DNA from: Blasia pusilla
Taxonomy: Eukaryota
Assembly (NCBI GenBank): GCA_050084515.1
Contig: CM114271.1
Location: 23,994,001-24,058,000 of the forward strand
Direction: 5' to 3'
DNA: 64,000 bases
Shown: one piece after another, positions 1 through 64,000 of the stretch
Layout of the letters: the number at the start of each line of letters is the position of its first letter
Position numbering within the stretch: the first letter of the stretch is position 1
Made by a program: the position numbers and the translations under genes
Notes under the pieces: model-generated
Told to the model about the DNA's origin: nothing
Databases searched by the model: none
What the model saw: only the letters and a program-made list of their open reading frames with translations

Positions 1-2912
1 ATCCCTGAACCACAATGTCTCTACGGTCTAGGATCCCTGAACCAAAAAATTCCCAAGTCAGGCTACCCCTTCTAAATCTCAGCAATGTATGATGAGGTTT
101 GGGGGACAGGGGGCTAGAGGTGTAGAGAGCCTATCTTATGGATCTCCCAGTATTGATAAAAGTATGGTAATGTCGAGTCCTTTCTCCAAGTTTCCCAGAC
201 GGATTGCATTTCTTGTCCCCCCACCCCACCCCCGGAAACCTTCTGGTGCTTATCCCAACTGGAATAGGAAAAAGTGTTTTGCAGGCCTTCTGAAAGGTAC
301 TTTTTAGGGCTTGTTGAGAAATATTGAGTTGGTATGCCCAACTTGCAAAGCCATTCTTTGCAGTTGTGGTGCCCCTGTTTTGCCCTGGTAGATGCACTGT
401 CCTTAGATTCTTTGCAAGGTCTCAAGGACACTTAGTAAATCAGCCACTAACTTAGCAATTAGGATCATCGTCACTGATACCCTCAAGGTGCTAGAGAAAT
501 GGGATAAGATTTTGATAACATGAATTTCCACTGTAATCTGCCCAGACTTTTCCAACAGAAGGTCACAAGGAGTGTTTTTTTTCCTAATTCCCAGGCATTA
601 TTGCACGATGAGCTTCAGTGGGACATCTAGTCTCTTGGGGGCAAGTAATTGAAGCTGAGGCCCCAGACTTTAGAAGCATAGAACGTGGCCGGAACTACCA
701 TTGCTGTGAAGAGTTCCTATGGAGTGTGCTGCATTTCTATTCTTCTGAAATTCGCTCATTATGCCCTATATTTGCATATATTGATATCCAAAAAGTCATG
801 TCTATTGATCTCCCAAAAAGCGATCTCCATAATCCAGAAAAGATCAAAATTTACGATAGTTTTTCACATTAAGTATCCCTTCGTCAGGCAACAGCACTTA
901 CAAGCTTATTGACTTCTACAACTGAAAAACCTCCAAGTCTTTGCTCACCCCATCACTATCATATAAAACACGAAGAAAAGACAACAGAAAGTGTCTGCCT
1001 TGTCTCCTCAACCTAAGCCACCCCTTAAAGGAAGTGGCAAGCAAATAAGAAACATTAGGGCAAATAACTTACATATGTCATCATAAAGACCTATTGATTC
1101 AAATGGAATTTACAGAAATGTAACACGCGATCTTATAGTAATGCTTAGGTGGGCCTTCAGAGCCTTACATTACTTATTCCAGAGTACCTATCAGAGCCTT
1201 GCAACAAGAGAACGAATGCCCTGGTTGGACCCTGCTAATGACTGGGGAAAGCCAGTGAAGAGGTACCTTGTGTAAGGAGCAAGACTACTATAGAGTGAGT
1301 GCTTAACATACGGAGTGTTCACCCAAAAGACTATACACCAGTATCTGCCATACTTAAGTTTTGAAAATAAAGAAAATTCTCTGAGAGCTCTCACAGTGCT
1401 TTAGTTACAGTATCCACCAAGGATATACTCTCATACTCGCACACTTCATAGGGTTGTCAAGGTAACAATCTCTTGAAACTTCATCATCCAAGATTTTGTC
1501 TGCTTCTATGGCCTCCTCTGGGCTTCATAGCCAGAGCAAGAGGGCACATTAAGTTTTTTAGTCTTTGAAAGCATATGGACAATTTGTGCTTGGTAGCACT
1601 AGCTACCACTAACGTCAGACAGGGAAATTACCTTGGACTAAGTAAAAGAGGGAATACAGAAGTGAAGGTAACAGCTAAGCTCGACAGGAAACAATATAGT
1701 ATACTCTCCTTGAGTAGTGTCAGCCATAGCCTTGAAGTCATCGAAAGAAAGAAAAACTACGGTGGGATTGCACAGAAAGACACAAAACATAACCACAAGG
1801 GAGATCTAGAAACGTTTCCCGAGAAGATTGTTCAGACCAGAGGGCTAATGCTCAAAACAGCCCTCATGATTCTACAACTATCTTGAAGGACTGCAAACAC
1901 TAACGCATTCCACTCACTTATGATAGAAAAATGAAGATTGGACCAGAAAAGGCTCAATCACTCGATTCACAGATCCGACAGTGACGAAATGGTAGGTGAC
2001 ATGCGGAACCACGACCCCAAATACTAAGCATTTACGCATAGTGCACCAATTGAAGCGAAATTTGCACTCTAGATTCTCCCACACTGTGTTCCAATGTTCC
2101 AACCCACCCATTTTTGTGAACATCCGTGGTGCCTGCGATAGGTGTACTTCGACTTTTCATTGCACAAAGTTCATCTTTCTTCTAACAATCACTCTGAAGC
2201 TTAGCAATCGGAACACGAGAGACGGAGAAGACGAAGCTCAGGCGATTACAACCGCCATCTTGCGCACTCGTAACCAGTACCAGTTCCCCTTCTGAACTAA
2301 AATCCCAGCTTTCGTACGATCCCACTACCTCACTCGCATCCACAGGAAGGGAATTTACTAAAGGGCCATCACAGTAACAGATCCCGACAGCCAATGCGAA
2401 CGAATCCATAGACATAATCGCAAGACAGGAAAATGCGACAGGGTAGAGCCCTAGAACTGTAGAGACACTTCCGGAATTCCGTCTCCATCATTACGTACTC
2501 CTACGCGCTCTATGAACTACCATTCTGAACAAACGCGAATCCATTACTGAAGTTCGCCAATTCCGTTGACACACCTAATTAGAGTTGACCAGAAATTCCC
2601 AAATGACCGAACAGGAATGCTAGCAATTCGTCTTGATCCGAAAATTTTCTGCAACAAAATCCCGTCACAGTCGCGAGACTCGCTCAGTCTCATTAGGTGT
2701 CATCCGAGCACCTCAAGAGAGCACAAACCTAAAATGCATCAGCAGGCGAGTATGCCTCAGAAAACAGCATTTGTGGAGCGGTTTCGGACCCGCAAAGAGA
2801 TCCATCTAGATCTCGACAAACACGTCGGAAAGATGAGTAGAAAAAACCACAGCACTCGGCAGGAGGAGATTTACAGCACATCTGAGAGTAAGCATAGAGA
2901 AGATTGACGTAC

Positions 2913-3080
2913 AAATTCGGCCGTGATGCCCTGGTATGTGATCAGAGGCAAAAACACCCCAAAAATCAAGCAGATGGGAACCGTGCGCCGGTTGAACTTA
3001 AAAACCAATTCCAGATTTTCTCTGTTGGTGGCCCATTGTTCCACGAACTTATTCTTATGCACGTCCATTCCGCCCGCCAT
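2913..3080 (-). CDS. NDUFB4: Mitochondrial complex I subunit B15 (NDUFB4), plant type, first coding exon (56 codons); the last exon was not located
   Basis: MAGGMDVHKNKFVEQWATNRENLELVFKFNRRTVPICLIFGVFLPLITYQGITAEF followed by a GTACGT donor at 2912; resembles plant B15 as recalled (KNKFIEDW..RENLE..F.W.RR, then a TM helix). Confidence 0.85.
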
Positions 3081-3435
3081 CGCTAACACTCCTGTAACGA
3101 TCTCCCCGTCTTTCGTGAGCACTCGCTCCTCTCGCCGTCGTGCTTCTCAGTCCCCGAATCACCCGTGCTCTCCTCAGGCCTGCGAGGGCTACACACAACA
3201 AACCCATACGTCAAGTACGTAATCCCCGCATACTAGGGGTCCGTCCAATAGTCGCAGTTAGATGGAGAAGGAGCTCTTACGGTAATGGCAATAATCCTAC
3301 TGAGTATACCCTTATGAGTATTTTCTTAAGTCCACTCTCATTTGATAATGGACGTGTTCATAGTAGTGGGGCATATGAACTTAGTAATGTAGTCTTGATC
3401 CGATGGAAGAAGATTTCTTTTTAAAAGGATAAGTC

Positions 3436-3456
3436 ATATATATATATATATATATA
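3436..3456. repeat. (AT)n microsatellite
   Basis: atatatatatatatatatata seen directly. Confidence 0.9.
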
Positions 3457-5693
3457 CTAACTAAATGAATATGTTTGTAACACATGTCATTAAACTTCCT
3501 CAAAACTACTTTTGTGGCCTTAAGGGGGTCTGAAAATTAGAAAGAGAGTTAAGTTATTAATGAGGGTCGTAACTAGTGCTTAATATCAATGAGTCCATCC
3601 GAAAATGGGGTTTTAGGCATTATTTTGAGAGAGCTACAAATCCATTTGAGGCTCATAAGAGAGGCCACACGTGAAACTTGGAGAAAAAAGGTTTTGGACT
3701 TCTTATCGCTAATTTGAGGTTGAATCGTCCCCTAAACTAAAAGGGGTACGATTCTCACTTTGAAGATGTGCATCATATACATCCATTCATCCTTAATAAT
3801 ATGTTTTAATCTATTAATTTTAAGTAAGTTTCAATTGATATATCATTATCAAAATTATATCTCCTTTTAGGATTTATGCAACCCTTTCATCGTTAAACTT
3901 AACCATTTCCCACCAAAATAGGCGGCTCGTCTAGATAAAAAGACAATCCATACGAACAAAAGACCCAAGACGGTTGCCATACACACCAACTGGAAGTATA
4001 TCGTAATCTCATGGATGCAAGCTGACGGCTCTCTAGCTGAATCCTATGGAAGAAAATTCGAGACCTAGTGCGTGAGGTTTCTCCGATGGGGGGGGAATTG
4101 TTGTTGGCCCTTACACTCTTGCGGATCATATTTTGGTTTCTTGACATGGAAATAGAAGCTAGTGTTGAGGGAAATTAAATCCATATTTTTATCCCACTCG
4201 CATATCCCCACATCTCACAGTTAATTATACTTTTCCACTCCCGAAGTTTAGTACCCTTCCCAGTTTCTTCATATTCGGAATCCCCTTTCCATAATTAACC
4301 CCACTTCCGCAATGAATTATTCAAAACAAGTTTAAAGCTTGGCACCAAAACTCAAGGCCTCTGCTAGAAAAAATTGAATTAAAACTGTGTTACTAATTGA
4401 ATGGGTGTTCTATGGATGACCCATCACTCATTGTGACATAAAATTGGTTGGCGTTGCTTTGGGGTGGACAGAATTTGAGACGAAGAATTGAGAGAAATAA
4501 CAAAAAATTCATGGAATGCAGTGGTGTGTAGGTCAGGCTACACGATTACATGCTTCAATACAGGGATGAATGTCCCAACCTAAATTTGCCCCAAAAGCAG
4601 CCAGCTTTCAATCTTGGAAGGCCATCGCGGTCCCAGTAATTTTGGGCATATTTTGCTCATTAAGCTTGCATACACAATCTCCACAGGATTTAGGTCTTCC
4701 GAATACAGCAAAGCCAGAGTGGGTGTTTGATTGCAGATAGAAGCTGTCAAACTGCAGCTTCATCTATCCCCCACAAAATCCATTTCAAAACTTGAAATCT
4801 GCACCACTCCACAAGGACTGCTGCAAAATGTTTCAATTTCTTTCTTTTCTTGTCATGAATAAAAGTTCCATAAAGGCTCAAGTCTAAACAGAAACCTGTA
4901 AACTATAAATATTGTGGACTTTGAAGCCAGGAGTTGAAGAGAGGAATTCCTTGCGAGACAATGGTAATGACTGAAATCAACTCAGTTTGCCGGGAATTAG
5001 CACACGAGTAAACAAAGAAAACAGTAATATCCCTCCCCATCGAAATAAAATGCTCTTTTCAGCCACATTTACAGGAAAATGAGTATAGAAGTCATGACGC
5101 AATCCTAGAAAACTTTGCTACCAGAGTGAGTATGGAAGATGTATGTGTCACTCTTACAAAACATGCCAATGGTGCAAGTATCAAGGACCTCACTAGTACC
5201 TCCTTAAACAAATATAAATATCCCTGCAATCTCTGTCGCACCTTGGGGTTGACCCCAAACACTTGTAGCTATTACAGTACTACAAGACAAAGAGTCTTGT
5301 AACAAATATTTCAGACAACGAGTCTCTACATCTTAGTGATCGAGAATTGCTCTCTTCATTATTCATTGCTATGATGTACACCAAGTATCATAAGGTGGCA
5401 AAAGGCAGAATAAGGACATAGTACTAAGCCACAAACTAGCAGCAAGATCAAAGAAAACAATAACCACAAGGCAGCCTCTTTATCCCTAAATTTAACTTGG
5501 TGCATAAAATTGACCTTCCATCAGTCCAGTCCTTGCAGAGACCTACAATTGGCCGGTAGGAATTCAACAATGACCAACAATTCACCTGAAAGTTCAGAGT
5601 GGCCAGTGAAAGATTTTCACGTTTTGAGGCCCCCTTTGACAAGCTCAGTGACTCCTGAGAAGCTTCCGCCATAGCTAAGAGCCATAAGTGTTG

Positions 5694-7095
5694 CTATGTG
5701 GCCTCTTTCTCTTGCATTTCTCTGATCAGCTGTCGCCTCAGTTGGACTGCATGTCTCTCAAGTTTCAGTTGTTCCATCTGTACGTATTCAGTCACAAACG
5801 GATTACACAAAACATCCATAGAATATTTTACTGAAGCCGTAATATAACTTCGAGGAAAATTCTACCAGCTAAAAATCCAGGAATGGCTATTCAGAGACCC
5901 TCCAAGATTCACCAGTTCAGCTAGGAAAGAGTAGATTGTCACTTGTAAAATGATAAAGGATGGAGAACCTACCAACTCAAATTACAAAACTATACAAAAA
6001 AGTTCAGAGACAAAGACTTTCAATCAAAACGGAGACAAACTCAGAGCCGGCAGAACACACAAGGGAGTTGAGGACTGGAAACAACATCAAATCAAACAAA
6101 GTGGATCGACATATTTTCAAAGCGAAAATCATTTTGCTAGCTTAGTTGCAAAGTAATTACCCGTATGTTTTGACTGTTAGAAATGCAGAAAATGCTACCA
6201 AACGTGTGTGGAGTGAACGAGTTCCAAACATTGACACGTCTGGATTGAGCTCAGTTGACAATCATTGCATGTTAGGTTAGGAAAACCAAAACAGCGGTTT
6301 CGAAGGAAGACTGTGATCCCCGAGCAAATTCGAAAACTTAGCGGAATCTTTCTCTCAAAGATGTGTCTACCAGACTTCCAAAAGCAAGGCCACAAGACTC
6401 AGGATGTGAGTCCTAAATGAGGGATTTTACAAAGTGTTCTGGAAAATGTAGGAAATCAACCAAAAAAATGAGAAAAAAGCCCCGGAAGATCGTTAATCTT
6501 GTAGGGTTGGTTGAGGTGAATGTCGTGCCGGTTAGCACGACATTCACCTCAACCAACCTCAACCAACCGAAGAAAAAGGCTAAATTCAGGAGTCACATTT
6601 TTCATCCTACGGAAACTAAAATCCCGGAATCACAACTAGTATTTATCAGTAAAATGCCCTCTCTGATCCACCGTAGACAGACACAGGCATCTGTGAAAGC
6701 ACCCCTCAGGTAGACATTCATTTCTATCCTTTTTATTCTCCAATCGCACGCAGCATTCTAGAAACCTGGCAAATTCAAGCGAGACCTAACGAATTCAGGG
6801 CAGTTCCCAGCATCCGTAGATGTTCCGAAGTGCGCGGTATGATTCTCCTTGAGATTCAAAATCTCTCTGGGCCAATTTGGACGAAAGCCATGAAGATTGA
6901 TCACAATCCATCCAACGAGTCCGCTCGATCAGCAAACATGAGAACTCTCACCGAGTAAGCAGATGAGCGAGAAATTCGAAATGTACGCACCTTCCCCTCC
7001 CGATTCTCAGCCATCCAAACCACAAGATTGTCCAGAGCTTTCACTCCCACGTAAGTTACGGCGACAAGGCCTGCGAAAACATGCACGCGCACCAT
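5694..7095 (-). CDS. Two-exon 62-aa single-pass membrane protein (exons 7095-6991 and 5777-5694), At1g67785-like, probably mitochondrial
   Basis: Phase-0 GT-AG intron joins MVRVHVFAGLVAVTYVGVKALDNLVVWMAENREGK to MEQLKLERHAVQLRRQLIREMQEKEAT*; hydrophobic N-terminus and charged helical tail; similarity to Arabidopsis At1g67785 is from memory. Confidence 0.75.
6505..6558. repeat. Perfect 24-bp inverted repeat (6-nt loop) inside an intron, possibly the core of a MITE-like foldback
   Basis: ggttggttgaggtgaatgtcgtgc-cggtta-gcacgacattcacctcaaccaacc; weaker inverted similarity between ~6403 and ~6600. Confidence 0.85.
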
Positions 7096-7499
7096 TATGC
7101 GAAGCTCCCTCTGATACCCTCAAAACGCAAGCAAATGCCACCACCAAAGTCCTGTCCTCGCTCCGACCACCCTCTCACGGACTCGTTCCTCCGCACTTTC
7201 TTTTCGTTTCGCGGATGAACTTGTAACACTTTATTATAGGAAAGAATTACATCGTCGTAAATGCAAGAAGAAAATGGATGCACTATGAAAATAAATTATT
7301 CAATTAATATTTGAAAAATAATATAAGTAGTCGTTAGTTAGAGTGATGAGTGGTCACCAAGCATTTTGGCTTATAATGATAATGTTTATGCCCATCTTGA
7401 TGTCACCGATACTAGTAACGTGCTAGACGTCACCAACACTAGTACAAAGATATCTATAAGAAGAATTTTATTTCAATGAAGTATTTTTTATACACCACG

Positions 7500-7672
7500 T
7501 TATTGTGAAGTGTCTTTTTTCATTTGAAAACGCATCACTTCCTATGGTGATATGTATTGCACTTTTTTGTCCTACTCTTGACAATGCTACATATAATTGA
7601 TCGTGAGAAAAGATTGATGTAGGTAGAAAAATTCCTATCTTTTTCAAAGTTTGACCTTGAGATTTATTGATA
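7500..7672 (-). mobile_element. Helitron/PIF1 helicase C-terminal remnant
   Basis: [34 protein letters not shown] = PIF1/Helitron helicase motifs V-VI. Confidence 0.8.
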
Positions 7673-7689
7673 CTCAAGGGCCAATTGGG

Positions 7690-9845
7690 ACGAGTGCTCA
7701 TGTGGCCCCATCGTTAGTCGCCTTCTTGTCAGACATGTCACAGACACAAGTCGGAATCTAGAACTACCTACTCTATGTACATCTGGGACACATCCATCGT
7801 CCCTCAGGAACCCTAGTGAGAGGTGGCGTAAGACATGCCATATGCCATCCTCTCGAACACCCATCACAGACTAGAATAGTGGCTGCACCACGGGCGGAAC
7901 CACACAACTAAAACCGCAAGCCTGCAGGAAATACTACTAAGCTCGGATCAACTGTACCGTCAATGTTCGGAAGATGACATGGCGCACACTTACGCACATG
8001 GTCCTTCCAAACCATACCATCGCGTCCCTCCAATAAGAGAACACCACAATCTCAAACACTCTCAAGATGGTGCGTCTTGCAGTCACATCCAACGTCGTAG
8101 GTGCTGTCTGTTGCAAGTAGACATAGTCTCCCTGATGAAACCTCACGATAGTAGGTCGATAACCACCTCCCCGAATAGTTGCATACCTCAATGTATCCCA
8201 ATGTTGCTCAATCGCCAAGCTCTCAAATGCCATGGGCATCACTCTCTGAAACAACTCAGCCCTTGGAGAACATGCTCGCATCCATACATGAGGGTCATCA
8301 AGGTTCAACATCTCACCAACATCTCGACGAATTGCCGCAAGAAAATCTGGCTCTCGGCCATACAAAAGCAAGTACGGTGAGAAAGACGCTAAGGATGCCT
8401 GCCTGCTGAATCTGTATCCCATTGCCAACCACGGCAATCGGAGTTCCCAATCTCCTAGTGACCTCTCTGCAAGCCATACCTGCGTAATCCTCTATTCACC
8501 GTCTGCACAATCCGATCTGCTAGTCCATCTGCCTCAGGATGATCTCGCGAAGTAGTGCGGTGGTCAATCAGCGCCTGATCACACAAGGCCTGAAACTCCC
8601 CGCGAAACTCTGTGCCCTGGTCTGTCAACACCTCAGCTAGTGCGCCGTAATGACTCAACACTCAATCAAGAAAGGCATACGCTACTCCCTGCCTTGCTTT
8701 GTCAGGAAATGCAACCAACTCTATCCACTTGGAGAAGTGCTCGACCATCACCAACACATAACGACTATGGCACTCTGTCAAAGGCAAAGGTCCTGCAAAA
8801 TCCAAACTCCATCTATAATCTAAACCCATGATCGGAAGTGGATGCAATTGTGGAGTCGGAGCATTGAACGATGCTCGAACTCAATCACACACTATGCACC
8901 TGGCAACAAACCGTTGAACGTCAGTCTGCATGCCTCGCCACCAATATTGTATCTGGAACAAGTTGTACGTCTGCTTCACTCCAAAATGACCCAACTCCTC
9001 GTGGGCATGACGCACCAAACGTGCTCTCTATGAAGGATGAGGCACCCACTGTGCTCGTAACGCTGCTAGTATGCAGGTACTCCAAGACCACTCCATCGTC
9101 GTGAATGTCTCGGCCACTTGTCGTCTCCTCATCGGCCTCTGCATCTAAGGACTCTCCATCAGACCTTGCCATCAAAGTCTCAGTAATTTGGCTCTCCATA
9201 ACCAACAAGCCCAAATAGGCTGACGCATGCCATCCTGGTACCAACTCCTCATCACTCTCACCATGCCAACGAGCTCTAGTCGCATCTCACTGACTCAAGC
9301 ATGGGTTACGGCTCAAACCATCTGCATCCTAGTTGAGCATCCTAGGTCTATGCACCACCTGGAAGTCATACTCCTACAATAAAAGAGCCCACCTCGCAAG
9401 CTGCCATGTAAGCTTGTCGGACTTTATCAACCACTTCAGTGGATGATGATCAGTAATGATGGTAAAGGGATTGCCGAATAGATAACATCTAAAATGTGCG
9501 ACAACCCACACTGCAGCCAAGCACTCACCCTCATACGAGCTATACTTTGCCTTTGCAGCGTTGTTCGAGCGACTAGCCTAAGCCACCACAAACTCTCTAC
9601 CATCATCGTCATGCTGGGTGAGCACAGCTCCAAGCCCCAACATGCTCCAATCGGTATGTAATTGGAAAGGACGTACCCTGATCGGTCTCCTCAATATGGG
9701 GGCGGACGTCAATTTGTCCTTGAGCAGCTGAAATGCTCTCTCTTGCTCATCCCCCCAGTGCCACTTTTGATCCACCTTGGTTAGCAAGGTTAGCAGATTC
9801 GCAATTGAATTGAAACCCTTGACGTATCGTCGATAGAAGTTTTGC
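7690..9845 (-). mobile_element. Gy-4: Gypsy pol fragment (RT end, RNase H, integrase, PHD), decayed
   Basis: PFQLHTDWSMLGLGAVL (RNase H); WSLDFAGPLP, LTDQGTEF (integrase); PHD remnant at ~7790-7920; many frameshifts. Confidence 0.9.
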
Positions 9846-11586
9846 TAAATGTTCTGCAAAATAGTTTTGCAAGTTCTGCAAAATATCTCCAAGAAGGAAA
9901 AACTGCTCTCTCACATTTCCCGGGGCCTCAGCAGGTCATCCTCGACCTATAGAGCCTGTCCTCCACTACTCACGAAGGCACTCTACTAGATCCCGCCGAT
10001 CTATCCTAAAAGACGTGACAACTGTCGTGCGCATACACATCGCTACACAACATACATCGCTGTCATCGAACATACACACAAACACGCACGATCCCATGCT
10101 AACTCATGACATCCAAACAACGAGACAAGAAGTACCAAAATATCTCCAATCGCCCCCCTAACTGGTGGTTAGGTCCCTCTAACTCCAGATAGCAATCTAT
10201 CCCTACCTACCATGACATACATCTCTCGAACGCTAAGAGCAAGAAGGCCGGGTACTCATGTGGCCCCATCGTTAGTCGTCTTCTTGTCATCCATGTCACA
10301 GACACAAGTCGGAATGTAGAACTACCTACTCTATGTACATGTGGGACACATCTATTGTCCTTGAGGAACCCTAGTGAGAGATGACGTCAAACATGCCATA
10401 TGCCATCCTCTCGAACACCCATCACATACTAGCATAGTGGCTGCACCATAGGCGGAACCACACAACCTACGCCGCAAGCCTGCATGAACTATTGCTAAGC
10501 TCAGATCAACTGTACCGTCAATGTTCGGACCATGATATGGCGCACAGTTATGCATATGGTCCTTCCAAACCATACCATCGCGTCCCTCCAATAAGAGAAC
10601 ACCGGATGGTGGTGCGCCCTGCAATCACATCCAACATCGTGGGTGCCGTCTGCTGCTAGTAGACATAGTCTCCTTAATGAAACCTCCGGATAGTAGGTCG
10701 ATAACCACCTCCCCAAATAGTCGTATACCTCAACGTATCCCCATGTTGGGTAATCGCCAAGTTCTCAAACGCCATGGGCATCACTCTCCGAAACAACTCA
10801 GCCCTCTGAGAACATGCTCGCATCCATACATCAGGGTCATCAAGGTTCAACACCTCACCAGTATCTTGACAAATGGCCGTAGGTAAATCTGGCTCTCGGC
10901 CATAAAGCAACAAGTATGGTGAGAAAGACGCTAAGGATGCATGTCTGCTGAATCTGTATCCCATTGCCAACCACGGCAACTGAAGGTCCCAATCTCCTAG
11001 GTGACCTCTCTAGAGGCCATATCTATATAGTCCTCTCTTGACCCTGCACAAACCCGCTCCGATAGTCCATCCGCCTCAAGATGATCTCGCGAAATAGTGC
11101 GGTGGTCGATCAATGCCTGATCACACAAGGCTTGAAACTCCCCACGGAACTCTGTACCCTGGTTTGTCAACACCTCAGCTAGTGCGACCTAATATCTCAG
11201 CACTCGATCTAGGAAGGTATACGCTACTCCCTCACTCGCTTTGTCAGGCAATGCAACCAACTCTATCCATTTCGAGAAGTGCTCGACCATCACCAACACA
11301 TAACGACTATGGCGCTCCGTCAAAGGCAAAGGTCTTGCAAAATCCAAACTCCATCTATAACCTAAACCCATAATCGGAAGTGGATGCAACTATGGAGTCG
11401 GAGCATTGAACGATGCTTAGACTTGATCACACACCATGCATCTGGCAACAAATTGCTGAACGTCAGTCTGCATGCCTCATCCCCAATTTTGAATCTGGAG
11501 CCAGTTGTACGTCCGCTTCACTCCAAAATGACCCAACTCCTCGTGGGCATGACGCACCAAATATGCTCTCTGCAAAGGATGAAGCA
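9845..11586 (-). mobile_element. Gy-1 3' part: integrase, PHD, PPT, LTR segment X (10148-10023) and part of segment Y
   Basis: HEELGHFG, WSLDFA, LCGSAYGAATMLVCDGCSRGWHMAC; purine tract at ~10151-10160 followed by TG at 10148; continues in frame from the fragment ending at 32753 (VVLHPLQRAYLVRHAHEE). Confidence 0.85.
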
Positions 11587-11954
11587 TGTCATGACCATAC
11601 GGATTATGTCGTAGAGTATAGTGTGCTAGTAGAGGCCATACCTTATGTAGGGCCGTAGTGTCTAGGTAGAGATGCGATTTCATACATAGGGTTGGGGGTT
11701 ATTCACTTGAGGGTGACTTTTCCAGTAGGCCCCGCTCTTAGGTTGGAGGATATAAGGTGGAGTGCACTCAAAGAACAATTAGTTCTTTGAGTTGAGCCTG
11801 TTGCGTTGGGAGTTAGCCTTGGTAGTGAGTAGAGCTCTTGGCTATGGTGTTTCCTGCAAGCTTCAACCTAGATTCTCCCATCGTGGAGTGGGTTTGGCTC
11901 AATTGTATGTGATTCTATACGTGTTTTATGACAGTAGGTCTTTCACGGATTTCA
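11587..11954 (+). repeat. Gy-2 5' terminal repeat segment Y (368 bp; TATA/R/U5), starting TGTCATG after the AGCA target duplication
   Basis: Near-identical to the reverse complement of 32860-33227; TATAA at 11751; ends TTTCA and is followed by the putative PBS. Confidence 0.85.
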
Positions 11955-11965
11955 CTCAAAGAACT
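11955..11965 (+). promoter_or_regulatory. Putative self-priming primer-binding site of Gy-2
   Basis: CTCAAAGAACT is the exact reverse complement of AGTTCTTTGAG at 11781-11791, 30 nt after the TATA start. Confidence 0.7.
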
Positions 11966-12124
11966 GAAGTAGATCGATGGTAGCTTCGATTGTAGATCAG
12001 TGGGATCTGGTTAGGGCTGATTGTGTACTCAGCCATGGATGTTCGTGGCTTGTGGCCTATGTTGGAGGTGTGAATCTAGTGAGTGGTTGGTTGGGAAAGA
12101 AGCGCCTTGCTAAGAGCTTTCCAA

Positions 12125-15100
12125 TGTCACATCTGAGTAGCCGATAGGCCGAGATCTATCGTGGATAGGGCGTAGGAGCCAGCGGACTATCTTGAGTGTA
12201 ACTTTGTCCCACGGTGTTGGATGAGGTTGAGGATAGGTCCATTGTGTCAGGAACGTCGTTCTTGACAACTTTCATGTTGAGGTCTTTTACAGCCGGGTGA
12301 CTTGTTGACCAGGTCACCCGCCCTTGGTAACCTGTGCGCGCAGGTTACCAAGGGAAGGGCTATTTTTAGGGGAAGAGCCTTTTGACTCTTCCCAACCCTA
12401 TATAAGAGAGGAAGATGGCTTTCCTAAGCCATCTTTCTCATGTTGGGCCGTTGGAGCACCTCCCTTGTACGTGTGTGAGCTAAGACTAGGGTGCTAGCGT
12501 CCGGATTCCTTGATAGCACAGGGTGGACGAGGCTCGATATGCCGATGTAGATTGAGGAGTGGAGTTTTAGGCCGGGTGTGCCGTTTTTACTACTCTTTAT
12601 TTTTATATGAGAAAGATGTCAGGGGGCTGGTGGGAATTCGTTGTTTGCAGGTAGGCAAGCGAGTTGCCTTGGTCGGGAGCCCCTAGAGACGTGTGTGTGA
12701 CGTTTTGTGTGTCATTTTTCTGTTCGGAAGGCCGTGGGCGGAAGCGCTATCTGTTTTTCTCAGATTTTGCTGGTGCGGATTGATGGGGGATAGCAACAGG
12801 GTGTAGCGCAGGTTGTGTCCCCAGGGAGAAGAGTTAGAGCTTGCAGCCGCCAGGGGGCTGCCAAGTAAAGCGGCCGGTCTAGGGTTAGGCACGCGGCAGG
12901 CGCAAGGGCGGCGATGGGACGGAGCGACGGGCGCCCCCCGCATTTAGGGCCCAAGGGGCTTGCATGGGGCCCCGGGCCCAAGTTCCCCCTCTCCCCCTCC
13001 AACGTGGTAGCACGAACCATAGTCGGTTGGGCAGTTGGTAGCACGGACGAGGTCGGTCAGGCGAACGCGGTGGCGGATGGGCAACGTGATGGCAGGGAGG
13101 ACGTCGACGTGCTGAGTGACCGACAAGTTGGACAGCGGGCGTGACATGATGTTTTTGGGGCGCGACAGGGCGTTGCGAGAGTTGACGATGGAGGGGGTGT
13201 GCATGATGCCGACGGGTTGTCCGCATGACCTGTTGGGAGGATCGCGTGTTGGTCGAGGGGAGTGTTATGTCGCGGAGATTGTCATATCATGTGGAGGAGT
13301 GCATGTTGCGGTGCAGAGTTGAGGGCGTGATCAGGTTACCCATTCGAGTTCCTTTTCCCGCACTTGTCGTGTGTGATTGAGAGTGTTGGGTATCGGGTAG
13401 TAGCTGGTGCTAGATGGGTGCAGTGACGGTGACAAGTGTAGATTCTTTTCATGTGTAGCATGTTGGTGGATATCTGGCGGTTGCGAGTAGGGGTCATGTA
13501 TGACCCGAGAGAGTGTCGCTAGGTTAGGTGAGTCAGTTGGGAGGCTCATGGTGAGCCCGAGTGTTGAGCGTGCGTGAGGCCGGGTATGTCATCACGGGAT
13601 TGATGTTAGCATAGGTGAGCTAGTGAGGCGTGTGGGAGACTCTCGGTGAGTCTGAGTGCTTGAGCGGGTGAGACAGGGTTTGTCATCACGGCATTCTTCC
13701 AGGGTTCGGAAGAACGGGGTAGTGCGAGCAATAGTAGTGGTGTGACACGGAGTGGAGTGAGATACCGAGGAGTTACCAGTGAGGAGCTCCCTCGACATCC
13801 ATCCGTGATTGGATTCATCACTGGACACTGGGTCTGGTGACGAGATCATAGACAGAGACAGTAGTACTTGGCAGGAGATGGACGACATGGGCCATCGGGG
13901 CATGCGTCGTTTCTCAGGTGCAGTGGGCACCATCGACTTAGATGATTTTATCCAGGAGTTCGACACATGGTGCGACTTCCAGGAGATACGGACCTCGACA
14001 CGGTTCAACCCTTTCATGGCATGGAAGGGGTTGTTCCAGCACTTGGAGGGTCCTCTGATGGATGACTACATGGAGTTTCAATCACTATATTCAGTAGAGA
14101 TCGATGCCTGGAGGATGTATTGGGCTCCAGGGTATGTGTCCACTAGTGGTCGCGAGGCATATGATGGGATTGTCAGAGGAGAGAGACCCACACCATCAGC
14201 CCGGAGACTAGATGGAGAGGAGAGCAGTGAGACAGGCCATGTGGCAGAGACCTCTGGTGGTAGAGGGCCACCTAGCTTCAGCCCCACAGTGGAGTTCTTC
14301 CGACAGTTGGGGAAGAGCTACCATGGCGTACACACCGACAAGCTGAAGAGTCTACAGGATTTTCAGCGACGATCAGGTGAGAGTATGAGAGAGGCATTCA
14401 CACGCATGAGGAGGCTGATCATTGCTACGTTTGGAGTGACTGAGGCGCAGTCAGTCTAGTATTGGTATGGGGTTCTGGACCGAGAACTACGGAGGAGAGT
14501 CCGAGATGCGGTGCTGATTCACACAGCGAAGCCCACATTGAAGGTGGTCTTTGAGTTGTCTGAGCGTATTGAGCTCAACATGAGTGAGGAGCAGGTAGTG
14601 ACCGCTGGATTTTAGGGAAGGCACGGAGCTGCGAGCAGCTAGTGTGACTCCAATTTCTACCTCTTACTATATCCCCTAAGATTCATCCTTGACTTCTGGG
14701 AGGAGACTGTTGCTTATCGGCCAGGATGGCGGTCAGGGGACGGCCGGATGAGTCAGTTACCCGTGTAGTTTATGCGGGACGAGATGGTCGATCACGAGGA
14801 GAGTCTGTGACCACGTTGGCAACTTTCACAGGTAGTGTTAGCTGGCCAGGAGAGTTGTTGGAGGGGAACGCACATGCGGAGGATGTCCAAGTAGCGGATA
14901 GTCCCACGGAGAGACAGGCCATGGCGCGTGTCTCTTCCCATGTTGGCGAGACCTCTTCACCATTGTGGGGTACGACTTGAGAGCTACAGAGGAGTGCCGA
15001 CGACCTCGTGGCAGGCGTGGAGTCATGGTTTTATCCCACAGCCGCGAGAGTCACATGGCAATCGAGCTCTTGGAGTGGAGACGATGACCCCACTAGATAC

Positions 15101-18100
15101 CACACCTGTTGTGTGGCATTGCCCAGAGGAGGGTGCTAGGGTGTTAGATCTCTTTGGAGGGATTAGCACCGGATTGGCTGCACTATTGCAGGCGGGCATA
15201 CGGGTGCATCAGTACCTTTATGTGGAGAGAGATGAGATCGCGCGACGAGTATCATTACATCACATGGCGAGATTGGTCCAGAGGTATCCTGAGTTGTTGT
15301 CGGTATCTACAGTACGGGGATACCAGCATACGCTACCCGCCGACATCTCTTTGGTGGGGGCGCAGGATCTGGATAGAGTTGGCACCATTCATTTGGTGAT
15401 TCTTTGGATGGCCATGTCGGGTCATTCATCGGTGGCGAGGATTTGGATTGCAGGATCCCGGGTCGGGATGTTTTGGGAGATCTTTGCGAGTAGTACGACA
15501 ATTGCAGAGAGTCGATATGTTCTCAGTACATTTTGGAGAACGTGCCGTTGTTGGGAGACACTCGTGCACGTGTGATGACGAGTGTACATCAGGTGAGGTC
15601 CTGGTTGGGACCTGCTGTGTTGTTAGATGCAGCGAGAGTTGGGTCACGTGCCCATCATCCATGACTGTGGTGGACGAACCTGATACCATTAGAGGTAGTG
15701 AGTGGAGCATACAATGGAGTCCAGAGAGCACCACATCTCACAGTGGATGCTATTTTGGGCTCAGGGCGTTGATCTCAGGTGGTGACACGCGATGATAGAC
15801 CACCGTTGGCCACGGCCAATAGGGTGGGGGAGTTGAGGGCAGCCTTACCTATGTTGGTGAGCTTCCCAGCATCCCAAGCCTTACGTCAGGGAGGGCCAGG
15901 CATGATTTGGGATGAGGTGACCGGAGCATTGGAGGAGCCTACAGCAGATGAGCGCAAGCGCACCATGGGGTTCACTACCGGTACTACGGCGGTGCCAGGG
16001 ATGACTGAGGCATCACGGAGACAGGTGTTGGGGCAGGCGATGGACCTCAACTGTCTCACATGGATACTCAGCCTAGGTATGGCTGAGCAGAGACGGATGC
16101 GAGTGTCATCCATGCCGTCACATCCACGAGTTGGACCATTTCCTACAAGGTATGTACAGGCATTGGTTGGGGGCGAGACGAGGAGAGATAGGCACCCATA
16201 GACTTCCTGGGACGTCGTTCGAGCAGAGAGTGTGAAGGTGGCTAGATTAGCACATGTTCCTTTTTCGGATGTCAAGCATGGTGTAGGAGGTCAGAGTGGA
16301 GTGGCTGTTGCGAAGGTGGCTAGGGTTGCTACATAGCAACCAAAGCCGGAGGTTGCGTCCTCTCCGAGTGAGGTCACAATGGAGACTTGGGAGCCTGTGA
16401 CAGGTCTCAAGTTGATAGGAGGAGAGCGACGGCAAGTTCACAGGTTTCAAAGAGGGCATGTCAGTTGTTTTGCCTTCATTATGAGAGACTTGGGTACGCT
16501 GAAGGGTCCGGGATACGGATTGAGTTGGCTAGTGATACGCCGATCTTTCGTCGACCCTACAGGTATTTTGATATGGAGCGAGCCTTGATTGAGTGAGTCG
16601 GGGACTTTTGGAGGCGGGACTTGTGGAGTTATCACATGGGGAGTATGCATCCGCCCACGATCATGCCGGCGAAGAAGGAAATGTATGGCAATTGGACGAA
16701 TAGGCGGATGTGTGGAGATTACCGTCCTATCAACCGACAGACGAGGTCAGATCGGTATGCCATGCCTACTCCTGAGGAGATCTTTGATGCGGTAGGGCAT
16801 GCAAAGATCTTCAGTACTTTAGATCTCCGTGTTGGCTATCATTAGCTTCCTATCAGGTTGGAGGACAGGGAGAAGGGGATAGATCGGTTCGGGAGAGATT
16901 GCTTGTATTAGTGGCGGTTCTTACCATTTGGGTTGAAGAACGCGCCTGCGGAGTTTCAGAGAGTGATGGATAGGATTCGGTGGCTTGGATTTTGTGCGAT
17001 GTTACATAGATGATATTCTTATCTTGATTCCACGGTTGAGGAGCATGAGCGACACTTGAGGAGGTGTTTCGGCGATTGCAGTTACATGGACTGAAGTTAC
17101 ATCCAGGCAAGTGCAGATTCTTTCAAGAGCAGATTGAGTACTTGGGACACACCATATACCCGAGTGGGTTAGGCGTTCAGCAGACGAAGGTAGAGGCTAT
17201 TACGCAGATTCCACGCCCTACAGATGTGAGTCGAGTCCGAGCATTTCTTGGACTGGCGAACTTCTATCGACGGTATGTCAAGGGTTTTAGTGCGATCGCA
17301 AAGTCTTTGACCTTGTTGATGAGACTTGATCAGGTTTGGTTGTAGGGAGATGATCAGGAGCGAGCATTTCAGGAGCTCAAGGACAGGTTGACGTCCTCAC
17401 CCATTTTACAGAGACCGGTTAGGGGTCGCCCACTCCAGTTACATACGGATTGGAGCATGTTGGGTCTAGGAGCAGTGCTTACTCAGAGGGATGACGAGGA
17501 GAGGGAGTTCGTTGTGGCTTACGGGAGCCGATCGAACGACATTGCAGAGGCGAAGTACAGCTCCTACGAGGGAGAGTGCTTGGCTATAGTGTGGGCCGTG
17601 GCACATTTTAGGTGCTATTTAGTTGGCAACCCTTTCACACTTATCACTGATCATCAGCCGTTGAGGTGGTTGATGGAGTCCGACAAGCTTACAGGAAAGC
17701 TTGCTAGGTGGGCTCTATTACTACAGGAGTATGAGTTTGAGGTGGTTCATAGGCCAGGTCGGCTGAACCAGGATGCGGATGGGTTGAGTCGTAACCCATG
17801 TCCGAGTCAGAGAGACGACACAGGAGCTCGATGGCACGGAGAGAGTGATGAGGAGATGGTACCCGGTTGGCATGCATCTGCCTATCTTTGTTGGTCGACT
17901 ATGGCGGTCACCCCACGGTGATGACTCCAGTGGTGGGATTGGATGATGAGTCTTTGGATCCGGAGGTTAGTGAGGAGGCGACAGGTGGTCGTGACGACGT
18001 GGAGGTTGTGGAGTTCTTGCGCACTGGCGTCATTGAGAGTACAGTGAGTGCTAGGGAGCGGGATCGGATCCTAGAGAGAGTCAAGAGGTTCAGGTGGGAG

Positions 18101-19341
18101 GGGACTCACATTTTGCGGGTATGGGGAGATGGTAGGATACGAGTGGTACCTCATCCTTCCTAGCGAGCACGTGTAGTGCGACATGCCCATGAGGAGTTGG
18201 GACATTTTGGAGTAAAGCGCATTTACGCCTTACCTGTGTTGATATTGGTGGCCCGACATGCATACTAGGGTACAGCAGTCTGTGGCCAGATGTATGGTAT
18301 GTGACAGAGTGCGAGCATCCTTCAATGCTCCCACTCCGCAGTTACATCCTTTGCCGATTATGGGTTTAGGTTATCGGTGGAGTTTAGACTTTGCGGGACC
18401 TTTGCCATTGACATGGCGTCATCATAGGTACGTGTTGGTTATGGTGGAGCATTTCTCCAAGTGGATAGAGTTGGTGGCACTACCAGACAAGGTTTATGCG
18501 TTTCTAGATCGTGTGCTTAGTCACTTTGGTGCACCGGCAGAGGTGTTGACTGAACAGGGTACCGAGTTCAAGGGAGAGTTTCAGGCCTTGTATGATCAGG
18601 TGTTGATAGATCACCGCACCACGTCCAGAGATCATCCTGAGGCCTAGAGTGATGCCTATGGCCTTTGAGAACTTAGCTATTGCCCAACATAGAGATACAT
18701 TGAGGTACGCGACCATTCGTGGGGGAGGTTATCGTCCAGGGATTAGGAGGTTTCATCCTGAAGATTACGTGTATTTACAGCAGGCGGCACCCACGACGCT
18801 AGATGTCACACTGCAGGCGCCGCGATCCTACGTGTGCGCGAGGTATTACCGACCGGAGTCCTCATGTTGGAGGGACGGGATGGTATGGTTTGGAAGGATC
18901 ATGTGCGCAATTGTGCCCCTTGTCATCTTCCGAACGTAGATGGGACGGTGGATCCGAGCTTGGCAGTGGTACCTGCAGGCTTGAGGTGTATCTTGTGCGG
19001 ATCTGCGAGGGATGCAGCCACCATGTTGGTGTGTGATGGTTGTTCTCGAGGGTGGCATATGTCATGTCTGACCCCCCCCTCTTGATGTGGTACCCACGGG
19101 ACGATGGATGTGTCCGAGATGTGTATAGGGTAGTAGGTCATGTAGAGAGATGTGATATTTTCTATCTGGAGTTGGGGGGATCTAACTGCCAGCTAGGGAG
19201 GCGGTTGTGTGATCTCCATGTATATGTATGAGTTGATTTTTGTACATGTGTGGATCGACCCGTGTGTGGGGAAGATCGGTGTTGTGTGGTGTAGATGTGA
19301 CAAGCGATGTATGCTGTGTAGTGATATGTATACGCACTACA
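12125..19341 (+). mobile_element. Gy-3: DNMT3-PHD Gypsy element nested in the leader of Gy-2; TG...CA ends, CCAA TSD; gag 13809-14620, protease deleted, DNMT ~15120-16100, RT/RH ~16380-17810, IN ~18160-18930, PHD ~18985-19130
   Basis: CCAA|TGTCAC at 12121-12130 and CACTACA|CCAA at 19335-19345; RMCGDYRPIN, FSTLDL, YIDD-like RT motif, HTDWS, WSLDF; PPT at ~19195-19203. Confidence 0.85.
15120..16100 (+). pseudogene. DNMT3-like C5 methyltransferase domain of Gy-3 (frameshifted)
   Basis: RVLDLFGGISTG (motif I), YLYVERD (II), ENV (VI), ERKRTMGF and RRQVLGQAMDL (IX/X). Confidence 0.85.
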
Positions 19342-22300
19342 CCAATGTGCTTTAGATCGCCGGATTTCGTCAAGGGAGTTGGAAGTTATCAAGGATTGAA
19401 GATTTTGGTTCGTGTTCGACGGTTTTCTGATGTGGAGAGCTTGGAGTGTGGAAGCTCTCTTGAAGTTCATCCAGATTGGGTGAGAGGTTCCTATTGCTAC
19501 TTGTATTTTGATCTCATGTGAAGCTATCTGCTTGAGTGTGTGGAGCGTTGCGGATTTCTGCGTGCATGAAACTGGGCGGAAGCGCTGTCGGATTTGCAAT
19601 TCTGGAGGTGTATGGACAACAGGTTTGTCTTATTTTTAGCTCGGAGTATAGAGTTTGGTTGTAGCTGATTTTTTGTGGAGAGATAGCTATGGTGGTCAAT
19701 TGAATTTTGGTTGAAAAAGATTCAATTTTGGTTGAGGATTTGTGGAGTAATTGCTGATTGAAATTTTGCGGACTAGCTCAAGGTCAGCGGATCGAAGGGG
19801 CTGGTTGGTTGGTGACTCGTTCATTGTTGGAGACGCCTATCCCATTGGGGGCGCCCTGGTTGGGCCTCTCTCCATAGAGGAGCATGGCAAAGCATGGCGA
19901 ACGGGGCATTTCTCGAGCATTTTGAGGGTTCGAGGCAACTCGTGGTAGCTCGGGGCAAGTGGGCGTGAGAGGCGGACTAAGGAGCAAGGAGCAAGGAGCA
20001 AGCAAGCAAGCAAGCTTGCTAGCTTGGGCGTGAGGCAGTTTTTGCAGGATTTGTGATTTGAGTGTTGCATAACTGGTAACCCATCTTTGGGCTATTCTTC
20101 CTGGAAGACGCTTAACTGCTGAGTTCTTAACTATGCTAGTGTACACACTGTTGTAGCTCATTTGGTGCTATTCGGAGAGGTGTTAGGCGCCTTATGCATC
20201 TCAGGTTTTTGGTTTATGGACCTCTAGCACATAGTACGGTGTAGCCTCTCCATGCAGGTGATATTTTCAGGTGCTGCGAGTTCGATTAGCACGTCATCGA
20301 CCCGCGGCGGAGTAGCTATTGCGTTAGAATTGTGTGGTGGGTTTTGTGGATTCAGGGGGCGCCACGTTTGGTGGATTTTGTTACCTTGATTTCCATTTGC
20401 GATTGGAGGATTGTCGTTGGACTTCCTATGTTTGGATCCCCTCCATCGTTGCTTCTTGCTCGCGCGCCCATTGTTAGGGTTGACGCTGATTCCCAGAGTA
20501 GTGTTACTCCTGTGTGCTACCAAAGAGTGAGGTGGAGTGATGACCGATGAGACCGTGGGAGGCTTCTTGTGGTGATGACAGGTTAGGTTGCCCACACCCA
20601 TAGCTAGTAGAGCTAGAATAGTATAGCGACATCGACGTCACTTGGTTACTTAGTGGTGATAATTTGGTGGTGGTGCGGCATCGGCGTTGGTCATCACGGA
20701 GCTATCGGATGGTGTGGTTGGGGACCGTGGTGCGGACAATGGTGGTTTCACACGGAGTAGAAAAGGTAGTTGTACACACGGAGTCATGTACGGTTACCTT
20801 TTCCACTTCCGACGGTTGATGAAGAGGAGGACGATGGCGTTCCAAACACCGAGTCTTCTACCTTGTTATCGAGTGTTGCAACTCCATTGATTTGGGACAT
20901 GGACGGGATATATGGGGCCATGAAGGGCCCACGATGATACTCGGGTGCAGTGGGCACCATTGAGTTGGAGGACTTCATGCAGGAGTTTGATACATGGTGT
21001 GATATGCAAATATTGCGGAACGCCACGTTGTTTACATCCTTCTTGGCTTGGAAGGGGTTGTTTCAGCACTTGGAGGGACCACCCATGGATGATTACCATG
21101 AGTTTAGGAAGGACCATGTTGCTGAGATTGAGGCGTGGAGACAATATTGGTCTCCAGGCTATGTGTCTATCACCCATGGTGGTATTGGTAGTAGTGCTCC
21201 TACTATGCCAGCCAGCCCGACGTTGAGTGGTACGAGTACGAGCCGGAGTGGGGGTACCAGTGGAGGTACCCATGGAGGTACCAGTGGGGGTACTAGTGGA
21301 GGTACTAGTGCCCCACCATCGTTCAGCCCAGTTGCAGAGTTCTTCAAGAGGTTGAAGAAGAACTATCAGGGAGTGAAGATAGAGAAGTTGAGGAGTCTTC
21401 AAGAATTTGAGCGGAAGACTGGTGAGAGTCTTCGTGAGGCATACACTCGTATGCGATGCTTGATTTCAGTTACCGAGGGTGTGACTGAGGCTCAGGTAGT
21501 CCAGTTTTGGTATGGGATCTTGGACAAAGAGTTGCGCCGCAGGGTAAGTGATGCTACTCTTATGAGTGATGATTCACCCACATTGACCCATGTGTTTGCT
21601 TTATCTGAGAAGATTGAGCTTAACATGGTGAAGGAGAGAGTGGTGACATCCGTGATTCAAGAGGGGATACAACTACTACTTCTCGTGTGTTCAGCACCCC
21701 ACCTCACAGTCTCGTAGTAGTGGTGGTGGTAGTAGTAGTGGGAGTCGTGGGGGGTACACACGACCTTGGTCAGGTCCTAGAGGGACACTTGCGCAGAGAC
21801 CATTGCATTCATTTGCTGCCATGCAGCAAGGACAGTCATGTTGGACATGTGGAGGTGATCATGTTAGGAAGTTTTGTCCCCAAGAGGATGGAAGACGGAC
21901 TTTGGAGGATGGGCCTCAGTCAGCCCCAACTCAGTGTGATCATTGCGGGAGACCAGGTCATCCTCGAGAGCGTTGCTTTGATCTTCATCCACAGTTGAGA
22001 TCAGGCCGCGGCCGTGGTGGAGTAGCTCCGAGAGGCTGAGGTGGTAGGGGTGGTAGAGGTGGACCAATGGTTGGAGAGCCTACGGTGGCTACCCCTACCA
22101 CTACGACAAAGTCAGCTATGGCTGCCAGGATTGAGCAGTTGGAGCAAAAGTTGGCTACTATGGCTGGTATCCAGCATAGATCAGGTTCGGGAGCAAGGGC
22201 TTCCACCTCTTATGGAGGGGATGATCTCTCTTATATGGCGAGTGCAGCACAGGTTGAGGCATTAGGTGTAGTTACGAGAGGAGCCACTCGAGCGTCAGAG

Positions 22301-23580
22301 CCACGTGGTGCTACTGTGGAGTTGGACCCACAGAGGGGTGAGGCAAGCTAGGCTTCCCCAGTCATTCTTGCTGTCTGAAGTGCTTAGGACTCCATCCATG
22401 GTTCCTACGCAGCCTATTGAGCCGATAGTGGGGACTGAGGCATATACATCGCGTGTAGTAGACACGGATGTAACATCCAGTGCAGTATTGCGGATGGCAA
22501 CTTCAGTGTTGGGATCCCCATTGTTTTCAGCCACGGAGCTGATGGCTTTAGGAGTTAACTTAGCTCCTGTATTTCAGCTAGCAGCCACGTTGTGTGAACG
22601 TGGGGGTTATTCTTACTACACGTCTTTGAGGTGGATGAGGGTGTTGCGGTGGAGCGACCCTCTATGTCAGTGTAGCATTGAGTACCGGTGCTACTTTGGC
22701 AGGCAAAGCGGCGGCGAAGATGGATCGATACCCGCCCGGCCAGCCATTGATCGTGAGAGGCTTACACTGGTGTATGTATGTTGGACAACCGAGTGGGATA
22801 TTCTGATTGGTGAGTCCTACAGGACAGGTGTATAGACCAGATAGAGTCTTGTTAGACTCTGGTGCCCAACCTTTGATGTTGGGAAAGGCGGCATGTATTG
22901 GTTTGGGTATTCGGAGGTCAGAGCTTGAGCCTTGCCCATTCCAGATTCAAACATCACTTGGAGGAGCCAATGATAGGTCTCAATTCATGACACGGGAGAA
23001 GTTTTCTATACAGTCTAGACCAGATCATGCGACTGATAGCTCCCGGTTGGGAGTATCTATGGTAGTCACATCAGCCGAGTCGTATGATGTACTAGTTGGA
23101 GGAGCAGTATTGTACCCGATGGGTTTTCAGATGGATTACTGGACTGAGACAACGTCTTATAGACCTGGTTGGTAGTCCGGGGATGGACGTATGAGCCAAG
23201 TTCCCGTGAGATTTATTTATGGGGCTCGACCAGGAGGGTCTTCCCCAACAGTGTTAGCATCTGTGGCTGGTTTTAGTGGAGTAGTCACTTGGCCAGGAGA
23301 CTTTTTGGAGGGTAATGTTTCTGCTATGGATTCTCCTGTGCATGAGGAGGTAGAGGAGGTCCCTATTTTTGCAGTAGTGGCATCCTCATCGTTGGATATG
23401 CCACTTTGGAGTTCAGGCGGTGCACTACGGCAGGAGGCTGATCGCCTAGTGCAGGAGGCTTGGTGTGAGGCTGTTATACCTCACGAGGAAGAGGAGGCCC
23501 CACGACGGACTCCTACTTCTGGTCCAGTTGGGTTATCTTCTTTGGATACTACACCCATTGTATGGCAGTATCCGCCGGAG

Positions 23581-24550
23581 GGCATTTGTGTGTTAGATCT
23601 CTTCGGTGGGATTAGCATTGGTTTGGCTGTAGTGTTGCAGGCCGGTATTCTGTCTTGGAGATACGTGTATGTGGAGCGAGATGAGACGGCCGAAGAGAGT
23701 CTCATCCCGACATATTGGTCGATTCTTTGTGGAGATATCCTGAGTTGTTGCCGCCATCAGCTATTTGTGGGTACCAGCGTGCTTTGCCGTCACACATTGC
23801 ATTGTTGGGGGCGCAGGACCTTGAGAGGGTTGGTCCTTTGGATTTGGTGATTGCTGGATGGCCATGTCAGGGTCATAGACGTGCAGGTCGTGGTGAGGGA
23901 TTACACGACCCTAGGTCTCGATTGTTTTGGGAGATGTTACGGAAGTTACGACATCTTCAGGTTCATCAGGCACGTGCTCCAGCTTACATTTTGGAGAATG
24001 TTCCATTGTTGGGTGACACTCGGACCCGGATGATGGCAAGTATTCATGAGGTGCGGTCTTGGATTGGACCAGCGGTGTTGTTGGATGCATTGCGAGTTGG
24101 CTGGCGTGCACATCGTCCACGCTTGTGGTGGACAAACTTGTTGCCTAGGGAGGTTCTACGTCGAGGATATGATGCAGTGCAGCGGGATCCTTGCCTTACA
24201 GTGGATAGTATCTTGGATACTGGGCGAATTTCTCAGGTGGTGAGGGTTATTGATCGGTCACCCATTGTAGTGGTGAACCGTGTGGGCTAGCCTAGGATGG
24301 CACTACCCACATTTGTGAGTTTTCCCTCGTCACATGCATACAGGGAAGGTGGTCCCGGGCTTGTATGGGATTCTCATGTGCGGCGAGTTGGTGGAGCCTA
24401 ACGCGATGAGAGAGAGCGTGCGATGGGATTTGCTCGTGGTGTGGCGGTTGCTTCCATTTCTGAGGCTTCACGACGTCATGTGTTGGGTCAGGCCATGGAC
24501 CTGAATTGTTTGACTTGGATTTTGAGTCTTGGTATGGCCGAGCAGCGTCG
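23581..24550 (+). pseudogene. DNMT3-like C5 methyltransferase domain of Gy-2 (best-preserved copy)
   Basis: VLDLFGGI (I, 23590), GPLDLVIAGWPCQG (IV, catalytic C at 23865), YILENV (VI), AHRPRLWWTNL (VIII), ERAMGF, RRHVLGQAMDL (X); DNMT3-type wording of motifs VIII-X. Confidence 0.9.
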
Positions 24551-26689
24551 ACTTTGGACTATGTCTGTGGATCTTCCACCCCTTGTAATGAGCTCGATGG
24601 CTATCGGGACGGTAGAGGCATCGGCCGGGGGCGAGGAGAGTAGTATTTTGCATCCTTGGAGTAAATGGGATGTAATGGCTGGGCATGTGGAGTTGGTTGC
24701 TCATGCTGGTGGAGGAGTTATTTGCTCAAATGAAAGTGTAGCTAAGGGTGTACCATCTTTAAGGGGGTTGCGTAGCAGCCAATGGCATCTTCCTCTCCCT
24801 CTAGTGTGCCAATGGAGGAGACTTGGGAGCCATTACTTGGGCTCAAGCTTACGGGAGGTGAGAAACGACGCTTGACACAGTTCCTACGTGCTTATAGGAG
24901 TTGTTTTGCCTTTAGCATGAAGGAGTTGGGTTCTCTGGTTGGACCCGGTATACGGATTGATTTGGCTAGTGATACGCCAATCTTCCGTCGTCCCTACCGA
25001 TATAGTGATATGGAGAGGGACCTGATTCAGAGTAGGACGTTGGACCTTTTGGAGGCTGGATTAGTGGAGTTGTCGCATGGAGAGTATGCATCAGCCACTT
25101 TCATGCCTGCTAAAAAGGATATGCATGGCAACTACACGGATAGGCGGATGTGTGGAGATTACCGTCCTATCAATCGGCAAACCAAGGCCGATAGGTATGC
25201 CATGCCTACACCTGAGGAGATCTTTGATGTGGTGGGACAGGCAAAGATTTTCAGTACTTTGGATCTTTGGCGAGATACCATCAATTGCCGATTCGGAGAG
25301 TGACAAGGCCAAGACAATGCATTTTGGGGTGTCAACTCTCATGGCAAGGATTGTTTGTACGGTGGAAATTCTTACCCTTTGGGTTGAAGAATGCACTGCC
25401 GAGTTTCAAAGAGTGATGGGCGGGATCCTAGCAGGTTGGATTTTGTTCGGTGTTACATTGATGATATCTTGGTGTTCAAGAACACGGTGGAGGAGCATCG
25501 ATACATTTGCAGATGGTGTTTGAGCGGTTGAAAGCTCATGGTCTACGTTTGCATCAGGAAAGTGTAAGTTCTTCCATGAGGATGTTGAGTACTTGGGTCA
25601 TGTGATCTATCCAGGTGGTTTGGGAGTTCAAAGCAAGCAAAGGTGGAGGCTATTGCACTTATTCGCGTCCGGTAGATGTGAGTAGAGTTCGAGCATTCAT
25701 GGGATTGGCGAACTACTATCGGAGGTATGTGAAGGGATTTAGTGCTATGGCAAAGCCTTTGAACCAATTGCTGAAATCAGATCAAGAGTGGCTTTGGGGA
25801 GATGATCGGGAGAGAGCTTTTGGGGAGCTTAAGGCCTAGTTGGTGGCGGCGCCTATCTTGAGGAGACCTATCGAGGGCGCCATTTCAGATTACACACCGA
25901 TTGGAGTAGGTTGGGACTTGAGCGGTGTTGACACAACATGATGATGAGCACATGGAGTTTGTGGTGGCCTATGCAAGTCGTTCGAATAATGCAATGAGTC
26001 GCGCTATAGTTCATATGAGGGAGAGTGCTTGGCAAGAGTGTGGGTTGTGGCACACTTTAGGTGTTACTTGTTTGGCACACAGATTTACCCTTGTTATTGA
26101 TCACCGGCCGCTCAAGTGGTTGATGGAGTCGGACAAGCTTACGGGGAAGCTTGCACGGTGGGCTCTTATCTTACAGAGTATGACTTCCGGGTGGTACATA
26201 GACCTGGAGTTGCCAACCTTGATCTTTGATGGGTTGAGTAGGAACCCATGTACTAGCCAAGAGGATACAACTGGGGCTAGATGGCATGGCGAGGTTGATG
26301 AGGAGATGGTGCCAGGTTGGCATGCATCCGCCTTTTTATGTTGGTTAGGGGTGGACTCTAGTATGGAGGACCACATGATATCTTACTCTAGTCAGAGGGT
26401 AGATGGCCAGCCTTCAGATCCTAAGGTTGGAGATGGTGGCACGGATCAGCGTGATATTCATGATGATGCGTTGGTGTTGGAGTTCCTACGGACCAGTAGG
26501 GTGCCAGGCATAGTGAGTGCCAAGGAGCGAGACCGTGTTCTTCAACGTGCTAAGAGGTATCGATTGGAGGGAACACATATTATCCGCATGTGGGAGGATG
26601 GTAGAGTACGAGTAGTGCCACATTTGGCTCAGAGAGAGCACATTGTGCGACATGCCCATGAGGAGTTGGGACATTTTGGGGTAAAGCGT

Positions 26690-27263
26690 ACGTATAGCTT
26701 ACTCCTTGGCGATATTGGTGGCGTGGCATGCATACTCAGTGCAGTAGATTGGTGTCACGTTGTATGGTTTGTGACCGGGTGAGGGCATCATTTAATGCCC
26801 CTACACCAAAATTACACCCCTTGCCTATTATGGGGTTGGGTTACCGTTGGAGTGTGGACTTTGCGGGACCGTTACCATTGACTGTACGACATCATCGATA
26901 TGTGTTGGTGATGGTGGAGCACTTCTCCAAGTGGATTGAGTTGGTGGCATTACCGGACAAGGCAAGTGAGGGAACGGCGTATGCGTTTCTGGATAGAGTG
27001 CTTAGTCATTTTGGTGCACCAGCTGAAGTGCTGACCGACCAGGGTGAGTTTCAGGGTGAGTTTCGTTCGTCCTATAGCTTACTCCTTGGTCAGTATTGGT
27101 GGTGTGGCATGCATACTCAGGTGCAGCAGTTGGTGTCATGTTGTATGGTTTGTGACCGGGTGAGGGTATCATTCAATGCCCCTACACCAAAATTACACCC
27201 CTTGCCTATTATGGGGTTGGGTTACCGTTGGAGTGTGGACTTTGCGGGACCGTTACCGTTGAC
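26690..27263 (+). repeat. Internal duplication of ~190 bp of integrase (26690-26885 repeated at ~27070-27263)
   Basis: YSLLLG...MHTQ...CDRVR.SFNAPTPKLHPLPIMGLGYRWSVDFAGPLPLT occurs twice, ~380 bp apart. Confidence 0.85.
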
Positions 27264-27264
27264 C

Positions 27265-29644
27265 GGAGGTGCGGGAAGAGGAGAGGAAGAGAGGAAGAGA
27301 GGAGAGAGGAGAGAGGAAACTACCTTCAACCAAAATAGATACTTTTTTTTTAAGAGAGTTTCCGTTGGGTTGAAGAGAGGAAAGTTTTTGTGTGAATTTT
27401 TTTGCACTTTTTTGTTCATTTATTAAGCAGTCCCATAGTTTTTTTTTCCTCTTCCATATTTTGGCAACTCCTCTGAGTCCGACAAGTTGCAAATTGCACA
27501 AAATTTAGAAAACTGAAAAATCAGTGGAATCATAAGTGTGGAACCAATCACTTTTTCCATCCAAGGTCTGGAAAAAATCTATCATTTGCCCCGGGCTGAA
27601 TAGAGTTCAAGCTCAAAGTGAAGGTTCAAGAAAAATAAAAGTACAATCTAAAACTTCATTTTGCATCCTCAAAGTGGTTTGTTTAAAATACTTCGCACTT
27701 CTTTGAGGGACAGAATTGGTTGGTGGATTCCTACTCCTACCTCCGACTCTCTTAAAACTACTAGCAACACATAGTATATGTGCTTACAAGGGAAGTACCT
27801 TTTGCCACTTGTCTCTCTTTGGACAAAGTCATCACATGAACATGTGGGAAAGCAAAAGATGTGCACCACATACACCCCTGTGACACTTGAATTTACAGTG
27901 TTGTTCCTAACCCAATACATCCTTCCTATTCCATTGCCACTCAAGACATCTTTCGTGGCGATGATCTCCATTTTTTCCTCCCGAGCTGATGCAATTAGCT
28001 TTGCTCTCTCCACCGTTGGCCTACACATTTTGTTTCTCTTCACCCCATTTCTAGACTCAAACAGAAATAGTGGATTGAGATCATCCACCTTCTCCGGGTA
28101 CATGTTGACATTAATCTTGGGTTGAATACGAAATGCGAAGGTCTTTGTAATGCGAACATGCTCCGAACTTCCCCCGTCTACGAGTGTGAAACCGGCACTT
28201 GTAAGATTGTCCACTTCGTCTTGAGTGCAGTTCGTACCTGCGGCGATGGGCCAAATCGTGGGGGTATTCCTCAGAGCTCCAATGGCAACCGGATAAGACT
28301 TTCGGAAAGCGCAAGATTCATTTGGGCGGAAGAAGTACTTCAATTTATCCTCGGTCCTCGTGAAACGATCAAAGGTTTTGAGTCCCCAAAACCCAGTCAG
28401 TGGTCGTCCAGTCCTTGTACGGTTCTTATTTAGGAAAGTGCCGCATGCTCTCCTAATGCCATCAAATCCTGCCCTGCAGGTGGGTCCATGTCCTGGGTTG
28501 CTCCAAGATATATGCCACCGTTTGAGGTTGCAATCCACCTCCATTACCGTAATCCCATATTGTTGAACCACCCCACCGACCGGATGTTGCGAACTTCCAG
28601 CAACGGAGGGCTTTTGAAATAAAACATTCACTGATTTTGGAGAAGTAACTCCATCACAGATTTGGGACGGGTCTGGGGTCCCCGAATACGTGGGCGGCGT
28701 ACTTTCCTCATCCAAATCAATCACTGGATTAGTTCCTCGATGCTGCCTCTTCACCTGCCTGAAGTCAATATACTTATCTGGTCTCCACGAGTCTCGCTCG
28801 GACTGCTCTACCACCATCTGTATGGGACATCTTGAAACCCGCCCACGAATGTCCCCACCAATGTGTACATCTTGCTCGAGGGGAGTTCCAGCTACGCACC
28901 GGTTGAAGGCTTCCACGTACATTTTTTCATCACCAGATCTCACAGCAGCCCTGACATAGAGCTCGTAGATCGACGGCCCCCTTCCTTTTGTTACGCCTTT
29001 TATGAGGAAGATATGGGATGCTGCACACTGTAGCATTGCTCTTGCCTGGTCTTGTTGGCATGCCTCCACAAGTGAAATTCTTTGGCATGCTTGTGACGAT
29101 CTCTAGGAGGAATGAACACTTTCTGCTCCACTTGTGTTGGGGCAGAGGGCATTTTCATGAATGTTCAATCCCTGCAACGACGACAATGTTAGAAGGGAAC
29201 AAAAATAACTCAGCAGTCAAAGACATAAGCTACCTGTCGGAACCAGACGGGTTGCAAGGCCGAGGCATCCCATGAACAACTCTGCGACCCGTCGGGTCCC
29301 GACGTGTTGCAACCCTAAACCCACCTACTGCAACCCATCGGATTCAGACGGGTTGCAAGGCCGAGGCATCCCTTGAACGACTCTGCGACCCGTCGGTTTC
29401 CGTCGGGTTGCACACTCGGATTTGACCAAAATTCTGGATGCAACCCGTCGGTTTTCGTCGGGTTGCACACTCGGGCAACCCGTCGCATCCGAATGCTTGC
29501 TTGGTTTCTTCGGTTTGAAATCCCCATAGTTCCCACGCTTCTCAACTTGAGCTGCAACTTTACAAACAATTCTCAACGTGAGCTTGACAAGACAAAATAG
29601 TGAACTCACCTTCCGCATGAAGTTTCCCCATTGTCTCATACGTA
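27265..29644 (-). mobile_element. MULE-like DNA transposon, end carrying the transposase C-terminus (catalytic E, SWIM finger); intron 29609-29172
   Basis: VRMRQWGNFMRK / GLNIHENALCPNTSGAESVHSS* ... CSCDDF...YFPCKHIYYVLL (SWIM CxCxnCxH); GT-AG intron; terminus next to the target duplication CCGTTGAC(C). Confidence 0.8.
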
Positions 29645-29647
29645 CAG

Positions 29648-29728
29648 AAGTGGGAAAACTCACAAACGTGGGAAAGCGCAGACCCTTGTTACCACAGTCA
29701 ACGGTGGTCGATCATCGTGCCTCACTGC
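29648..29728 (-). mobile_element. Short Gypsy DNMT piece belonging to Gy-5, separated by the inversion
   Basis: VRHDDRPPLTVV...FPTFVSFPTS continues into YKEAGPGLVWDDQ at 44688. Confidence 0.75.
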
Positions 29729-29729
29729 C

Positions 29730-32700
29730 AGCCAGATCGTGCAGCAATATCTATATATGGAGATTGATGATGTTGCGAGGCGCGCTTCACTTCACCATGT
29801 GGCGCTATCACGCCTCCATTTTCTCGACTTGTTGTGTGCGTCCGCCATTCAGGGTTACCAGAGTTCCCTACCGAGGGACATTTCATTGTTGGGGGCGTAG
29901 GACTTGGAGCAGGTAGGGACCATAGACTTGGTCATTGCTGGTTGGCCGTGTCAGGGCCAATCGAGTGTTGGACGAGATAGCGGGTTAGCTCACACTCGGT
30001 CCAGGTTGTTTTTGGAGATGATGCCGGATCTTGCAACCTTTACATGAGCATCACTCTCGTTCTCCAACATACATTTTGGAAAATGTGCCAATTTTGGGCG
30101 ATTCGAGGTCCCGTGTGGTGACGAGTGCACATCAGGTGCGCGCATGGATCGGCCCAACACATGGATCGGCCCAACAGTGTTGTTAGATGCGGCGAGTGTG
30201 GGTTCATGAGCACATTGCCCGCGTCTTTGGTGGACCAACTTGGTACCACATGAGGTATTGCGGAGGGCTTATGCAAGAGTGGAGCGTCCCTCCAATTTGT
30301 TGGTGGATTCTATATTGGATCCGGGCCGTCGATCACAGGTAGTGAGGCACAATGATTGACCATCGTTGACTGTGGTCAACAAGATTGGCATACCACGAGC
30401 CACCTTTCCCATATTGGTGAGTTTTCCCGCTTCCTATGCATTTAAGGAGGCCGGATTTGGCTTGGTTTGGGATGACCAGGTATAGAGGTTGGTGGAGCCC
30501 AACGCCGATGAGCGAGAGCGAGCAATGGGATTCCCCACAAGAGTGACGGCAATAGCGTCACTATCGGAGGTAGCACGACGTCATGTCTTGGGTCAGGCGA
30601 TGGACCTAAACTACTTGACATGGATTTTCAGCTTAGGAGTAGTTGAGCAACGTTGTTTGAGGATGCGACATATCACAGTTGTTGCGTTGGTGAGCCCCAT
30701 GCCTACCGAGACGGTTGAGGCAGTGGATAGGGTCGAGACTCGAGGAGATTGACACACCAGGAGTGATCGGGAGAGACATCCTTGGACTTCTTGGGATGTT
30801 TTGCATCTCGCTCAATGTACACCAGGAGATGATAGCCACAACATTGAGCGTGGTTCCGGGTATTGCACATGGAGATGAGAGTTATGTTGTTCGAGACAGG
30901 GTTGCACCATAGCAACCACCGGCATCCGTGCCGAAGAGTCCTATTGTAGTCACGATGGAGACTTGGGAGCCAAATATGGGCCCTGAGTTGACAAGAGGAG
31001 AGCAGCGTTGGAAACACCAATTCCTTAGGAGTTATAGAAGCTGTTTTGCATTTAGTATCCATGATTTGGGTACGCTGAAGGGTCCAGGGATCCGCATTGA
31101 GTTGTCGAGTGACACGCCGATCTTCCGACGATCCGAAAGATACAGTGACATGGAGAGGGCTCTCACTCAAAGTAGGAGCTAGGACTTGCTTGGAGCAGGA
31201 CTAGTGGAGATGTCGCATGGAGAGTATGCATCTGCCACTATCATGCCCACCAAGAAGGATGTGCATGGCAACTGGACGGATAGGCGAATGTGTGGAGATT
31301 ACGGACCTATCAATTGGTAGACAAAGTCCAATAGGTATGCCATGCCCACTCCTGAGGAGATCTTTGATACGATTGGGCATGCAAATGTCTTCAGTTCATT
31401 GGATTTGTGAGCCGGATACCATCAATTGCCTATCAGATTGGAGGATAGGCAACAAACGGTATTTTGGGGCATCGATCCTCACGGGAAGGATTTTTTGTAC
31501 CAATGGCGGATCTTACCATTTGGGTTAAAGAACGCCCCGTCTGAATTTCAAAGGGTCATGGATAGGATCTTGGCAGGTCTGCATTTTGCTAGGTGTTATA
31601 TTGATGACATCGTAGTCTCTAGCGCCACGGTTGAGGAGCATGAGCGACATCTAGAGGAGGTGTTTCGACGATTGCAATAACATGGGCTGAAGCTACATCT
31701 AGGCAAGTGCAAATTCTTCTACGACAAGATTGATTATTTGGGTCATACGATATATCTTGGGGGCCTTGGTGTGCAGCAAGCGAAGGTAGAGGCTATTTCA
31801 CGCATTCCACGCCCTACAGATGTGAGTCGAGTTCGTGCATTCATGGGATTGGCAAACTTCTATCGATGGTACGTCAAGGGTTTCAGTTTGATTGCAAAGC
31901 CGGTAACCTTGATGACCAAGGTGGATCAGGAATGGCATTGGGGGGATGAGCAAGAGAGAGCATTTTAGATGCTCAAGGAAGAATTGACGTCCGCACCCAT
32001 ATTGAGGAGACCGATCACGGGACGTCCTTTCCAATTACATACTGATTGGAGCATGTTGGGGCTTGGAGCTATGCTTACTCAACATGATGATGATGGTAGA
32101 GAGTTTGTGGTGGCTTATGCTAGTCGCTCGAATAATGTTGTAGAGGTGAAGTATAGCTCGTATGAGGGTGAGTGCTTGGTTGTAATGTGGGCTGTCGCAC
32201 ATTTCAGATGTTATCTATTCGGCAATCCCTTTACCATCATTACTGATCTTCAGCCACTTAAGTGGTTGATAGAGTCCGACAAGCTTATAGGGAAGCTTGC
32301 GAGATGGGCTCTTTTGTTGCAAGATTATGACTTCCAGGTGGTGCATAGACCTGGGATGCTCAACTAGAATGCAGATGGTTTGAGACGTAATCCATGCTCG
32401 AGTCAGCGAGATGCGACTAGAGCTCGTTGGCATGGTGAGATTGATGAGGAGTTGGTGCCAAGATGGCGTGCGTCAACCTATTTGGGCTTGTTGGCTATGG
32501 AAAGCCAAATTACTGAGACTTCGATGGCGAGGTCTAATGGAGAGTCCTTAGATGCAGAGGCTAGTGAGGAGACAACAGGTGGCCGAGACATTCACGACGA
32601 TGGAGTAGTCTTGGAGTACCTGCGTACTAGCAGCGTCGCGAGCGCAATAGGTGCTAGAGAGCGGGATCGGATCCTACAACAAGCCAAAGAGTTCCGGTGG

Positions 32701-32753
32701 TAGGGCATAAATGTGCTGCGAGTGTGGGAGGATGGTAGAGTGTGTGTAGTGCT
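29730..32753 (+). mobile_element. Gy-1 middle part: DNMT (from motif II), RT, RNase H, start of integrase
   Basis: QYLYMEIDD, IAGWPCQG, ENV, ERERAMGF, LPFGLKNAP, CYIDDI, HTDWS; ends at TGCT (= AGCA TSD of Gy-2). Confidence 0.88.
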
Positions 32754-33333
32754 TGTCGTGCGAATCCACATCGTGATACAACATACATCGCTGACATACC
32801 ATACTCACATACATACATAACATAGACGAGAGCATCCACAAACACAAGTGTACCACAACTGAAATCCGTGAAAGACCTACTGTCATAAAACACGTATAGA
32901 ATCACATACAATCGAGCCAAACCCACTCCACGATGGGAGAATCTAGGTCGAAGCTTGCGGGAAACACCATAGCCAAGAGCTCTACTCACTACCAAGGCTA
33001 ACTCCCAACGCAATAGGCTCAACTCAAAGAACTAATTGTTCTTTGAGTGCACTCCACCTTATATCCTCCAACCTAAGAGCGGGCCCTACTAGAAAAGTCA
33101 CCCTCAACTGAGTAACCCCCAACCCTATGTATGAAATCGCGTCTCTACCTAGACACTGCAGCCCTACATAAGGTATGGCCTCTAGTAGCACACTATACTC
33201 TACGACATAATCCGTATGGTCATAACAGCTGTCGTGCGAATCCACATCGTCATACAACATAAATCGCTAACATACCATACTCACATACATACATAACATA
33301 GACGAGAGCATCCACAAACACAAGTGTACCACA
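32754..33333 (-). repeat. Gy-2 3' terminal repeats X-gc-Y-gt-X (X = 33333-33230 and 32857-32754, 104 bp each; Y = 33227-32860)
   Basis: Two near-identical X copies flank Y; the PPT AGGGGGCG directly precedes the first X; the element ends CACGACA|AGCA. Confidence 0.88.
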
Positions 33334-33409
33334 ACTCGCCCCCCTAACTCGCGGTTAGGTCCCTCTAACTCCCAGGTAGCCCTATACATCTACTACATGC
33401 TATACACCT

Positions 33410-34530
33410 TCTTGGGTGCACGAATCAGAAGGCCGGGTGCTAGGTTGCCCCATCGTTAGTCGCATATCTGTAATCCATATCATGCAAAGATCAAGTCATC
33501 TACCTCTCCTAAGTACATCGAGGATAAACCCACCTTCCAGCAGGAACAACATCCATACGTGGAGTCAAATACATCATGTGCCAACCCCTAGAACACCGAT
33601 CACACACCAACATACGGGCTGCGTTACCAGCAGACCCACACAACATGCACCTCAAGCTAGCACGTATCATGGCTAAGCTTGGGTCAACAGTACCATCCAC
33701 ATTTGGAAGATGACATGGCGCACAATTACGCACATGGTCCTTCCAAACAACTCCATCACAATCCTCCAACATAAGAACTCCATAAGATAACACCTCGCAC
33801 ACTCGTAAAAAGTAGTGCGGTGTGCCATCATATCCAACGTTGTCTGTGCAATCTGCTGCAAATAGACATAGTCCCCCACATGGAACCTATGAATTGATGG
33901 TCGATAACCTCCACCCCGAATGGTTGCATACCGCAACGTATCCCTATGTTGAGCAATGGCAAGATTCTCAAAGGCTGTTGGCATAACTCTCCGAAAGAGC
34001 TCTTCCCGCTGAGAACACACTCTCATCCACATCTCTGGGTCATCAAGGTTCACCACCTCACTAGACTCCCGACAAATTGCTGCTGGCAAGTCTGGATCTC
34101 GGCCGTATAACAGAAAATAAGGTGAGAAGGAAGCCAAGGATGCTTGGCGACTGAACCTATACCCTATGGCTAACCATGGCAACTGAATATCCCAATCTCC
34201 AAGATGCCCCTTCTGTAGGCCATACTTGCGCAATGCCCTCTTCACCATCTGAACCACACGCTCAGCCAAACCATCCGCCTCTGGATGATCTCGAGATGTG
34301 GTCCAATGATCAATCAACGCCTTGTCACACAAGACCTGAAACTCACCCTGAAACTCTGTACCCTGGTCGGTCAGCACTTGAGCTGGTGCACCAAAATGAC
34401 TAAGCACTCTATCAAGAAACGCATACGTCGTTCCCTCACTTGCCTTGTCACGTAATGCCACCAACTCAATCCACTTGGAGAAGTGCACCACCATCACCAA
34501 CACATATCAATGATGTCGTACAGTCAACGG
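33410..34530 (-). mobile_element. Gy-2 integrase C-terminal half, SH3-like tail and PHD finger (inverted relative to its 5' half)
   Basis: Resumes exactly at PLTVRHH..VLVMV; LTDQG...GLAER; CMLCGSAGNAARMLVCDRCSRGWHM...WVYPRC. Confidence 0.9.
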
Positions 34531-36978
34531 GGGGCTGGTATTCTGGCAGGAGAGAGTAAGAGAGGAGAGGAAGAGAGGAAGAGAGGAGAGTCTCTCTTAA
34601 AAAAAAAGGGCCAAATCCGCCTCCTCTCTTCAAAACTTTTTGTTTGCTTTCAAATTCATGAAATATTTAGAAGAGAGTAGGTAGTGGTCCACATTTGGCC
34701 CTAAAAAAACCTCCTTTTTCCTGGGGGCAAAAAGACCACTACAAACATTTTTCCATCACTCTCCATGTGAGCCTAAGTTTCTTAACATTACCTATCTCGG
34801 TCTACAAAAAGCAATGCCCATGGGTATTTTTGTTGGAGGACCACCCGGATGCGCATCGGTACGATGCCAACCTCTCTTTTTGCAGGGATTGTTGCCTGCA
34901 TCATGGCCTCCCCTGAATTGCCCCATAACCAACTTTCTGTTGGTTATGAATGGTGTCTGCTCAAGACCAACTTTGTGAAATGTGAACACATGAGAGGATA
35001 ATTGAACCAAAAGATTGTTAGCATGCGGAGTAAAGAGGAACGATGTCCCTTCATTCAGATCCTAAAGTTGAGAAACCGAGAAGCCGCACCCGTCCCAACC
35101 CGTAAGAAAGCTCACCATAAGAAAGGAAAGATTTTTGAGAAGTGATTTTCTTCCCACCTGCACCCACCAAAATCGGACGGGTTGGGAATCCAAAATGGCA
35201 AAAACAGTAATAGGAATCCTACACATCTTAGACAAGAAAAGAAGCCTACAACCTGGTTTGACGAATGTAGGGAACGAGCCAAAAGTTAAGAAGCCCGCCA
35301 CAATACGTCGTGAAGTTGGTCTCACATGAAAGAGTCCGATCACTCAAGCATCAACTTTGCCGAATCCGCAGCTTGCCGGAAATGGTTAAAAAGTTGCAGT
35401 GGGCAAAAAGAAAAAAGTTGCAACCCGTCGGAATCATACGGGTTGCAAAATTGTAATTTTGAGTAGCTAAAAGAACACAATCCACAAGTCCAAAAAAATA
35501 TTCCAGCAAACTTTTACAAACACCATTATGGGTTGAAAAAATCTCGTCCTTTATTACCTCCGAAGGAACCTCGGAAATGTACATTTGACCTAGTCTATGA
35601 TTTCTTCAGCCTCGTCATCTACAAATTTACTCCTAACTCTCCTCGGTGACGTTACAAAAGGAATGTCCTGGCCGATTGTAGACGGGGATCGAAAATGTTG
35701 GCGCATTCGAGAGCCTTGGCCCCCCCCTAGGTACACCATAACGGTCCCATGTAACCTGATTTGAGTCCCACCGCCTTCCTCGGAAGTATACCTTGTACGC
35801 TCTGCAATGTGACACCCATCCAGTATCAATATGTGCTCCGTCCTTGGTAATACCATGATGGCAATCCCACAGGTAGTAGGAATCCAACACTTCTGAGAGA
35901 AGAAAAGAAGCCTACGCTTGCTTTTACGAGTTGAGGGGAAGGTGCCAAGGGAAGAAGCCCGCCAGACTGCCTCTTAAGTTGGACCAACAGGGAAAGAGTC
36001 CGATCAGGCAACCTGTCGGAATCGACGGAGTTACTGGAAGTGGTAAAAGGTGTTGTCGTCAAAAAGTGAAAAGTTGCAAGCAGGAGAAATCCGACGGGTT
36101 GCAAAATAGAAGTCCGCGGAGTACATAGACGATCACATTCGAAAAGACATAAAAAATGTTCAGCAAACTTTTACAAGCACCACCATCGTTCGAAAAAATC
36201 TTCTCCTTTATATCATCCGAAAAAAGCTCGAATCGTACATTTGATCTATTCTATAAAATCTTTTGCCTCATCATCAAAAAACTCCCTACTCGAAACGCTG
36301 CAGTCAAGCTGGGTCGTTGAGTTCTTTGAACTCACTCGTCATCGTCCAAGAGCTCTTGCAAAATTACTTTCGGCCTTGCCCTCCCGATTTTCGGAATTGT
36401 TGGAAGTGACGATGGAGTCACTACCAATGGTGGGTCTGGAACCAGAGCTCTCGGCTTCGGTGGAGAGTTGTACGCCCCAACGAGCCTTTCGTATTCTGCC
36501 TTTGCCTCCTTGCAAAGGTCAAACAATTCATGCCTTCCCTCGAGGCAGAGAATGTTCCTGCCACTCTGCCAGGCGCCTTTGATACTCGCCCCTGAAAGTC
36601 CCACTAAGTCGAACACCAAGTCACCCGGCCTTGAGCAGAGCTTGATGAGCGTTTGCATCAGGGATGGCGACTTTTCCCTTCCTCCCAGAAGTGGGGTACC
36701 GTCTTGCATGTAAATTCCCGGGGGGGGGAATTGTACAAACTATCTAAGTTGTACCCATCTGAGCATGGATCCACAGGATCCTGGATCTTGAACACCTGAA
36801 AATTGTGCTCGGGCCGAATGAAGCAGTAAACGTAGGAGTGGTCCATCTGTAAAGAAGCACGTTGGTAACAATGTCAGCAACTTGGCATAATGTGCAACAC
36901 GTCACCAAAGAACTCGGCTTGACCCTAGAGAACTTTTTTCAATTACTAACTTTGGATCAACCTGTCAGAGTCCGACAA

Positions 36979-37266
36979 GTTGTTTTATCCCTGACCAACC
37001 CGTCGGAAGGCGACGGGTTGCTGGCCTAGAGCAGCCCATGCTCGGCTGAGAACAACCCGTCGCTTTCCGACGGGTTGCAGCTTTCCGGAAACAGAGGGAA
37101 AAACCAAAAGCAACTGCAACCCGTCGGGTTCCGACGGGTTGCAGGTACACCACGGTTTTCCCTGTGTTTTTGGGAAAGATGCAACCCGTTGCTCTTAGCC
37201 GAGCATGGGCTGCTCTAAGCCAGCAACCCGTCGCCTTCCGACGGGTTGCTCAGGGACAAAAACAAC
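36979..37266. repeat. ~290-bp foldback inverted repeat built from the 25-bp palindromes, inside an intron
   Basis: 36979-37056 pairs with 37188-37266 with few mismatches; the inner arms also pair. Confidence 0.85.
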
Positions 37267-39435
37267 GGAGATATACTATCTGAAATTCGCACGCATTGAG
37301 CCTTACCCGAATTTGAAAATATATTTGAGATTATACTACAGGAATTGAGCCTTACCTGAATCTGACTCGTTGCGGATCGGAGTGGGTACTCATTTTTTAT
37401 GATTCACGATTACGCCGTCCTCCACTTTAGCAACCTCTTGACGCACTGGAGGTTGAAGAGCTCATCCTCGCTCCCTCCAGTCAACACTAAGAAGCAGCCC
37501 TTGTCACTCAGATAGGCGTCTGCAAAGGAGAACAATAGCGCAATTTGGTCATAAGAGAGCGGCACATTCCAGTCAGGTACCCCGTCCGACGGATTCTCGC
37601 CCCACAATCGCAACCCCAAGGACAGATCAGCGATCAAGAGATCCACCACAACCTCTTCGACCACTCCATTCACCGCCCAGGAGTGTGCCTGTTTCGTTGG
37701 AGCTTCCGTCCTTGCGTTGTCAATTTATCAATGGCTGGTGTCGACGATTGAGAACTGAAGCTTTTCAGCTCATCGAGTAAAAGAGTGAACTGAAGGAGGA
37801 CGCTTGTCCAGGTCGTTGTTTCTCTGTGTCTTCCCAAGGATGATGGACTGTATTCTCCTTGGGACAACCCTCGCACCTCTCGCTTCCGCTTCTCCCGAGT
37901 CTGCGGACGGCTTGTTGGGGTCTCTATGACCTCAGACTTTGGTGGGGTTTTTTTCGCCGAGGACCTAGTCCGACCCTCTCTCTCCGCTCGCCCGGACGAT
38001 TCTACCTCTGGCCTTGAATCTTCAGCCTCTCTTTGGGAAGAATCGGCCTCGGAATTCTTCCCTCCCCTCGCCTCTCCTTTGAGACCCGCTGTGGATTTGT
38101 CTTTGGCTTTGCGGACCTTGGAAGCCAACTAAGCTGTCTCGTGGGCTTGCTCTTCCGCATCTCCTCTGAAGAAGTCTTCAGGCTGCACAAAATTGGGGAT
38201 GTCGTCTTGTCCTGAGGCCACTGCATCATGAAGCACTCGTTAATCCTTCTCGGTGATGTCTTCAGGGTCGTTGAAGTCAAGCCAAATGGGGCAATTCTGC
38301 ACCTCCCAATCGGACATGTGTTGCGCCATCTCCATGTCGTACATGGAGAATGTCTCTCCATAGGCGGCGAAGCCCAAAATTTCAAGGCTGCCAGTAATTT
38401 TCCCTAGCTACCTGCATTCTTACAGTGGACGAGGTACCTGATGACCATCCGTTGGGCAGCTTTTACTCGAATTGAATCGGCCGTCTGCTCCTGTAGATCT
38501 CGCTTCTTCTTTGCTTGATCCCGTTTGTTCCCCTCGATTTCTTCGTCAAGCTCTGCCTGAGGGAGGACGCAAACCTTGAACATTGTCTTGAATCCGGGGT
38601 TTTTTATTGGCTTGTCCCGGATGTCGTCGAGAAAAACCTTGAAATCTACAGAACTTTCCAGGTTTGCTTCATCCGGAATGGGCTCTAATCTTTTGAGCTC
38701 CGCTTGCAGACTGTCCAACACGGACTTCCCGATAACCCGCAACGCGTCCCAGAACGACCATTCGCGGAGCCAGTGGGAGATCACTGGATCGGACACACCC
38801 GTAGGATGGTGTGCCGCCCTCTTCTAGGCCTTTGTGCCCTCGAGACTGATTTTCATCAATCGGATCCTCCTAAACTCGCTTATGCCGGACAACGCAAACC
38901 GATGCACGCGATCCAGGGACACTTTCTCCCCAATCCGACCTTGCGGATCTTCATCCCTTTTCCGCTGGCGCTTGATAATCGCCTTCAGCTCCTTGTAAAA
39001 CTCCGGACCAAGTTCGGGGTTGAGAATGTTGATGTATCGCTGCATCTTGCTCGCCGTGTATTTCGTGGCTGCAGATACTGCAGCTTGGATGAATTTTGCG
39101 CGCTTAGACCCAGATACTTTCTCCCTCGGCTCCAGCTCCAGTGCATCGCTCTTCTTCGCGGCCTGTGTCTTCGACCAGCAAAGGATGGTTATGGCTGCAT
39201 CTTGGGAAATAAACTTATTTGCCCAAGTTTTCTTTTTTATCTGTGCATCCTTTGCAAGCATCTGATTTACCAGGGCATCGCCCAAGAACCCCTTGTACTC
39301 TTCCGGGTGCGTCGTAAGCACCTTCTTCACCCGATCGCAGTCCTGGATCCAGTGGTGGGTGACATTCCCCTCCGATATAATCCTGCACATCCAAACTCAA
39401 CCCGTCAGAAAATTTGTAAGTTACATGGGTTCCTG

Positions 39436-40175
39436 CAACCCGTCGGACTCCGACGGGTCGTCACAGCTCAAGGTCGGATTCTAGCAACGAGCTAAATGAT
39501 GCAACCCGTCGGAGTCCGACGGATTGCATTCACATTTGTGAATGCCTGGTTTCAACCCGTCGGACTCCGACGGGTTTTCAGATAGTCCGTATCAAACGTG
39601 AACATAGCAACCCGTCGGAGTCCGATAGGTTGCGCAATTGAATGGAAACCTGCAATTTGACGCGAAATTTGCGATACCAACTTCCGAATGCAACCCGTCG
39701 GACTCCGACAAGTTGCTTTTGGGCCAAAAACATAAAAAAAACCTCCAAACAGTTTCGAGTCAAGCAACCCGTCGGACTCCGACGGGTTGCTTTGGGCCAA
39801 AAACATACTCAACCTGTGGTCAGTCGAACAACTCGTCGGAGTCCGACGAGTTGCTTTCTTCAAAAAACATCCTGAAAAGGCGGTGAGTCGAGCAACCCGT
39901 CGGACTCCGACGGGTTGCTTTGGGCCAAAAACTTACTAAACCTGTGGTCAGTCGAACAACTCGTTGAAGTCCGACGAGTTGCATTCTTCAAAAAACATCA
40001 TGAAAAGGCGTCGAGTCGAGCAACTCGTCGGAGTCCGACGAGTTGCTTTCGGCAAAAAATAACGTTACCCATTCATCAATCGAGCAACTTGTCAAAGTCC
40101 GGCGAGTTGCGTTTGGCCAAAAGCATCCCAACAACACTGTTGACGGAAACAACTTGTCGGAGTCCGACGGTTTGC
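39436..40175. repeat. Intronic array of CAACCCGTCGG-N3-CCGACGGGTTG palindromes, 64-bp period in the distal half
   Basis: Copies start at 39436, 39502, 39553, 39608, 39691, 39765, 39829, 39893, 39957, 40021, 40085 and 40150. Confidence 0.92.
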
Positions 40176-41738
40176 AGCAAGAAGAGACTTACGTGTTCAT
40201 GGCATGCATTGCCATCTCCACCGTCGCCATGTGATGAGGGTATGGATGAAGGACCACTGCCTTCACGCAAAAATGTGCCTCCAAGGAGTTGGGCTGCTCC
40301 TCTGCAAACTTGGTCCACGCCATGAACCTGTGATTTCCATCCGAGATGAAGAAATAAAGATTCCTCATCCAGCTGAATTCCGTGCCCTCTACTTGCCTTC
40401 TGAAATCCTGGTCTCTCATCCTCCAGAATGTGTCGAGCTTATCCAAGTCCTCCTCCGTAACCAGGGCTTGGGTTCCATGCTCGTCGTAAGGCTGAACATA
40501 GAAGGGAGGGAAGCTTTCGACGAAGGATGCTGTTGCCGCCGATTGTTTAAGCTTCGCGATGTCCTCGTCAGACTGAATTTCGCGGACGTATTCCATTGTC
40601 TGCAATCAGCAGAGTGGAATCCTCGGGGCGTTGTGGCCCTCCATCAGTGCCATCTGCTTTACCACCTTTCAGAATCGAGACAAGATCAATAAGCTTCACT
40701 GAATTCCCAATGAATTGCAAATCACATAATTCAAAAAACCCAGATCCTCTCTTACCCGCTCGAAAATTGGGTCGGTTTCTTGACCAGCCAACTTGTCTGA
40801 GACAGCAGTTGGCAAGTCGACTGGGAACTCTTCGATCCGATAGAGGTCGATGTCTTCCGCCAGGCTTGGAGACGAGAATGACCGCTCTTCGGCTTCTTCG
40901 GCAATGTCCACCATTTCCACGCTGGCGGTCCTCATTACCTCATCGTCCGTGATTTGATCTTATGGCGTTTCCGCTATGTTGATTGTGTCCCCGGACTTCA
41001 TCCGGGACATTTCCCGCATCTCAACACTTTCGGTTGGACAGGCAGGGCTGTCGTAAATGGCTATCGCTTTTTCCCTCCTTGCTTTAGCCAATTCTGCTCT
41101 CCTCACCGACGCGTCCAGACGCTTCTTTTCTCTCTTTTCGTCGGCGATCCTTTTCTTCAAGGCCTGCGACGTCTCAGCCTCTACGTTATGTCTATGGAGC
41201 GCCTCTTGAACACGTCTCGCAAGAAGCTCCTGGTTGTGCATCTCCGCTTCCCTTTCCCGCTCCTCAATTTCCTGCTGCCTAATTTCATTTGCCGAACGAG
41301 GCGCTGGAGATGCTGACACAGGAGTCCTAATGGACTTCGGAGTGAAGCTCCCAGACTTAGTTGCTTGAACTTTTTTCCTCGTCATTTTTCCCGGAAATGC
41401 CTCCACCTATGTCCACGATGAATCGCTTGATCAATCGCCTTGCGGATGTCGAGATGAGTCACCTTGATGGGAAGCTCGAATCGTCTCGGGATCGTTCAGT
41501 CGAACCGTCTTGCTCTCTTTCCCTCATATCGACTCGCGATGACTCGCCGTGTGAAACGCCCCTTGGTATCTGATCAGCTGCTGCGCGGGAGAGGAATGGA
41601 GATCCCGAAATGAGAAACCGTAAATGAGCGATTTCTGCCCTATTTATACTTTTCTAGCCGTTGGGCTGACCGTTGGGTCCCGTTGTCCTTTCGACGGCGA
41701 CGTTCCGGCCGTTACGGAAGTCCGGATGTGAAAAATGG

Positions 41739-42460
41739 CAACCCGTCGGAGTCCGACAAGTTGCGCGTCTCTGCCGTCCTGGGAAGATAACGCAAGGTGC
41801 GCGAGCAACCCGTCGGAGACCAATAGGTTGAGCACCTCCGCAGTCTTCGGACAAGAACGCAAGGTACCCGCGCAACCCGTCGGAGACCGACAGGTTGCGC
41901 GCCTTCGTCATCTTCGGACAAAAACGGGGCGTACCCGCGCAACCCGTCGGAGACTGACGGGTTGTCGCGCCTCCGCCGTCTTCGGACAAGAACGGGACGT
42001 ACCCGCGCAACCCGTCGGAGACTGTTGGGTTGCATGCTTCCCTCGTCAAGGGTTAACAACGTGGGCTTCCCGCGCAACTCGTCGGAGTCTGACAGGTTGC
42101 ACGCTTCCTTCATGTAAGCGAAACAAGGCAAGGCCCTTGCGCAACCCGTCGGAGGGCGACGGGTTGCACGCCTCGCCGTCTTTGGGCAAGAAGGTGCGGA
42201 ACTCGTCGGGAACAGACGGTTTGCACGCTTCCTTCATAATTGGGCAACTTGTCTAATGCCGACGGGTTGCAATCCTCCGGCATCTTCGGGCAAGAAGGAG
42301 CAGTATCCGAGCAACTCGTCGGAGAGCGACGGGTTGCCAGCTTTGACCATGTTTGCGTTTGAAGGTAAGGCAGAAGCGTGCAACCCGTCCGAAGCCGACG
42401 AGTTGCAGGCTTCGCTTAGCTTGGGTTAATTGTTGAGTTACCAGGACTCCGACGGGTTCC
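41739..42460. repeat. Array of the same 25-bp palindrome with 67-bp period, between the divergent cargo and transposase genes
   Basis: Copies start at 41739, 41806, 41873, 41940, 42008, 42075 and 42142, then 42245, 42312 and 42381. Confidence 0.92.
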
Positions 42461-42712
42461 AACAAAATGAAGTGTGTTAAACGCAACCCACGTCTCTGCT
42501 TCCCAAATCCGGTAACACATTGCAACAGAATTGAATCTATTGCAACAGAATTGGATCCATTGTGTCAGATAATTTCACCTACCGAACTTCATCTTGTCAG
42601 TAAAATTTTTTCAGGAGTATATGTTTTCCTATTCACTATAAATTAAAAATTCTGATTCTCATTCTGATTCTCTTTCTCATTCTCACCCTCCTCCCATACA
42701 AAATTTCTGGGG

Positions 42713-44687
42713 ATGGATAATTATGTGAAGCTCACTTGTGGCAGTCATCTGGCGGTCCTTCCTCAATCAAAAATCATTCGACCGCAAGCTCATGAGTCTT
42801 TCATAGCAATGGATGAAAATTTTCTCTCTGTTCGATTTCTTCTCCAAATTGGAACCATCTTTGTATCCAAGGATGTTAGGGTGGACGGTACGGAAGACAT
42901 AATAGATGAGACAGTCCAGCCAGTGACTTCAGACCGTAAAGTATGGAATCTCCTACCTCTAGCAAATGGTCAATACAGAGTTTACGGCCTGCCCCTGAAT
43001 TTGTCTATTTCCCAAGTAGACGGTCGAGAATTTCCTAGTGCTCCAAGCTCTACGTTTGCAACTCCTAGCTCAGTAGATCCGGCTTCGACTCCAACTTTAC
43101 ACGCTCGTAACAATGTTCTTCCTGAAGAGATTCCGGATGTTATCAACCTCAGTGGATCTATCGGACACCAACCGGGCCCTCTGTCCGCCTACTCGTTCCT
43201 CTTGCGAGTATCAGGCAATAGTTTGCTTTCGTCTCTGGCCTTGAAAATGTTCAAGCACATTCTTGTCGACGACCTGCCGCCCACGTACGATGGTAATTTC
43301 ATTTTTGAGTTGCCTCCACTTGCTGCTCCTGCCCAAAAGAAAGATGGAGGACGCCTGAAGGGTATGGACAGAAAGTCTTATTGTCATCGATGGTGCAGGC
43401 TTCAACGGACTAGTGCTTCAATTCCAGATGGTCCTTGGATTGTCTCCCGCCGCCAATGCGTCGGAGCCTTGGAGTGTAGAAGTCCAGCATGCCCGTATCT
43501 AGAGCGCAACAGGCGAGTCAATACGTCGCAATTCCCCCCCCCCCCAAGAATGCAGAAACTCCATACGAGGTCGGTGCCACCATATCTCCGGGAGGCCATC
43601 GATGTCCTCATTGTTAGGCATCGCCCTTCTACGTTGGAGCGTGTCCTACATACATATTTTTCATTGTCCACGACTTGGGCTCCACGTCAGAGTACACAAG
43701 GCTGGCAGTTCATGTTGGCTCCCACACTCATCTTGTGACCGATGCAATTCAGAGACACATCAAGGAGGATGTGGCGAAGAAAGTTGCCGAGGTCTATAGA
43801 AACTCTCCGGGTTCAAAGCCCGGAGTGATCAAGCTCACAACGGCATCACAAATTTGTGAACAATTGCTTGGAATCCCTGGACAGGGCGAGCTCACGGCGG
43901 CTGAGGAGAAACAACTCTGGGAAAATATCGCATTTCTCGCTGATCCTCAATGCTTCCGGAATTTGCTGCGTCAAATACGAGTTCTAGATGGAAAGACGGC
44001 CCAAATGGATGCCATCGCCAGAATCAAGGCCAACTCCAGATTTCCATTCATTCAGAGATGGCAGTTCATGGGCCAAGGAGGCAAGGGATTCAGGGCCTAT
44101 GTCTGCAAAATGTCAACCACAGGTCCGTCGAGTGGCCTCGATCTTATAGATCGAATGAGGGAAGGGGAAGATCTTTACGGCAGCTGGGTAAGCTTTGATA
44201 TTTGCTACAGAGTGCTGAATGGATGGTTGACGATGGGTGCTCACGTTTATGACCATGTGGAGAAGGGACTCAAAACTATATTTGTCTGTGAAGTAAAGGC
44301 AGAAGACGTTGGCAGTTTGAAGATGTGCTGGTTACTCTTATTGGAGGTGGTGAAGGAAAACAAAAGGCCACCTCCGGAAATTTATGGGTTCATGGCAGAC
44401 AATGCACAACCTGGGTGGATTGCTATCCGGGAAGTGTTCTGGAGTGGAGAGGTTCAACCGGAGAGGGAAAGGTCGGATGCTTTCCATTGTGATCGTGACC
44501 CGGTACACCAAATCTTGCATCAAGGAGAATAAGAGGACAGAGCATGTCACTCTACTCCAACGCTGCAAGGACAGCAAAACCTTGAAGCAGGCCATGGAAT
44601 GCCAGGAAGAACTTCATGGGTGGTGGAGGAAGCATGCGATTGAGGGGAAGTACAAAGAGTTGTGCTCTTGGTTGAGTTGGTGGTGTA
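42713..44687 (+). pseudogene. MULE-like transposase N-terminal part (GCM/WRKY-like Zn domain, first two catalytic D), frameshifted
   Basis: RRQCVGALECRSPACPYL..HRCPHC..HVGSHTH; WVSFDICYRV (D1), GFMADNAQ (D2), DAFH, WLSWW; frameshift at the poly-C run near 43540. Confidence 0.75.
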
Positions 44688-46232
44688 TACAAGGAGGCTG
44701 GTCCTGGCTTGGTTTGGGATGACCAGGTTCAGAGGTTGGTGGCCCAACGCCAACAAGAGAGAGCGGGCGATGGTATTTCCCCCAGGAGTGACGGCAGTCC
44801 CGTTAGTATCAGAGGCATCACGACGCCATGTCTTGGGTCAGGGGATGGACTTGAACTGTTTAACATGGATCCTCATCTTGGGAGTGGCTGAGCAGCGTCG
44901 TATGAGATCACGACAGAGTACATCGGTTGCGTTGGTGAGCCCCATGCCTACCGAGATGGTGGAGGCAGTGGTTGGGGGCGAGACCTGAGAAGATCTACGC
45001 ACCAGGGGAGATCGGAAGAGACACCCTTGGACTTCTCGGGATGTTTCGCAGGTACTCTAGGAGATGATAGCCACATCATTGAGCGTGGTTCTGGGCACTG
45101 CACGTGGAGGAGATCAGAGTTTGCAGTTGGCTGCAGGAGAGCGGCAGAGTGTTGTTGTTCAAGATGGGGTTACATCATAGCAACCACCAATACCCGCGCC
45201 GTAGAGTCCTACCGTAGTCACGATGGAGACTTGGGAGCCAGATATGGATCCTAAGTTGACAAGAGGAGAGCGGCGCCAAATACATCAGTTCCCCAGGAGT
45301 TATAGGAGCAGCTTTGCATTTAGCATGGAGGATTTGGGTACGCTGAAGGGACCGGGGATCCGCATTGAGTTATCGAGTGATACGCCGATCTTCAGACGAC
45401 CCTACAGGTACAATGATATGGAGAGGGCTGTGATTCAAAGTAGGAGCCAGGACTTGGTCGGAGCAGGACAAGTGGAGATGTCGCATGGGGAGTATGCATT
45501 TGCCACTGTCATGCCCGCCCAGAAGGATGTGCATGGCAACTGGACAGAGAGGCGGATGTGTGGGGATTACTGACCTATCAATCGGCAGACAAAGTCCAAT
45601 AGGTATGCCATGCCCACCCTTGAGGAGATCTTTGATGCGATTGGTCACGCAAAGGTCTTCAATTCATTAAATTTGTGAGCCGGATATCATCAACTACCTT
45701 TCAGATTGGAGGACAGGCAGAAGACGGCATTTTGGGGCATCGATCCTCACGGGAAGGATTGTTTGTACCAATGGTGGTTCTTACCATTTGGGTTAAAGAA
45801 CGCCCCGGCTGAGTTTCAGAGGATCATGGATAGGATCTTGGTGGTCTGGATTTTGCTAGGTGTTATATTGATGACATCGTAGTCTTTAGCGCCACGGTTG
45901 AGGAGCATGAGCGATATCTAGAGGAGGTGTTTCGACGATTGCAATTCTATGGGTTGAAGCTACATCCAGCCAAGTGCAAGTTCTTCTACGACCAGATTGA
46001 GTACTTGGGTCATACGATATACCCAGCGGGCCTTGGTGTTCAGAAGACAAAGGTAGAGGCTATCTCACGCATTCCACGCCCTACAGATGTAAGCCGTGTT
46101 TGCGCATTCATAGGATTGCCAAACTTCTATCGGCGGTACGTCAAGGGATTTAGTTCGATTGCAAAGCCGCTGACCTTGCTGACCAAGGTGGATCACGAGT
46201 GGCACTGGGGAATGAGCAGGAGCGAGCATTTC
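44688..46232 (+). mobile_element. Gy-5 fragment: DNMT C-terminus and RT
   Basis: ERAMVF, RRHVLGQGMDL, RMCGDY, LPFGLKNAP, YIDD, YLGH. Confidence 0.88.
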
Positions 46233-46241
46233 ATGCTCGCT

Positions 46242-49200
46242 ACGTAACACTGCATGGGGCACCAAGTTATTCCACCATAGACACGCGCGATGGGCTCTAG
46301 AACCTACACTCGCCGCATCCATGAACACTGCTGGGTTGATCCAGGCACGCACCTGATGAGCACTCGTCACCACCCGTGACCTAGAGTCTCTTAAAATTGG
46401 CATATTCTCTAGAATGTAGGGTGGAGAACGAGATTGGTGCTCTTGCAACTGCCGTAAGACCCTCAACATCTCCCAAAATAACCTCGAACGAGTATCAGCC
46501 AATCCATTGACTCGTCCAGCACTCAATTGGCCTTGACATGGCCAACCGGCAATGACCAAATCAATGGTGCCTAACCGCTCTAAGTCCTATACCCCTAGCA
46601 ACAAAATATCCCTCGGTAGGGAACATTGGTACCCTTGTACCGCGGACGCATACAATAAGTCGGGAAAATGTAGGCGTAATTGAGCCACATGTTGTAGGGA
46701 GACGCACTTTGCAACATCATCACTCTCCACATACAGGTACTGCTACACTCGCTTTCTTGCCTACAAAATAGTAGCTAACCCGGTGCTAATCCCTCCAAAG
46801 AGATCTACCACTCGAGTACCCTCCTCCGGCATACACCACACAATGGGTGTAGTATCCAAGGATGTCATCGTCGCACTCCTTGCTACCTCAGGTTCCTCAG
46901 ACCCATCACGATGCGGTGCAAACGCCTCGCTCCACGCGGTCTTTACGTGTTCATCTGCCAATCGTCGAAGCTCCTCAGTCGAGCCCCACAATGGCACCTC
47001 TCCTCCACGGAATGATGCGGCTACCATAACACTCCTCTTCATAGAAATGTCAAGAATGGGAGTATCCTCTGCATGGACATGTCCCTCAATCAAATCACTA
47101 GGCCAAGTGATGGCACTCCTAAATGCTGCTAAGGTCGCCACCTCTCCTAGCCGTCGCTCGATCACTGCACCTATGAATCAAATAGGTAATGAGCTAAGGT
47201 GCCCATCACCTCACTGCCATCGTGGTTTGTAGGATGCTGACTCCTCCCAATAATCCAGGGAAAACCCCATCAGGTATAACACTGCTCCACCAACCAAGAC
47301 GTCATAGGACTCTGCATCAGTCACTATCGCCTTGGCTCGCACCACGGACTCATCTGTAGGACGTCTTGGGCGAATCTTCACCATGACCTCCTATCGGGTG
47401 ATATACTGTGTGGTACTCGCTCCACCCAAGGATGTTTGTATCCGGAATGGACAACGCTCCACTTCGGCTCTCGTCAAGCCCAATCCTTTGAATGACGCTT
47501 TCCCCAACATCAGGGTTGCGCTCCTGAATCCAACAAGACACGCTGCGGACTAAAAGCTCTATCTCTGGGACTCACCAATTGGAAGACCTCTCCTCAATTA
47601 TCCAACAACACAAAACCAGGAGAAGCCATGGCATGGTCTATCGCGGGTCTAGCGGGCATCTCCGCCATTCTAGCAACCGCAGCCTACCATGAATCTGACA
47701 TGGACGGCCCTAGCATCCGCTCCAAGGGCAGGTCCATCGCCTCCTCTGCAATCACCTTTGAACGTGATGCAAGAACTCCAACTCCACGCTCACATAGCGT
47801 AGCGGCTAGCCAAAAAGCCCCAGCAGGCGTACCTCCCAATGTCATAACATCGGAAGCATTAAATAAAGGAGCGCGGTACACAATGGTGGCCGCCCCCAAC
47901 AACGTGCTCGACACATGCCCCTACTGAGCATTAACAATAGGAGTCGTCGCACTCGCTTCTCCCATTGCCCTCCATGCGTGCACACCAACAACATCACCAA
48001 CTCTCCAGGAACTCTGATCAGGACCCATCGATGGGGTCCTCATCGCCTCGGACAACGTGAAAGACTCAAGAAGCTTAATTTGTTTCCTAGCTTCCCCTCG
48101 CTGTGGATCCAACTCTGCGGCTGCTCCACGCGTCACAATTACGGCTGCCTCCATCTGGGCAACCCCGTACATCCAACCAGGTTCCTCCATATCTCTGGCT
48201 GCTCCATATGATGTCGATGCCACGGATCCGACATCCACTAACCTCAATGCCATAGCGACAATTTGCTCTTGTAGCTGTTGTATCTAAGCAGCCATCCCAG
48301 CCTCACGTTGGGCCTCTCCCTCGATGCATCTAGGTGGGACTCTACCTCCTCCACGGGCAGCTCCACCACCCTGTCAGACAACTCCAGCTCCTCATCCCCC
48401 AACGGGACCACCTTGTGCACGATCTCTAGGCCCACCCAGACCGGCTACTCGCTCTGGTGCCCTCTCTTGCCCTCGGTCCGGACGTAACTCAGGATGTACA
48501 CTGAAACACCTGGCGCGTGTATGACCATACATCTGAAAATAGTCACACTGATAACCTCCTTGTGGAGCACCATCTCCTCCTCCATGTTGAGGCACACGTC
48601 CATGACCCTGACGAGTGCAATCGCGCTGATGATGGGCTCCACCACATGACCAACAAGTAATAGTAGGCGGCTTCTACTGAGCCGCATATGAAGGCGCAGG
48701 TCTCTGTGGCACGGCCCCCCGGTATCCTCCCTGAGCTCATGGTGCCACAGTCGACCTATCTCAGAGTCCACGTTGTTGCATAGGTGGTGCAGACAATCGT
48801 GACTGCTCTCGCCCAGAACGCATGGTGGCTGCGCTCTCCTCCGCCATATTGCGCTCAATGTTCTTGGAGGTCCTGAAATCATCCCTCAACCTAGGGCAGG
48901 TGTTCATAAGAAGCACCCCCTCCCGCACCCGTGACCGTAGGGTCCGATCCAACATGGCGTACCATGACTGGATAGCCTGAGCCTCCGTCATCCCTTGAGT
49001 GATGTTGATCAACCGGCGCAAGCAAGTGTAAGCATCACACAAACTCTCACCCGAGCACCTCTGGAAATCGTGGATGCTCCGCAACTTCTCCATCCGTACC
49101 CCCTGGTAGCTCGCCCTCAACTCATCGAAGAACTTAACCACAAAGTTGAACCTGGGACGAACCCGACTAGACGGTGTAACATCACTAGTGGAAGAGGAAG

Positions 49201-50100
49201 TAGCCTCTCTTGACTCCTCCTCCTTATCTGGGAACGGCTCCGTCCATGACACATAGTGTGGGTCATAGTAGAGTTGCCATGCCTCAATCTTGTGGACATA
49301 ACTATGGGAGAACTCATGGTAATCATCCATGGGTGCCCCCTCTAAATGCTCGAATATACCGTTCCATGCTGTAAACGGGTTGAACTCTCTAGAGTTCCTA
49401 GCCCACTGTGAGTCACACCAACCCCTAAACTCCGCAATGAAGTCGTGTAGCTCTACAGTGTCTATAGCACCCGAAAACCTACAGGATCCTCTACCTCGGT
49501 CATTCATCTCGTACGCCCAAATGGTAGGACCACTCAATGTGTGCGGTGGATCACTAGCACACTCCTCTACACTCTCCCCCTCGTCTAAAGATGACACAAA
49601 AGGAGATCAAGGTGGTCTCTCACGTGGAGACCCTCAAAATCTCGCACCATTCCAGGTAAACCCTCTAGAGCTACTCTCAAGTCCACTACCTCGCCTCTCA
49701 AAATCCCGAAAGGAGGCCATGATGGCCCTCGTGCCCCTCTCACATGATCACTCTCAATCTCGCGAGTAATCCATCAATCACTCAAACTAAACATGCGGCA
49801 CTCAATCTACCCTCTCTCACTAAGACGTGTGTTGTGCGGCAACAAGCAACGTGGTACGGCAAATCAACTGATCTATCGTCTCATCGACAACCATCCTTAA
49901 CTCTAGACATCCCACACAAGTCTATGTCCCCTAAACCCATACATCATCGATGCTCTCAACATCAGCACGAAACCCAATATCCCAAATAACTTCCCAATAC
50001 CCAAAAATCCCTAACACGTGCAGGGCAAAGACTAGAATGGGAAACCTGACAACAAGTGTTGATGTCGCTCCTCAGCAACTACAAACCTCGACCCCAACTC
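46242..50100 (-). mobile_element. Gy-6 fragment: leader, gag (49597-48761), zinc knuckles, protease, DNMT motifs I-VIII
   Basis: gag homologous to 13809 and 20950; RVVDLFGGISTG, VIAGWPCQG, YILENM, AHRACLWWNNL; upstream limit approximate. Confidence 0.85.
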
Positions 50101-51562
50101 GGTCGTGAAGACAACTCCTCCAATCAGCAAGTACTGCTCCCGTGGTACTGACAATGCTCAAATCTCCCCGATGTGCGGTGCGGGTCCAGCGGCACAGAAC
50201 GGCTACAAACAGCACAACACTCGGGAATGGGGTGCGGCTCTTGGTGGCATACCCTCCTTAGTCAAAAAAACGCAATCTGCTCCTAGTGATGGTGCGGCTC
50301 CGCGATTGAGACAGTGCGGTGCGGCCACAAGCGGCACGGCACGGCAATCAGCGATGCGTTGCGGCTACGGGCGTCACAACATGATACGCGATCGTCGTCG
50401 AGCGGGTTCCAATCACAACATAGCAAGTGGAAAAGAAACTACGATCGCATGAATCCAAAAAGGTGACACTGTCGAAGTCGCGAGTTAACGAGTGGTGATG
50501 ACTCATATAGACTCACCAAGTACACTAGTGGCCGCCCTACCTGGCCACTCGTGACTGGTCCTTGTCTTGAATAGCGGCTGCGGCAGCGGTAACTCATGTT
50601 GACGGCGGAAATGGAAATTGATAGCGGCGGCGACGGCTCTAACAAGTGGTGGTGGCAGAGGCGATGGCAAAAACTCGCGGCGGCGACAACGGCAGCAGCA
50701 ACGGCAACTGACAGCGGAAATGGAAACCAATGGTAGTGATGGCAACAAGTGGTAGCAGTAGAGGCAGTTTCGGCAAAGGGCGGAAATGGCGACGGCGCGG
50801 ACGGTGACGGCATCGCCAACGACGGTGGTTGCTTTAGGGTTTCGCCATTTTTACCCTAAAAATTGGCAGCTTGCAAAATCAGCCATAACTTTTTTTTCTC
50901 GCAGCTCCAAATTACGCACTGTCTATTCCACAACGTGCACGGCTTCACTATCTACAACGGTGTCAAAAAATATTTTGGATCGGAAAATCCCATAAAAATT
51001 GATGGGGATTGTCGTAAAGCCCAACGTCTCTTTCTCCTACACAAAATTCGGCTGCGGTTCCGCGCTGATTTCTCCTGAAAAAAACCTGAAACCTATCAAA
51101 ACATCAATTAGCAAGCTACAAGGCACTTTCAAGAGCACCGGCATGGGAAACCCGCCCCCATACTTAATTTCTAACCAAAATTTGGCAGCGCTTCTGCCTA
51201 TCACTCTTTTGACACAAAAAATCGGCAAAGAAACATCAAAATCAAGCAGCTCTTGCTCTGGTGAGCACTCCCATGAGCCGTTGAACGGGGCACACGGTCC
51301 CCAACCTGCCCCAACAGCGAGTGACAAGTGAGCGCCTCCATTGAAACTCTCTCACTCTTGCATTCTCTCTTTGTAAATCACGATCCAATCTCTCTCAACA
51401 CCATGGCTCTCAAATGTGTGCACTCTCACATGTCTCTCTCTTTGAAGAAGAAGGAAAAGTATGAAGATCCTTTATAAGGAGATGATATCCAACATTCACT
51501 AGAGTAGACTTTAAGGTTTAAGATGGCGAGTTGCGTTAGAAAATGGGTATAAGAATGAACCA

Positions 51563-51688
51563 TGTCATGCGTGTACACATCGCTATACAACAAACATCGT
51601 TGTCATCGATCACACACACAAACACACAGGATCGCATGCTAACTCATGGCATCCAAACAACAAGACAAGAAGTGCCAAAATATCTCCA
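51563..51688 (-). repeat. Isolated LTR segment X of the Gy-1 subfamily (126 bp, TG...CA)
   Basis: Matches 10023-10148 end to end and stops exactly at the ..GACA att-like end. Confidence 0.8.
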
Positions 51689-53408
51689 ATAAAATAAGGT
51701 GAAATCTCTCTCACAACACTATAGCTCTTACATGTGTGCACTCTCACATGTCTCTCTCAATGTCAAACCAAACCCACTCTCCTAATGAGAGGCTTGGGTT
51801 ATATTCACAAGGCAAGGGATCATAGCTCTGCCGCCTCGTGTCAAGAGGTTCAACAAAGAGAGAATGAGCTCTCAAGCTCTCTCTCCTTGAGGTATATCCC
51901 TCCCCCCTCCCAAACTCTCTATATGGTAACCTATGCTTCCAAGTCACCTCCTTGGCTCTTTGACCTAGAAAGAGACATAAAGCCACTTGTATAGTCTATT
52001 AGATGAAAGCACAGGTAGAGATATTTAAAAGCCATGCCTAATAATCTACTAGCTTATAATTGAGGAGTATGAAGAAACTCCTTGGTGAAAATCTCCCACT
52101 CAAGCTCCAAGTAAAAATCTGTTGTATAATCTCCACCAAAGACCATGCTTCGCCACTTGAAAGGGTGAAAAACTTCTAAGAGCTTTTTCCAGAAATTTAT
52201 CCCAATGCCAAGACAAAAGACACTTAATATGCAAGGAGGTTTTCCAATGGCCCCTTTATCTCTTGAGTTGCATCCCTTAGAGGAAGAACTAAAACCCAAT
52301 AGTAAGAAAGTAACAAGAGACCTCAAATGGGATGAATTTCTCAAATTTCTAATGAAAAATGAAATACTTGTTACTTGTGTGATAGGACGAAAAGCAACAA
52401 AAATGCATATAAAGTCTAGGCCAAGGGAGACCATGATGGAAAAAGATCAATTTGGCTCAATTTGTCAAGGTCCAATGGAATAAAGCATATCATTTGGAGT
52501 GAGAAAAAATCATGTAAGATCCTAGTGAAAGTACTTGAACCCACGATGAAGAAGTTAAAACAAAGAGAGCACGTTCATACAAAAGCTAATTTATGAGTAA
52601 TGAACATTTTACAAAAGATTTGATACAACTTAACATTAGAAATATGGTATGTAGTGCGTGGGAGGAAAGTTGTTAATAAACTAATAAGTAAGTTTTAAGC
52701 GAAATTGGCATCAAATAATTCCATCCACTAGACATCAAAAGAAACCTCACATCCAAATTGCCTGATTAAAGTAAAAGATGTTTAAGAATAGTTAGATGAT
52801 TCCTGCTTGGAATAAATTTGGCATATAATGTGAGAAAGGCGCACTTCATTCAGGAAATCGTGGGAAAACGATTTCCTGTAAATAGAATATTGAAGGCCTT
52901 CTTTCTTGGAAGTGGATTTTTTTTCCATTTTCTCCTACGGTTCAATATGAAATGAAAAGTTTTTTCTATCTTGGGAATCTTAGAGGAAAGTTGAACTCTT
53001 GTACACACCGTGTCTACCGTGTTTATCGTAGCCCCATAAATCATGCCCCGCGTTTCTTGAACCAAACAACCACCAATTGTTAAAGTCTGGTTGACGTTGC
53101 CATGTGATTATTTTCTGCCAAGCATTCAATACTTTCTGGTCCCCAAGTGTACTTGTCAACTTGAGCAGCAGAATCTACCGCTTCCAAGGAGTGCTTCGAT
53201 CCAATCGGCATCATGTATGAAGCTTAGCACACTTTTCTGCCGCTGTTAACATCAGGTAATCATTGTTGGTACATCTGTAACTTCCACCCCCAATAACTTG
53301 AGGGGAGGATACTTCGACATGAAAGCAATGAGATGTGAAGGTGTGACCGAAGTTCCTTTCTGACTAGATAATTGAAGTGAAAACACCCTGCATCTGCAAT
53401 CTTTAGGA

Positions 53409-55752
53409 TCATTCCTTTGATCTCACAGCATTGTTCTCCTTTATTCTCCGCCTGTTATCCAGCTTCAAGAGTCTCATAATCTGCAAATCCAAGAAATTCC
53501 CTTTAAAATAAACACATACAAGATGCTACGAAGTCTGCTAACATCAGCTCAGATCTCTGAACATTCATGCCCCACCTACCCTTAATTATGCTGTGGTTCC
53601 AGTAGATGATCTGAAACTGTGCATAATATAGCAATTGCAGAGTTTCTTTCAAATTTGTTCAGCCAAGTCTCCGCAAAGTTTTTGAATGAAGAGATGAACT
53701 AGCAATGAGAACAGAATTCGCAGAGGAATCCATGACTTAGTTCTCCTAGAGACTATGTACATACATAGGGTTAAGTTACTACTCCTTAGGGGGACAATAC
53801 TCATTGGGTACTGCCTGTCATAATCTTGCAAACATGTAGTTTCTGGGGGAGAACTTTAGGAGACAATATCCCTGACCAAATCTGGTGACATCTGTGGGCC
53901 ATGGTTCCAAATGTCTTGAAGTGTGGTGTGATGACATTTGATGGCCAGGATGAGGACCACGATTGCGGTATTGGGGAGAACAGGAAGTCCCTCTGGTGTC
54001 CCCGTACCAATACATGAGTATAGAATTTATGGGATTGTATAAGGGATGCTCACATCAAAAAGACCACTGAGAAAAGTCACGTGGAGGTGAACAGATTAAC
54101 CAGATTCCTCCACTGCCGCAACATCACAACCAATCCAAAAGATTCTTGCCATTTTGCTCGTCATTTGATGCTCTCTAGCCTATGACCTGTCATGGTGGGA
54201 TACTAGGGACAGGCCTGATGAGTAGATCTGCAACTGTTTCAGGTGGTCATGTCTGCTTCCTAAAAATCTGCCAAGGTTGGTATCTGTGGTAGCTAGTGAA
54301 TTTACAGCACAGAGAGCAACAATTTATGCTGAAACTGCTCAGCTGGTACTATCAGTGCTGCATTTCACAAACAGTAACCTAGATTCACTACCCAAAGCTG
54401 CTGCACGAGTAAGTGATAACTTTCAAGGAAAGCAATCAGCTGAAGGGGATACTATTGCAAAGAGTTTCATGGCTGAATTCTAGAAGCTCTGCACCACCAC
54501 TCTATCTGGCAAGCAGTCTAATCTATGAGTCTTCCTCCTCTCCTATGGTACCTCTGCACCCATCCCGGTCTCTAGCAAAGTCCAAGCAGGGCATGGGGTC
54601 TATGGCCAAAACGACTGACACTACTTAAATATTGCGATCTGCACCTTTCTATCCTTCTCAGAAACACAACCAGTTGCACACTAAAAATCTCCCGTCACAT
54701 AACCAGCACATGCATTTTCAGGAAAAACACACAACACGTGCTAGTAACATTCAAGAGTTGAGAAGAGTTAACCGACACCTCCTTTTCTTGCAAAGTCTCT
54801 GGATCACGTCTCTCCAGTTCACTGAGTGCAGGCCTTTTGTCTAGAAGACTCCACAGCCATGAAGGATATGCGCTGGATAAACCAAAATGTTGGAAGAAAA
54901 CTACGCTCAGAAACTTGACGACTTGAAGCAGTTTATAAATCCACTTTCCACATGGCCAAGGAGATCAGGAACACTGACAACTCCGATTTGCACAAACCGG
55001 TCGCGTAATTCTGCTAATGTTGTAGAATAACACCACATGTCTTCAATATTAAGTTTAGAAGATTAGAGAAGGCGAGAAATGCAAACCTGTCCTCCAGAAT
55101 GGGGGGATCTGCCCCCGTCTTCAAAATGTTGGCTCCCAGGGTAGCTTTCTCACGTAGTTCCTTAGCTACAACAGGAATGACTTGCGCTGCAAAACGCACA
55201 GCCATTGGCATGTTAACTCAGGCCCACTACCTCATCACCAATGCGCGACTTTCGACCACAATCGACTGGTTCTTCCAGAAGATCATATTCGATCTCTAGA
55301 GAAGCAACTTTCCCATAAATAAACTACAGCACTTTACTAGAAGTCAGCTCATATTAAGAAGTCACGAAGTGCCACTTCACGACAATCTCATCACAATCTC
55401 CCACATTCAAGCCACGACCAACCTTGTTGCATTCGACGCAACCCTGCCTTGACTCGCTCAGACAACCCGAGAGCTCTCACAGGAAATACCAATCATCCAT
55501 CATCTCGGAAACATGCCTGTCAAAAGAATGCGCTCAACTGTTCCCTCCGTATAAAATCAAGCTAGAGAAAGTTCCACTGCAGACTGATCGACACCAAGCA
55601 CAACAATCAAAAAGTCTGCTGAGACAGGCAAACACACTGAGTCACTGACCTTCTCCTTTCCTTTTGGATTTGCCAGCCGGAGGAGCTTTGGATGCTCCCG
55701 CCGCTCTCAGCCGCAGCGCAACCTGCAACGCTCGCGCCCGCACCGCCACCAT
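53409..55752 (-). CDS. MRPL54: Mitochondrial ribosomal protein mL54 (L37 family), 122 aa; exons 55752-55650, 55186-55087, 54872-54779, 53480-53409
   Basis: Phase-consistent GT-AG splicing gives ...GANILKTGADPPILEDSAYPSWLWSLLDKRPALSELERRD...LLKLDNRRRIKENNAVRSKE*; basic presequence-like N-terminus. Confidence 0.9.
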
Positions 55753-58665
55753 CGAAATTCCGCTCCCTTAACCCGCGGCTACCTTTCGCACTGCGGCTCT
55801 ACAGCAAACCCCCGCCGTTCTCGATCATCCCCAATGCTTCAACGCCCATAAAACAGCTTGCGATCCGCTCCAAATGACCTGGAGAGAACGAGTTTTCCAA
55901 ACACTGGTTCTTCTGGAAACAGTAAGTCTCAAATTCCGACCTACTCCAACACCACGGGAGAAAAGCTGACCAGTCGCTCCAACTTCCAACATAAACGTCA
56001 CAGAACAAACCGGGGAACCCGAATTCCAATCCAATCCAATCGCTCTTCAACAAAGCAAAATTGAATCTGCTATAAAAGTCCGTCCATGGAAATCAAAATA
56101 CAAACAAACAGGAGACTTCAGCCTTGTCTCGAAAGGTCGGGCTGCCAACCTCCCAATCGGTTGCACAAAACGACGCGGATTTTGTTGGTAGACGGCGTCG
56201 CCACAGCATGCAGAATGGACCGCACCCGCACAAACTTGACAGTTTCCTTGAACTGTCAAAATCACTGAATCCGCAGGCAATTGATTCTTCACAAAGAGAA
56301 TTGGAACAGAGAATTGTCTTTTGCAATACTGTCACCACCAGAACTATAGACCTAATCCTATGTAACTTGCATTTCTTGCCTTTTTTCTTTGGGAGGTTTT
56401 TGCATTTCCTTATAATTATTTTTTTATACAAAAGTGTTTATTCCCCATCATAATAATTACTAGTAAGGTACTTAGAAGAGTAATGACATTCCACTCTTCT
56501 TAGTAATTATAATCCTCCATTCAAATTTAAATGATATCCCAATACACTAAGTAATTTTATCTTTCCATAAAATTTAAACAAAATCTATTCCTCCATTAAA
56601 TATTTATTCCTTTCTCCATCAAATATGAATTGAGGTAAAAATTTTAAATTTTTGGTTATTTATCATATTAATTATATTTTCTTAATATTTATGATCACCC
56701 ATTATAATATTAAATTAATTACTAATTTATTAATATATATTCCATTCAAATCCTATTCGTTTCTTTTTATATTTCTACCCATCTAACAGGGCTAAGGCAA
56801 CAAAACTCAAGAGTGTTGCCTACTTTGTCCTATTGTCCCGCTATCTTGTCGTATTATGCATATGTGGTCGCCAATTATTATATAGATTAAGACTATGCAA
56901 GCGCAATCCCATGATTGTAGATTAACCATTTAAGTAGTTTAAATATTACATTTTTATAAAATTTTGTTGCAAGGTTTGATGGGACCTAAGTTGCTATTTT
57001 TCAAAATGCCATCTACTTAGTTGCTTGAAAAGTATGAGCCAATTTTATAACGATAGTATATAGGCTCAGATGAAAATGCCAAAATCTTTTCATTACATTC
57101 GCAAATCTCATAGGAGGACAAGGAAAGTGGAAGGAGTAATGAAAGAAAAAGAAAACAGCAAAAAATCAAGACAAAAATAATTCAAAGAGTTATATTATGA
57201 ATTGTTCAAAATAAAGCTGAATATTATTGGTTTATCGGATGTGAATGGACGATGAGATTAGTGGCAAGCAACTACTTTGCTCCATGTGTCAATGTCATTG
57301 TTTCTACACGTGGTAATGGCATCGAGATATATTATCAATACTAAATAGTACTAATGGAGAGAGGACCATGGCACATGTTTTTGTCATAGGTATTAGTAGA
57401 CACACATAAATGCCCAAGAATCTCCACTTCAAGAAGGATAAACCTATCAACTACATGCTAGAAGAGATTTAAGGAATGTAAATGGTTGCTAACCTATAAG
57501 ATTTTGTCATATATTTATTAGTCATAGCAGTAGTTTTAGATCATAAGACTTCTTCCTTTTTTCATTTCTTATTTATATTTTTATTGACAATAAATTTGTA
57601 TGCACGCTACGTGCCATTGAACTAGTACATTGTGTTGCATAATAACTAATAACTATGGCTAAAATATTATTTTGATTGTAAAACAATAAAATCAACATAA
57701 AGGGGAAGATAAGCATTATGAAATTTGGATGCTTTGTGGAATCCTCCATTTCATGTAGGATATGATTCCACGTCTCACCAGAGTTACTAAAAAATGATGG
57801 ATAATAAGAGGTCTAGACTTCCTCAAGTCATATGGATTGCTTACAGTTGACTAATGCTTGAGAAACATCGCATGATCTTAACATCATTCTTCTAGAACTA
57901 TAGACTTACATACCTTGTAAAAAAACCAGTTGGAAAGGTAAGCATAGACCTTTTGATAAATAATCACATGCATGTTTTTCGGTTCTATGGTTGAGTGTGG
58001 TTTCAAGAATCTATCCATTTTCATCTTTGTGGTCCACTCTTATATGTCCCCCTCTTTCATACACCATCCTTCCCTTTTTGAGGCAACAACACTTGTTGGA
58101 GAAAGATTTTGATTCATTTCTCCTCCTTCATTCTCCTCACCCTGCCGAATTTTACTCCATATCTTTTCTCCCCTCCCCTCTACTACTGAGATTTAATGTC
58201 TTTTTCATAGGAAAACATCCACATAAACCCCGCCCTTGTTGAAATTTATTTTCCCTTTCTCTCTCCACCTTCCTGATTTAAGAGTATTTTTCAAAGAAAT
58301 TTAAGTAAAAAGTCCTATATTTTACACTTATGTGTTGAAAATTAAAATATCTCCCATTCACTCATATAATAAGAATTATGGATACCCCTTGCTCAAAATT
58401 TAAGACTCTTCCTTTCAATATCTTAGCAAAATTTTAGTCTAAACTCCTCTTCTAATCAACATTTTTGGATTTACTTTGAAAATCCTTACTTGTTGAAAAT
58501 TATGGTCTTCCTCTCATATTATAAGGATAAGACCCCTACCTTGTGAAATTTTATTTATATATATATTATAGTTGTGAAACTAGACTCATGAAAGAATTGA
58601 GATCCAGCGATTAGGGATATTTCTTCGAAATGATCTTTTTCGAAGAAAAGAGGTTGCCTAACCAA

Positions 58666-58924
58666 GACCATACTTATCTAAGTCATGATTGTTTTTGTGG
58701 TGATAGTATGAGTCTTATATAACCCACAAACTTCTTTAATACATGTTTGTCTCATCATCCTCTACCTTGCAAATTGGCAATTCCTCATGCTACGGACTAT
58801 ACTTATCTAAGTCATGATTGTTTTTGTGGTGATAGGATGAATCTTATATAACCCACAAACTTCTTTAATACATGTTTGCCTCCTCATCATCTTACCTTGC
58901 AAATTGGCAATTCCTCATGTTACG
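58666..58924. repeat. Tandem duplication, 2 x ~129 bp
   Basis: acttatctaagtcatgattgtttttgtggtgatag...ttcctcatg starts at 58672 and 58801. Confidence 0.9.
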
Positions 58925-59019
58925 TCGCATGAGGAATAGGACAAGCTTACGACACTCAAGCAGTAGTTTGTGGGGCTCCCGCAAATAAGTATTGATGTTG
59001 AGATCGTGGCATGGAAGCC

Positions 59020-59230
59020 TCTAAAGGATCGAATTTTCATTCCATATATTCTTTTAATTCCATGTGATTCCGGCTGGCGATTTCTTTTGAGAAGATTTCT
59101 ATTCCAGGTTAGGCTGGCTTATGGTATGACTGAGAAAGTTAAAAGGAGAAACATTTCAAAAAGTGGGATTACACTTACCTACAATTGTATTTTTGGGGGA
59201 CAATTATATGTTTCTTTATCTAGAGTTTGA
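59020..59230 (+). mobile_element. Degenerate Helitron/PIF1 helicase remnant
   Basis: RIFIPYILLIPCD..RRFLFQVRLAYGMT...GQLYVSLSRV. Confidence 0.7.
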
Positions 59231-60564
59231 TGCTTCCTTTGAAAACAAAGTATTTTCACGCGATTGCAAAGAAATGCTTGCTTGGCAGATTTGCATACTC
59301 ATTTGAGATACAAAAAGACTAGCGCCCAATGCATAGCTCAACTATTCCCAAGAGCAACCTATGACTAGACACCCAAAAGCCACCAGAATACCTGCCAAGA
59401 GGAGAAAGAGAACCACTTCACATAGCCCAGTAGTACATGCTGTAACCAACTCTTTACAATACCCGGCATGATTTGGAAAAGGGTACTGTATCCAAATTGT
59501 GTAAAATTGTTACAAAACAGTGATTCCATGATTCTATTTAGTAAAGTTATAAATTGCTCGCACGATACGATTACAAAAGCAATATTATGTAGTGAAAATT
59601 CGCTGTGAGGCAAAATCTTAGTCTACAAGACAATCCATCGTACGTTCTACTGAACATCTCCTATGATTGTAGAGAATTTACAGCCTTAATCACGGGATCT
59701 TTCATGTCTTTTATCCACTATTCACTAGAACACCCACATGAAGACATAAAGTTTCATCCACTACCACTCAAATTTCCTGAGTGAACTTGAAAGTAATTTT
59801 CGGGACTGAAATCTCGGCAAGTTGTGTACACAGTTAGTAAGAAAACGAGGATGGGCAACAATGCAACCTCTGAAGTCTTCTACCCCATTACGGCCCATAC
59901 TCAGCATTGTGTGCAATTGTCAACTCACTTGAGCAAGCAAAGCATATTTCCATATTAACCAATCATACACCACCTAAGCACATGAGAAATTCTGCTAAGG
60001 TGTGGATACAGAACGCCAAATTTCACCCTTTGACAAGACGTGTTTGAAGTTCAGATCCGACCCTTGAAATTTTCAGAAGCCAATTTGCTACTTTCCACAT
60101 GCAAGAAGTTAAATTACAAAGGATGACAGGGTTTCCGTTTCCCAAGACTACCTGGGGATTAAGTTCCAAATAAAACTAAAAGGCCCTGTAAAAGCCTAAG
60201 TGGATGTACATTCGCTTCCCATCAACTCTACGCTGAGAACAGTCTGCTTTGGACTTGTTAAATATTGGTAAATTCACATGATGGTGCGGAGAAGCTGATG
60301 TTAAAATAGTCCAATAAGAAACAAACCAGCCTAAGGCGACCAATTTCTTCTGATATCTTCAGTGTACATAGAAAGAATTCACCTGGCATAGCTTCTGATT
60401 GATTTGCCACAATTCAAGGGCAACAATTGGTGAGAACCCGGTTTAGACCCGGGACATCAGTCAGAATCTGCCGGTAGCTGTATGTTACTACCGAAAGATG
60501 GAAACAATGGTTGTGTTGGTATTCTAAAATGAAGTACCCAAAGTCTAAAGCTAACATCTAAATC

Positions 60565-61877
60565 TCACTGGTCATTTTGTTCATGTCTACTCAGAGGGGT
60601 AGGTGACAACACATGCTGCCGTGCTTCCAACGCTTTAAGTTCACGACTATGTCGTTCCATGAGAACACCTTGTGCCACAGATGTCACAATAGAACTTGCA
60701 AATCCTACCATCATCAGGAATACAACCGAGTTCCAAGCCAACGCAACTACACTTCCCTTCGGCACCTGTAGAGAGAACCCCATGTCAGAACTGTTCTTAC
60801 TGACAGCTACACATACATAAAGACTATTCTACATCCCCCTGGATGCATGAACTGGAATTGAACACTAGTACATCAAGGCATACCTTTGCTGTCGTAGAAT
60901 TCACATTGTGGAATTTGGACTTAGCACTTTCAAGAGAAGCTGTGATTCGTGGTGTGAAGTACGCAAAAGCCGGCAGGTGGTGGATCACCCAAGCCAGCCC
61001 AGTTCCGATGAGCTCCAAAATGTATGGATTGCAAACCATTATTATGAAAATTGTCTGCAAAGATACAAGGAAATTAATGATCTTTCCTGCTAATCACACA
61101 TGAACCAAAACTGCCTGCTTAGAACATCTCGTCATTTGAGATCCCAGAAATCCAAGGATAATTGCACCAGAAAGGTTGCAGAAATCCTTATGAATCTAGT
61201 GGGAAAAGGTACTCTCCACTGGCACATCGTGTGCACATTCAACTAGTTTACCTCCTCACTGGGATGTAGTTGAATTATTCGACACGCTTCCAGGATTTGA
61301 TTCATGACCAGAAGGAAAAAACTACAGCAACTACCACACAAAACCACTTATCATCACAATACTCTACACCCACCTGAATATGAGTTTTTATGATTGCTTT
61401 GCCAATCAGTGTTGCAGCAAAGAATTTCCAAAAAGGAACAAGGAACTGCCCACACAAGATTCCTGCGAGATCGAACAGTGGATTTGGCACCTGCACACAA
61501 AGTCACAAGGATTTTACCCAGTTAAGTAGGCTTAATTCTACCAATTTTTTCCAATATACCCTTCATAGTTTGTCTCCATTACTACACAGGATTCTTTGTT
61601 CGGTCTGCAAATAACTCAACCGACTTCCTCTAGAAACATCGCCACTTTTTCCTTCACAAGTCTGCAGGCATAACTTTCCTAAGCTTCACAAATGGATTGA
61701 GGTGGGAAATCGTGGTTTAAGTCCATACTGAGGCAAACAAAAGAATGGTGAAAAAGCCGAAATTCTCGAAGTGGTTGATCATCCAAAGCTTCAGGCGTTC
61801 GAGTGTTGTGGTATTCGAAACCTCATCTGCGCTTACTAACTCCTCCACCTCTCTTAGCCTTTCTCCTGACAATCGTG
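60565..61877 (-). CDS. VMP1: Vacuole membrane protein 1 (VMP1/KMS1), last four exons: 61877-61729, 61490-61374, 61054-60884, 60765-60565; upstream exons not located
   Basis: [55 protein letters not shown] is the VMP1 DedA-type signature; canonical splice sites. Confidence 0.92.
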
Positions 61878-63099
61878 CTGTACAAATGGAAGATGTCATT
61901 GAGCGCAAAAAGACGTAGTTTTATATTCTCTGTTCACTTCAGGGACAATTCGTCTTGATCAAGAACATTCATAGAGTGGGATCTCAACCAAGCACTGATC
62001 ACAACAGATTAGAAAGGAACCAAAACCGAGAATGTACACATCAAACCAGTACACTTTCAAGGTCTTTGATCCTCAGGCCACCTAATTTATGGCCCAACAA
62101 AACGAATGTGTATGCAGAGAGGTAGGTGGGATCTGCCAGGCAATGCACAAGTTACAGGCCTCCTTTCAAACTCCCGAGTCTGAAAGAGAGTCTCTTTGAA
62201 GAGTCATGTCTGTTAGAGAATTCAAGTTGCTAAGGTACCGAGTTCAATGGGGCACCAGTTGTGATATTCACAACCAACGCAGTAAGAGAGTTATCGCATC
62301 AAAGGGAAACCAAAATGCCACCATTCATTATTTCTTGTGTCTCCTGAACCAACAGACCTCAAGAATTATGCCAGAGGGATCAGACTCTACGGAGGCAGAT
62401 TAAAAATCCAAATTTAGGAGAACAGCTATTCAATTGAACCACAAAACAAATGGGAATCAAAAGACACCCAACTATTTGGCAATGGATATGAGACTTCCAG
62501 TCCCTATCTTACCTACCCAAGTACTGCAAATACTTTTATTCCAGGTCCAATGACCCTCTTAGATCCCCGGGGGACAAAAATAAAGTCCTCTTCTTCCTAC
62601 CTGGGCATTGAGGTGTTGAGGTGTATATTGGATTATTCCATGAGAATCTGCCCACATGAAAGTCCATGGTCTCATGTGTTCCTGAATTGCCATGATGTCA
62701 ATTTTGAAGTATAGTGCTGGCCCTACATAAAGTCTTGCATCCTCACTGGTACATGGAGTGCCACATAGAGTTTTGCTCCCCTTAACCCTTTACATATGCT
62801 TCCTGACAAACAGTTATTGATGGATGACATCTGAACTTAGAGTGGAACCACAATTACAACCTAGGAATTGACGAATACTTGCATACTGCCTCCCATCACA
62901 ACCCTAACACTGATCCCATCTACAAGAAATCGGAAGGGCACAGGCAGTAGCAAAGTTTATTTATGAAATGACCAACAAACTGTCTGTGTGAAAAGGCTTC
63001 CTCTACGGCTTGCATGAACAGGGCCACAGAGATAGCTTTTGTCATTACAGTTCCTAGAGGAAAAAAAGATTTCTCACAGAAGCATGTTATTGATCAGGT

Positions 63100-64000
63100 C
63101 TTTGACAGGAAGCCTTCAGAGGAATTCTACTAGCTTTTTACTAGGCATTATGGATGGGCAGAGGCAAAAATGGTAGACAAACACCACTACTTGTCTAATA
63201 AAATCATTGAAAGTAGGCCTTTGATTCTAGATTAAAAGTTCTCCATCATAACCAAAGCTTGAATCAAAGGCACAGATATTTGTATATTCCCTCAGTTGAT
63301 GAGTCAACCAAGGGCTGATCTACTAAGGAAACGTGCAAAGGGTACCAAAAGGTCTCCCACTGCCTACTACACTGTTTGGAATTTACATCTTTACATTGGT
63401 GAGCTTGAAGATGTTGCTTCTGAGGTGGACAGGGAAGCACCAGAATTTGCTCGCAGGGTCCCCATTGCTACTGAATGTAGATGGCTTTGTCTTGACGTCA
63501 AAACCGCAACAAGTCTCCAACTCTACCTCGATAACTCTGGGAGTTGACAATAAATCGGGAATGGAAGTCAATCTGCAAAAAACAAAGGTAGTCATCTTTG
63601 GCTCTCAACTCAAAGCAACAAAGAAGATGTACACCTTCACAATTGGGAAGGCACTGAGGCCTGATGTAATTGAAATGGAGGGAGTGTACATCTACTAAGA
63701 AGTGGATATATCCCATGGTTTAGACTCAACAACCATTGGCATCCAATGGCAGTCACAATAAAGGTACCTCCTGACGTCAGATTGCAGGAGAATTGAAATG
63801 CGATGTGCACTCCAACTCTTCAATACTAAGTACAGACCAACTTTATGGCTCTGAAGTCTGGAGCCACAACTGTGTAACATGGTCAAAAGATTTGATGGGC
63901 CACAACAAACCTTTATGCAACAATGCCTCGGGCATAAGGAAAATGACATATCAGGATTTGGTACCAGGAAAGTTTAGGGAGGTCCAAAAGGAGATTCATG
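63100..64000 (+). mobile_element. Old LINE reverse-transcriptase remnant, antisense, probably within a VMP1 intron
   Basis: PLPTTLFGIYI (cf. PLSPTLF), LLNVDGFVL (cf. LYADD.VL), MEVNLQKTKVVIF; boundaries approximate. Confidence 0.65.

Follow-up and report, generated by a model that had tools for sequence, protein, structure and literature searches.

Split direct repeats among retrotransposons

In textbook classification split direct repeats go with tyrosine recombinases and identical LTRs go with DDE integrases, as set out in the introduction of PMC8557442. De Mendoza et al. 2018 (PMC5890265, legend of Fig. 4c) describe KnitGypsy-Dnmt3 of Klebsormidium nitens as carrying DIRS-like repeats in the order A-coding-B-A-B together with a Gypsy domain composition. 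That legend overturns one statement of an earlier note on the locus described here, namely that no such arrangement had been described for Ty3/Gypsy. The main text of PMC5890265 gives no termini, TSDs, PBS/PPT or mechanism for KnitGypsy-Dnmt3, on which its supplements may say more. Besides KnitGypsy-Dnmt3, no split direct repeats were found described in the literature searched on gypsy elements; we note that the combination of a DDE-integrase Gypsy with split repeats is in print once, in passing.

Circle junctions of the IS3/IS30 type consist of abutted transposon ends with a short spacer and serve as substrate for a DDE enzyme. Tf1 primes reverse transcription with a self-primer of 11 nt and has ordinary identical LTRs at both ends. 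Self-priming is a known alternative to tRNA priming (PMC2864245), and cleavage of a palindromic LTR-LTR junction by integrase has been reported for PFV (PMC1180852) and HIV-1 (PMC1905944).

Elements of the Blasia pusilla window

The window, by which we mean the whole stretch of 64,000 nucleotides from Blasia pusilla that was analysed, holds a pile of degraded, nested and partly inverted elements. One of them, Gy-2, is built of two repeat segments, X and Y. Once its inversion is undone, sequence reading, self-BLAST and exact motif look-up give the order Y-PBS-internal-PPT-X-gc-Y-X, with the following parts.

11583-11586, + strand: left TSD AGCA, read directly; empty site in Gy-0 and Gy-3
11587-11953, + strand: 5' Y, starting TGTCATG, with a TATA box at 11748-11757
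11781-11792, + strand: putative RNA start and self-primer AGTTCTTTGAGT within the 5' Y
11954-11965, + strand: predicted self-priming PBS ACTCAAAGAACT, 12/12 complementary to 11781-11792
19346-27263, + strand: leader and degraded coding region, with a C5 DNA-methylase domain (23715-24290), RT, RNase H, H2C2 and rve core; the integrase sequence is broken at 27064, and a duplicated integrase piece then stands at 27073-27263
33350-34530, - strand: 3' part of the integrase (rve), within the inverted segment 27264-34530
33337-33349, - strand: PPT AGTTAGGGGGGCG, from sequence and motif look-up
33230-33336, - strand: first X, 107 bp, starting AGTTGTGG and ending CACGACA
33228-33229, - strand: spacer gc after the first X
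32861-33227, - strand: second Y, starting TGTTATG, 96.5% identical to 11587-11953
32754-32860, - strand: second X, fused directly to the end of Y and ending CACGACA beside the right TSD
32750-32753: right TSD, TGCT on the + strand

The two X copies share 97% identity (self-BLAST). The insertion limits have support beyond the TSD, as comparison with Gy-0 and with Gy-3 shows the host element Gy-1 running through the site without a break; in the self-BLAST alignment of Gy-1 with Gy-3 over the Gy-2 site, 18135/18151 match 32738/11582. The inversion 27264-34530 is real in the assembly and is accompanied by an integrase duplication of 190-372 bp (26693-27064, 27073-27263 and 34338-34530). The flank beyond 34530 is repetitive. 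The related elements of the window are listed below.

12125-19341, + strand: Gy-3, a Y-internal-X form between CCAA flanks (12121-12124 and 19342-19345), with Y 12125-12606, PBS 12607-12618 (complementary to 12430-12441), PPT 19191-19203 and X 19204-19341
9843-11582, - strand: 3' part of Gy-1, the host of Gy-2, with integrase, PPT 10151-10163, X 10023-10150, spacer gt 10021-10022 and Y 9843-10020, the latter truncated to 178 bp where it adjoins Gy-0
29739-32749, + strand: 5' part of Gy-1, with RT, RNase H and the start of the integrase, now inverted relative to its 3' part
7688-9842, - strand: Gy-0, a truncated paralogue of Gy-1 (87-90% identical), with the unoccupied Gy-2 target near 9042
51563-51690, - strand: solitary X of 128 bp, 89-91% identical to the X of Gy-1

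The earlier note had read Gy-2 and Gy-3 as beginning with Y, ending with X and being flanked by 4-bp TSDs, and its coordinates and motifs are confirmed. The edges of Gy-3 are CCAA/TGTCAC (12121-12130) and CACTACA/CCAA (19335-19345), and self-BLAST detects no terminal direct repeat in this element. The quasi-palindromes that the note had pointed out at intact X/Y junctions are likewise present, as CACGACA-gc-TGTTATG at 33218-33236 and as CACGACA-gt-TGTCACG at 10014-10029. X is short in all three elements: 107 bp in Gy-2, 128 bp in Gy-1 and 138 bp in Gy-3. The solitary X starts and ends exactly, and stands without Y, PPT or TSD.

Repeat layout across the family

The elements of the window were compared with 51 related metagenome loci, loci that share flanks being counted once (L004 with L005, L006 and L030; L009 with L011). 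The arrangement PPT-X-NN-Y-X/flank recurs in L002, L004, L008, L009 and L016, which together with Gy-2 makes six independent complete X-NN-Y-X 3' ends; L024/L025 provides an additional X-Y-X 3' end, in which the second X is truncated. Seven of the 10 resolvable 3' ends are thus X-Y-X and three are X/flank, while X-Y/flank occurs in 0/10. All six resolvable 5' ends (Gy-2, Gy-3, L004/L030, L021, L023 and L024/L025) read flank/Y-PBS, with X upstream in 0/6. Ordinary X+Y LTRs at both ends, which by the earlier note's own reckoning would have spoken against its reading, were found at none of the six 5' and 10 3' ends examined. The Y at the left end and the X at the right end are unrelated sequences, and the identical terminal direct repeats expected of a Ty3/Gypsy element are absent.

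A TSD of 4 bp, within the 4-6 bp typical of Ty3/Gypsy elements, flanks each of the three complete elements: AGCA in Gy-2, CCAA in Gy-3 and CATA in L004/L030, the last being a single contiguous element with both ends present. In line with the earlier note, the integrated ends and their TSDs fall at the inner X/Y boundary, always so among the resolvable ends. The termini TGTCATG...CACGACA are of TG...CA type, with conserved inverted 7-mers that open Y and close X; judging from Gy-2 and Gy-3, the X terminus is CAC(G/T)ACA and the Y start TGTCA. The 2-bp spacer of X-NN-Y is variable (gc, gt, ac, at, tc). In all copies a G-rich PPT adjoins X and the PBS adjoins Y. Every X starts with AGTTGTGG, whether it follows the PPT or Y, and the Y/X joint is therefore exact, as it is in 7/7 copies. 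The earlier note had taken this joint for a circle-type junction: it does have the exact sequence of joined cDNA termini, but the 'gt' spacer claimed for it is absent.

The normal integrated form throughout the family is Y-PBS-internal-PPT-X-NN-Y-X, and it is no artefact of assembly. Three other definitions of the repeat were considered. X as a complete short LTR was rejected, since none of the 5' ends carries an X; the reading of Y as the entire LTR, with X counted as target sequence, was rejected on the empty site, which lacks X; and an LTR consisting of Y then X was rejected because the PBS directly follows every 5' Y. A Y-internal-X form is found in Gy-3, L017 and L019; such copies would have arisen by cutting in both LTRs, from a 1-LTR circle or by X-X recombination. 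Downstream of the integrase, short X..X repeats with a spacing of about 300-370 bp are also present in L031, L033, L037/L038 and L049, which belong to families with 34-58% integrase identity.

The repeat copies within elements are old, X1/X2 and Y1/Y2 being 3-15% diverged. In a comparison that gives a weak test of whether both copies are renewed from a single template in every cycle, Y1 and Y2 are sisters in L023 and L024 and not in L004, and X1 and X2 are nearest neighbours only in L016, groupings that depend in these old copies on informative sites that are transitions and may recur.

The family was also followed by mapping reads from two raw WGS runs, together with two contig sets, at 88% likeness. 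It is very abundant, with a depth of 900-2,200 reads when about 1 in 100 of a WGS run was read, and 744 (X18) and 719 (X19) reads cross the end of Y into the PBS/leader. The best-supported loose read ends correspond to subfamily differences, and none of these best-supported rows falls where Y starts or X ends. Among the listed read joints are cross-mapping between the two X copies, a single nested insertion (33745 to 32754) and X-NN-Y junction variants that are rare and come from contigs.

Coding domains and relatives

Pfam searches of the window, of the L004 open reading frames and of P0142, P0143 and P0146 give the Gypsy-type Pol order RT - RNase H - integrase (H2C2 + rve). An intact relative carries, in order, a gag zinc knuckle, a protease, a C5 DNA-methyltransferase-like domain, RT, RNase H, H2C2 and an rve integrase; a C-terminal PHD finger is present in other copies and relatives (L004, P0143, P0146). 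The putative methyltransferase is a DNA_methylase match (PF00145, E=1e-8) at 23715-24290 of the window, with a weak match in L004 and clear ones in Marchantia, ENA and Closterium relatives. As the earlier note had claimed, the elements encode a DDE integrase (rve + H2C2), and a tyrosine recombinase (Phage_integrase, PF00589) is found in none of the open frames of at least 100 aa scanned in the window, L004 and three long relatives. Our data show a Ty3/Gypsy-type retrotransposon family with a DDE integrase. Named relatives come from Marchantia, Sphagnum, Calypogeia and Closterium, and many gene models of Marchantia polymorpha are relatives; no Klebsormidium protein stands among the matches listed.

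Putative self-priming

The PBS shows 12/12 complementarity to a site in Y about 30 nt after the TATA box. This complementarity is kept in Gy-2, Gy-3, L030 and L024/L025 through three different, covarying sequences, and minimum free energy folds close on the PBS/primer stem. The PBS sequence occurs a second time immediately upstream of the predicted start, where it forms a hairpin with the primer sequence. A tRNA-type PBS was rejected, as none is present and the self-primer covaries. The location given to the PBS in the earlier note, next to Y, was right; the site is not a tRNA site and would serve self-priming instead. With the transcript start placed by its spacing from the TATA box, we infer that the PBS pairs with a Tf1-like self-primer.

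A proposed route of replication and integration

We regard it as somewhat more probable than its opposite that these insertions derive from a permuted two-LTR cDNA, opened at an inner CA-NN-TG and inserted with a 4-bp TSD. Transcription would start about 30 nt past the TATA box within the 5' Y. The transcript would pair through its initial 12 nt with the PBS directly after Y, in self-priming of the Tf1 type. Plus-strand synthesis would proceed from the PPT directly before X. Because the PPT adjoins X and the PBS adjoins Y, ordinary reverse transcription would be expected to produce an X-NN-Y LTR, a piece of the earlier note's reasoning that holds; the outer ends of this LTR, AGTTGTGG... and ...TTTTC, would not be of TG/CA type. 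TGTCATG, with which Y starts, and CACGACA, with which X ends, are the integrase-type ends and would instead lie back to back inside the LTR, 2 bp apart. The cDNA would be opened at the CA-NN-TG of the PBS-proximal LTR, and the insert would become flanked by a 4-bp TSD. With TG/CA-type ends placed inside the X-NN-Y LTR, the insert would thus be a circular permutation of the two-LTR cDNA, containing the exact joint of the cDNA termini (Y/X) near its right end. That the integrase itself cuts at the inner site is what we infer from the sequences. The solitary X fits a terminal X released from a linear cDNA cut at this site.

The Y/X joint could arise in either of two ways. It may be formed in a 2-LTR circle before cutting, the closed circle being the route that the earlier note proposed, or the first double-stranded LTR of a replication intermediate may be cut and the outer ends joined afterwards. 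Symmetric cutting of a 2-LTR circle predicts Y-X-NN-Y-internal-X just as often, and this form was seen in 0/6 cases (0.5^6 = 0.016). Because 6/6 5' ends read flank/Y-PBS and none flank/Y-X-NN-Y-PBS, the data suggest that only the site in the PBS-proximal LTR would be used, or that the route is a different one. The exactness of the joint in 7/7 copies is better than usual end joining and would suit a templated process.

Extended to the whole group, the proposal is more tentative: an ancient streptophyte clade of Gypsy elements may have a DDE integrase that ignores the cDNA termini and cuts a CA-NN-TG inside the PBS-proximal LTR, though we would put this at somewhat less than even. Equally tentative is its second part, in which the substrate would be a circle or a replication intermediate and the insertion a permuted genome. 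Cutting at the inner site would mean that every insertion is permuted and that the LTR-LTR joint is retained.

The most serious rival, which we nevertheless hold to be unlikely, is that reverse transcription itself yields a linear Y-internal-X-NN-Y-X cDNA, as has been proposed for the PAT/Ngaro/TOC elements with split direct repeats. The transcript would begin within the 5' Y and reach into the last X. The inner X-NN-Y would be the template restoring the missing left part of Y and right part of X, and the integrase would process and join ordinary linear TG...CA ends. Such a route accounts for the single permutation seen (6/6 5' ends) and for a Y/X joint that is always exact (7/7), because the joint would be copied from RNA. 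X also ends in a YA dinucleotide, which could be a plant poly(A) cleavage site. The A-internal-B-A-B layout is usual in tyrosine-recombinase elements (PMC4157794, PMC8969392) and is also drawn for KnitGypsy-Dnmt3; being common to both, it would have its cause in replication and not in the integration enzyme. Against this stand the conserved PBS after the 5' Y, covarying with its primer, and the conserved PPT before the first X, sites from which the canonical pathway gives X-NN-Y LTRs. We found no sequence of strand transfers by which the terminal X would be copied from this PBS and PPT, and the elements have neither a second primer site after the last X nor a purine tract before Y. The solitary X, with its exact PPT-side start, moreover requires a molecule with a terminus where X begins.

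It is highly improbable that the layout is secondary, whether because unequal recombination, inversion or tandem copies reshaped ordinary LTR elements once they had inserted or because the region is misassembled. The degraded state of the window, the inversion and duplicated integrase sequence that interrupt Gy-2 and the possible origin of Gy-3 as an X-X recombinant of the longer form would all suit such a history. The same layout recurs, however, to the base in five more independent loci from other assemblies, an outcome that also removes the earlier note's concern about an assembly artefact; one contiguous element has both its ends and its TSD; the TSDs and the paralogous empty site set the limits of the insertion where Y starts and X ends; and ordinary copies are lacking among the six 5' and 10 3' ends. 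A secondary origin is already contradicted. Scarcely credible, too, are true DIRS/PAT-type elements integrated by a tyrosine recombinase with the integrase domain as a passenger, for although the split direct repeats and a methyltransferase-type domain recall DIRS elements, which carry a Dam-like one, the methylase here is of C5 type, the scanned frames lack Phage_integrase, RNase H and integrase are of Ty3/Gypsy Pfam types, and the insertions have 4-bp TSDs and TG...CA inverted termini where DIRS elements are without TSDs (PMC8969392).

Implications

If cutting of a permuted two-LTR cDNA at the inner site is the true route, split direct repeats follow from the logic of replication and integration and evolved here independently of a tyrosine recombinase, and the integration route is one not known to have been described for LTR retrotransposons. 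The family breaks the tie between split repeats and tyrosine recombinases and leaves clean integrase signatures, and it is therefore a tractable case for the origin of split repeats. The same case raises the question whether a retrotransposon integrase can use an internal site of abutted ends; since many Marchantia polymorpha gene models are relatives, that question is testable in a model plant. Programs that find LTRs as paired terminal repeats would probably return just Y...Y, without the last X, and would overlook the Y-internal-X copies altogether, in which event repeat annotation and estimates of insertion age in bryophytes would be distorted. The DNMT and PHD domains borne by the elements are an added link to host chromatin.

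Comparison with known systems

KnitGypsy-Dnmt3, as far as its published description in the main article goes, shares with the present family a C5 DNA methyltransferase in a Gypsy Pol, the A-coding-B-A-B repeats and a streptophyte host. On that description, the present family is set apart by its liverwort-like host and by the PHD finger after its integrase. Relative to the main text of PMC5890265, the termini, the TSDs and the priming are new.

The elements PAT, Ngaro and TOC1 of the DIRS order have the layout A1-internal-B1-A2-B2, in which the inner B1-A2 corresponds to the joined outer ends, as here. PAT, Ngaro and TOC1 carry a tyrosine recombinase and integrate without a TSD, whereas the present family has a DDE integrase, TG...CA inverted termini, 4-bp TSDs and a Gypsy-type RT and RNase H.

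With Tf1 and sushi the family would share a transcript whose predicted 5' end, over 12 nt in this case, can pair with a PBS adjoining the 5' repeat; a tRNA-type PBS is lacking here too. In contrast to Tf1, its repeats are split, and a second PBS copy upstream of the predicted start forms a hairpin with the primer.

The substrate proposed for the integrase, two abutted ends with a short spacer (CA-NN-TG) offered to a DDE enzyme, would resemble the junctions reported for PFV and HIV-1. In those reports the retroviral palindrome is a joint of LTR ends and belongs to a side route, whereas here the palindrome lies inside each LTR, and the Y/X joint of the cDNA is non-palindromic and stays in the insertion.

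Anatomy of the nested elements

The window is eukaryotic (47% G+C, 0 N) and its retroelement proteins have their closest matches (65-79% identity) in proteins assigned to Marchantia, Calypogeia and Sphagnum. The region 7.7-34.5 kb consists of nested degraded Gypsy-type elements with RNase H, H2C2 and rve integrase domains and a C5 DNA-methylase domain at 23715-24290 (+), inside the Gypsy polyprotein and 5' of the reverse transcriptase (RT) (Pfam). In relatives, the integrase C-terminus carries a PHD finger, seen in the window at ~19032-19058; the metagenome locus L004 has both a C5 cytosine DNA-methylase domain (region 6230-7630) and a PHD finger (region 9878-10999). The position of the methylase (DNMT) differs among long relatives, before RT in protein P0142 versus between RNase H and integrase in P0146. 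The copies are built from segment Y, beginning TGTCA, and segment X, ending CAC(G/T)ACA.

Features of Gy-2, inserted in Gy-1, and of Gy-3, inserted in Gy-2
start 11587, +: Gy-2 5' end, AGCA then TGTCATG
367 bp from 11587, +: Gy-2 5' Y
34530->32754, -: Gy-2 3' part, inverted, in the order integrase, polypurine tract (PPT), X, gc, Y, X, AGCA
33349-33337, -: Gy-2 PPT
33336-33230, -: Gy-2 first X, ending CACGACA, then spacer gc
33227-32861, -: Gy-2 second Y, 96.5% identity to the 5' Y
32860-32754, -: Gy-2 second X, 97% identity, adjoined by AGCA
12125-19341, +: Gy-3, within the Gy-2 leader, flanked by CCAA on both sides

The two flanks of Gy-2 are the halves of the older element Gy-1 and, aligned to the paralogue Gy-0 and to Gy-3, become contiguous after removal of one AGCA; the insertion limits are therefore fixed without reliance on the target-site duplication (TSD). 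The inversion 27264-34530 is later than this insertion and is accompanied by a duplicated integrase piece of 190-372 bp (regions 27064-27330 and 34338-34600). WGS reads at its breakpoint, where the flank is repetitive, neither confirm nor reject it. Just beyond each of the two integrase breakpoints is a GA-rich tract, the two being similar (GAGGAGAGGAAGAGAGGAAGAGAGGAGAG). A 466-aa ORF (27669-29069, -) with a weak SWIM zinc-finger match (E=0.003), situated between the inversion breakpoint and the Gy-1 5' truncation, may be a DNA-transposon remnant.

Gy-3 reads TGTCAC-Y-PBS-internal-PPT-X-CACTACA, where PBS is the primer binding site, and has no terminal repeat. Gy-1 reads PPT-X-CACGACA-gt-TGTCACG-Y, with Y stopping after 178 bp. 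This Y end (9842/9843) is close to the Y hairpin and presumed start site and abuts the RT region of Gy-0 (87-90% identical); the head-to-tail Gy-1/Gy-0 pair, which has an internal deletion, could have formed as a tandem or by template switching. A further family copy (44691-46879) matches Gy-1 at 83% identity over 1.5 kb; near 46233/46240 an upstream segment is joined to it head to head, in inverted orientation. Two tandem-repeat arrays (39690-40176 and 41738-42343) have a unit of ~64-67 bp.

Generality of the split-repeat layout

Metagenome contigs were scanned with the Gy-2 integrase ORF, yielding 51 loci, with protein identity of 74-86% in ~30; their ends were read from self-comparisons and from matches to X, Y and leader probes. 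L005, L006 and L030 have the same flank as L004, and L011 is the same as L009; contig ends cut off the 3' ends of L012, L023, L027 and L028. The 3' form PPT-X-NN-Y-X (NN, 2-bp spacer) followed by flank was found in L002, L004, L008, L009 and L016, and in L024/L025, where the final X is truncated, while L017 and L019 pass from PPT-X into flank. At the 5' side, flank is followed by Y-PBS in L004/L030, L021, L023 and L024/L025; the Y of L013/L014 is truncated. With the window copies included, resolvable 3' ends are X-Y-X in 7/10, X only in 3/10 and the Y end in 0/10; all six resolvable 5' ends begin at the Y start, none (0/6) with X upstream. L004/L030 preserves both ends and a CATA duplication. 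The split layout noticed earlier in Gy-2 and Gy-3 is confirmed and extends to the metagenome loci.

X begins AGTTGTGG in every copy, whether it follows the PPT (..GGGGGGTG) or Y (..CATTTTC), and the Y/X joint is therefore exact; the 'gt' that the earlier note placed between Y and X belongs to X. The 7-mers at the Y start and X end are conserved and mutually inverted, separated by a variable spacer (gc, gt, ac, at or tc). Diverged families (34-58% integrase identity; L031, L033, L037/L038, L049) carry a short direct repeat ~300-370 bp apart 3' of the integrase, in L049 in the order PPT-X-CACGATA-gt-TGTCAAG-Y-X.

A putative self-priming arrangement

The 12 nt directly 3' of the 5' Y are the exact complement of 12 nt within Y, beginning ~30 nt after a TATA box.

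PBS and primer sites
11954-11965: Gy-2 PBS ACTCAAAGAACT; primer site AGTTCTTTGAGT at 11781-11792
12607-12618: Gy-3 PBS ATGAGAAAGATG; primer site CATCTTTCTCAT at 12430-12441
L030: PBS and primer site both as Gy-2
L024/L025: PBS ATTCGAAGAACT; primer site AGTTCTTCGAAT

These pairs comprise three covarying versions, each with 12/12 complementarity, and in predicted folds of the RNA between the inferred start and the PBS, the PBS/primer stem closes the structure. Judged from sequence, the layout corresponds to a Tf1-type self-priming arrangement. Self-priming is a known alternative to tRNA priming (PMC2864245). The PBS sequence occurs a second time immediately 5' of the inferred transcription start (11764-11792; 12411-12441), where it forms with the self-primer a hairpin, CTCAAAGAAC-AATT-AGTTCTTTGAG in Gy-2 and of other sequence but the same fold in Gy-3; in the 3' Y, this hairpin could mask the primer sequence.

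Route of integration

Since the PBS abuts Y and the PPT abuts X, standard reverse transcription predicts an X-NN-Y LTR bounded by AGTTGTGG... and ...TTTTC, neither of them a TG/CA end. Two X and two Y are present in the inserted DNA, as in a two-LTR cDNA, and their order is circularly permuted, as though the molecule had been cut open at the CA-NN-TG within the LTR adjoining the PBS, with the two cDNA termini joined exactly to give the Y-X joint. DDE integration is indicated by the termini, by the 4-bp TSDs and by the rve integrase that the elements encode, and Pfam scans of open frames found no tyrosine recombinase in the window elements or relatives examined. The structural part of the earlier interpretation, with termini and TSDs at the split, is supported.

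The 2-LTR circle proposed in the same interpretation fits these data and is plausible though unproven, integrase cleavage of palindromic LTR junctions providing a precedent (PMC1180852, PMC1905944). Cutting of a circle, whose two inner sites are equivalent, should also give Y-X-NN-Y-internal-X copies; none was seen among the 6 5' ends (0.5^6 = 0.016), which somewhat disfavours the symmetric form, and the exact Y-X joint in 7/7 copies is a further reason for caution. The asymmetry might arise if integrase acts during replication, on an intermediate whose PBS-proximal LTR is so far the only double-stranded one, the outer ends being joined later. The main rival, a split-repeat cDNA made directly by reverse transcription as proposed for PAT/Ngaro elements, would account both for the exactness of the joint and for the occurrence of one permutation alone, but no derivation of it from the conserved PBS and PPT positions was found.

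A solitary X of 128 bp (51563-51690, -) starts exactly at the PPT side, ends exactly in CA and lacks a TSD; this single case has the form expected of a terminal X fragment that had been released. A ~45-bp direct repeat (ATGTGTGCACTCTCACATGTCTCTCTC...) has one copy on either side of it (flanks 51408-51450 and 51725-51760).

Abundance and decay

Reads from ~1 in 100 of each of two WGS runs (X18 and X19), both labelled with the best-matching species, were placed on 32200-34700 at >=88% likeness and gave a depth of 900-2,200. Reads leaving the Y end into PBS/leader rather than X numbered 744 (X18) and 719 (X19), as expected of elements that each carry a single Y-PBS and a single Y-X. Copy-to-copy differences are mostly C>T and G>A (445 of ~740 variable places in X18), the pattern expected from methylated-cytosine deamination in a silenced family.

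Comparison with known systems

Split direct repeats of the A1-internal-B1-A2-B2 type have been described in elements that use a tyrosine recombinase and lack TSDs (PMC4157794, PMC8969392), and a stated rule assigns DDE integrases to LTRs and tyrosine recombinases to inverted or split repeats (PMC8557442). The printed exception is KnitGypsy-Dnmt3 of Klebsormidium nitens, with a Dnmt3-type domain in the Gypsy polyprotein and repeats arranged as in a DIRS retrotransposon, A-coding-B-A-B (de Mendoza et al. 2018, PMC5890265). This one brief description reduces the novelty that the earlier note had claimed; the main text of that paper is silent on termini, TSDs, priming and mechanism, and no further paper using the name KnitGypsy was found in the literature searched. 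The searches turned up no printed account of TSDs and ends of integrase type located at the split, of an exact joint between LTRs within each copy, of covarying self-priming like that of Tf1, of spread across diverged bryophyte families, or of a very high copy number. The Blasia pusilla family has the same three features as are described for KnitGypsy-Dnmt3, and its relatives that combine DNMT, RT, RNase H and integrase are assigned to Marchantia polymorpha, Sphagnum fallax and Closterium.

Follow-up and report, generated by a model that had tools for sequence, protein, structure and literature searches.

The segment P, which follows the 5′ repeat unit of the Gypsy elements described here, is probably the binding site for the primer of minus-strand DNA, and this Gypsy lineage probably primes its reverse transcription with its own RNA, by pairing of P with a sequence, p′, inside the repeat unit itself. 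A preliminary description had proposed self-priming in which the structure but not the sequence is conserved. The pairing at the repeat end, the relatives of the elements and a third sequence type speak for that proposal; the predicted RNA start sites and the search for covariation within a family do not.

The window (the whole stretch of 64,000 nucleotides of DNA that was analysed) consists of nested Ty3/gypsy elements that carry a PHD finger and a DNMT-like remnant, and it has been heavily rearranged by nesting, inversion and inverted duplications. Liverworts hold the closest named relatives of its Gypsy elements. One element, Gy-2, lies within a host element, H, and its leader is interrupted by another, Gy-3.

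10018-11586, minus strand: host element H, whose integrase region contains the Gy-2 insertion point
11583-11586, plus strand: left 4-bp target duplication of Gy-2 (AGCA), with its reverse complement at 32750-32753
11955-12124, plus strand: first part of the Gy-2 leader, broken by Gy-3 and continuing from 19346
12121-12124, plus strand: left 4-bp target duplication of Gy-3 (CCAA), with its second copy at 19342-19345
12125-19341, plus strand: the whole of Gy-3, inserted in the Gy-2 leader

AGCA is present once in E1, an uninterrupted homologue of H. RNA data were taken from three stranded RNA-seq runs (X22, X23 and X24) chosen by species label, and in each of them 34–36 reads continue past 11586 into uninterrupted H-family sequence. 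The 5′ end of H is absent from the window, in which 27264-29739 is a DNA transposon. Reads that fit as far as 12124 go on with a consensus corresponding to the window from 19346 (21, 11 and 12 in the three runs); its first letters are CGCG as against TGTG in the window, and the rest matches. Since these reads make that join, the candidacy of 19350-19640 as the 3′ LTR of Gy-3, or as a separate 5′ end, was rejected.

Two identical terminal LTRs are absent from these elements: the left end is a unit A and the right end a unit B. The ends of Gy-2 are split direct repeats in the order A1-interior-PPT-B1-gc-A2-B2, with TG..CA termini and a 4-bp target duplication.

11587-11954, plus strand: unit A1 (5′ repeat) of Gy-2, starting TGTCATG and ending TTTCA
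32750-33351, minus strand: 3′ end of Gy-2, inverted in the window, with the purine tract at 33351-33337 and unit B1 at 33336-33230
The same 3′ end, minus strand, continued: gc at 33229-33228, unit A2 at 33227-32861, unit B2 at 32860-32754 and target duplication at 32753-32750
12125-12604, plus strand: unit A of Gy-3, starting TGTCAC, its borders taken from RNA loose ends
12619-19207, plus strand: leader and interior of Gy-3, from Pfam matches, BLASTP and leader similarity
19208-19341, plus strand: unit B (right end) of Gy-3, ending CACTACA, then the target duplication CCAA at 19342-19345

A1 of Gy-2 is 96.5% identical over 368 nt to 33227-32860, and B1 is 97% identical to B2 over 107 nt. Within A1 are TATAA (11751-11755), the left arm (11766-11776) and loop (11777-11781) of a hairpin, and p′ (11781-11792); the end of B precedes A1 in 126, 154 and 114 RNA reads of the three runs. 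Unit A of Gy-3 contains TATATAA (12399-12405), a hairpin (12408-12421 with 12426-12439) and p′ (12430-12443). Its RNA loose ends are the end of B ahead of 12125 and, behind 12604 (where 9, 7 and 7 reads leave the window), the start of B; the consensus behind 12604 is the start of the Gy-3 unit B. The Gy-3 interior has the order gag, DNMT-like remnant (14895-15575), RT, RNase H (17346-17921), integrase and PHD finger (18762-19085), with the purine tract at 19195-19207. Its leader holds, at 12736-12748, the conserved and palindrome-containing motif GGCGGAAGCGCT.

No second copy of the Gy-3 unit A was found in the window (BLAST and Smith-Waterman gave nothing above shuffles); it lacks a 3′ partner because Gy-3 ends in B. 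Gy-3 and the metagenome locus L012 are A-interior-B only. The order A-coding-B-A-B is that of Gy-2 in the window and is complete in the loci L054 and L017, and 3′ ends of the B-A-B form are found in L003, L016, L020/L045, L022 and L051. The distant relatives L051 and L080, loci without a 5′ end, have a B-x-B pair at the expected place, which in L051 reads as a full B-A-B 3′ end. All five complete elements have a 4-bp target duplication. The junction of A2 with B2 unites the base preceding P with the base following the purine tract.

The candidate primer-binding sites adjoin the end of A.

11954-11965, plus strand: P of Gy-2, candidate primer-binding site, exact complement of 11781-11792, adjoining the end of A (with 1-nt ambiguity)
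12605-12618, plus strand: P of Gy-3, 14 nt, complement of 12430-12443 with one G.U, beginning at the first base after A

The complementarities noticed earlier are found where they had been placed, 11955-11965 (CTCAAAGAACT) pairing with 11781-11791 in Gy-2 and 12607-12617 (ATGAGAAAGAT) with 12431-12441 in Gy-3. The Gy-2 match is 12 nt (11781-11792 with 11954-11965), followed by one G.U and one A-U pair. In Gy-3 the exact match is likewise 12 nt (12430-12441 with 12607-12618), and the G.U of its longer duplex is G-C in the family majority, 12606 being T>C in 6/6, 7/7 and 13/13 sense-strand RNA reads. The spacing from p′ to P is 173 nt in Gy-2 and 177 nt in Gy-3. The end of A was mapped without use of the pairing, from the A2-B2 junction in Gy-2 and from the RNA reads leaving at 12604 in Gy-3; the duplex starts at 11954 and 12605, at most one base from the ends so mapped.

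The TATA motifs and hairpins of the same description also hold. TATAA begins at 11751, 30 nt ahead of 11781, and TATATAA at 12399, 31–32 nt ahead of 12430/12431, while both hairpins fold (11766-11776 with 11782-11792; 12408-12421 with 12426-12439). It had further been stated that no tRNA-type TGG follows the repeat: TGG is indeed absent directly after the repeat end in Gy-2 and Gy-3, the nearest one in Gy-2 being ~24 nt downstream of A, and none of the sequences following A (ACTCAAAG.., ATATGAGAAAG.. and ACAAAGAG..) starts with it. ARAGORN found no tRNA genes in the window or in 22 of 80 loci, and Rfam gave on 11400-13000 one sub-threshold chance match only (FsrA, 21 bits vs a gathering score of 80).

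A third sequence type is present elsewhere in the window.

51692-51896, minus strand: third A-type unit, Z, with TATACC at 51896-51891, a hairpin, and p′ at 51866-51853
51691-51566, minus strand: unit B after Z
51361-51374, minus strand: third P, 14 nt, exact complement of 51866-51853

The p′ of Z is 30 nt past TATA and ~174 nt ahead of the end of the unit. A neighbouring 5′ end, Y, has an A-type end (..GTGATTT) that the third P follows; behind this P is conserved leader, whose score against the Gy-3 leader was reached by 0/200 shuffles. The p′ and P of this type sit in two different neighbouring copies, Z and Y, not in one unit, which counts against self-priming. Gy-2, Gy-3 and Z/Y are alike in that p′ is 30–31 nt past TATA, is followed by TGRRCC, forms the right arm of a hairpin and lies 173–177 nt before P.

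Covariation had been claimed from Gy-2 and Gy-3, taken as two diverged copies. It is seen between types, as 9 of the 12 core pairs (3-8 and 10-12) differ on both sides among the three, with pairs 1, 2 and 9 constant. Within the Gy-2-type family, however, the core is invariant, and the absence of any compensatory change there (zero within the family) is a point against self-priming. Nor are Gy-2 and Gy-3 copies with alignable repeats: their R-U5 parts have no detectable similarity (alignment score 20, reached by 168/200 shuffles), and a four-way MAFFT alignment was uninformative.

A Gy-2-type unit A is present in 19 of the 80 metagenome loci. When A is preceded by flanking sequence, P follows (10/10 rows, ~8 distinct loci); when it is preceded by B, it is B that follows, with L023 as the sole exception. 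Among 11 aligned copies with a mean column identity of 77%, the longest invariant run, 13 columns, is TTTCACTCAAAGA (11950-11962), which comprises the end of U5 and the core of P, and this core is kept in copies with only ~70–75% overall identity. The duplex of L054 and L056 is 17 nt, extended by bases that complement p′ together with the loop and do not repeat the left arm; in the older copies L008, L011, L012, L014, L026 and L044 it has decayed to 13–16 of 17 pairs. What comes after A in L023 is P and, behind it, a reverse-complement copy of A covering the stretch between the first base of A and p′ (176 nt, 94%). Such a layout is expected if P paired to p′ had been extended by snap-back, and it may be read as an indirect hint of such an event. 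Inverted 10-12-mers upstream of RNase H in L034, L048/L050, L057/L060/L063, L071 and L080 were rejected as chance, because they lie in coding sequence, in dispersed repeats or in a different family with ordinary LTRs. A scan of viral contigs found no relative.

Sense RNA spans A, P and the leader (depth 21–29 over 11936-12136 in run X22). The start sites proposed earlier, 11781 and 12431, are not supported: in the three runs, RNA-seq not being a start-site assay, no pile of 5′ ends is reported at either. Fragment 5′ ends pile instead at 11748, with 27 molecules at depth 111 in X22 and 24 at depth 118 in X24 (none reported in X23), and this is evidence against self-priming. By analogy with Tf1, p′ may nevertheless be the first 11 nt of the mRNA. 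The predicted folding depends on where the RNA begins. If the RNA begins at p′ or shortly ahead of it, 12/12 of the p′:P pairs of Gy-2 form in the minimum-energy structure (mean pair probability 0.95–0.96), and the corresponding predictions are 10/12 for Gy-3 and 17/17 for L054. RNA beginning at 11748 or 12400 includes the left arm, and the local hairpin is then predicted, with 0/12 of the p′:P pairs.

The priming proposed here would proceed as follows; that it takes place, where the RNA starts, that the RNA is cut and that the hairpin masks p′ are all inferences. The RNA would begin within unit A, close to p′. The pyrimidine-rich p′ (12–17 nt) in its 5′ part would fold back over an R-U5 of ~175 nt and pair with P, and cleavage behind p′, for which the RNase H of the element is presumably responsible as it is in Tf1, would yield a 3′ end able to prime minus-strand DNA. 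The repeated unit A would end at the base preceding the duplex because minus-strand DNA begins at the cut 3′ end of p′. The purine tract ahead of B would prime the plus strand and, on copying of the retained primer by that strand, P would be rewritten from p′, so that complementarity would be kept while the sequence drifts between families. Because the left arm is in the U3-like part of A, only the copy of p′ inside A2 has a left arm upstream; there the hairpin would mask p′, and the 5′-terminal p′ alone would be free for P. That the model gives no account of how the A2-B2 end is renewed in each cycle weighs against it, though none of the other models considered gives one either.

The pairing in Gy-2 and Gy-3 exceeds chance. 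In the whole window there are 80 exact inverted matches of at least 10 nt at a spacing of 100–400 nt, compared with a mean of 16.2 (maximum 25) in 20 Markov shuffles, most of the 80 being held by three tandem arrays. Outside these arrays the pairs that reach 12 nt are, on a reading of the list, three: those of Gy-2 and Gy-3 and one at 27348/27746 (spacing 398). An anchored test compared the 12-mer starting at −1 to +3 of the independently fixed repeat end with the shuffled repeat, and a complement was found in 4 of 20,000 shuffles for Gy-2 and 3 of 20,000 for Gy-3. The heavy rearrangement of the window speaks for functionless inverted remnants, and about one 12-nt inverted pair at 100–400 nt spacing is expected per 64 kb, as calculated from the window size; however, the anchored tests come close to refuting the reading of the matches as such remnants or as chance inverted repeats. 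Spacing, distance to TATA and hairpin context are equal in three sequence types and the core of P is conserved among copies as diverged as those above. This reading is very improbable.

It is unlikely that the pairing of P with p′ is a real, selected long-range interaction of RNA or cDNA which does not prime, the minus strand being primed otherwise. Such pairing would resemble the internal complementary region of DIRS elements and would close R-U5 for packaging, dimerisation, strand transfer or circle formation. The split-repeat anatomy is indeed the one described for DIRS/PAT elements (PMC5890265, main text), whose replication uses internal complementarity; 5′ ends at 11748 would put p′ inside the RNA instead of at its terminus, and GGCGGAAGCGCT in the leader would be a further RNA signal close by. 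Against this, A stops at the base preceding the duplex in all types, the signature of a minus-strand start, the end of A offers no alternative candidate for a primer site, and the snap-back of L023 has P as the 3′ end extended on p′. Priming at P by a host RNA (a tRNA fragment or other small RNA), with the complement in A as by-product or decoy, is quite unlikely. Half-tRNA primers are known in plant copia lineages, according to the text of PMC6317226, but three P sequences would need three host RNAs, none with a CCA end as no P starts with TGG. Moreover, each P has a perfect partner in the A of its own family, at a constant distance to TATA and to the end of A, and in L054 the complementarity of 17 nt reaches the element-specific loop.

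Beyond priming by the element's own RNA, one may tentatively suppose, and with some doubt, that the integrated form is a fixed circular permutation of the product of reverse transcription, made via a joined-ends intermediate. P and the purine tract would define a repeat unit B+A, and the ends used by integrase (TGTCATG.. and ..CACGACA) would sit at the internal CA-gc-TG palindrome between B and A. The internal ‘circle junction’ of A2 with B2 would be part of every integrated copy, which would accordingly derive from a joined-ends intermediate opened by integrase at one boundary of B with A. At the U3/R border, the hairpin would serve as an inherent switch through which only the 5′-terminal primer copy can act. 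If true, this would be the equivalent, with a DDE integrase, of DIRS/PAT replication. (A model in which a two-repeat circle opens at random, and which predicts A-B-A-interior-B copies, was rejected; such copies make up 0 of the 10 rows with flank-preceded A, ~8 distinct loci.)

What is added here is a hairpin that could distinguish a terminal from an internal primer copy, three sequence types suited to a compensatory-mutation test, and base-level boundaries of the split-repeat anatomy (primer site, purine tract and integrase ends). With these the replication of integrase-bearing split-repeat elements becomes directly testable, and experiments are feasible because the family is transcribed in its host, as seen by RNA-seq, and is highly repeated. 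There is also a consequence for annotation, as programs that recognise LTR elements by a pair of identical LTRs and a tRNA primer site will overlook such elements or set their borders wrongly.

Self-priming has been demonstrated for Tf1 of S. pombe only, and is predicted for the rest of the Tf1/sushi group including the plant Tcn1 clade (Lin & Levin 1997, Butler et al. 2001, as cited in PMC6317226). In plants it is predicted so far, on the account in the text of PMC6317226, only for Tcn1 chromoviruses and TAR copia; the TAR lineage (Ty1/copia), a plant LTR element, is of another superfamily and has ordinary LTRs. A search of main texts for self-priming or other priming in the present Gypsy lineage brought up nothing besides PMC6317226, PMC2864245 and PMC5890265. 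As in the Tf1/sushi group, there is no tRNA-type site, the sequence immediately behind the 5′ repeat is complementary to one close to the beginning of R in that repeat, the duplex closes R-U5, and the pairing sequence varies by family. Unlike that of Tf1, which is 11 nt, the duplex of the window lineage is 12–17 nt, and p′ doubles as the right arm of a hairpin, with the left arm upstream. We know of no description of a Tf1 hairpin with the primer site as its right arm. A further difference from Tf1/sushi-Tcn1 is that the integrase in the window has a PHD finger (PF00628, E 4.5e-7) and no chromodomain, and that there are split direct repeats instead of two identical LTRs; among the relatives, PF00628 is found in many and PF00385 is listed in one only.

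The nearest parallel in anatomy is KnitGypsy-Dnmt3 of Klebsormidium nitens, with a repeat structure ‘the same as that of a DIRS retrotransposon’ (de Mendoza et al. 2018, PMC5890265, main text), and K. nitens proteins are among the relatives of the window elements. As described there, it has a DNMT in pol, and it shares with the window elements the Gypsy domain set and the order A-coding-B-A-B; its split repeats are reported in the main text of PMC5890265 without base-level boundaries, target duplications or a priming mechanism. Unlike KnitGypsy-Dnmt3, the window copies belong to a liverwort-like host and have a decayed DNMT part: Pfam matches in them comprise RT, RNase H, integrase and PHD with none to DNMT, and in BLASTP the DNMT end of the relative P0055, which carries PF00145, matches residues 83–169 of the ORF at 14895-15575 (E 7e-12). 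The repeat order A1-interior-B1-A2-B2 is that of PAT/DIRS. Unlike PAT/DIRS, the window lineage, in whose elements no tyrosine recombinase was seen, has a DDE integrase (rve, Integrase_H2C2), TG..CA termini and a 4-bp duplication. The mechanism proposed is thus a known one, but in another Gypsy lineage, one with a PHD finger, DNMT relatives and split direct repeats.

In the Ty3/gypsy elements Gy-2 and Gy-3, a candidate primer-binding site, P, directly follows the 5′ copy of repeat unit A, and its complement, p′, lies within A. Re-reading of the bases bears out the complementarity proposed in the preliminary description (11781–11791 with 11955–11965 in Gy-2, 12431–12441 with 12607–12617 in Gy-3); the exact duplexes are 12 nt, 11954–11965 with 11781–11792 and 12607–12618 with 12430–12441. 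That of Gy-3 reaches 14 nt with one G·U (12605–12618 with 12430–12443), and since sense-strand RNA reads of the family have C at 12606 (6/6, 7/7 and 13/13), all 14 pairs are Watson-Crick in the family. [The window copy has T there, and TGTG at 19346–19349 where the family RNA reads CGCG; these C-to-T differences lie at CpG-like sites and are of the kind that methylation of repeats would produce.] The spacing and the hairpin were also as described: a TATA motif starts 30 nt (Gy-2) or 31 nt (Gy-3) ahead of p′, and p′ is in both the predicted right arm of a hairpin (11766–11776 with 11782–11792; 12408–12421 with 12426–12439). When all of the window was searched for exact inverted matches at 100–400 nt spacing, only three pairs of at least 12 nt turned up outside three tandem arrays; two of them are the claimed ones (spacing 173 and 177). 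If the end of the repeat is fixed on independent grounds, a shuffled repeat holds such a complement in 4 of 20,000 trials for Gy-2 and 3 of 20,000 for Gy-3. The pairing is beyond chance in both elements.

The window holds Ty3/gypsy elements nested in one another, with direct repeats split into units A and B (A1-interior-B1-gc-A2-B2). The features concerned are:

11587–11954: unit A of Gy-2, 368 nt, TG..CA; inverted copy at 33227–32860 (96.5% identity)
11583–11586: target duplication AGCA of Gy-2; reverse complement at 32750–32753; single in the uninterrupted homologue E1
11955–12124, then from 19346: leader of Gy-2, broken by nested Gy-3
3′ end of Gy-2, in its own orientation: integrase, purine tract, B (107 nt), gc, A, B, target duplication
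12125–19341: Gy-3, of form A-interior-purine tract-B, without second A
51896–51361, minus strand: third sequence type, with TATACC, hairpin, p′ and P

The host element of Gy-2, H, is interrupted in its integrase region, and its other half is at 29739–32753 in opposite orientation. As AGCA occurs at both junctions and once in E1, both A copies belong to one element, the 3′ part of which was inverted after insertion. An inversion took this part and the upstream half of H (window about 27264–34530); 26875–27064 is 94% identical, in reverse, to 34530–34338, and 26693–26882 has a duplicate at 27073–27263. The stretch 27264–29739 is DNA-transposon-like and possibly MULE-like, with a 477-aa ORF (27669–29102, minus strand) having a weak, below-cut-off match to a SWIM zinc finger. 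Its subterminal repeats are of motif GCAACCCGTCGG, which also builds 64–67-nt tandem arrays at 36996–37250, 39435–40170 and 41700–42460.

The limits of Gy-3 come from three runs of stranded RNA sequencing of the host species, taking reads with a similarity of 90% or more. Reads fitting up to 12124 go on as the window sequence from 19346 save for the first letters (21, 11 and 12 reads), those entering at 12125 derive from the end of a B unit, and those leaving at 12604 go into the start of B (9, 7 and 7 reads). These joints set Gy-3 at 12125–19341, inserted in the Gy-2 leader with CCAA on both flanks. Because it is A-interior-B, its 5′ repeat is without a partner in the window.

Scanning of metagenome contigs gave 164 pattern matches, 93 confirmed relatives and 80 loci (L007/L008, L054/L056, L017/L038 and probably L020/L045 are each one locus assembled twice). 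Gy-2-type A units, about 70–75% identical to the window's, are present in 19 of the 80, and Gy-3-type A, leader and B in none. L054 and L017 are complete A1-interior-B1-A2-B2 elements, and 3′ ends of B1-A2-B2 form are found in L003, L016, L020/L045, L022 and the distant L051. A single B follows the purine tract in at least nine distinct 3′ ends, with L012 a complete A-interior-B; single-B copies are at least as common among these loci as full ones. All five two-ended elements have TG..CA termini (the left TG of L017 being mutated) and a 4-bp target duplication: AGCA, CCAA, AAGG, TGTT and TCTC. Among the 24 starts of A detected (three rows without a recognisable A end), where A has flank on its left, P comes next in 10/10 rows; where it has B on its left, B comes next in five, with two further rows having a 20-nt filler and L022 a mutated B end. 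L023 is the sole exception.

The start of B is always directly 3′ of the purine tract and the end of A always directly 5′ of P (to within 1 nt in two types, exactly in Gy-3), and the A2|B2 junction is exactly the base before P joined to the base after the purine tract. In LTR elements such boundaries are the start points of the plus and minus strands. By that analogy, P is, by position, the putative primer-binding site. Standard reverse transcription would yield [B gc A]-P-interior-[B gc A], and the integrated form would be this product shifted by one B. The internal B-gc-A boundary resembles joined integrase ends (ACA gc TGT), and the A|B boundary reverse-transcription ends that have been joined. 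If a two-repeat circle opened at random, A-B-A-interior-B copies would arise too, and none is seen among the A-start rows.

The longest invariant run in 11 A1 copies (mean column identity 77%) is TTTCACTCAAAGA, the end of U5 and the core of P. Older Gy-2-type copies have 13–16 of 17 P:p′ pairs. In L054/L056 the duplex is 17 nt, its added bases complementing p′ and the hairpin loop without repeating the left arm; this rules out P as a direct copy of that arm and makes it an inverted copy of p′. In A1 of L017 and L067 a clean deletion has removed the hairpin in full (left arm, loop and p′), plus a few bases past p′ (columns 74–104 of alignment A3). The A2 copy of L017 retains the hairpin; its loss from these A1 copies fits the known instability of palindromes.

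The covariation put forward earlier holds between types but not within the Gy-2-type family. With the three types anchored on a conserved TGRRCC past p′ and on the end of A, both sides change at pairs 3–8 and 10–12, pairs 1, 2 and 9 being constant; the core is invariant in the Gy-2-type family, which alone therefore yields no compensatory change. In the third type p′ (51866–51853) is the right arm of a hairpin 30 nt past TATACC, the unit ends about 174 nt past p′, and B comes next. An A-type end lies about 190 nt beyond that B, then a 14-nt exact complement of p′ (51374–51361), with a leader behind it conserved with Gy-3. Since its p′ and P belong to separate, adjacent copies of one family, the third case is somewhat weaker. 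A 56-nt block (about 89%) is common to 51758–51703 and 51440–51387 (minus strand), their upstream parts being unrelated; no definite left boundary was found for the upstream A-type unit (Z), nor was a target duplication. A leader motif, (G)GGCGGAAGCGCT, with palindrome AGCGCT, is conserved 130–400 nt past P in each of the three window types as well as in metagenome relatives, and may be a dimerisation or packaging signal:

12736–12748; 19575–19587; 51225–51213 (minus strand): window
L017 2478; L054 2411; L056 4450; L029 4625; L037 295: metagenome loci

Self-priming is probably the best explanation of the pairing, with transcription start, cleavage and the priming step itself all inferred. L023 bears on this: at 3361–3878, A and P are followed by 176 nt that match, at 94%, the reverse complement of the part of A running from base 1 to p′, the expected product of a P-ended strand snapping back on p′ and being extended. 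An inverted copy of the left end therefore closes the element, which looks like an integrated snap-back product of reverse transcription. The copy ends exactly at the first base of A, which hints that a plus strand starts there.

Unit A, P and the Gy-2 leader are under sense RNA (run X22: depth 149 falling to 57 over A, 29 to 21 over 11936–12136). Of the reads that extend into A across its left boundary, nearly all derive from B (126, 154 and 114), which would follow from transcription of the upstream part of A being confined to A2. No pile of 5′ ends was reported at the proposed start sites, 11781 and 12431; as piles below a fifth of local depth go unreported, a smaller one there could be hidden. 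The only pile reported in A, in two of three runs, is at 11748, 3 nt ahead of TATAA (27 molecules at depth 111 in X22, 24 at depth 118 in X24). In minimum-energy folds, RNA beginning at or just ahead of p′ pairs p′ with P; with the left arm included, the window copies form the hairpin instead, and L054, whose duplex is 17 nt, does not. Such start-dependent folds would fit a masking role for the left arm. Equally, by the same folds, RNA from 11748 would not be primed. [A joint from 11904 to 11616 ('goes back 289') is present in 6, 10 and 8 RNA reads and in no DNA contig. Several air-metagenome runs share about 1/4–1/3 of sampled words of 11587–12700, a lead only.]

The closest named relatives of the RNase H ORF at 17346–17921 are from liverworts (Riccia and Calypogeia 81%, Marchantia 72%), with Klebsormidium and Closterium ranking after them. 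Many relatives have a PHD finger and several a C5 DNA methyltransferase (DNMT) domain (confirmed for P0055 and P0013). The C-terminus of the Gy-3 integrase carries a PHD finger (18762–19085, Pfam E 4.5e-7), and the element also has a decayed DNMT-like stretch (14895–15575) in which DLFGGISTG resembles motif I and which matches a PF00145-bearing relative in BLASTP (E 7e-12); together these sequence likenesses place its family, putatively, with the Gypsy elements of liverworts and streptophyte algae that bear DNMT domains. For one of these, KnitGypsy-Dnmt3 of Klebsormidium, the available text of de Mendoza et al. 2018 (PMC5890265) gives repeats as in a DIRS element, A-coding-B-A-B, with Gypsy domains. 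The split-repeat anatomy of the lineage, to which the window elements are assigned, is thus already published, in one sentence which, in that text, is without boundaries or mechanism. A literature search at the level of main texts found nothing on priming in the DNMT/PHD Gypsy lineage. Self-priming in plants is predicted, in the text available of PMC6317226, for Tcn1 and TAR elements, 12% of those surveyed, and for a Selaginella Tcn1 element the corresponding text of Novikova et al. (PMC2864245) reports neither kind of primer site. Membership of the window elements in the Tf1/sushi-Tcn1 clade is not supported by their domains: unlike that clade, they have a PHD finger and no chromodomain. With Tf1 itself, they would have the proposed mechanism in common.

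Follow-up and report, generated by a model that had tools for sequence, protein, structure and literature searches.

Gypsy copies in the window and their methyltransferase domain

The window, the whole stretch of 64,000 nucleotides of Blasia pusilla DNA that was analysed, very probably preserves at least eight fragments, all of them decayed, from a single old and diverse Ty3/Gypsy family with a two-ORF architecture that includes a DNMT3-like domain. Five pieces (A to E) carry a C5-methyltransferase domain, in each case between protease (PR) and RT. They were mapped by tblastn with two Marchantia proteins, P0002 and P0006 (Gag-PR-DNMT and PR-DNMT-RT-RH proteins), and are collinear with them. 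The features are as follows.

7688..11954, minus strand: two 3' fragments of the same family, with RNase H, integrase and PHD (self-blastn, tblastn)
13878..19100, plus strand: copy A, degenerate, with gag N-terminal part, DNMT, RT, RNase H, integrase and PHD (tblastn); an internal deletion removes reference residues 255-721, the gag C-terminal part and protease
15096..16090, plus strand: DNMT domain of copy A, motifs I, VI, VIII, IX and X readable, motif IV out of frame
16334..16342, plus strand: junction stop of copy A, TAG CAA CCA, in the frame common to DNMT motif X and the RT start
18987..19082, plus strand: PHD finger at the integrase C-terminus of copy A (PF00628, 27.7 bits, cut-off 24; tblastn with the L027 ORF2 C-terminus)
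20899..27426, plus strand: copy B, degenerate, with gag (including CCHC), PR, DNMT, RT, RNase H and integrase
23545..24557, plus strand: DNMT domain of copy B, motifs I, IV, VI, VIII, IX and X all readable
24773..24781, plus strand: junction stop of copy B, TAG CAG CCA
29685..32738, plus strand: copy C, 5'-truncated within DNMT (reference residue 886 on), then RT and RNase H
30910..30918, plus strand: junction stop of copy C, TAG CAA CCA
33225..34530, minus strand: 3' fragment of the same family, with integrase core and PHD (self-blastn, tblastn)
44688..46233, plus strand: piece D, with the DNMT C-terminal part (reference residue 1132 on), junction stop and RT
45178..45186, plus strand: junction stop of piece D, TAG CAA CCA, in frame with DNMT and RT
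46230..49492, minus strand: piece E, covering reference residues 9-1076 (gag, PR and the N-terminal part of DNMT)

Not one of the five pieces is still functional; between them they have stops, frameshifts, truncations and one inversion. Stops number 6 in 763 reference-aligned codons of copy A, 6 in 1213 of copy B, 4 in 356 of copy C and 12 in 1023 of piece E. Copy B is the most complete, its integrase being partly duplicated and cut off at about 27426, while pieces D and E adjoin head to head and so look like a single element split by inversion. The DNMT part is absent from both 3' fragments at 7688..11954 by self-blastn and tblastn. The extent of 15120-46830 given in the preliminary description was too narrow, since copy A begins at 13878 and piece E runs to 49492. 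The locus is heavily rearranged, with the D/E inversion, truncations and inverted duplications; an intact 476-aa ORF of the window has one distant homologue only, at 30% identity.

Assignment to Ty3/Gypsy follows from the PR-RT-RNase H-integrase order, the Ty3-type RNase H and the H2C2 integrase zinc domain (Pfam, tblastn). ORF2 of intact relatives runs from RT through RNase H to integrase, which carries a PHD finger at its C-terminus; in the relative L027 this ORF matches RVT_1 (106.5 bits), RT_RNaseH (131.5), Integrase_H2C2 (64) and rve (51.9), with PF00628 (PHD) at its end (40.6 bits), and PHD remnants were detected in four window fragments by tblastn. A CCHC pattern is readable in the gag frame of copy B, and the Gag zinc knuckle (C334, C337, H342, C347) is invariant in 13 ORF1 proteins. 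Paired LTRs were found neither around the window copies nor in L027. Two of five relatives examined have LTR-like flanking direct repeats: L001 (300 nt, 94%, 8747 apart) and L046 (169 nt, 92%, 7080 apart). No flanking direct repeats were found in L031 or L025.

The occurrence of the methyltransferase domain at the same place in all five pieces, as originally described, was confirmed by motif scan, Pfam and tblastn. PF00145 scores 29.9 bits on copy B (read through, X at stops; cut-off 22), and relatives also exceed the cut-off (51.1 bits for L027, 35.6 for P0002). A six-frame scan placed motif I at 15144(+) and 23593(+) as LDLFGG and at 46808(-) as VDLFGG, motif IV (GWPCQ) at 23856(+), 29940(+) and 46547(-), ERAMGF at 24414 and 30516, and RRHVLG at 24471, 30576 and 44821. 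Two further regex matches, GRPCQ at 47709(-) and RRHQLG at 25851(-), fall within no MTase alignment and were rejected as chance. The motifs reported earlier are readable across the pieces, but they are not all present in each piece and nowhere stand all in one frame. In copy B the frame shifts once between motifs I and IV, and two stops occur; copy C has lost motif I by 5' truncation and has ENV in a different frame; piece D retains only the C-terminal 116 residues; piece E has ENM in place of ENV and no C-terminal part. Motifs I, IV (PCQ), VI (ENV), VIII and X follow the canonical order of C5 cytosine methyltransferases. Across 11 sequences spanning two element architectures there is no variation in the catalytic Pro-Cys-Gln, in the motif VI Glu-Asn (whose Val is found in at least 90%) or in the motif X Gly-Gln-x-Met-Asp; PCQ and ENV are likewise invariant in the 13 ORF1 proteins.

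DNMT3 affinity and selection

By sequence comparison and modelled fold, the domain is a non-permuted, DNMT3-like C5-MTase whose nearest relatives are DNMT3 enzymes, as had been proposed; this class assignment comes from comparison with PDB sequences and folds. A window fragment searched against PDB sequences matched DNMT3A/B/C in 29 of 30 cases (best 7.7e-08). With a family profile, the best 29 of 51 matches were DNMT3A/B/C (1.7e-21 to 7.9e-17), followed by plant DRM (7e-09 to 1e-07), M.HhaI (6e-07) and DNMT2 (2e-05), with no DNMT1 or CMT at E <= 0.001. An AlphaFold model of the L027 domain (pLDDT 76, pTM 0.81) retrieved only DNMT3 chains among the Foldseek matches listed to rank 50 (E 7e-17, target TM 0.73-0.77). 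The best matches in both sequence and fold are the catalytic domains of animal DNMT3A/3B/3C, which also have motifs I to X in canonical order; however, identity in structural alignments is just 20-22%, the element domain lacks PWWP and ADD, and its counterpart of the target-recognition region is longer and modelled at low confidence. Neither PWWP/ADD nor the land-plant DNMT3-type DUF, described as a regulatory domain of land-plant DNMT3 (PMC12344493), gave a Pfam match in L027 ORF1 or P0002.

The divergence of the window copies bears purifying selection in DNMT as it does in RT-RH, in agreement with the selection proposed earlier. Window DNMT pairs have pN of 0.15-0.32 versus pS of 0.40-0.77, and dN/dS of 0.13-0.30 in the 6 of 9 pairs for which dS was computable; synonymous sites are saturated in most pairs (pS about 0.7), and the codon alignment, being guided by protein similarity, lowers dN somewhat. 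The least saturated pairs give 0.30 (C-D, bootstrap 0.17-0.51) and 0.26 (C-E, 0.14-0.39). Window RT-RH gives 0.18-0.31. For DNMT in open relatives the values are 0.14 (L027-L044), 0.12 (L027-L039) and 0.11 (L039-L044). Family-invariant DNMT columns are retained at 75-91% in the dead copies, versus 43-66% for the remaining columns. Loss of the PC or ENV residues, dN/dS near 1 and restriction of the domain to this locus had been named at the outset as outcomes that would refute the original proposal, and none of the three occurred.

A conserved stop between ORF1 and ORF2

ORF1 of intact relatives encodes Gag (CCHC), aspartic protease, the DNMT3-like domain and a tail of about 100 residues; it terminates at UAG followed by CAR-YYA, and ORF2 continues in frame. 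The order PR-DNMT-RT proposed in the preliminary description stands in that DNMT lies between PR and RT, but the three do not share an uninterrupted frame even in open relatives, in which the conserved TAG-CAR-YYA ends ORF1 after DNMT. In L027 an open ORF1 of 1369 aa, TAG CAG TTA and an open ORF2 of 1047 aa all lie in one frame. L039 and L006 have the same layout, and the full TAG-CAR-YYA is present in L027, L039, L044 and L006. All four window copies that cover the homologous site have TAG CAA CCA or TAG CAG CCA there, and these four account for four of the seven TAGCARYYA matches on both strands of the whole window. Of 43 relative loci with an RT start, 33 show a stop followed by CAR-YYN, placed 14 or 21 codons before that start; 10 of the 33 have TAA instead of TAG and 17 have CCC instead of YYA as the second codon, which may reflect decay or a weaker signal. 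Five annotated Marchantia ORF1 proteins (P0002, P0003, P0010, P0011 and P0012) also end at the place of the stop: some 96-98 residues past motif X, or with the same C-terminal tail in those that do not match the motif X pattern.

The sequence UAG_CAR_YYA has been described as the type-I readthrough consensus (PMC3542737). Because the conserved stop directly ends ORF1 after DNMT, RT would be reachable only by readthrough. Most ribosomes would stop at the UAG and release Gag-PR-DNMT, while a few per cent would read through to a fusion with RT-RH-INT-PHD; this is the probable mode of expression. Such a leaky stop would place methyltransferase output at Gag-like amounts and carry the enzyme into the particle within the Gag precursor. 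Tobamoviruses, with their type-I leaky stop (UAG CAR YYA), and gammaretroviruses, with gag-pol readthrough, likewise have an in-frame UAG before the polymerase and an abundant upstream product ahead of it, readthrough in the element being putative. The host here, in contrast, is a plant LTR retrotransposon, and the stop lies past protease and DNMT, not past Gag. An in-frame gag/pol stop has been called rare in LTR retrotransposons (PMC3441728).

Distribution, known elements and possible functions

At E <= 0.001, 67 of 4919 candidates were homologues; the named ones include 17 from Marchantia polymorpha, 2 from Calypogeia fissa, 2 from Sphagnum and 1 each from Chromochloris and Haematococcus. 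The same threshold gave 1787 cluster representatives, and 63 metagenome loci hold a relative. The nearest named relatives of the window elements are from liverworts and mosses, and annotated Marchantia copies are spread over several chromosomes. The proposed persistence of the lineage holds in that it is widespread and present at other loci, but every window copy is dead, so an active lineage is not evident here and there is no sign at this locus of a working element in this genome. In 211 related proteins DNMT occupies the PR/RT position in 59 and a second fixed position in 71 more. The second set (RT-RH-DNMT-INT-PHD) has a single ORF and includes Chromochloris zofingiensis and Haematococcus lacustris proteins and many metagenome proteins. 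The named members of this sister set are chlorophyte. It shares the backbone of the window family (between L027 ORF2 and P0057, identity is 43% in RT-RH and 34% in INT-PHD, linker before PHD included), and its DNMTs are 35-40% identical to those of the window, but its DNMT lies between RNase H and integrase rather than between protease and RT. One branch of the DNMT tree (SH-like support 91) splits the two placements, 45 versus 50 rows, with zero exceptions. That the domain is instead a host DNMT3 fragment caught locally by nested insertion or rearrangement, for which the repeat-rich and rearranged state of the locus might speak, is ruled out by its identical position in five diverged window copies, by the 59 and 71 proteins with fixed positions, by the 63 metagenome loci, by L027 ORF1 being open across Gag-PR-DNMT, by the absence of introns and by the annotated copies on several Marchantia chromosomes.

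DNMT3-carrying Gypsy elements are already known from KnitGypsy-Dnmt3 of the green alga Klebsormidium nitens (de Mendoza et al. 2018, PMC5890265). As described there, this element similarly has a non-rearranged, intronless DNMT3-type domain with conserved key residues in an LTR Gypsy coding region, and purifying selection acts on it (Ka/Ks < 0.2 as published, 0.11-0.30 here). Unlike the present family, with named relatives in liverworts and mosses, it was reported for a charophyte alga ("the K. nitens lineage"), and its DNMT is put "in the Pol polyprotein ORF", whereas here DNMT closes the Gag-PR ORF before the stop. The main text of PMC5890265 makes no mention of PHD, chromodomain or readthrough. 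No Klebsormidium sequence was among the homologues found, and the comparison with KnitGypsy-Dnmt3 uses its published description. SymbioDIRS-Dnmt3 of dinoflagellates also has a DNMT3-type domain within a retrotransposon polyprotein, with de novo CG methylation in yeast, but has a DIRS backbone with tyrosine recombinase and is an independent acquisition according to the authors (PMC5890265). Chromoviruses have a chromatin reader at the integrase C-terminus, a chromodomain rather than a PHD finger. The "EpiLTR" elements of a 2026 preprint (10.64898/2026.05.21.726589) combine a reader at that position with methyltransferase domains; however, their DNMT is described as sister to DNMT4, not DNMT3, and the window family is without the adenine methyltransferase. 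No report was found in the literature of land-plant relatives, a leaky stop or a PHD finger for DNMT3-carrying Gypsy elements.

One tentative proposal is that the enzyme, which the preliminary description would have packaged with RT, methylates newly made cDNA of the element itself, either before integration or during it; a new copy would then resemble resident methylated DNA. It is quite possible that the PHD finger anchors integrase on H3 tails lacking K4 methylation and so directs insertion into silent chromatin, which would be comparable to the role of chromodomains in chromoviruses. Taken together, these suggestions would make the elements self-contained "write and read" epigenetic units still active in bryophytes, the model liverwort included: a Gag-linked DNMT3-like enzyme, in excess over RT through the leaky UAG, would methylate cDNA in the particle, a PHD finger of the type reading unmethylated H3K4 would guide integration to silent chromatin, and the methyltransferase module would have moved once between two backbone positions in the green lineage. 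As a whole this remains a doubtful construction.

Two other functions have to be weighed against methylation of the element's cDNA. It is unlikely that the domain is conserved yet no longer methylates DNA, and instead binds nucleic acid or has a structural role within the Gag-PR precursor, or methylates RNA. The domain does lie within a Gag-containing ORF, the usual place of RNA-binding functions, model confidence is low at the catalytic loop (103-118) and in region 228-267, the authors of PMC5890265 suggested RNA methylation for a LINE-borne DNMT, and in the only published test of a Gypsy-DNMT3 domain, the one from Klebsormidium produced no de novo methylation in yeast; that result was, however, called inconclusive because human DNMT3B failed there too (PMC5890265). 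The invariance of PCQ, of the motif VI Glu-Asn and of the motif X residues in 11 sequences, and of PCQ and ENV in 13 ORF1 proteins, argues against loss of catalysis, as does dN/dS of 0.11-0.14 in open relatives; among solved structures the DNA methyltransferases DNMT3A/B/C come closest in sequence and fold, and the RNA enzyme DNMT2 matches far lower (2e-05 versus 1.7e-21). Action in trans, on host chromatin, the target site, rival transposons or invading DNA viruses, is similarly improbable. A defence role has been proposed for transposon-borne methylases (PMC6338049), a Gag-level product would be abundant and the element also has a chromatin reader in its PHD finger, but an enzyme within the Gag precursor would stay in particles until cleavage.

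Copies in the window and the methyltransferase they carry

The methyltransferase-bearing sequences in the window are members of a real, selected, and widely spread family of Ty3/Gypsy elements with a DNMT3-like domain and not a local accident; the observation made in the preliminary description is confirmed and its main inference holds. Element pieces were delimited by tblastn with two annotated ruler proteins from Marchantia polymorpha: P0002, a Gag-PR-DNMT protein of 1278 aa, and P0006, which comprises PR-DNMT-RT-RNase H.

Pieces of the family in the window (coordinates, strand, content; A to E by tblastn with the rulers)
13878 to ~19100, +, copy A, ruler residues 255-721 deleted internally
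20899 to ~27426, +, copy B, close to full length
29685-32738, +, copy C, truncated inside the DNMT
44688-46233, +, piece D, DNMT residue 1132 onward into RT
49492-46230, -, piece E, Gag through DNMT residue 1076
7688-11954 and 33225-34530, -, three same-family fragments, RNase H/integrase/PHD only

DNA identity among these copies is 64-89%, and all of them are dead: the ruler-aligned codons include 6 stops in A, 6 in B, 4 in C, 0 in D (only 116 codons), and 12 in E, and frame changes are seen in A, B, and C. The window copies are fossils, and the window's own worth lies in leading to the family. Because D and E adjoin head to head and hold complementary parts, they look like a single element split by inversion; they meet at 46228-46236 (D on +, E on -) with ~55 residues absent between them, and the junction may be a genuine inversion or a join introduced by the assembly. 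In copy B, the N-terminal region of the integrase has ~60 residues doubled in tandem (~26900-27426, +, frame 1 translation), and the copy ends in unrelated sequence directly 3' of the doubling. A repeat search found no LTRs around the window copies or in L027, a metagenome locus whose related element is open in both ORFs.

Three duplicate pairs, inverted and direct (11587-11954 and 33227-32860; 9042-9842 and 32654-31854; 32754-32860 and 33230-33336), are 90-97% alike, far above the identity between element copies, which suggests that segments were rearranged later, when the fragments were already dead. An open 476-aa frame at 27669-29099 (-), in DNA of higher AT content that separates copies B and C, has one database homologue at 30% identity and a Pfam SWIM zinc-finger match of 17.3 bits, below the cut-off of 19.6. 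Over a set of 10 window ORFs that includes this frame, Pfam gave one rve match above cut-off and two sub-threshold matches, this one to SWIM and one to RhoGAP. Staggered self-matches mark tandem-repeat arrays with a period of ~67-74 bp at 39690-40176 and 41738-42343; open frames near them (38689-39495, 40144-40692, 41732-42256, 42668-43738, and 43618-44532) had no Pfam match.

A six-frame scan recovered C5-methyltransferase motifs where the preliminary description had placed them, and copy B, with stops read as X, matches Pfam DNA_methylase (PF00145) at 29.9 bits against a curated cut-off of 22. The motif set described across the copies is present, but no piece holds all motifs in one frame. 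In comparisons with solved structures, 29 of 30 relatives of a window fragment are DNMT3A/B/C, and a profile of 11 family members places DNMT3 in the first 29 positions (1.7e-21 to 7.9e-17), with plant DRM (7e-09), M.HhaI (6e-07), and DNMT2 (2e-05) far behind. The AlphaFold model of the open L027 domain (pLDDT 76, pTM 0.81) has DNMT3 chains exclusively among the matches listed up to rank 50, and the motif order of the family is canonical and differs from that of DRM. Given the structure ranking, the model matches, and the motif order, the label "DNMT3-like" holds. The PWWP, ADD, and plant-DUF readers of cellular DNMT3 are absent, by Pfam, from the DNMT-bearing protein (L027 ORF1 and P0002). 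Matches in a protein atlas fall in generic C5-methylase clusters, one eukaryotic (Streptophyta commonest) and two viral.

Selection on the methyltransferase

Substitution rates were estimated by the Nei-Gojobori method with codons aligned via the ruler protein. Pairs of window DNMT sequences have pN of 0.15-0.32 and pS of 0.40-0.77, and their dN/dS is 0.13-0.30 (6 of 9 pairs with computable dS), values to be read with synonymous sites saturated in most pairs and with a protein-guided alignment that biases dN low. The least saturated pairs give 0.30 (0.17-0.51) for C-D and 0.26 (0.14-0.39) for C-E, and RT-RNase H in window pairs gives 0.18-0.31. Cleaner values for the DNMT come from open relatives: 0.14 between L027 and L044, another metagenome locus (dS 0.26), 0.12, and 0.11. 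The dead copies also retain 75-91% of family-invariant columns, compared with 43-66% of the remaining columns. The low dN/dS and the retention of invariant columns indicate that the copies stem from lineages that diverged under methyltransferase constraint, as had been proposed from the conserved catalytic residues; each window copy thus decayed once inserted.

CpG observed/expected spans 0.59-0.76 within the copies and 0.55-0.64 in flanking DNA, with no distinct methylation signature of the elements. The coding strand of all copies is rich in G (30-32%) and poor in C (19-21%), with T exceeding A save in piece D; in the window copies, coding-strand CpA observed/expected is 1.44-1.49 and that of TpG 1.06-1.16. 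The open relative L027 has the same base skew in weaker form (G 27%, C 22%).

Junction stop and integrase PHD finger

An uninterrupted PR-DNMT-RT frame, which the preliminary description had held up for checking, was not found; a TAG separates the DNMT from RT in A, B, C, and D and in open L027. In the window copies this in-frame TAG lies 12-15 codons upstream of the RT region and is followed by CAA CCA in A, C, and D and by CAG CCA in B; TAGCARYYA occurs 7 times across the whole window, and 4 of these matches are the junction stops. The DNMT, TAG, and RT share one frame in A and D, and a frame change falls between the DNMT, the TAG, and RT in B and C.

The same arrangement recurs among related metagenome loci. 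The RT start is present in 43 of 63, and in 33 of those 43 a stop followed by CAR-YYN stands at a fixed 14 or 21 codons before RT, with the upstream stop different or absent in the other 10. The commonest contexts in the 33 loci are TAG CAA CCC (17) and TAA CAA CCC (10), followed by TAG CAG TTA (2), TAG CAA TCA (2), TAG CAA CCA (1), and TAG CAA CCT (1). L027 has an open ORF1 of 1369 aa, TAG CAG TTA, and an open ORF2 of 1047 aa in the same frame; L039 (TAG CAA TCA, ORF2 of 1047 aa) and L006 (TAG CAA CCA, 766 aa downstream) resemble it. Five annotated Marchantia polymorpha ORF1 proteins (P0002, P0003, P0010, P0011, and P0012) have their C-terminus at the matching site past motif X, and many metagenome proteins likewise terminate there. 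Plant viruses have a type-I leaky-stop consensus, given as UAG_CAR_YYA (PMC3542737); among LTR retrotransposons, stops separating gag from pol are reported to be rare (PMC3441728). If the junction stop is leaky, this layout would predict methyltransferase output at the level of Gag rather than that of RT.

By Pfam, L027 ORF1 contains an aspartic protease (708-763) and then DNA_methylase from residue 940, and ORF2 contains RVT_1, RNase H, Integrase_H2C2, rve, and a C-terminal PHD finger. The tail between motif X and the junction stop is ~100-135 residues long (L027:4765-5082; copy A, for example, 16091-16333), is without a Pfam match, and is weakly conserved between subfamilies; it might contain a protease cleavage site or serve as a spacer.

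The Pfam PHD finger match scores 40.6 bits in L027 ORF2 and 27.7 bits in copy A, which retains it above the cut-off of 24, and PHD remnants are found in three other window fragments. The closest solved PHD fingers belong to CHD4, PHF12, PHF21A, KDM5, KAT6A, ATXR5, UHRF1, and AIRE, most of which read H3 tails without K4 methylation; for this reason the integrase PHD finger is a candidate targeting module, open to testing.

Relatives, two architectures, and known elements

The domain extends well beyond this locus, to 67 homologues in a word-indexed search (among those named, 17 from Marchantia polymorpha, 2 from Calypogeia fissa, 2 from Sphagnum, 1 from Chromochloris, and 1 from Haematococcus) and 63 metagenome loci. 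An exhaustive search of cluster representatives gave 1787 matches at E <= 0.001, of which 93 reached E <= 1e-30. The reading of the domain as a host fragment caught at this locus is rejected, the DNMT3-bearing Gypsy family being widely spread.

When 211 proteins were sorted by architecture with domain queries taken from L027, the DNMT followed Gag/PR or preceded RT in 59 and lay between RNase H and integrase in 71, mostly with a PHD finger; 80 were DNMT-only fragments, and 1 was odd. L027 ORF2 and P0057, a protein of the second type, share 43% identity across RT-RNase H and 34% across integrase-PHD, which indicates a backbone common to both architectures. In the second set (P0053, P0057, P0059, and 68 others), where the same DNMT stands between RNase H and integrase, a single ORF runs to ~2000 residues or more, and several of the proteins have long additional C-terminal regions past the PHD finger.

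A FastTree of the DNMT domain was built from 113 rows (all 50 first-type proteins, a random 45 from the 119 of the second type, 16 of the 41 left unclassified, and two window fragments), after 58 of 268 proteins covering <280 domain positions had been left out. In this tree, which is without outgroup or bootstrap, the two architectures lie on opposite sides of a single branch with no exception (SH-like support 91). A 21-row clade with full support unites the window fragments with Marchantia, Calypogeia, and Sphagnum proteins; within it, the window fragments lie outside the tight, short-branched Marchantia subclade. Full-length Gag-PR-DNMT proteins are annotated in Marchantia polymorpha, with little divergence among them. 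No named Klebsormidium relative was among 63 matches to the DNMT of the RNase H/integrase architecture.

DNMT3-bearing Gypsy elements are already known as a kind. Those of Klebsormidium nitens have a DNMT3-type domain with Ka/Ks < 0.2 and were ascribed by their authors to "the K. nitens lineage" (PMC5890265); by published description, they resemble the present family in both the DNMT3-type domain and the low Ka/Ks. Later usage is "streptophytes (Gypsy-DNMT3)" (preprint 10.64898/2026.05.21.726589; PMC12344493), and a 2019 opinion paper describes such transposons as absent from land plants "such as tracheophytes" (PMC6338049). Why a retrotransposon carries its hosts' transposon-silencing enzyme has been a standing question since 2018. 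The Klebsormidium domain, the sole Gypsy-borne example tested, gave no methylation in yeast, a result its authors called inconclusive, and showed no clear activity (PMC5890265). For bryophytes, the relatives argue in the other direction: the little-diverged, full-length Gag-PR-DNMT proteins of Marchantia polymorpha bring the question to a land plant amenable to genetics. A function for the enzyme is one that we infer.

The literature searched holds no report of Gypsy elements with a DNMT in liverworts or mosses, of a leaky stop after the DNMT, or of an integrase PHD finger in DNMT-Gypsy elements, and supplements, figures, and subscription papers may hold such reports. Relative to that literature, four features appear new: the liverwort and moss relatives, the closure of the Gag-PR-DNMT ORF by a putative leaky stop of plant-virus type, the integrase PHD finger, and the two fixed positions of the same methyltransferase on one backbone.
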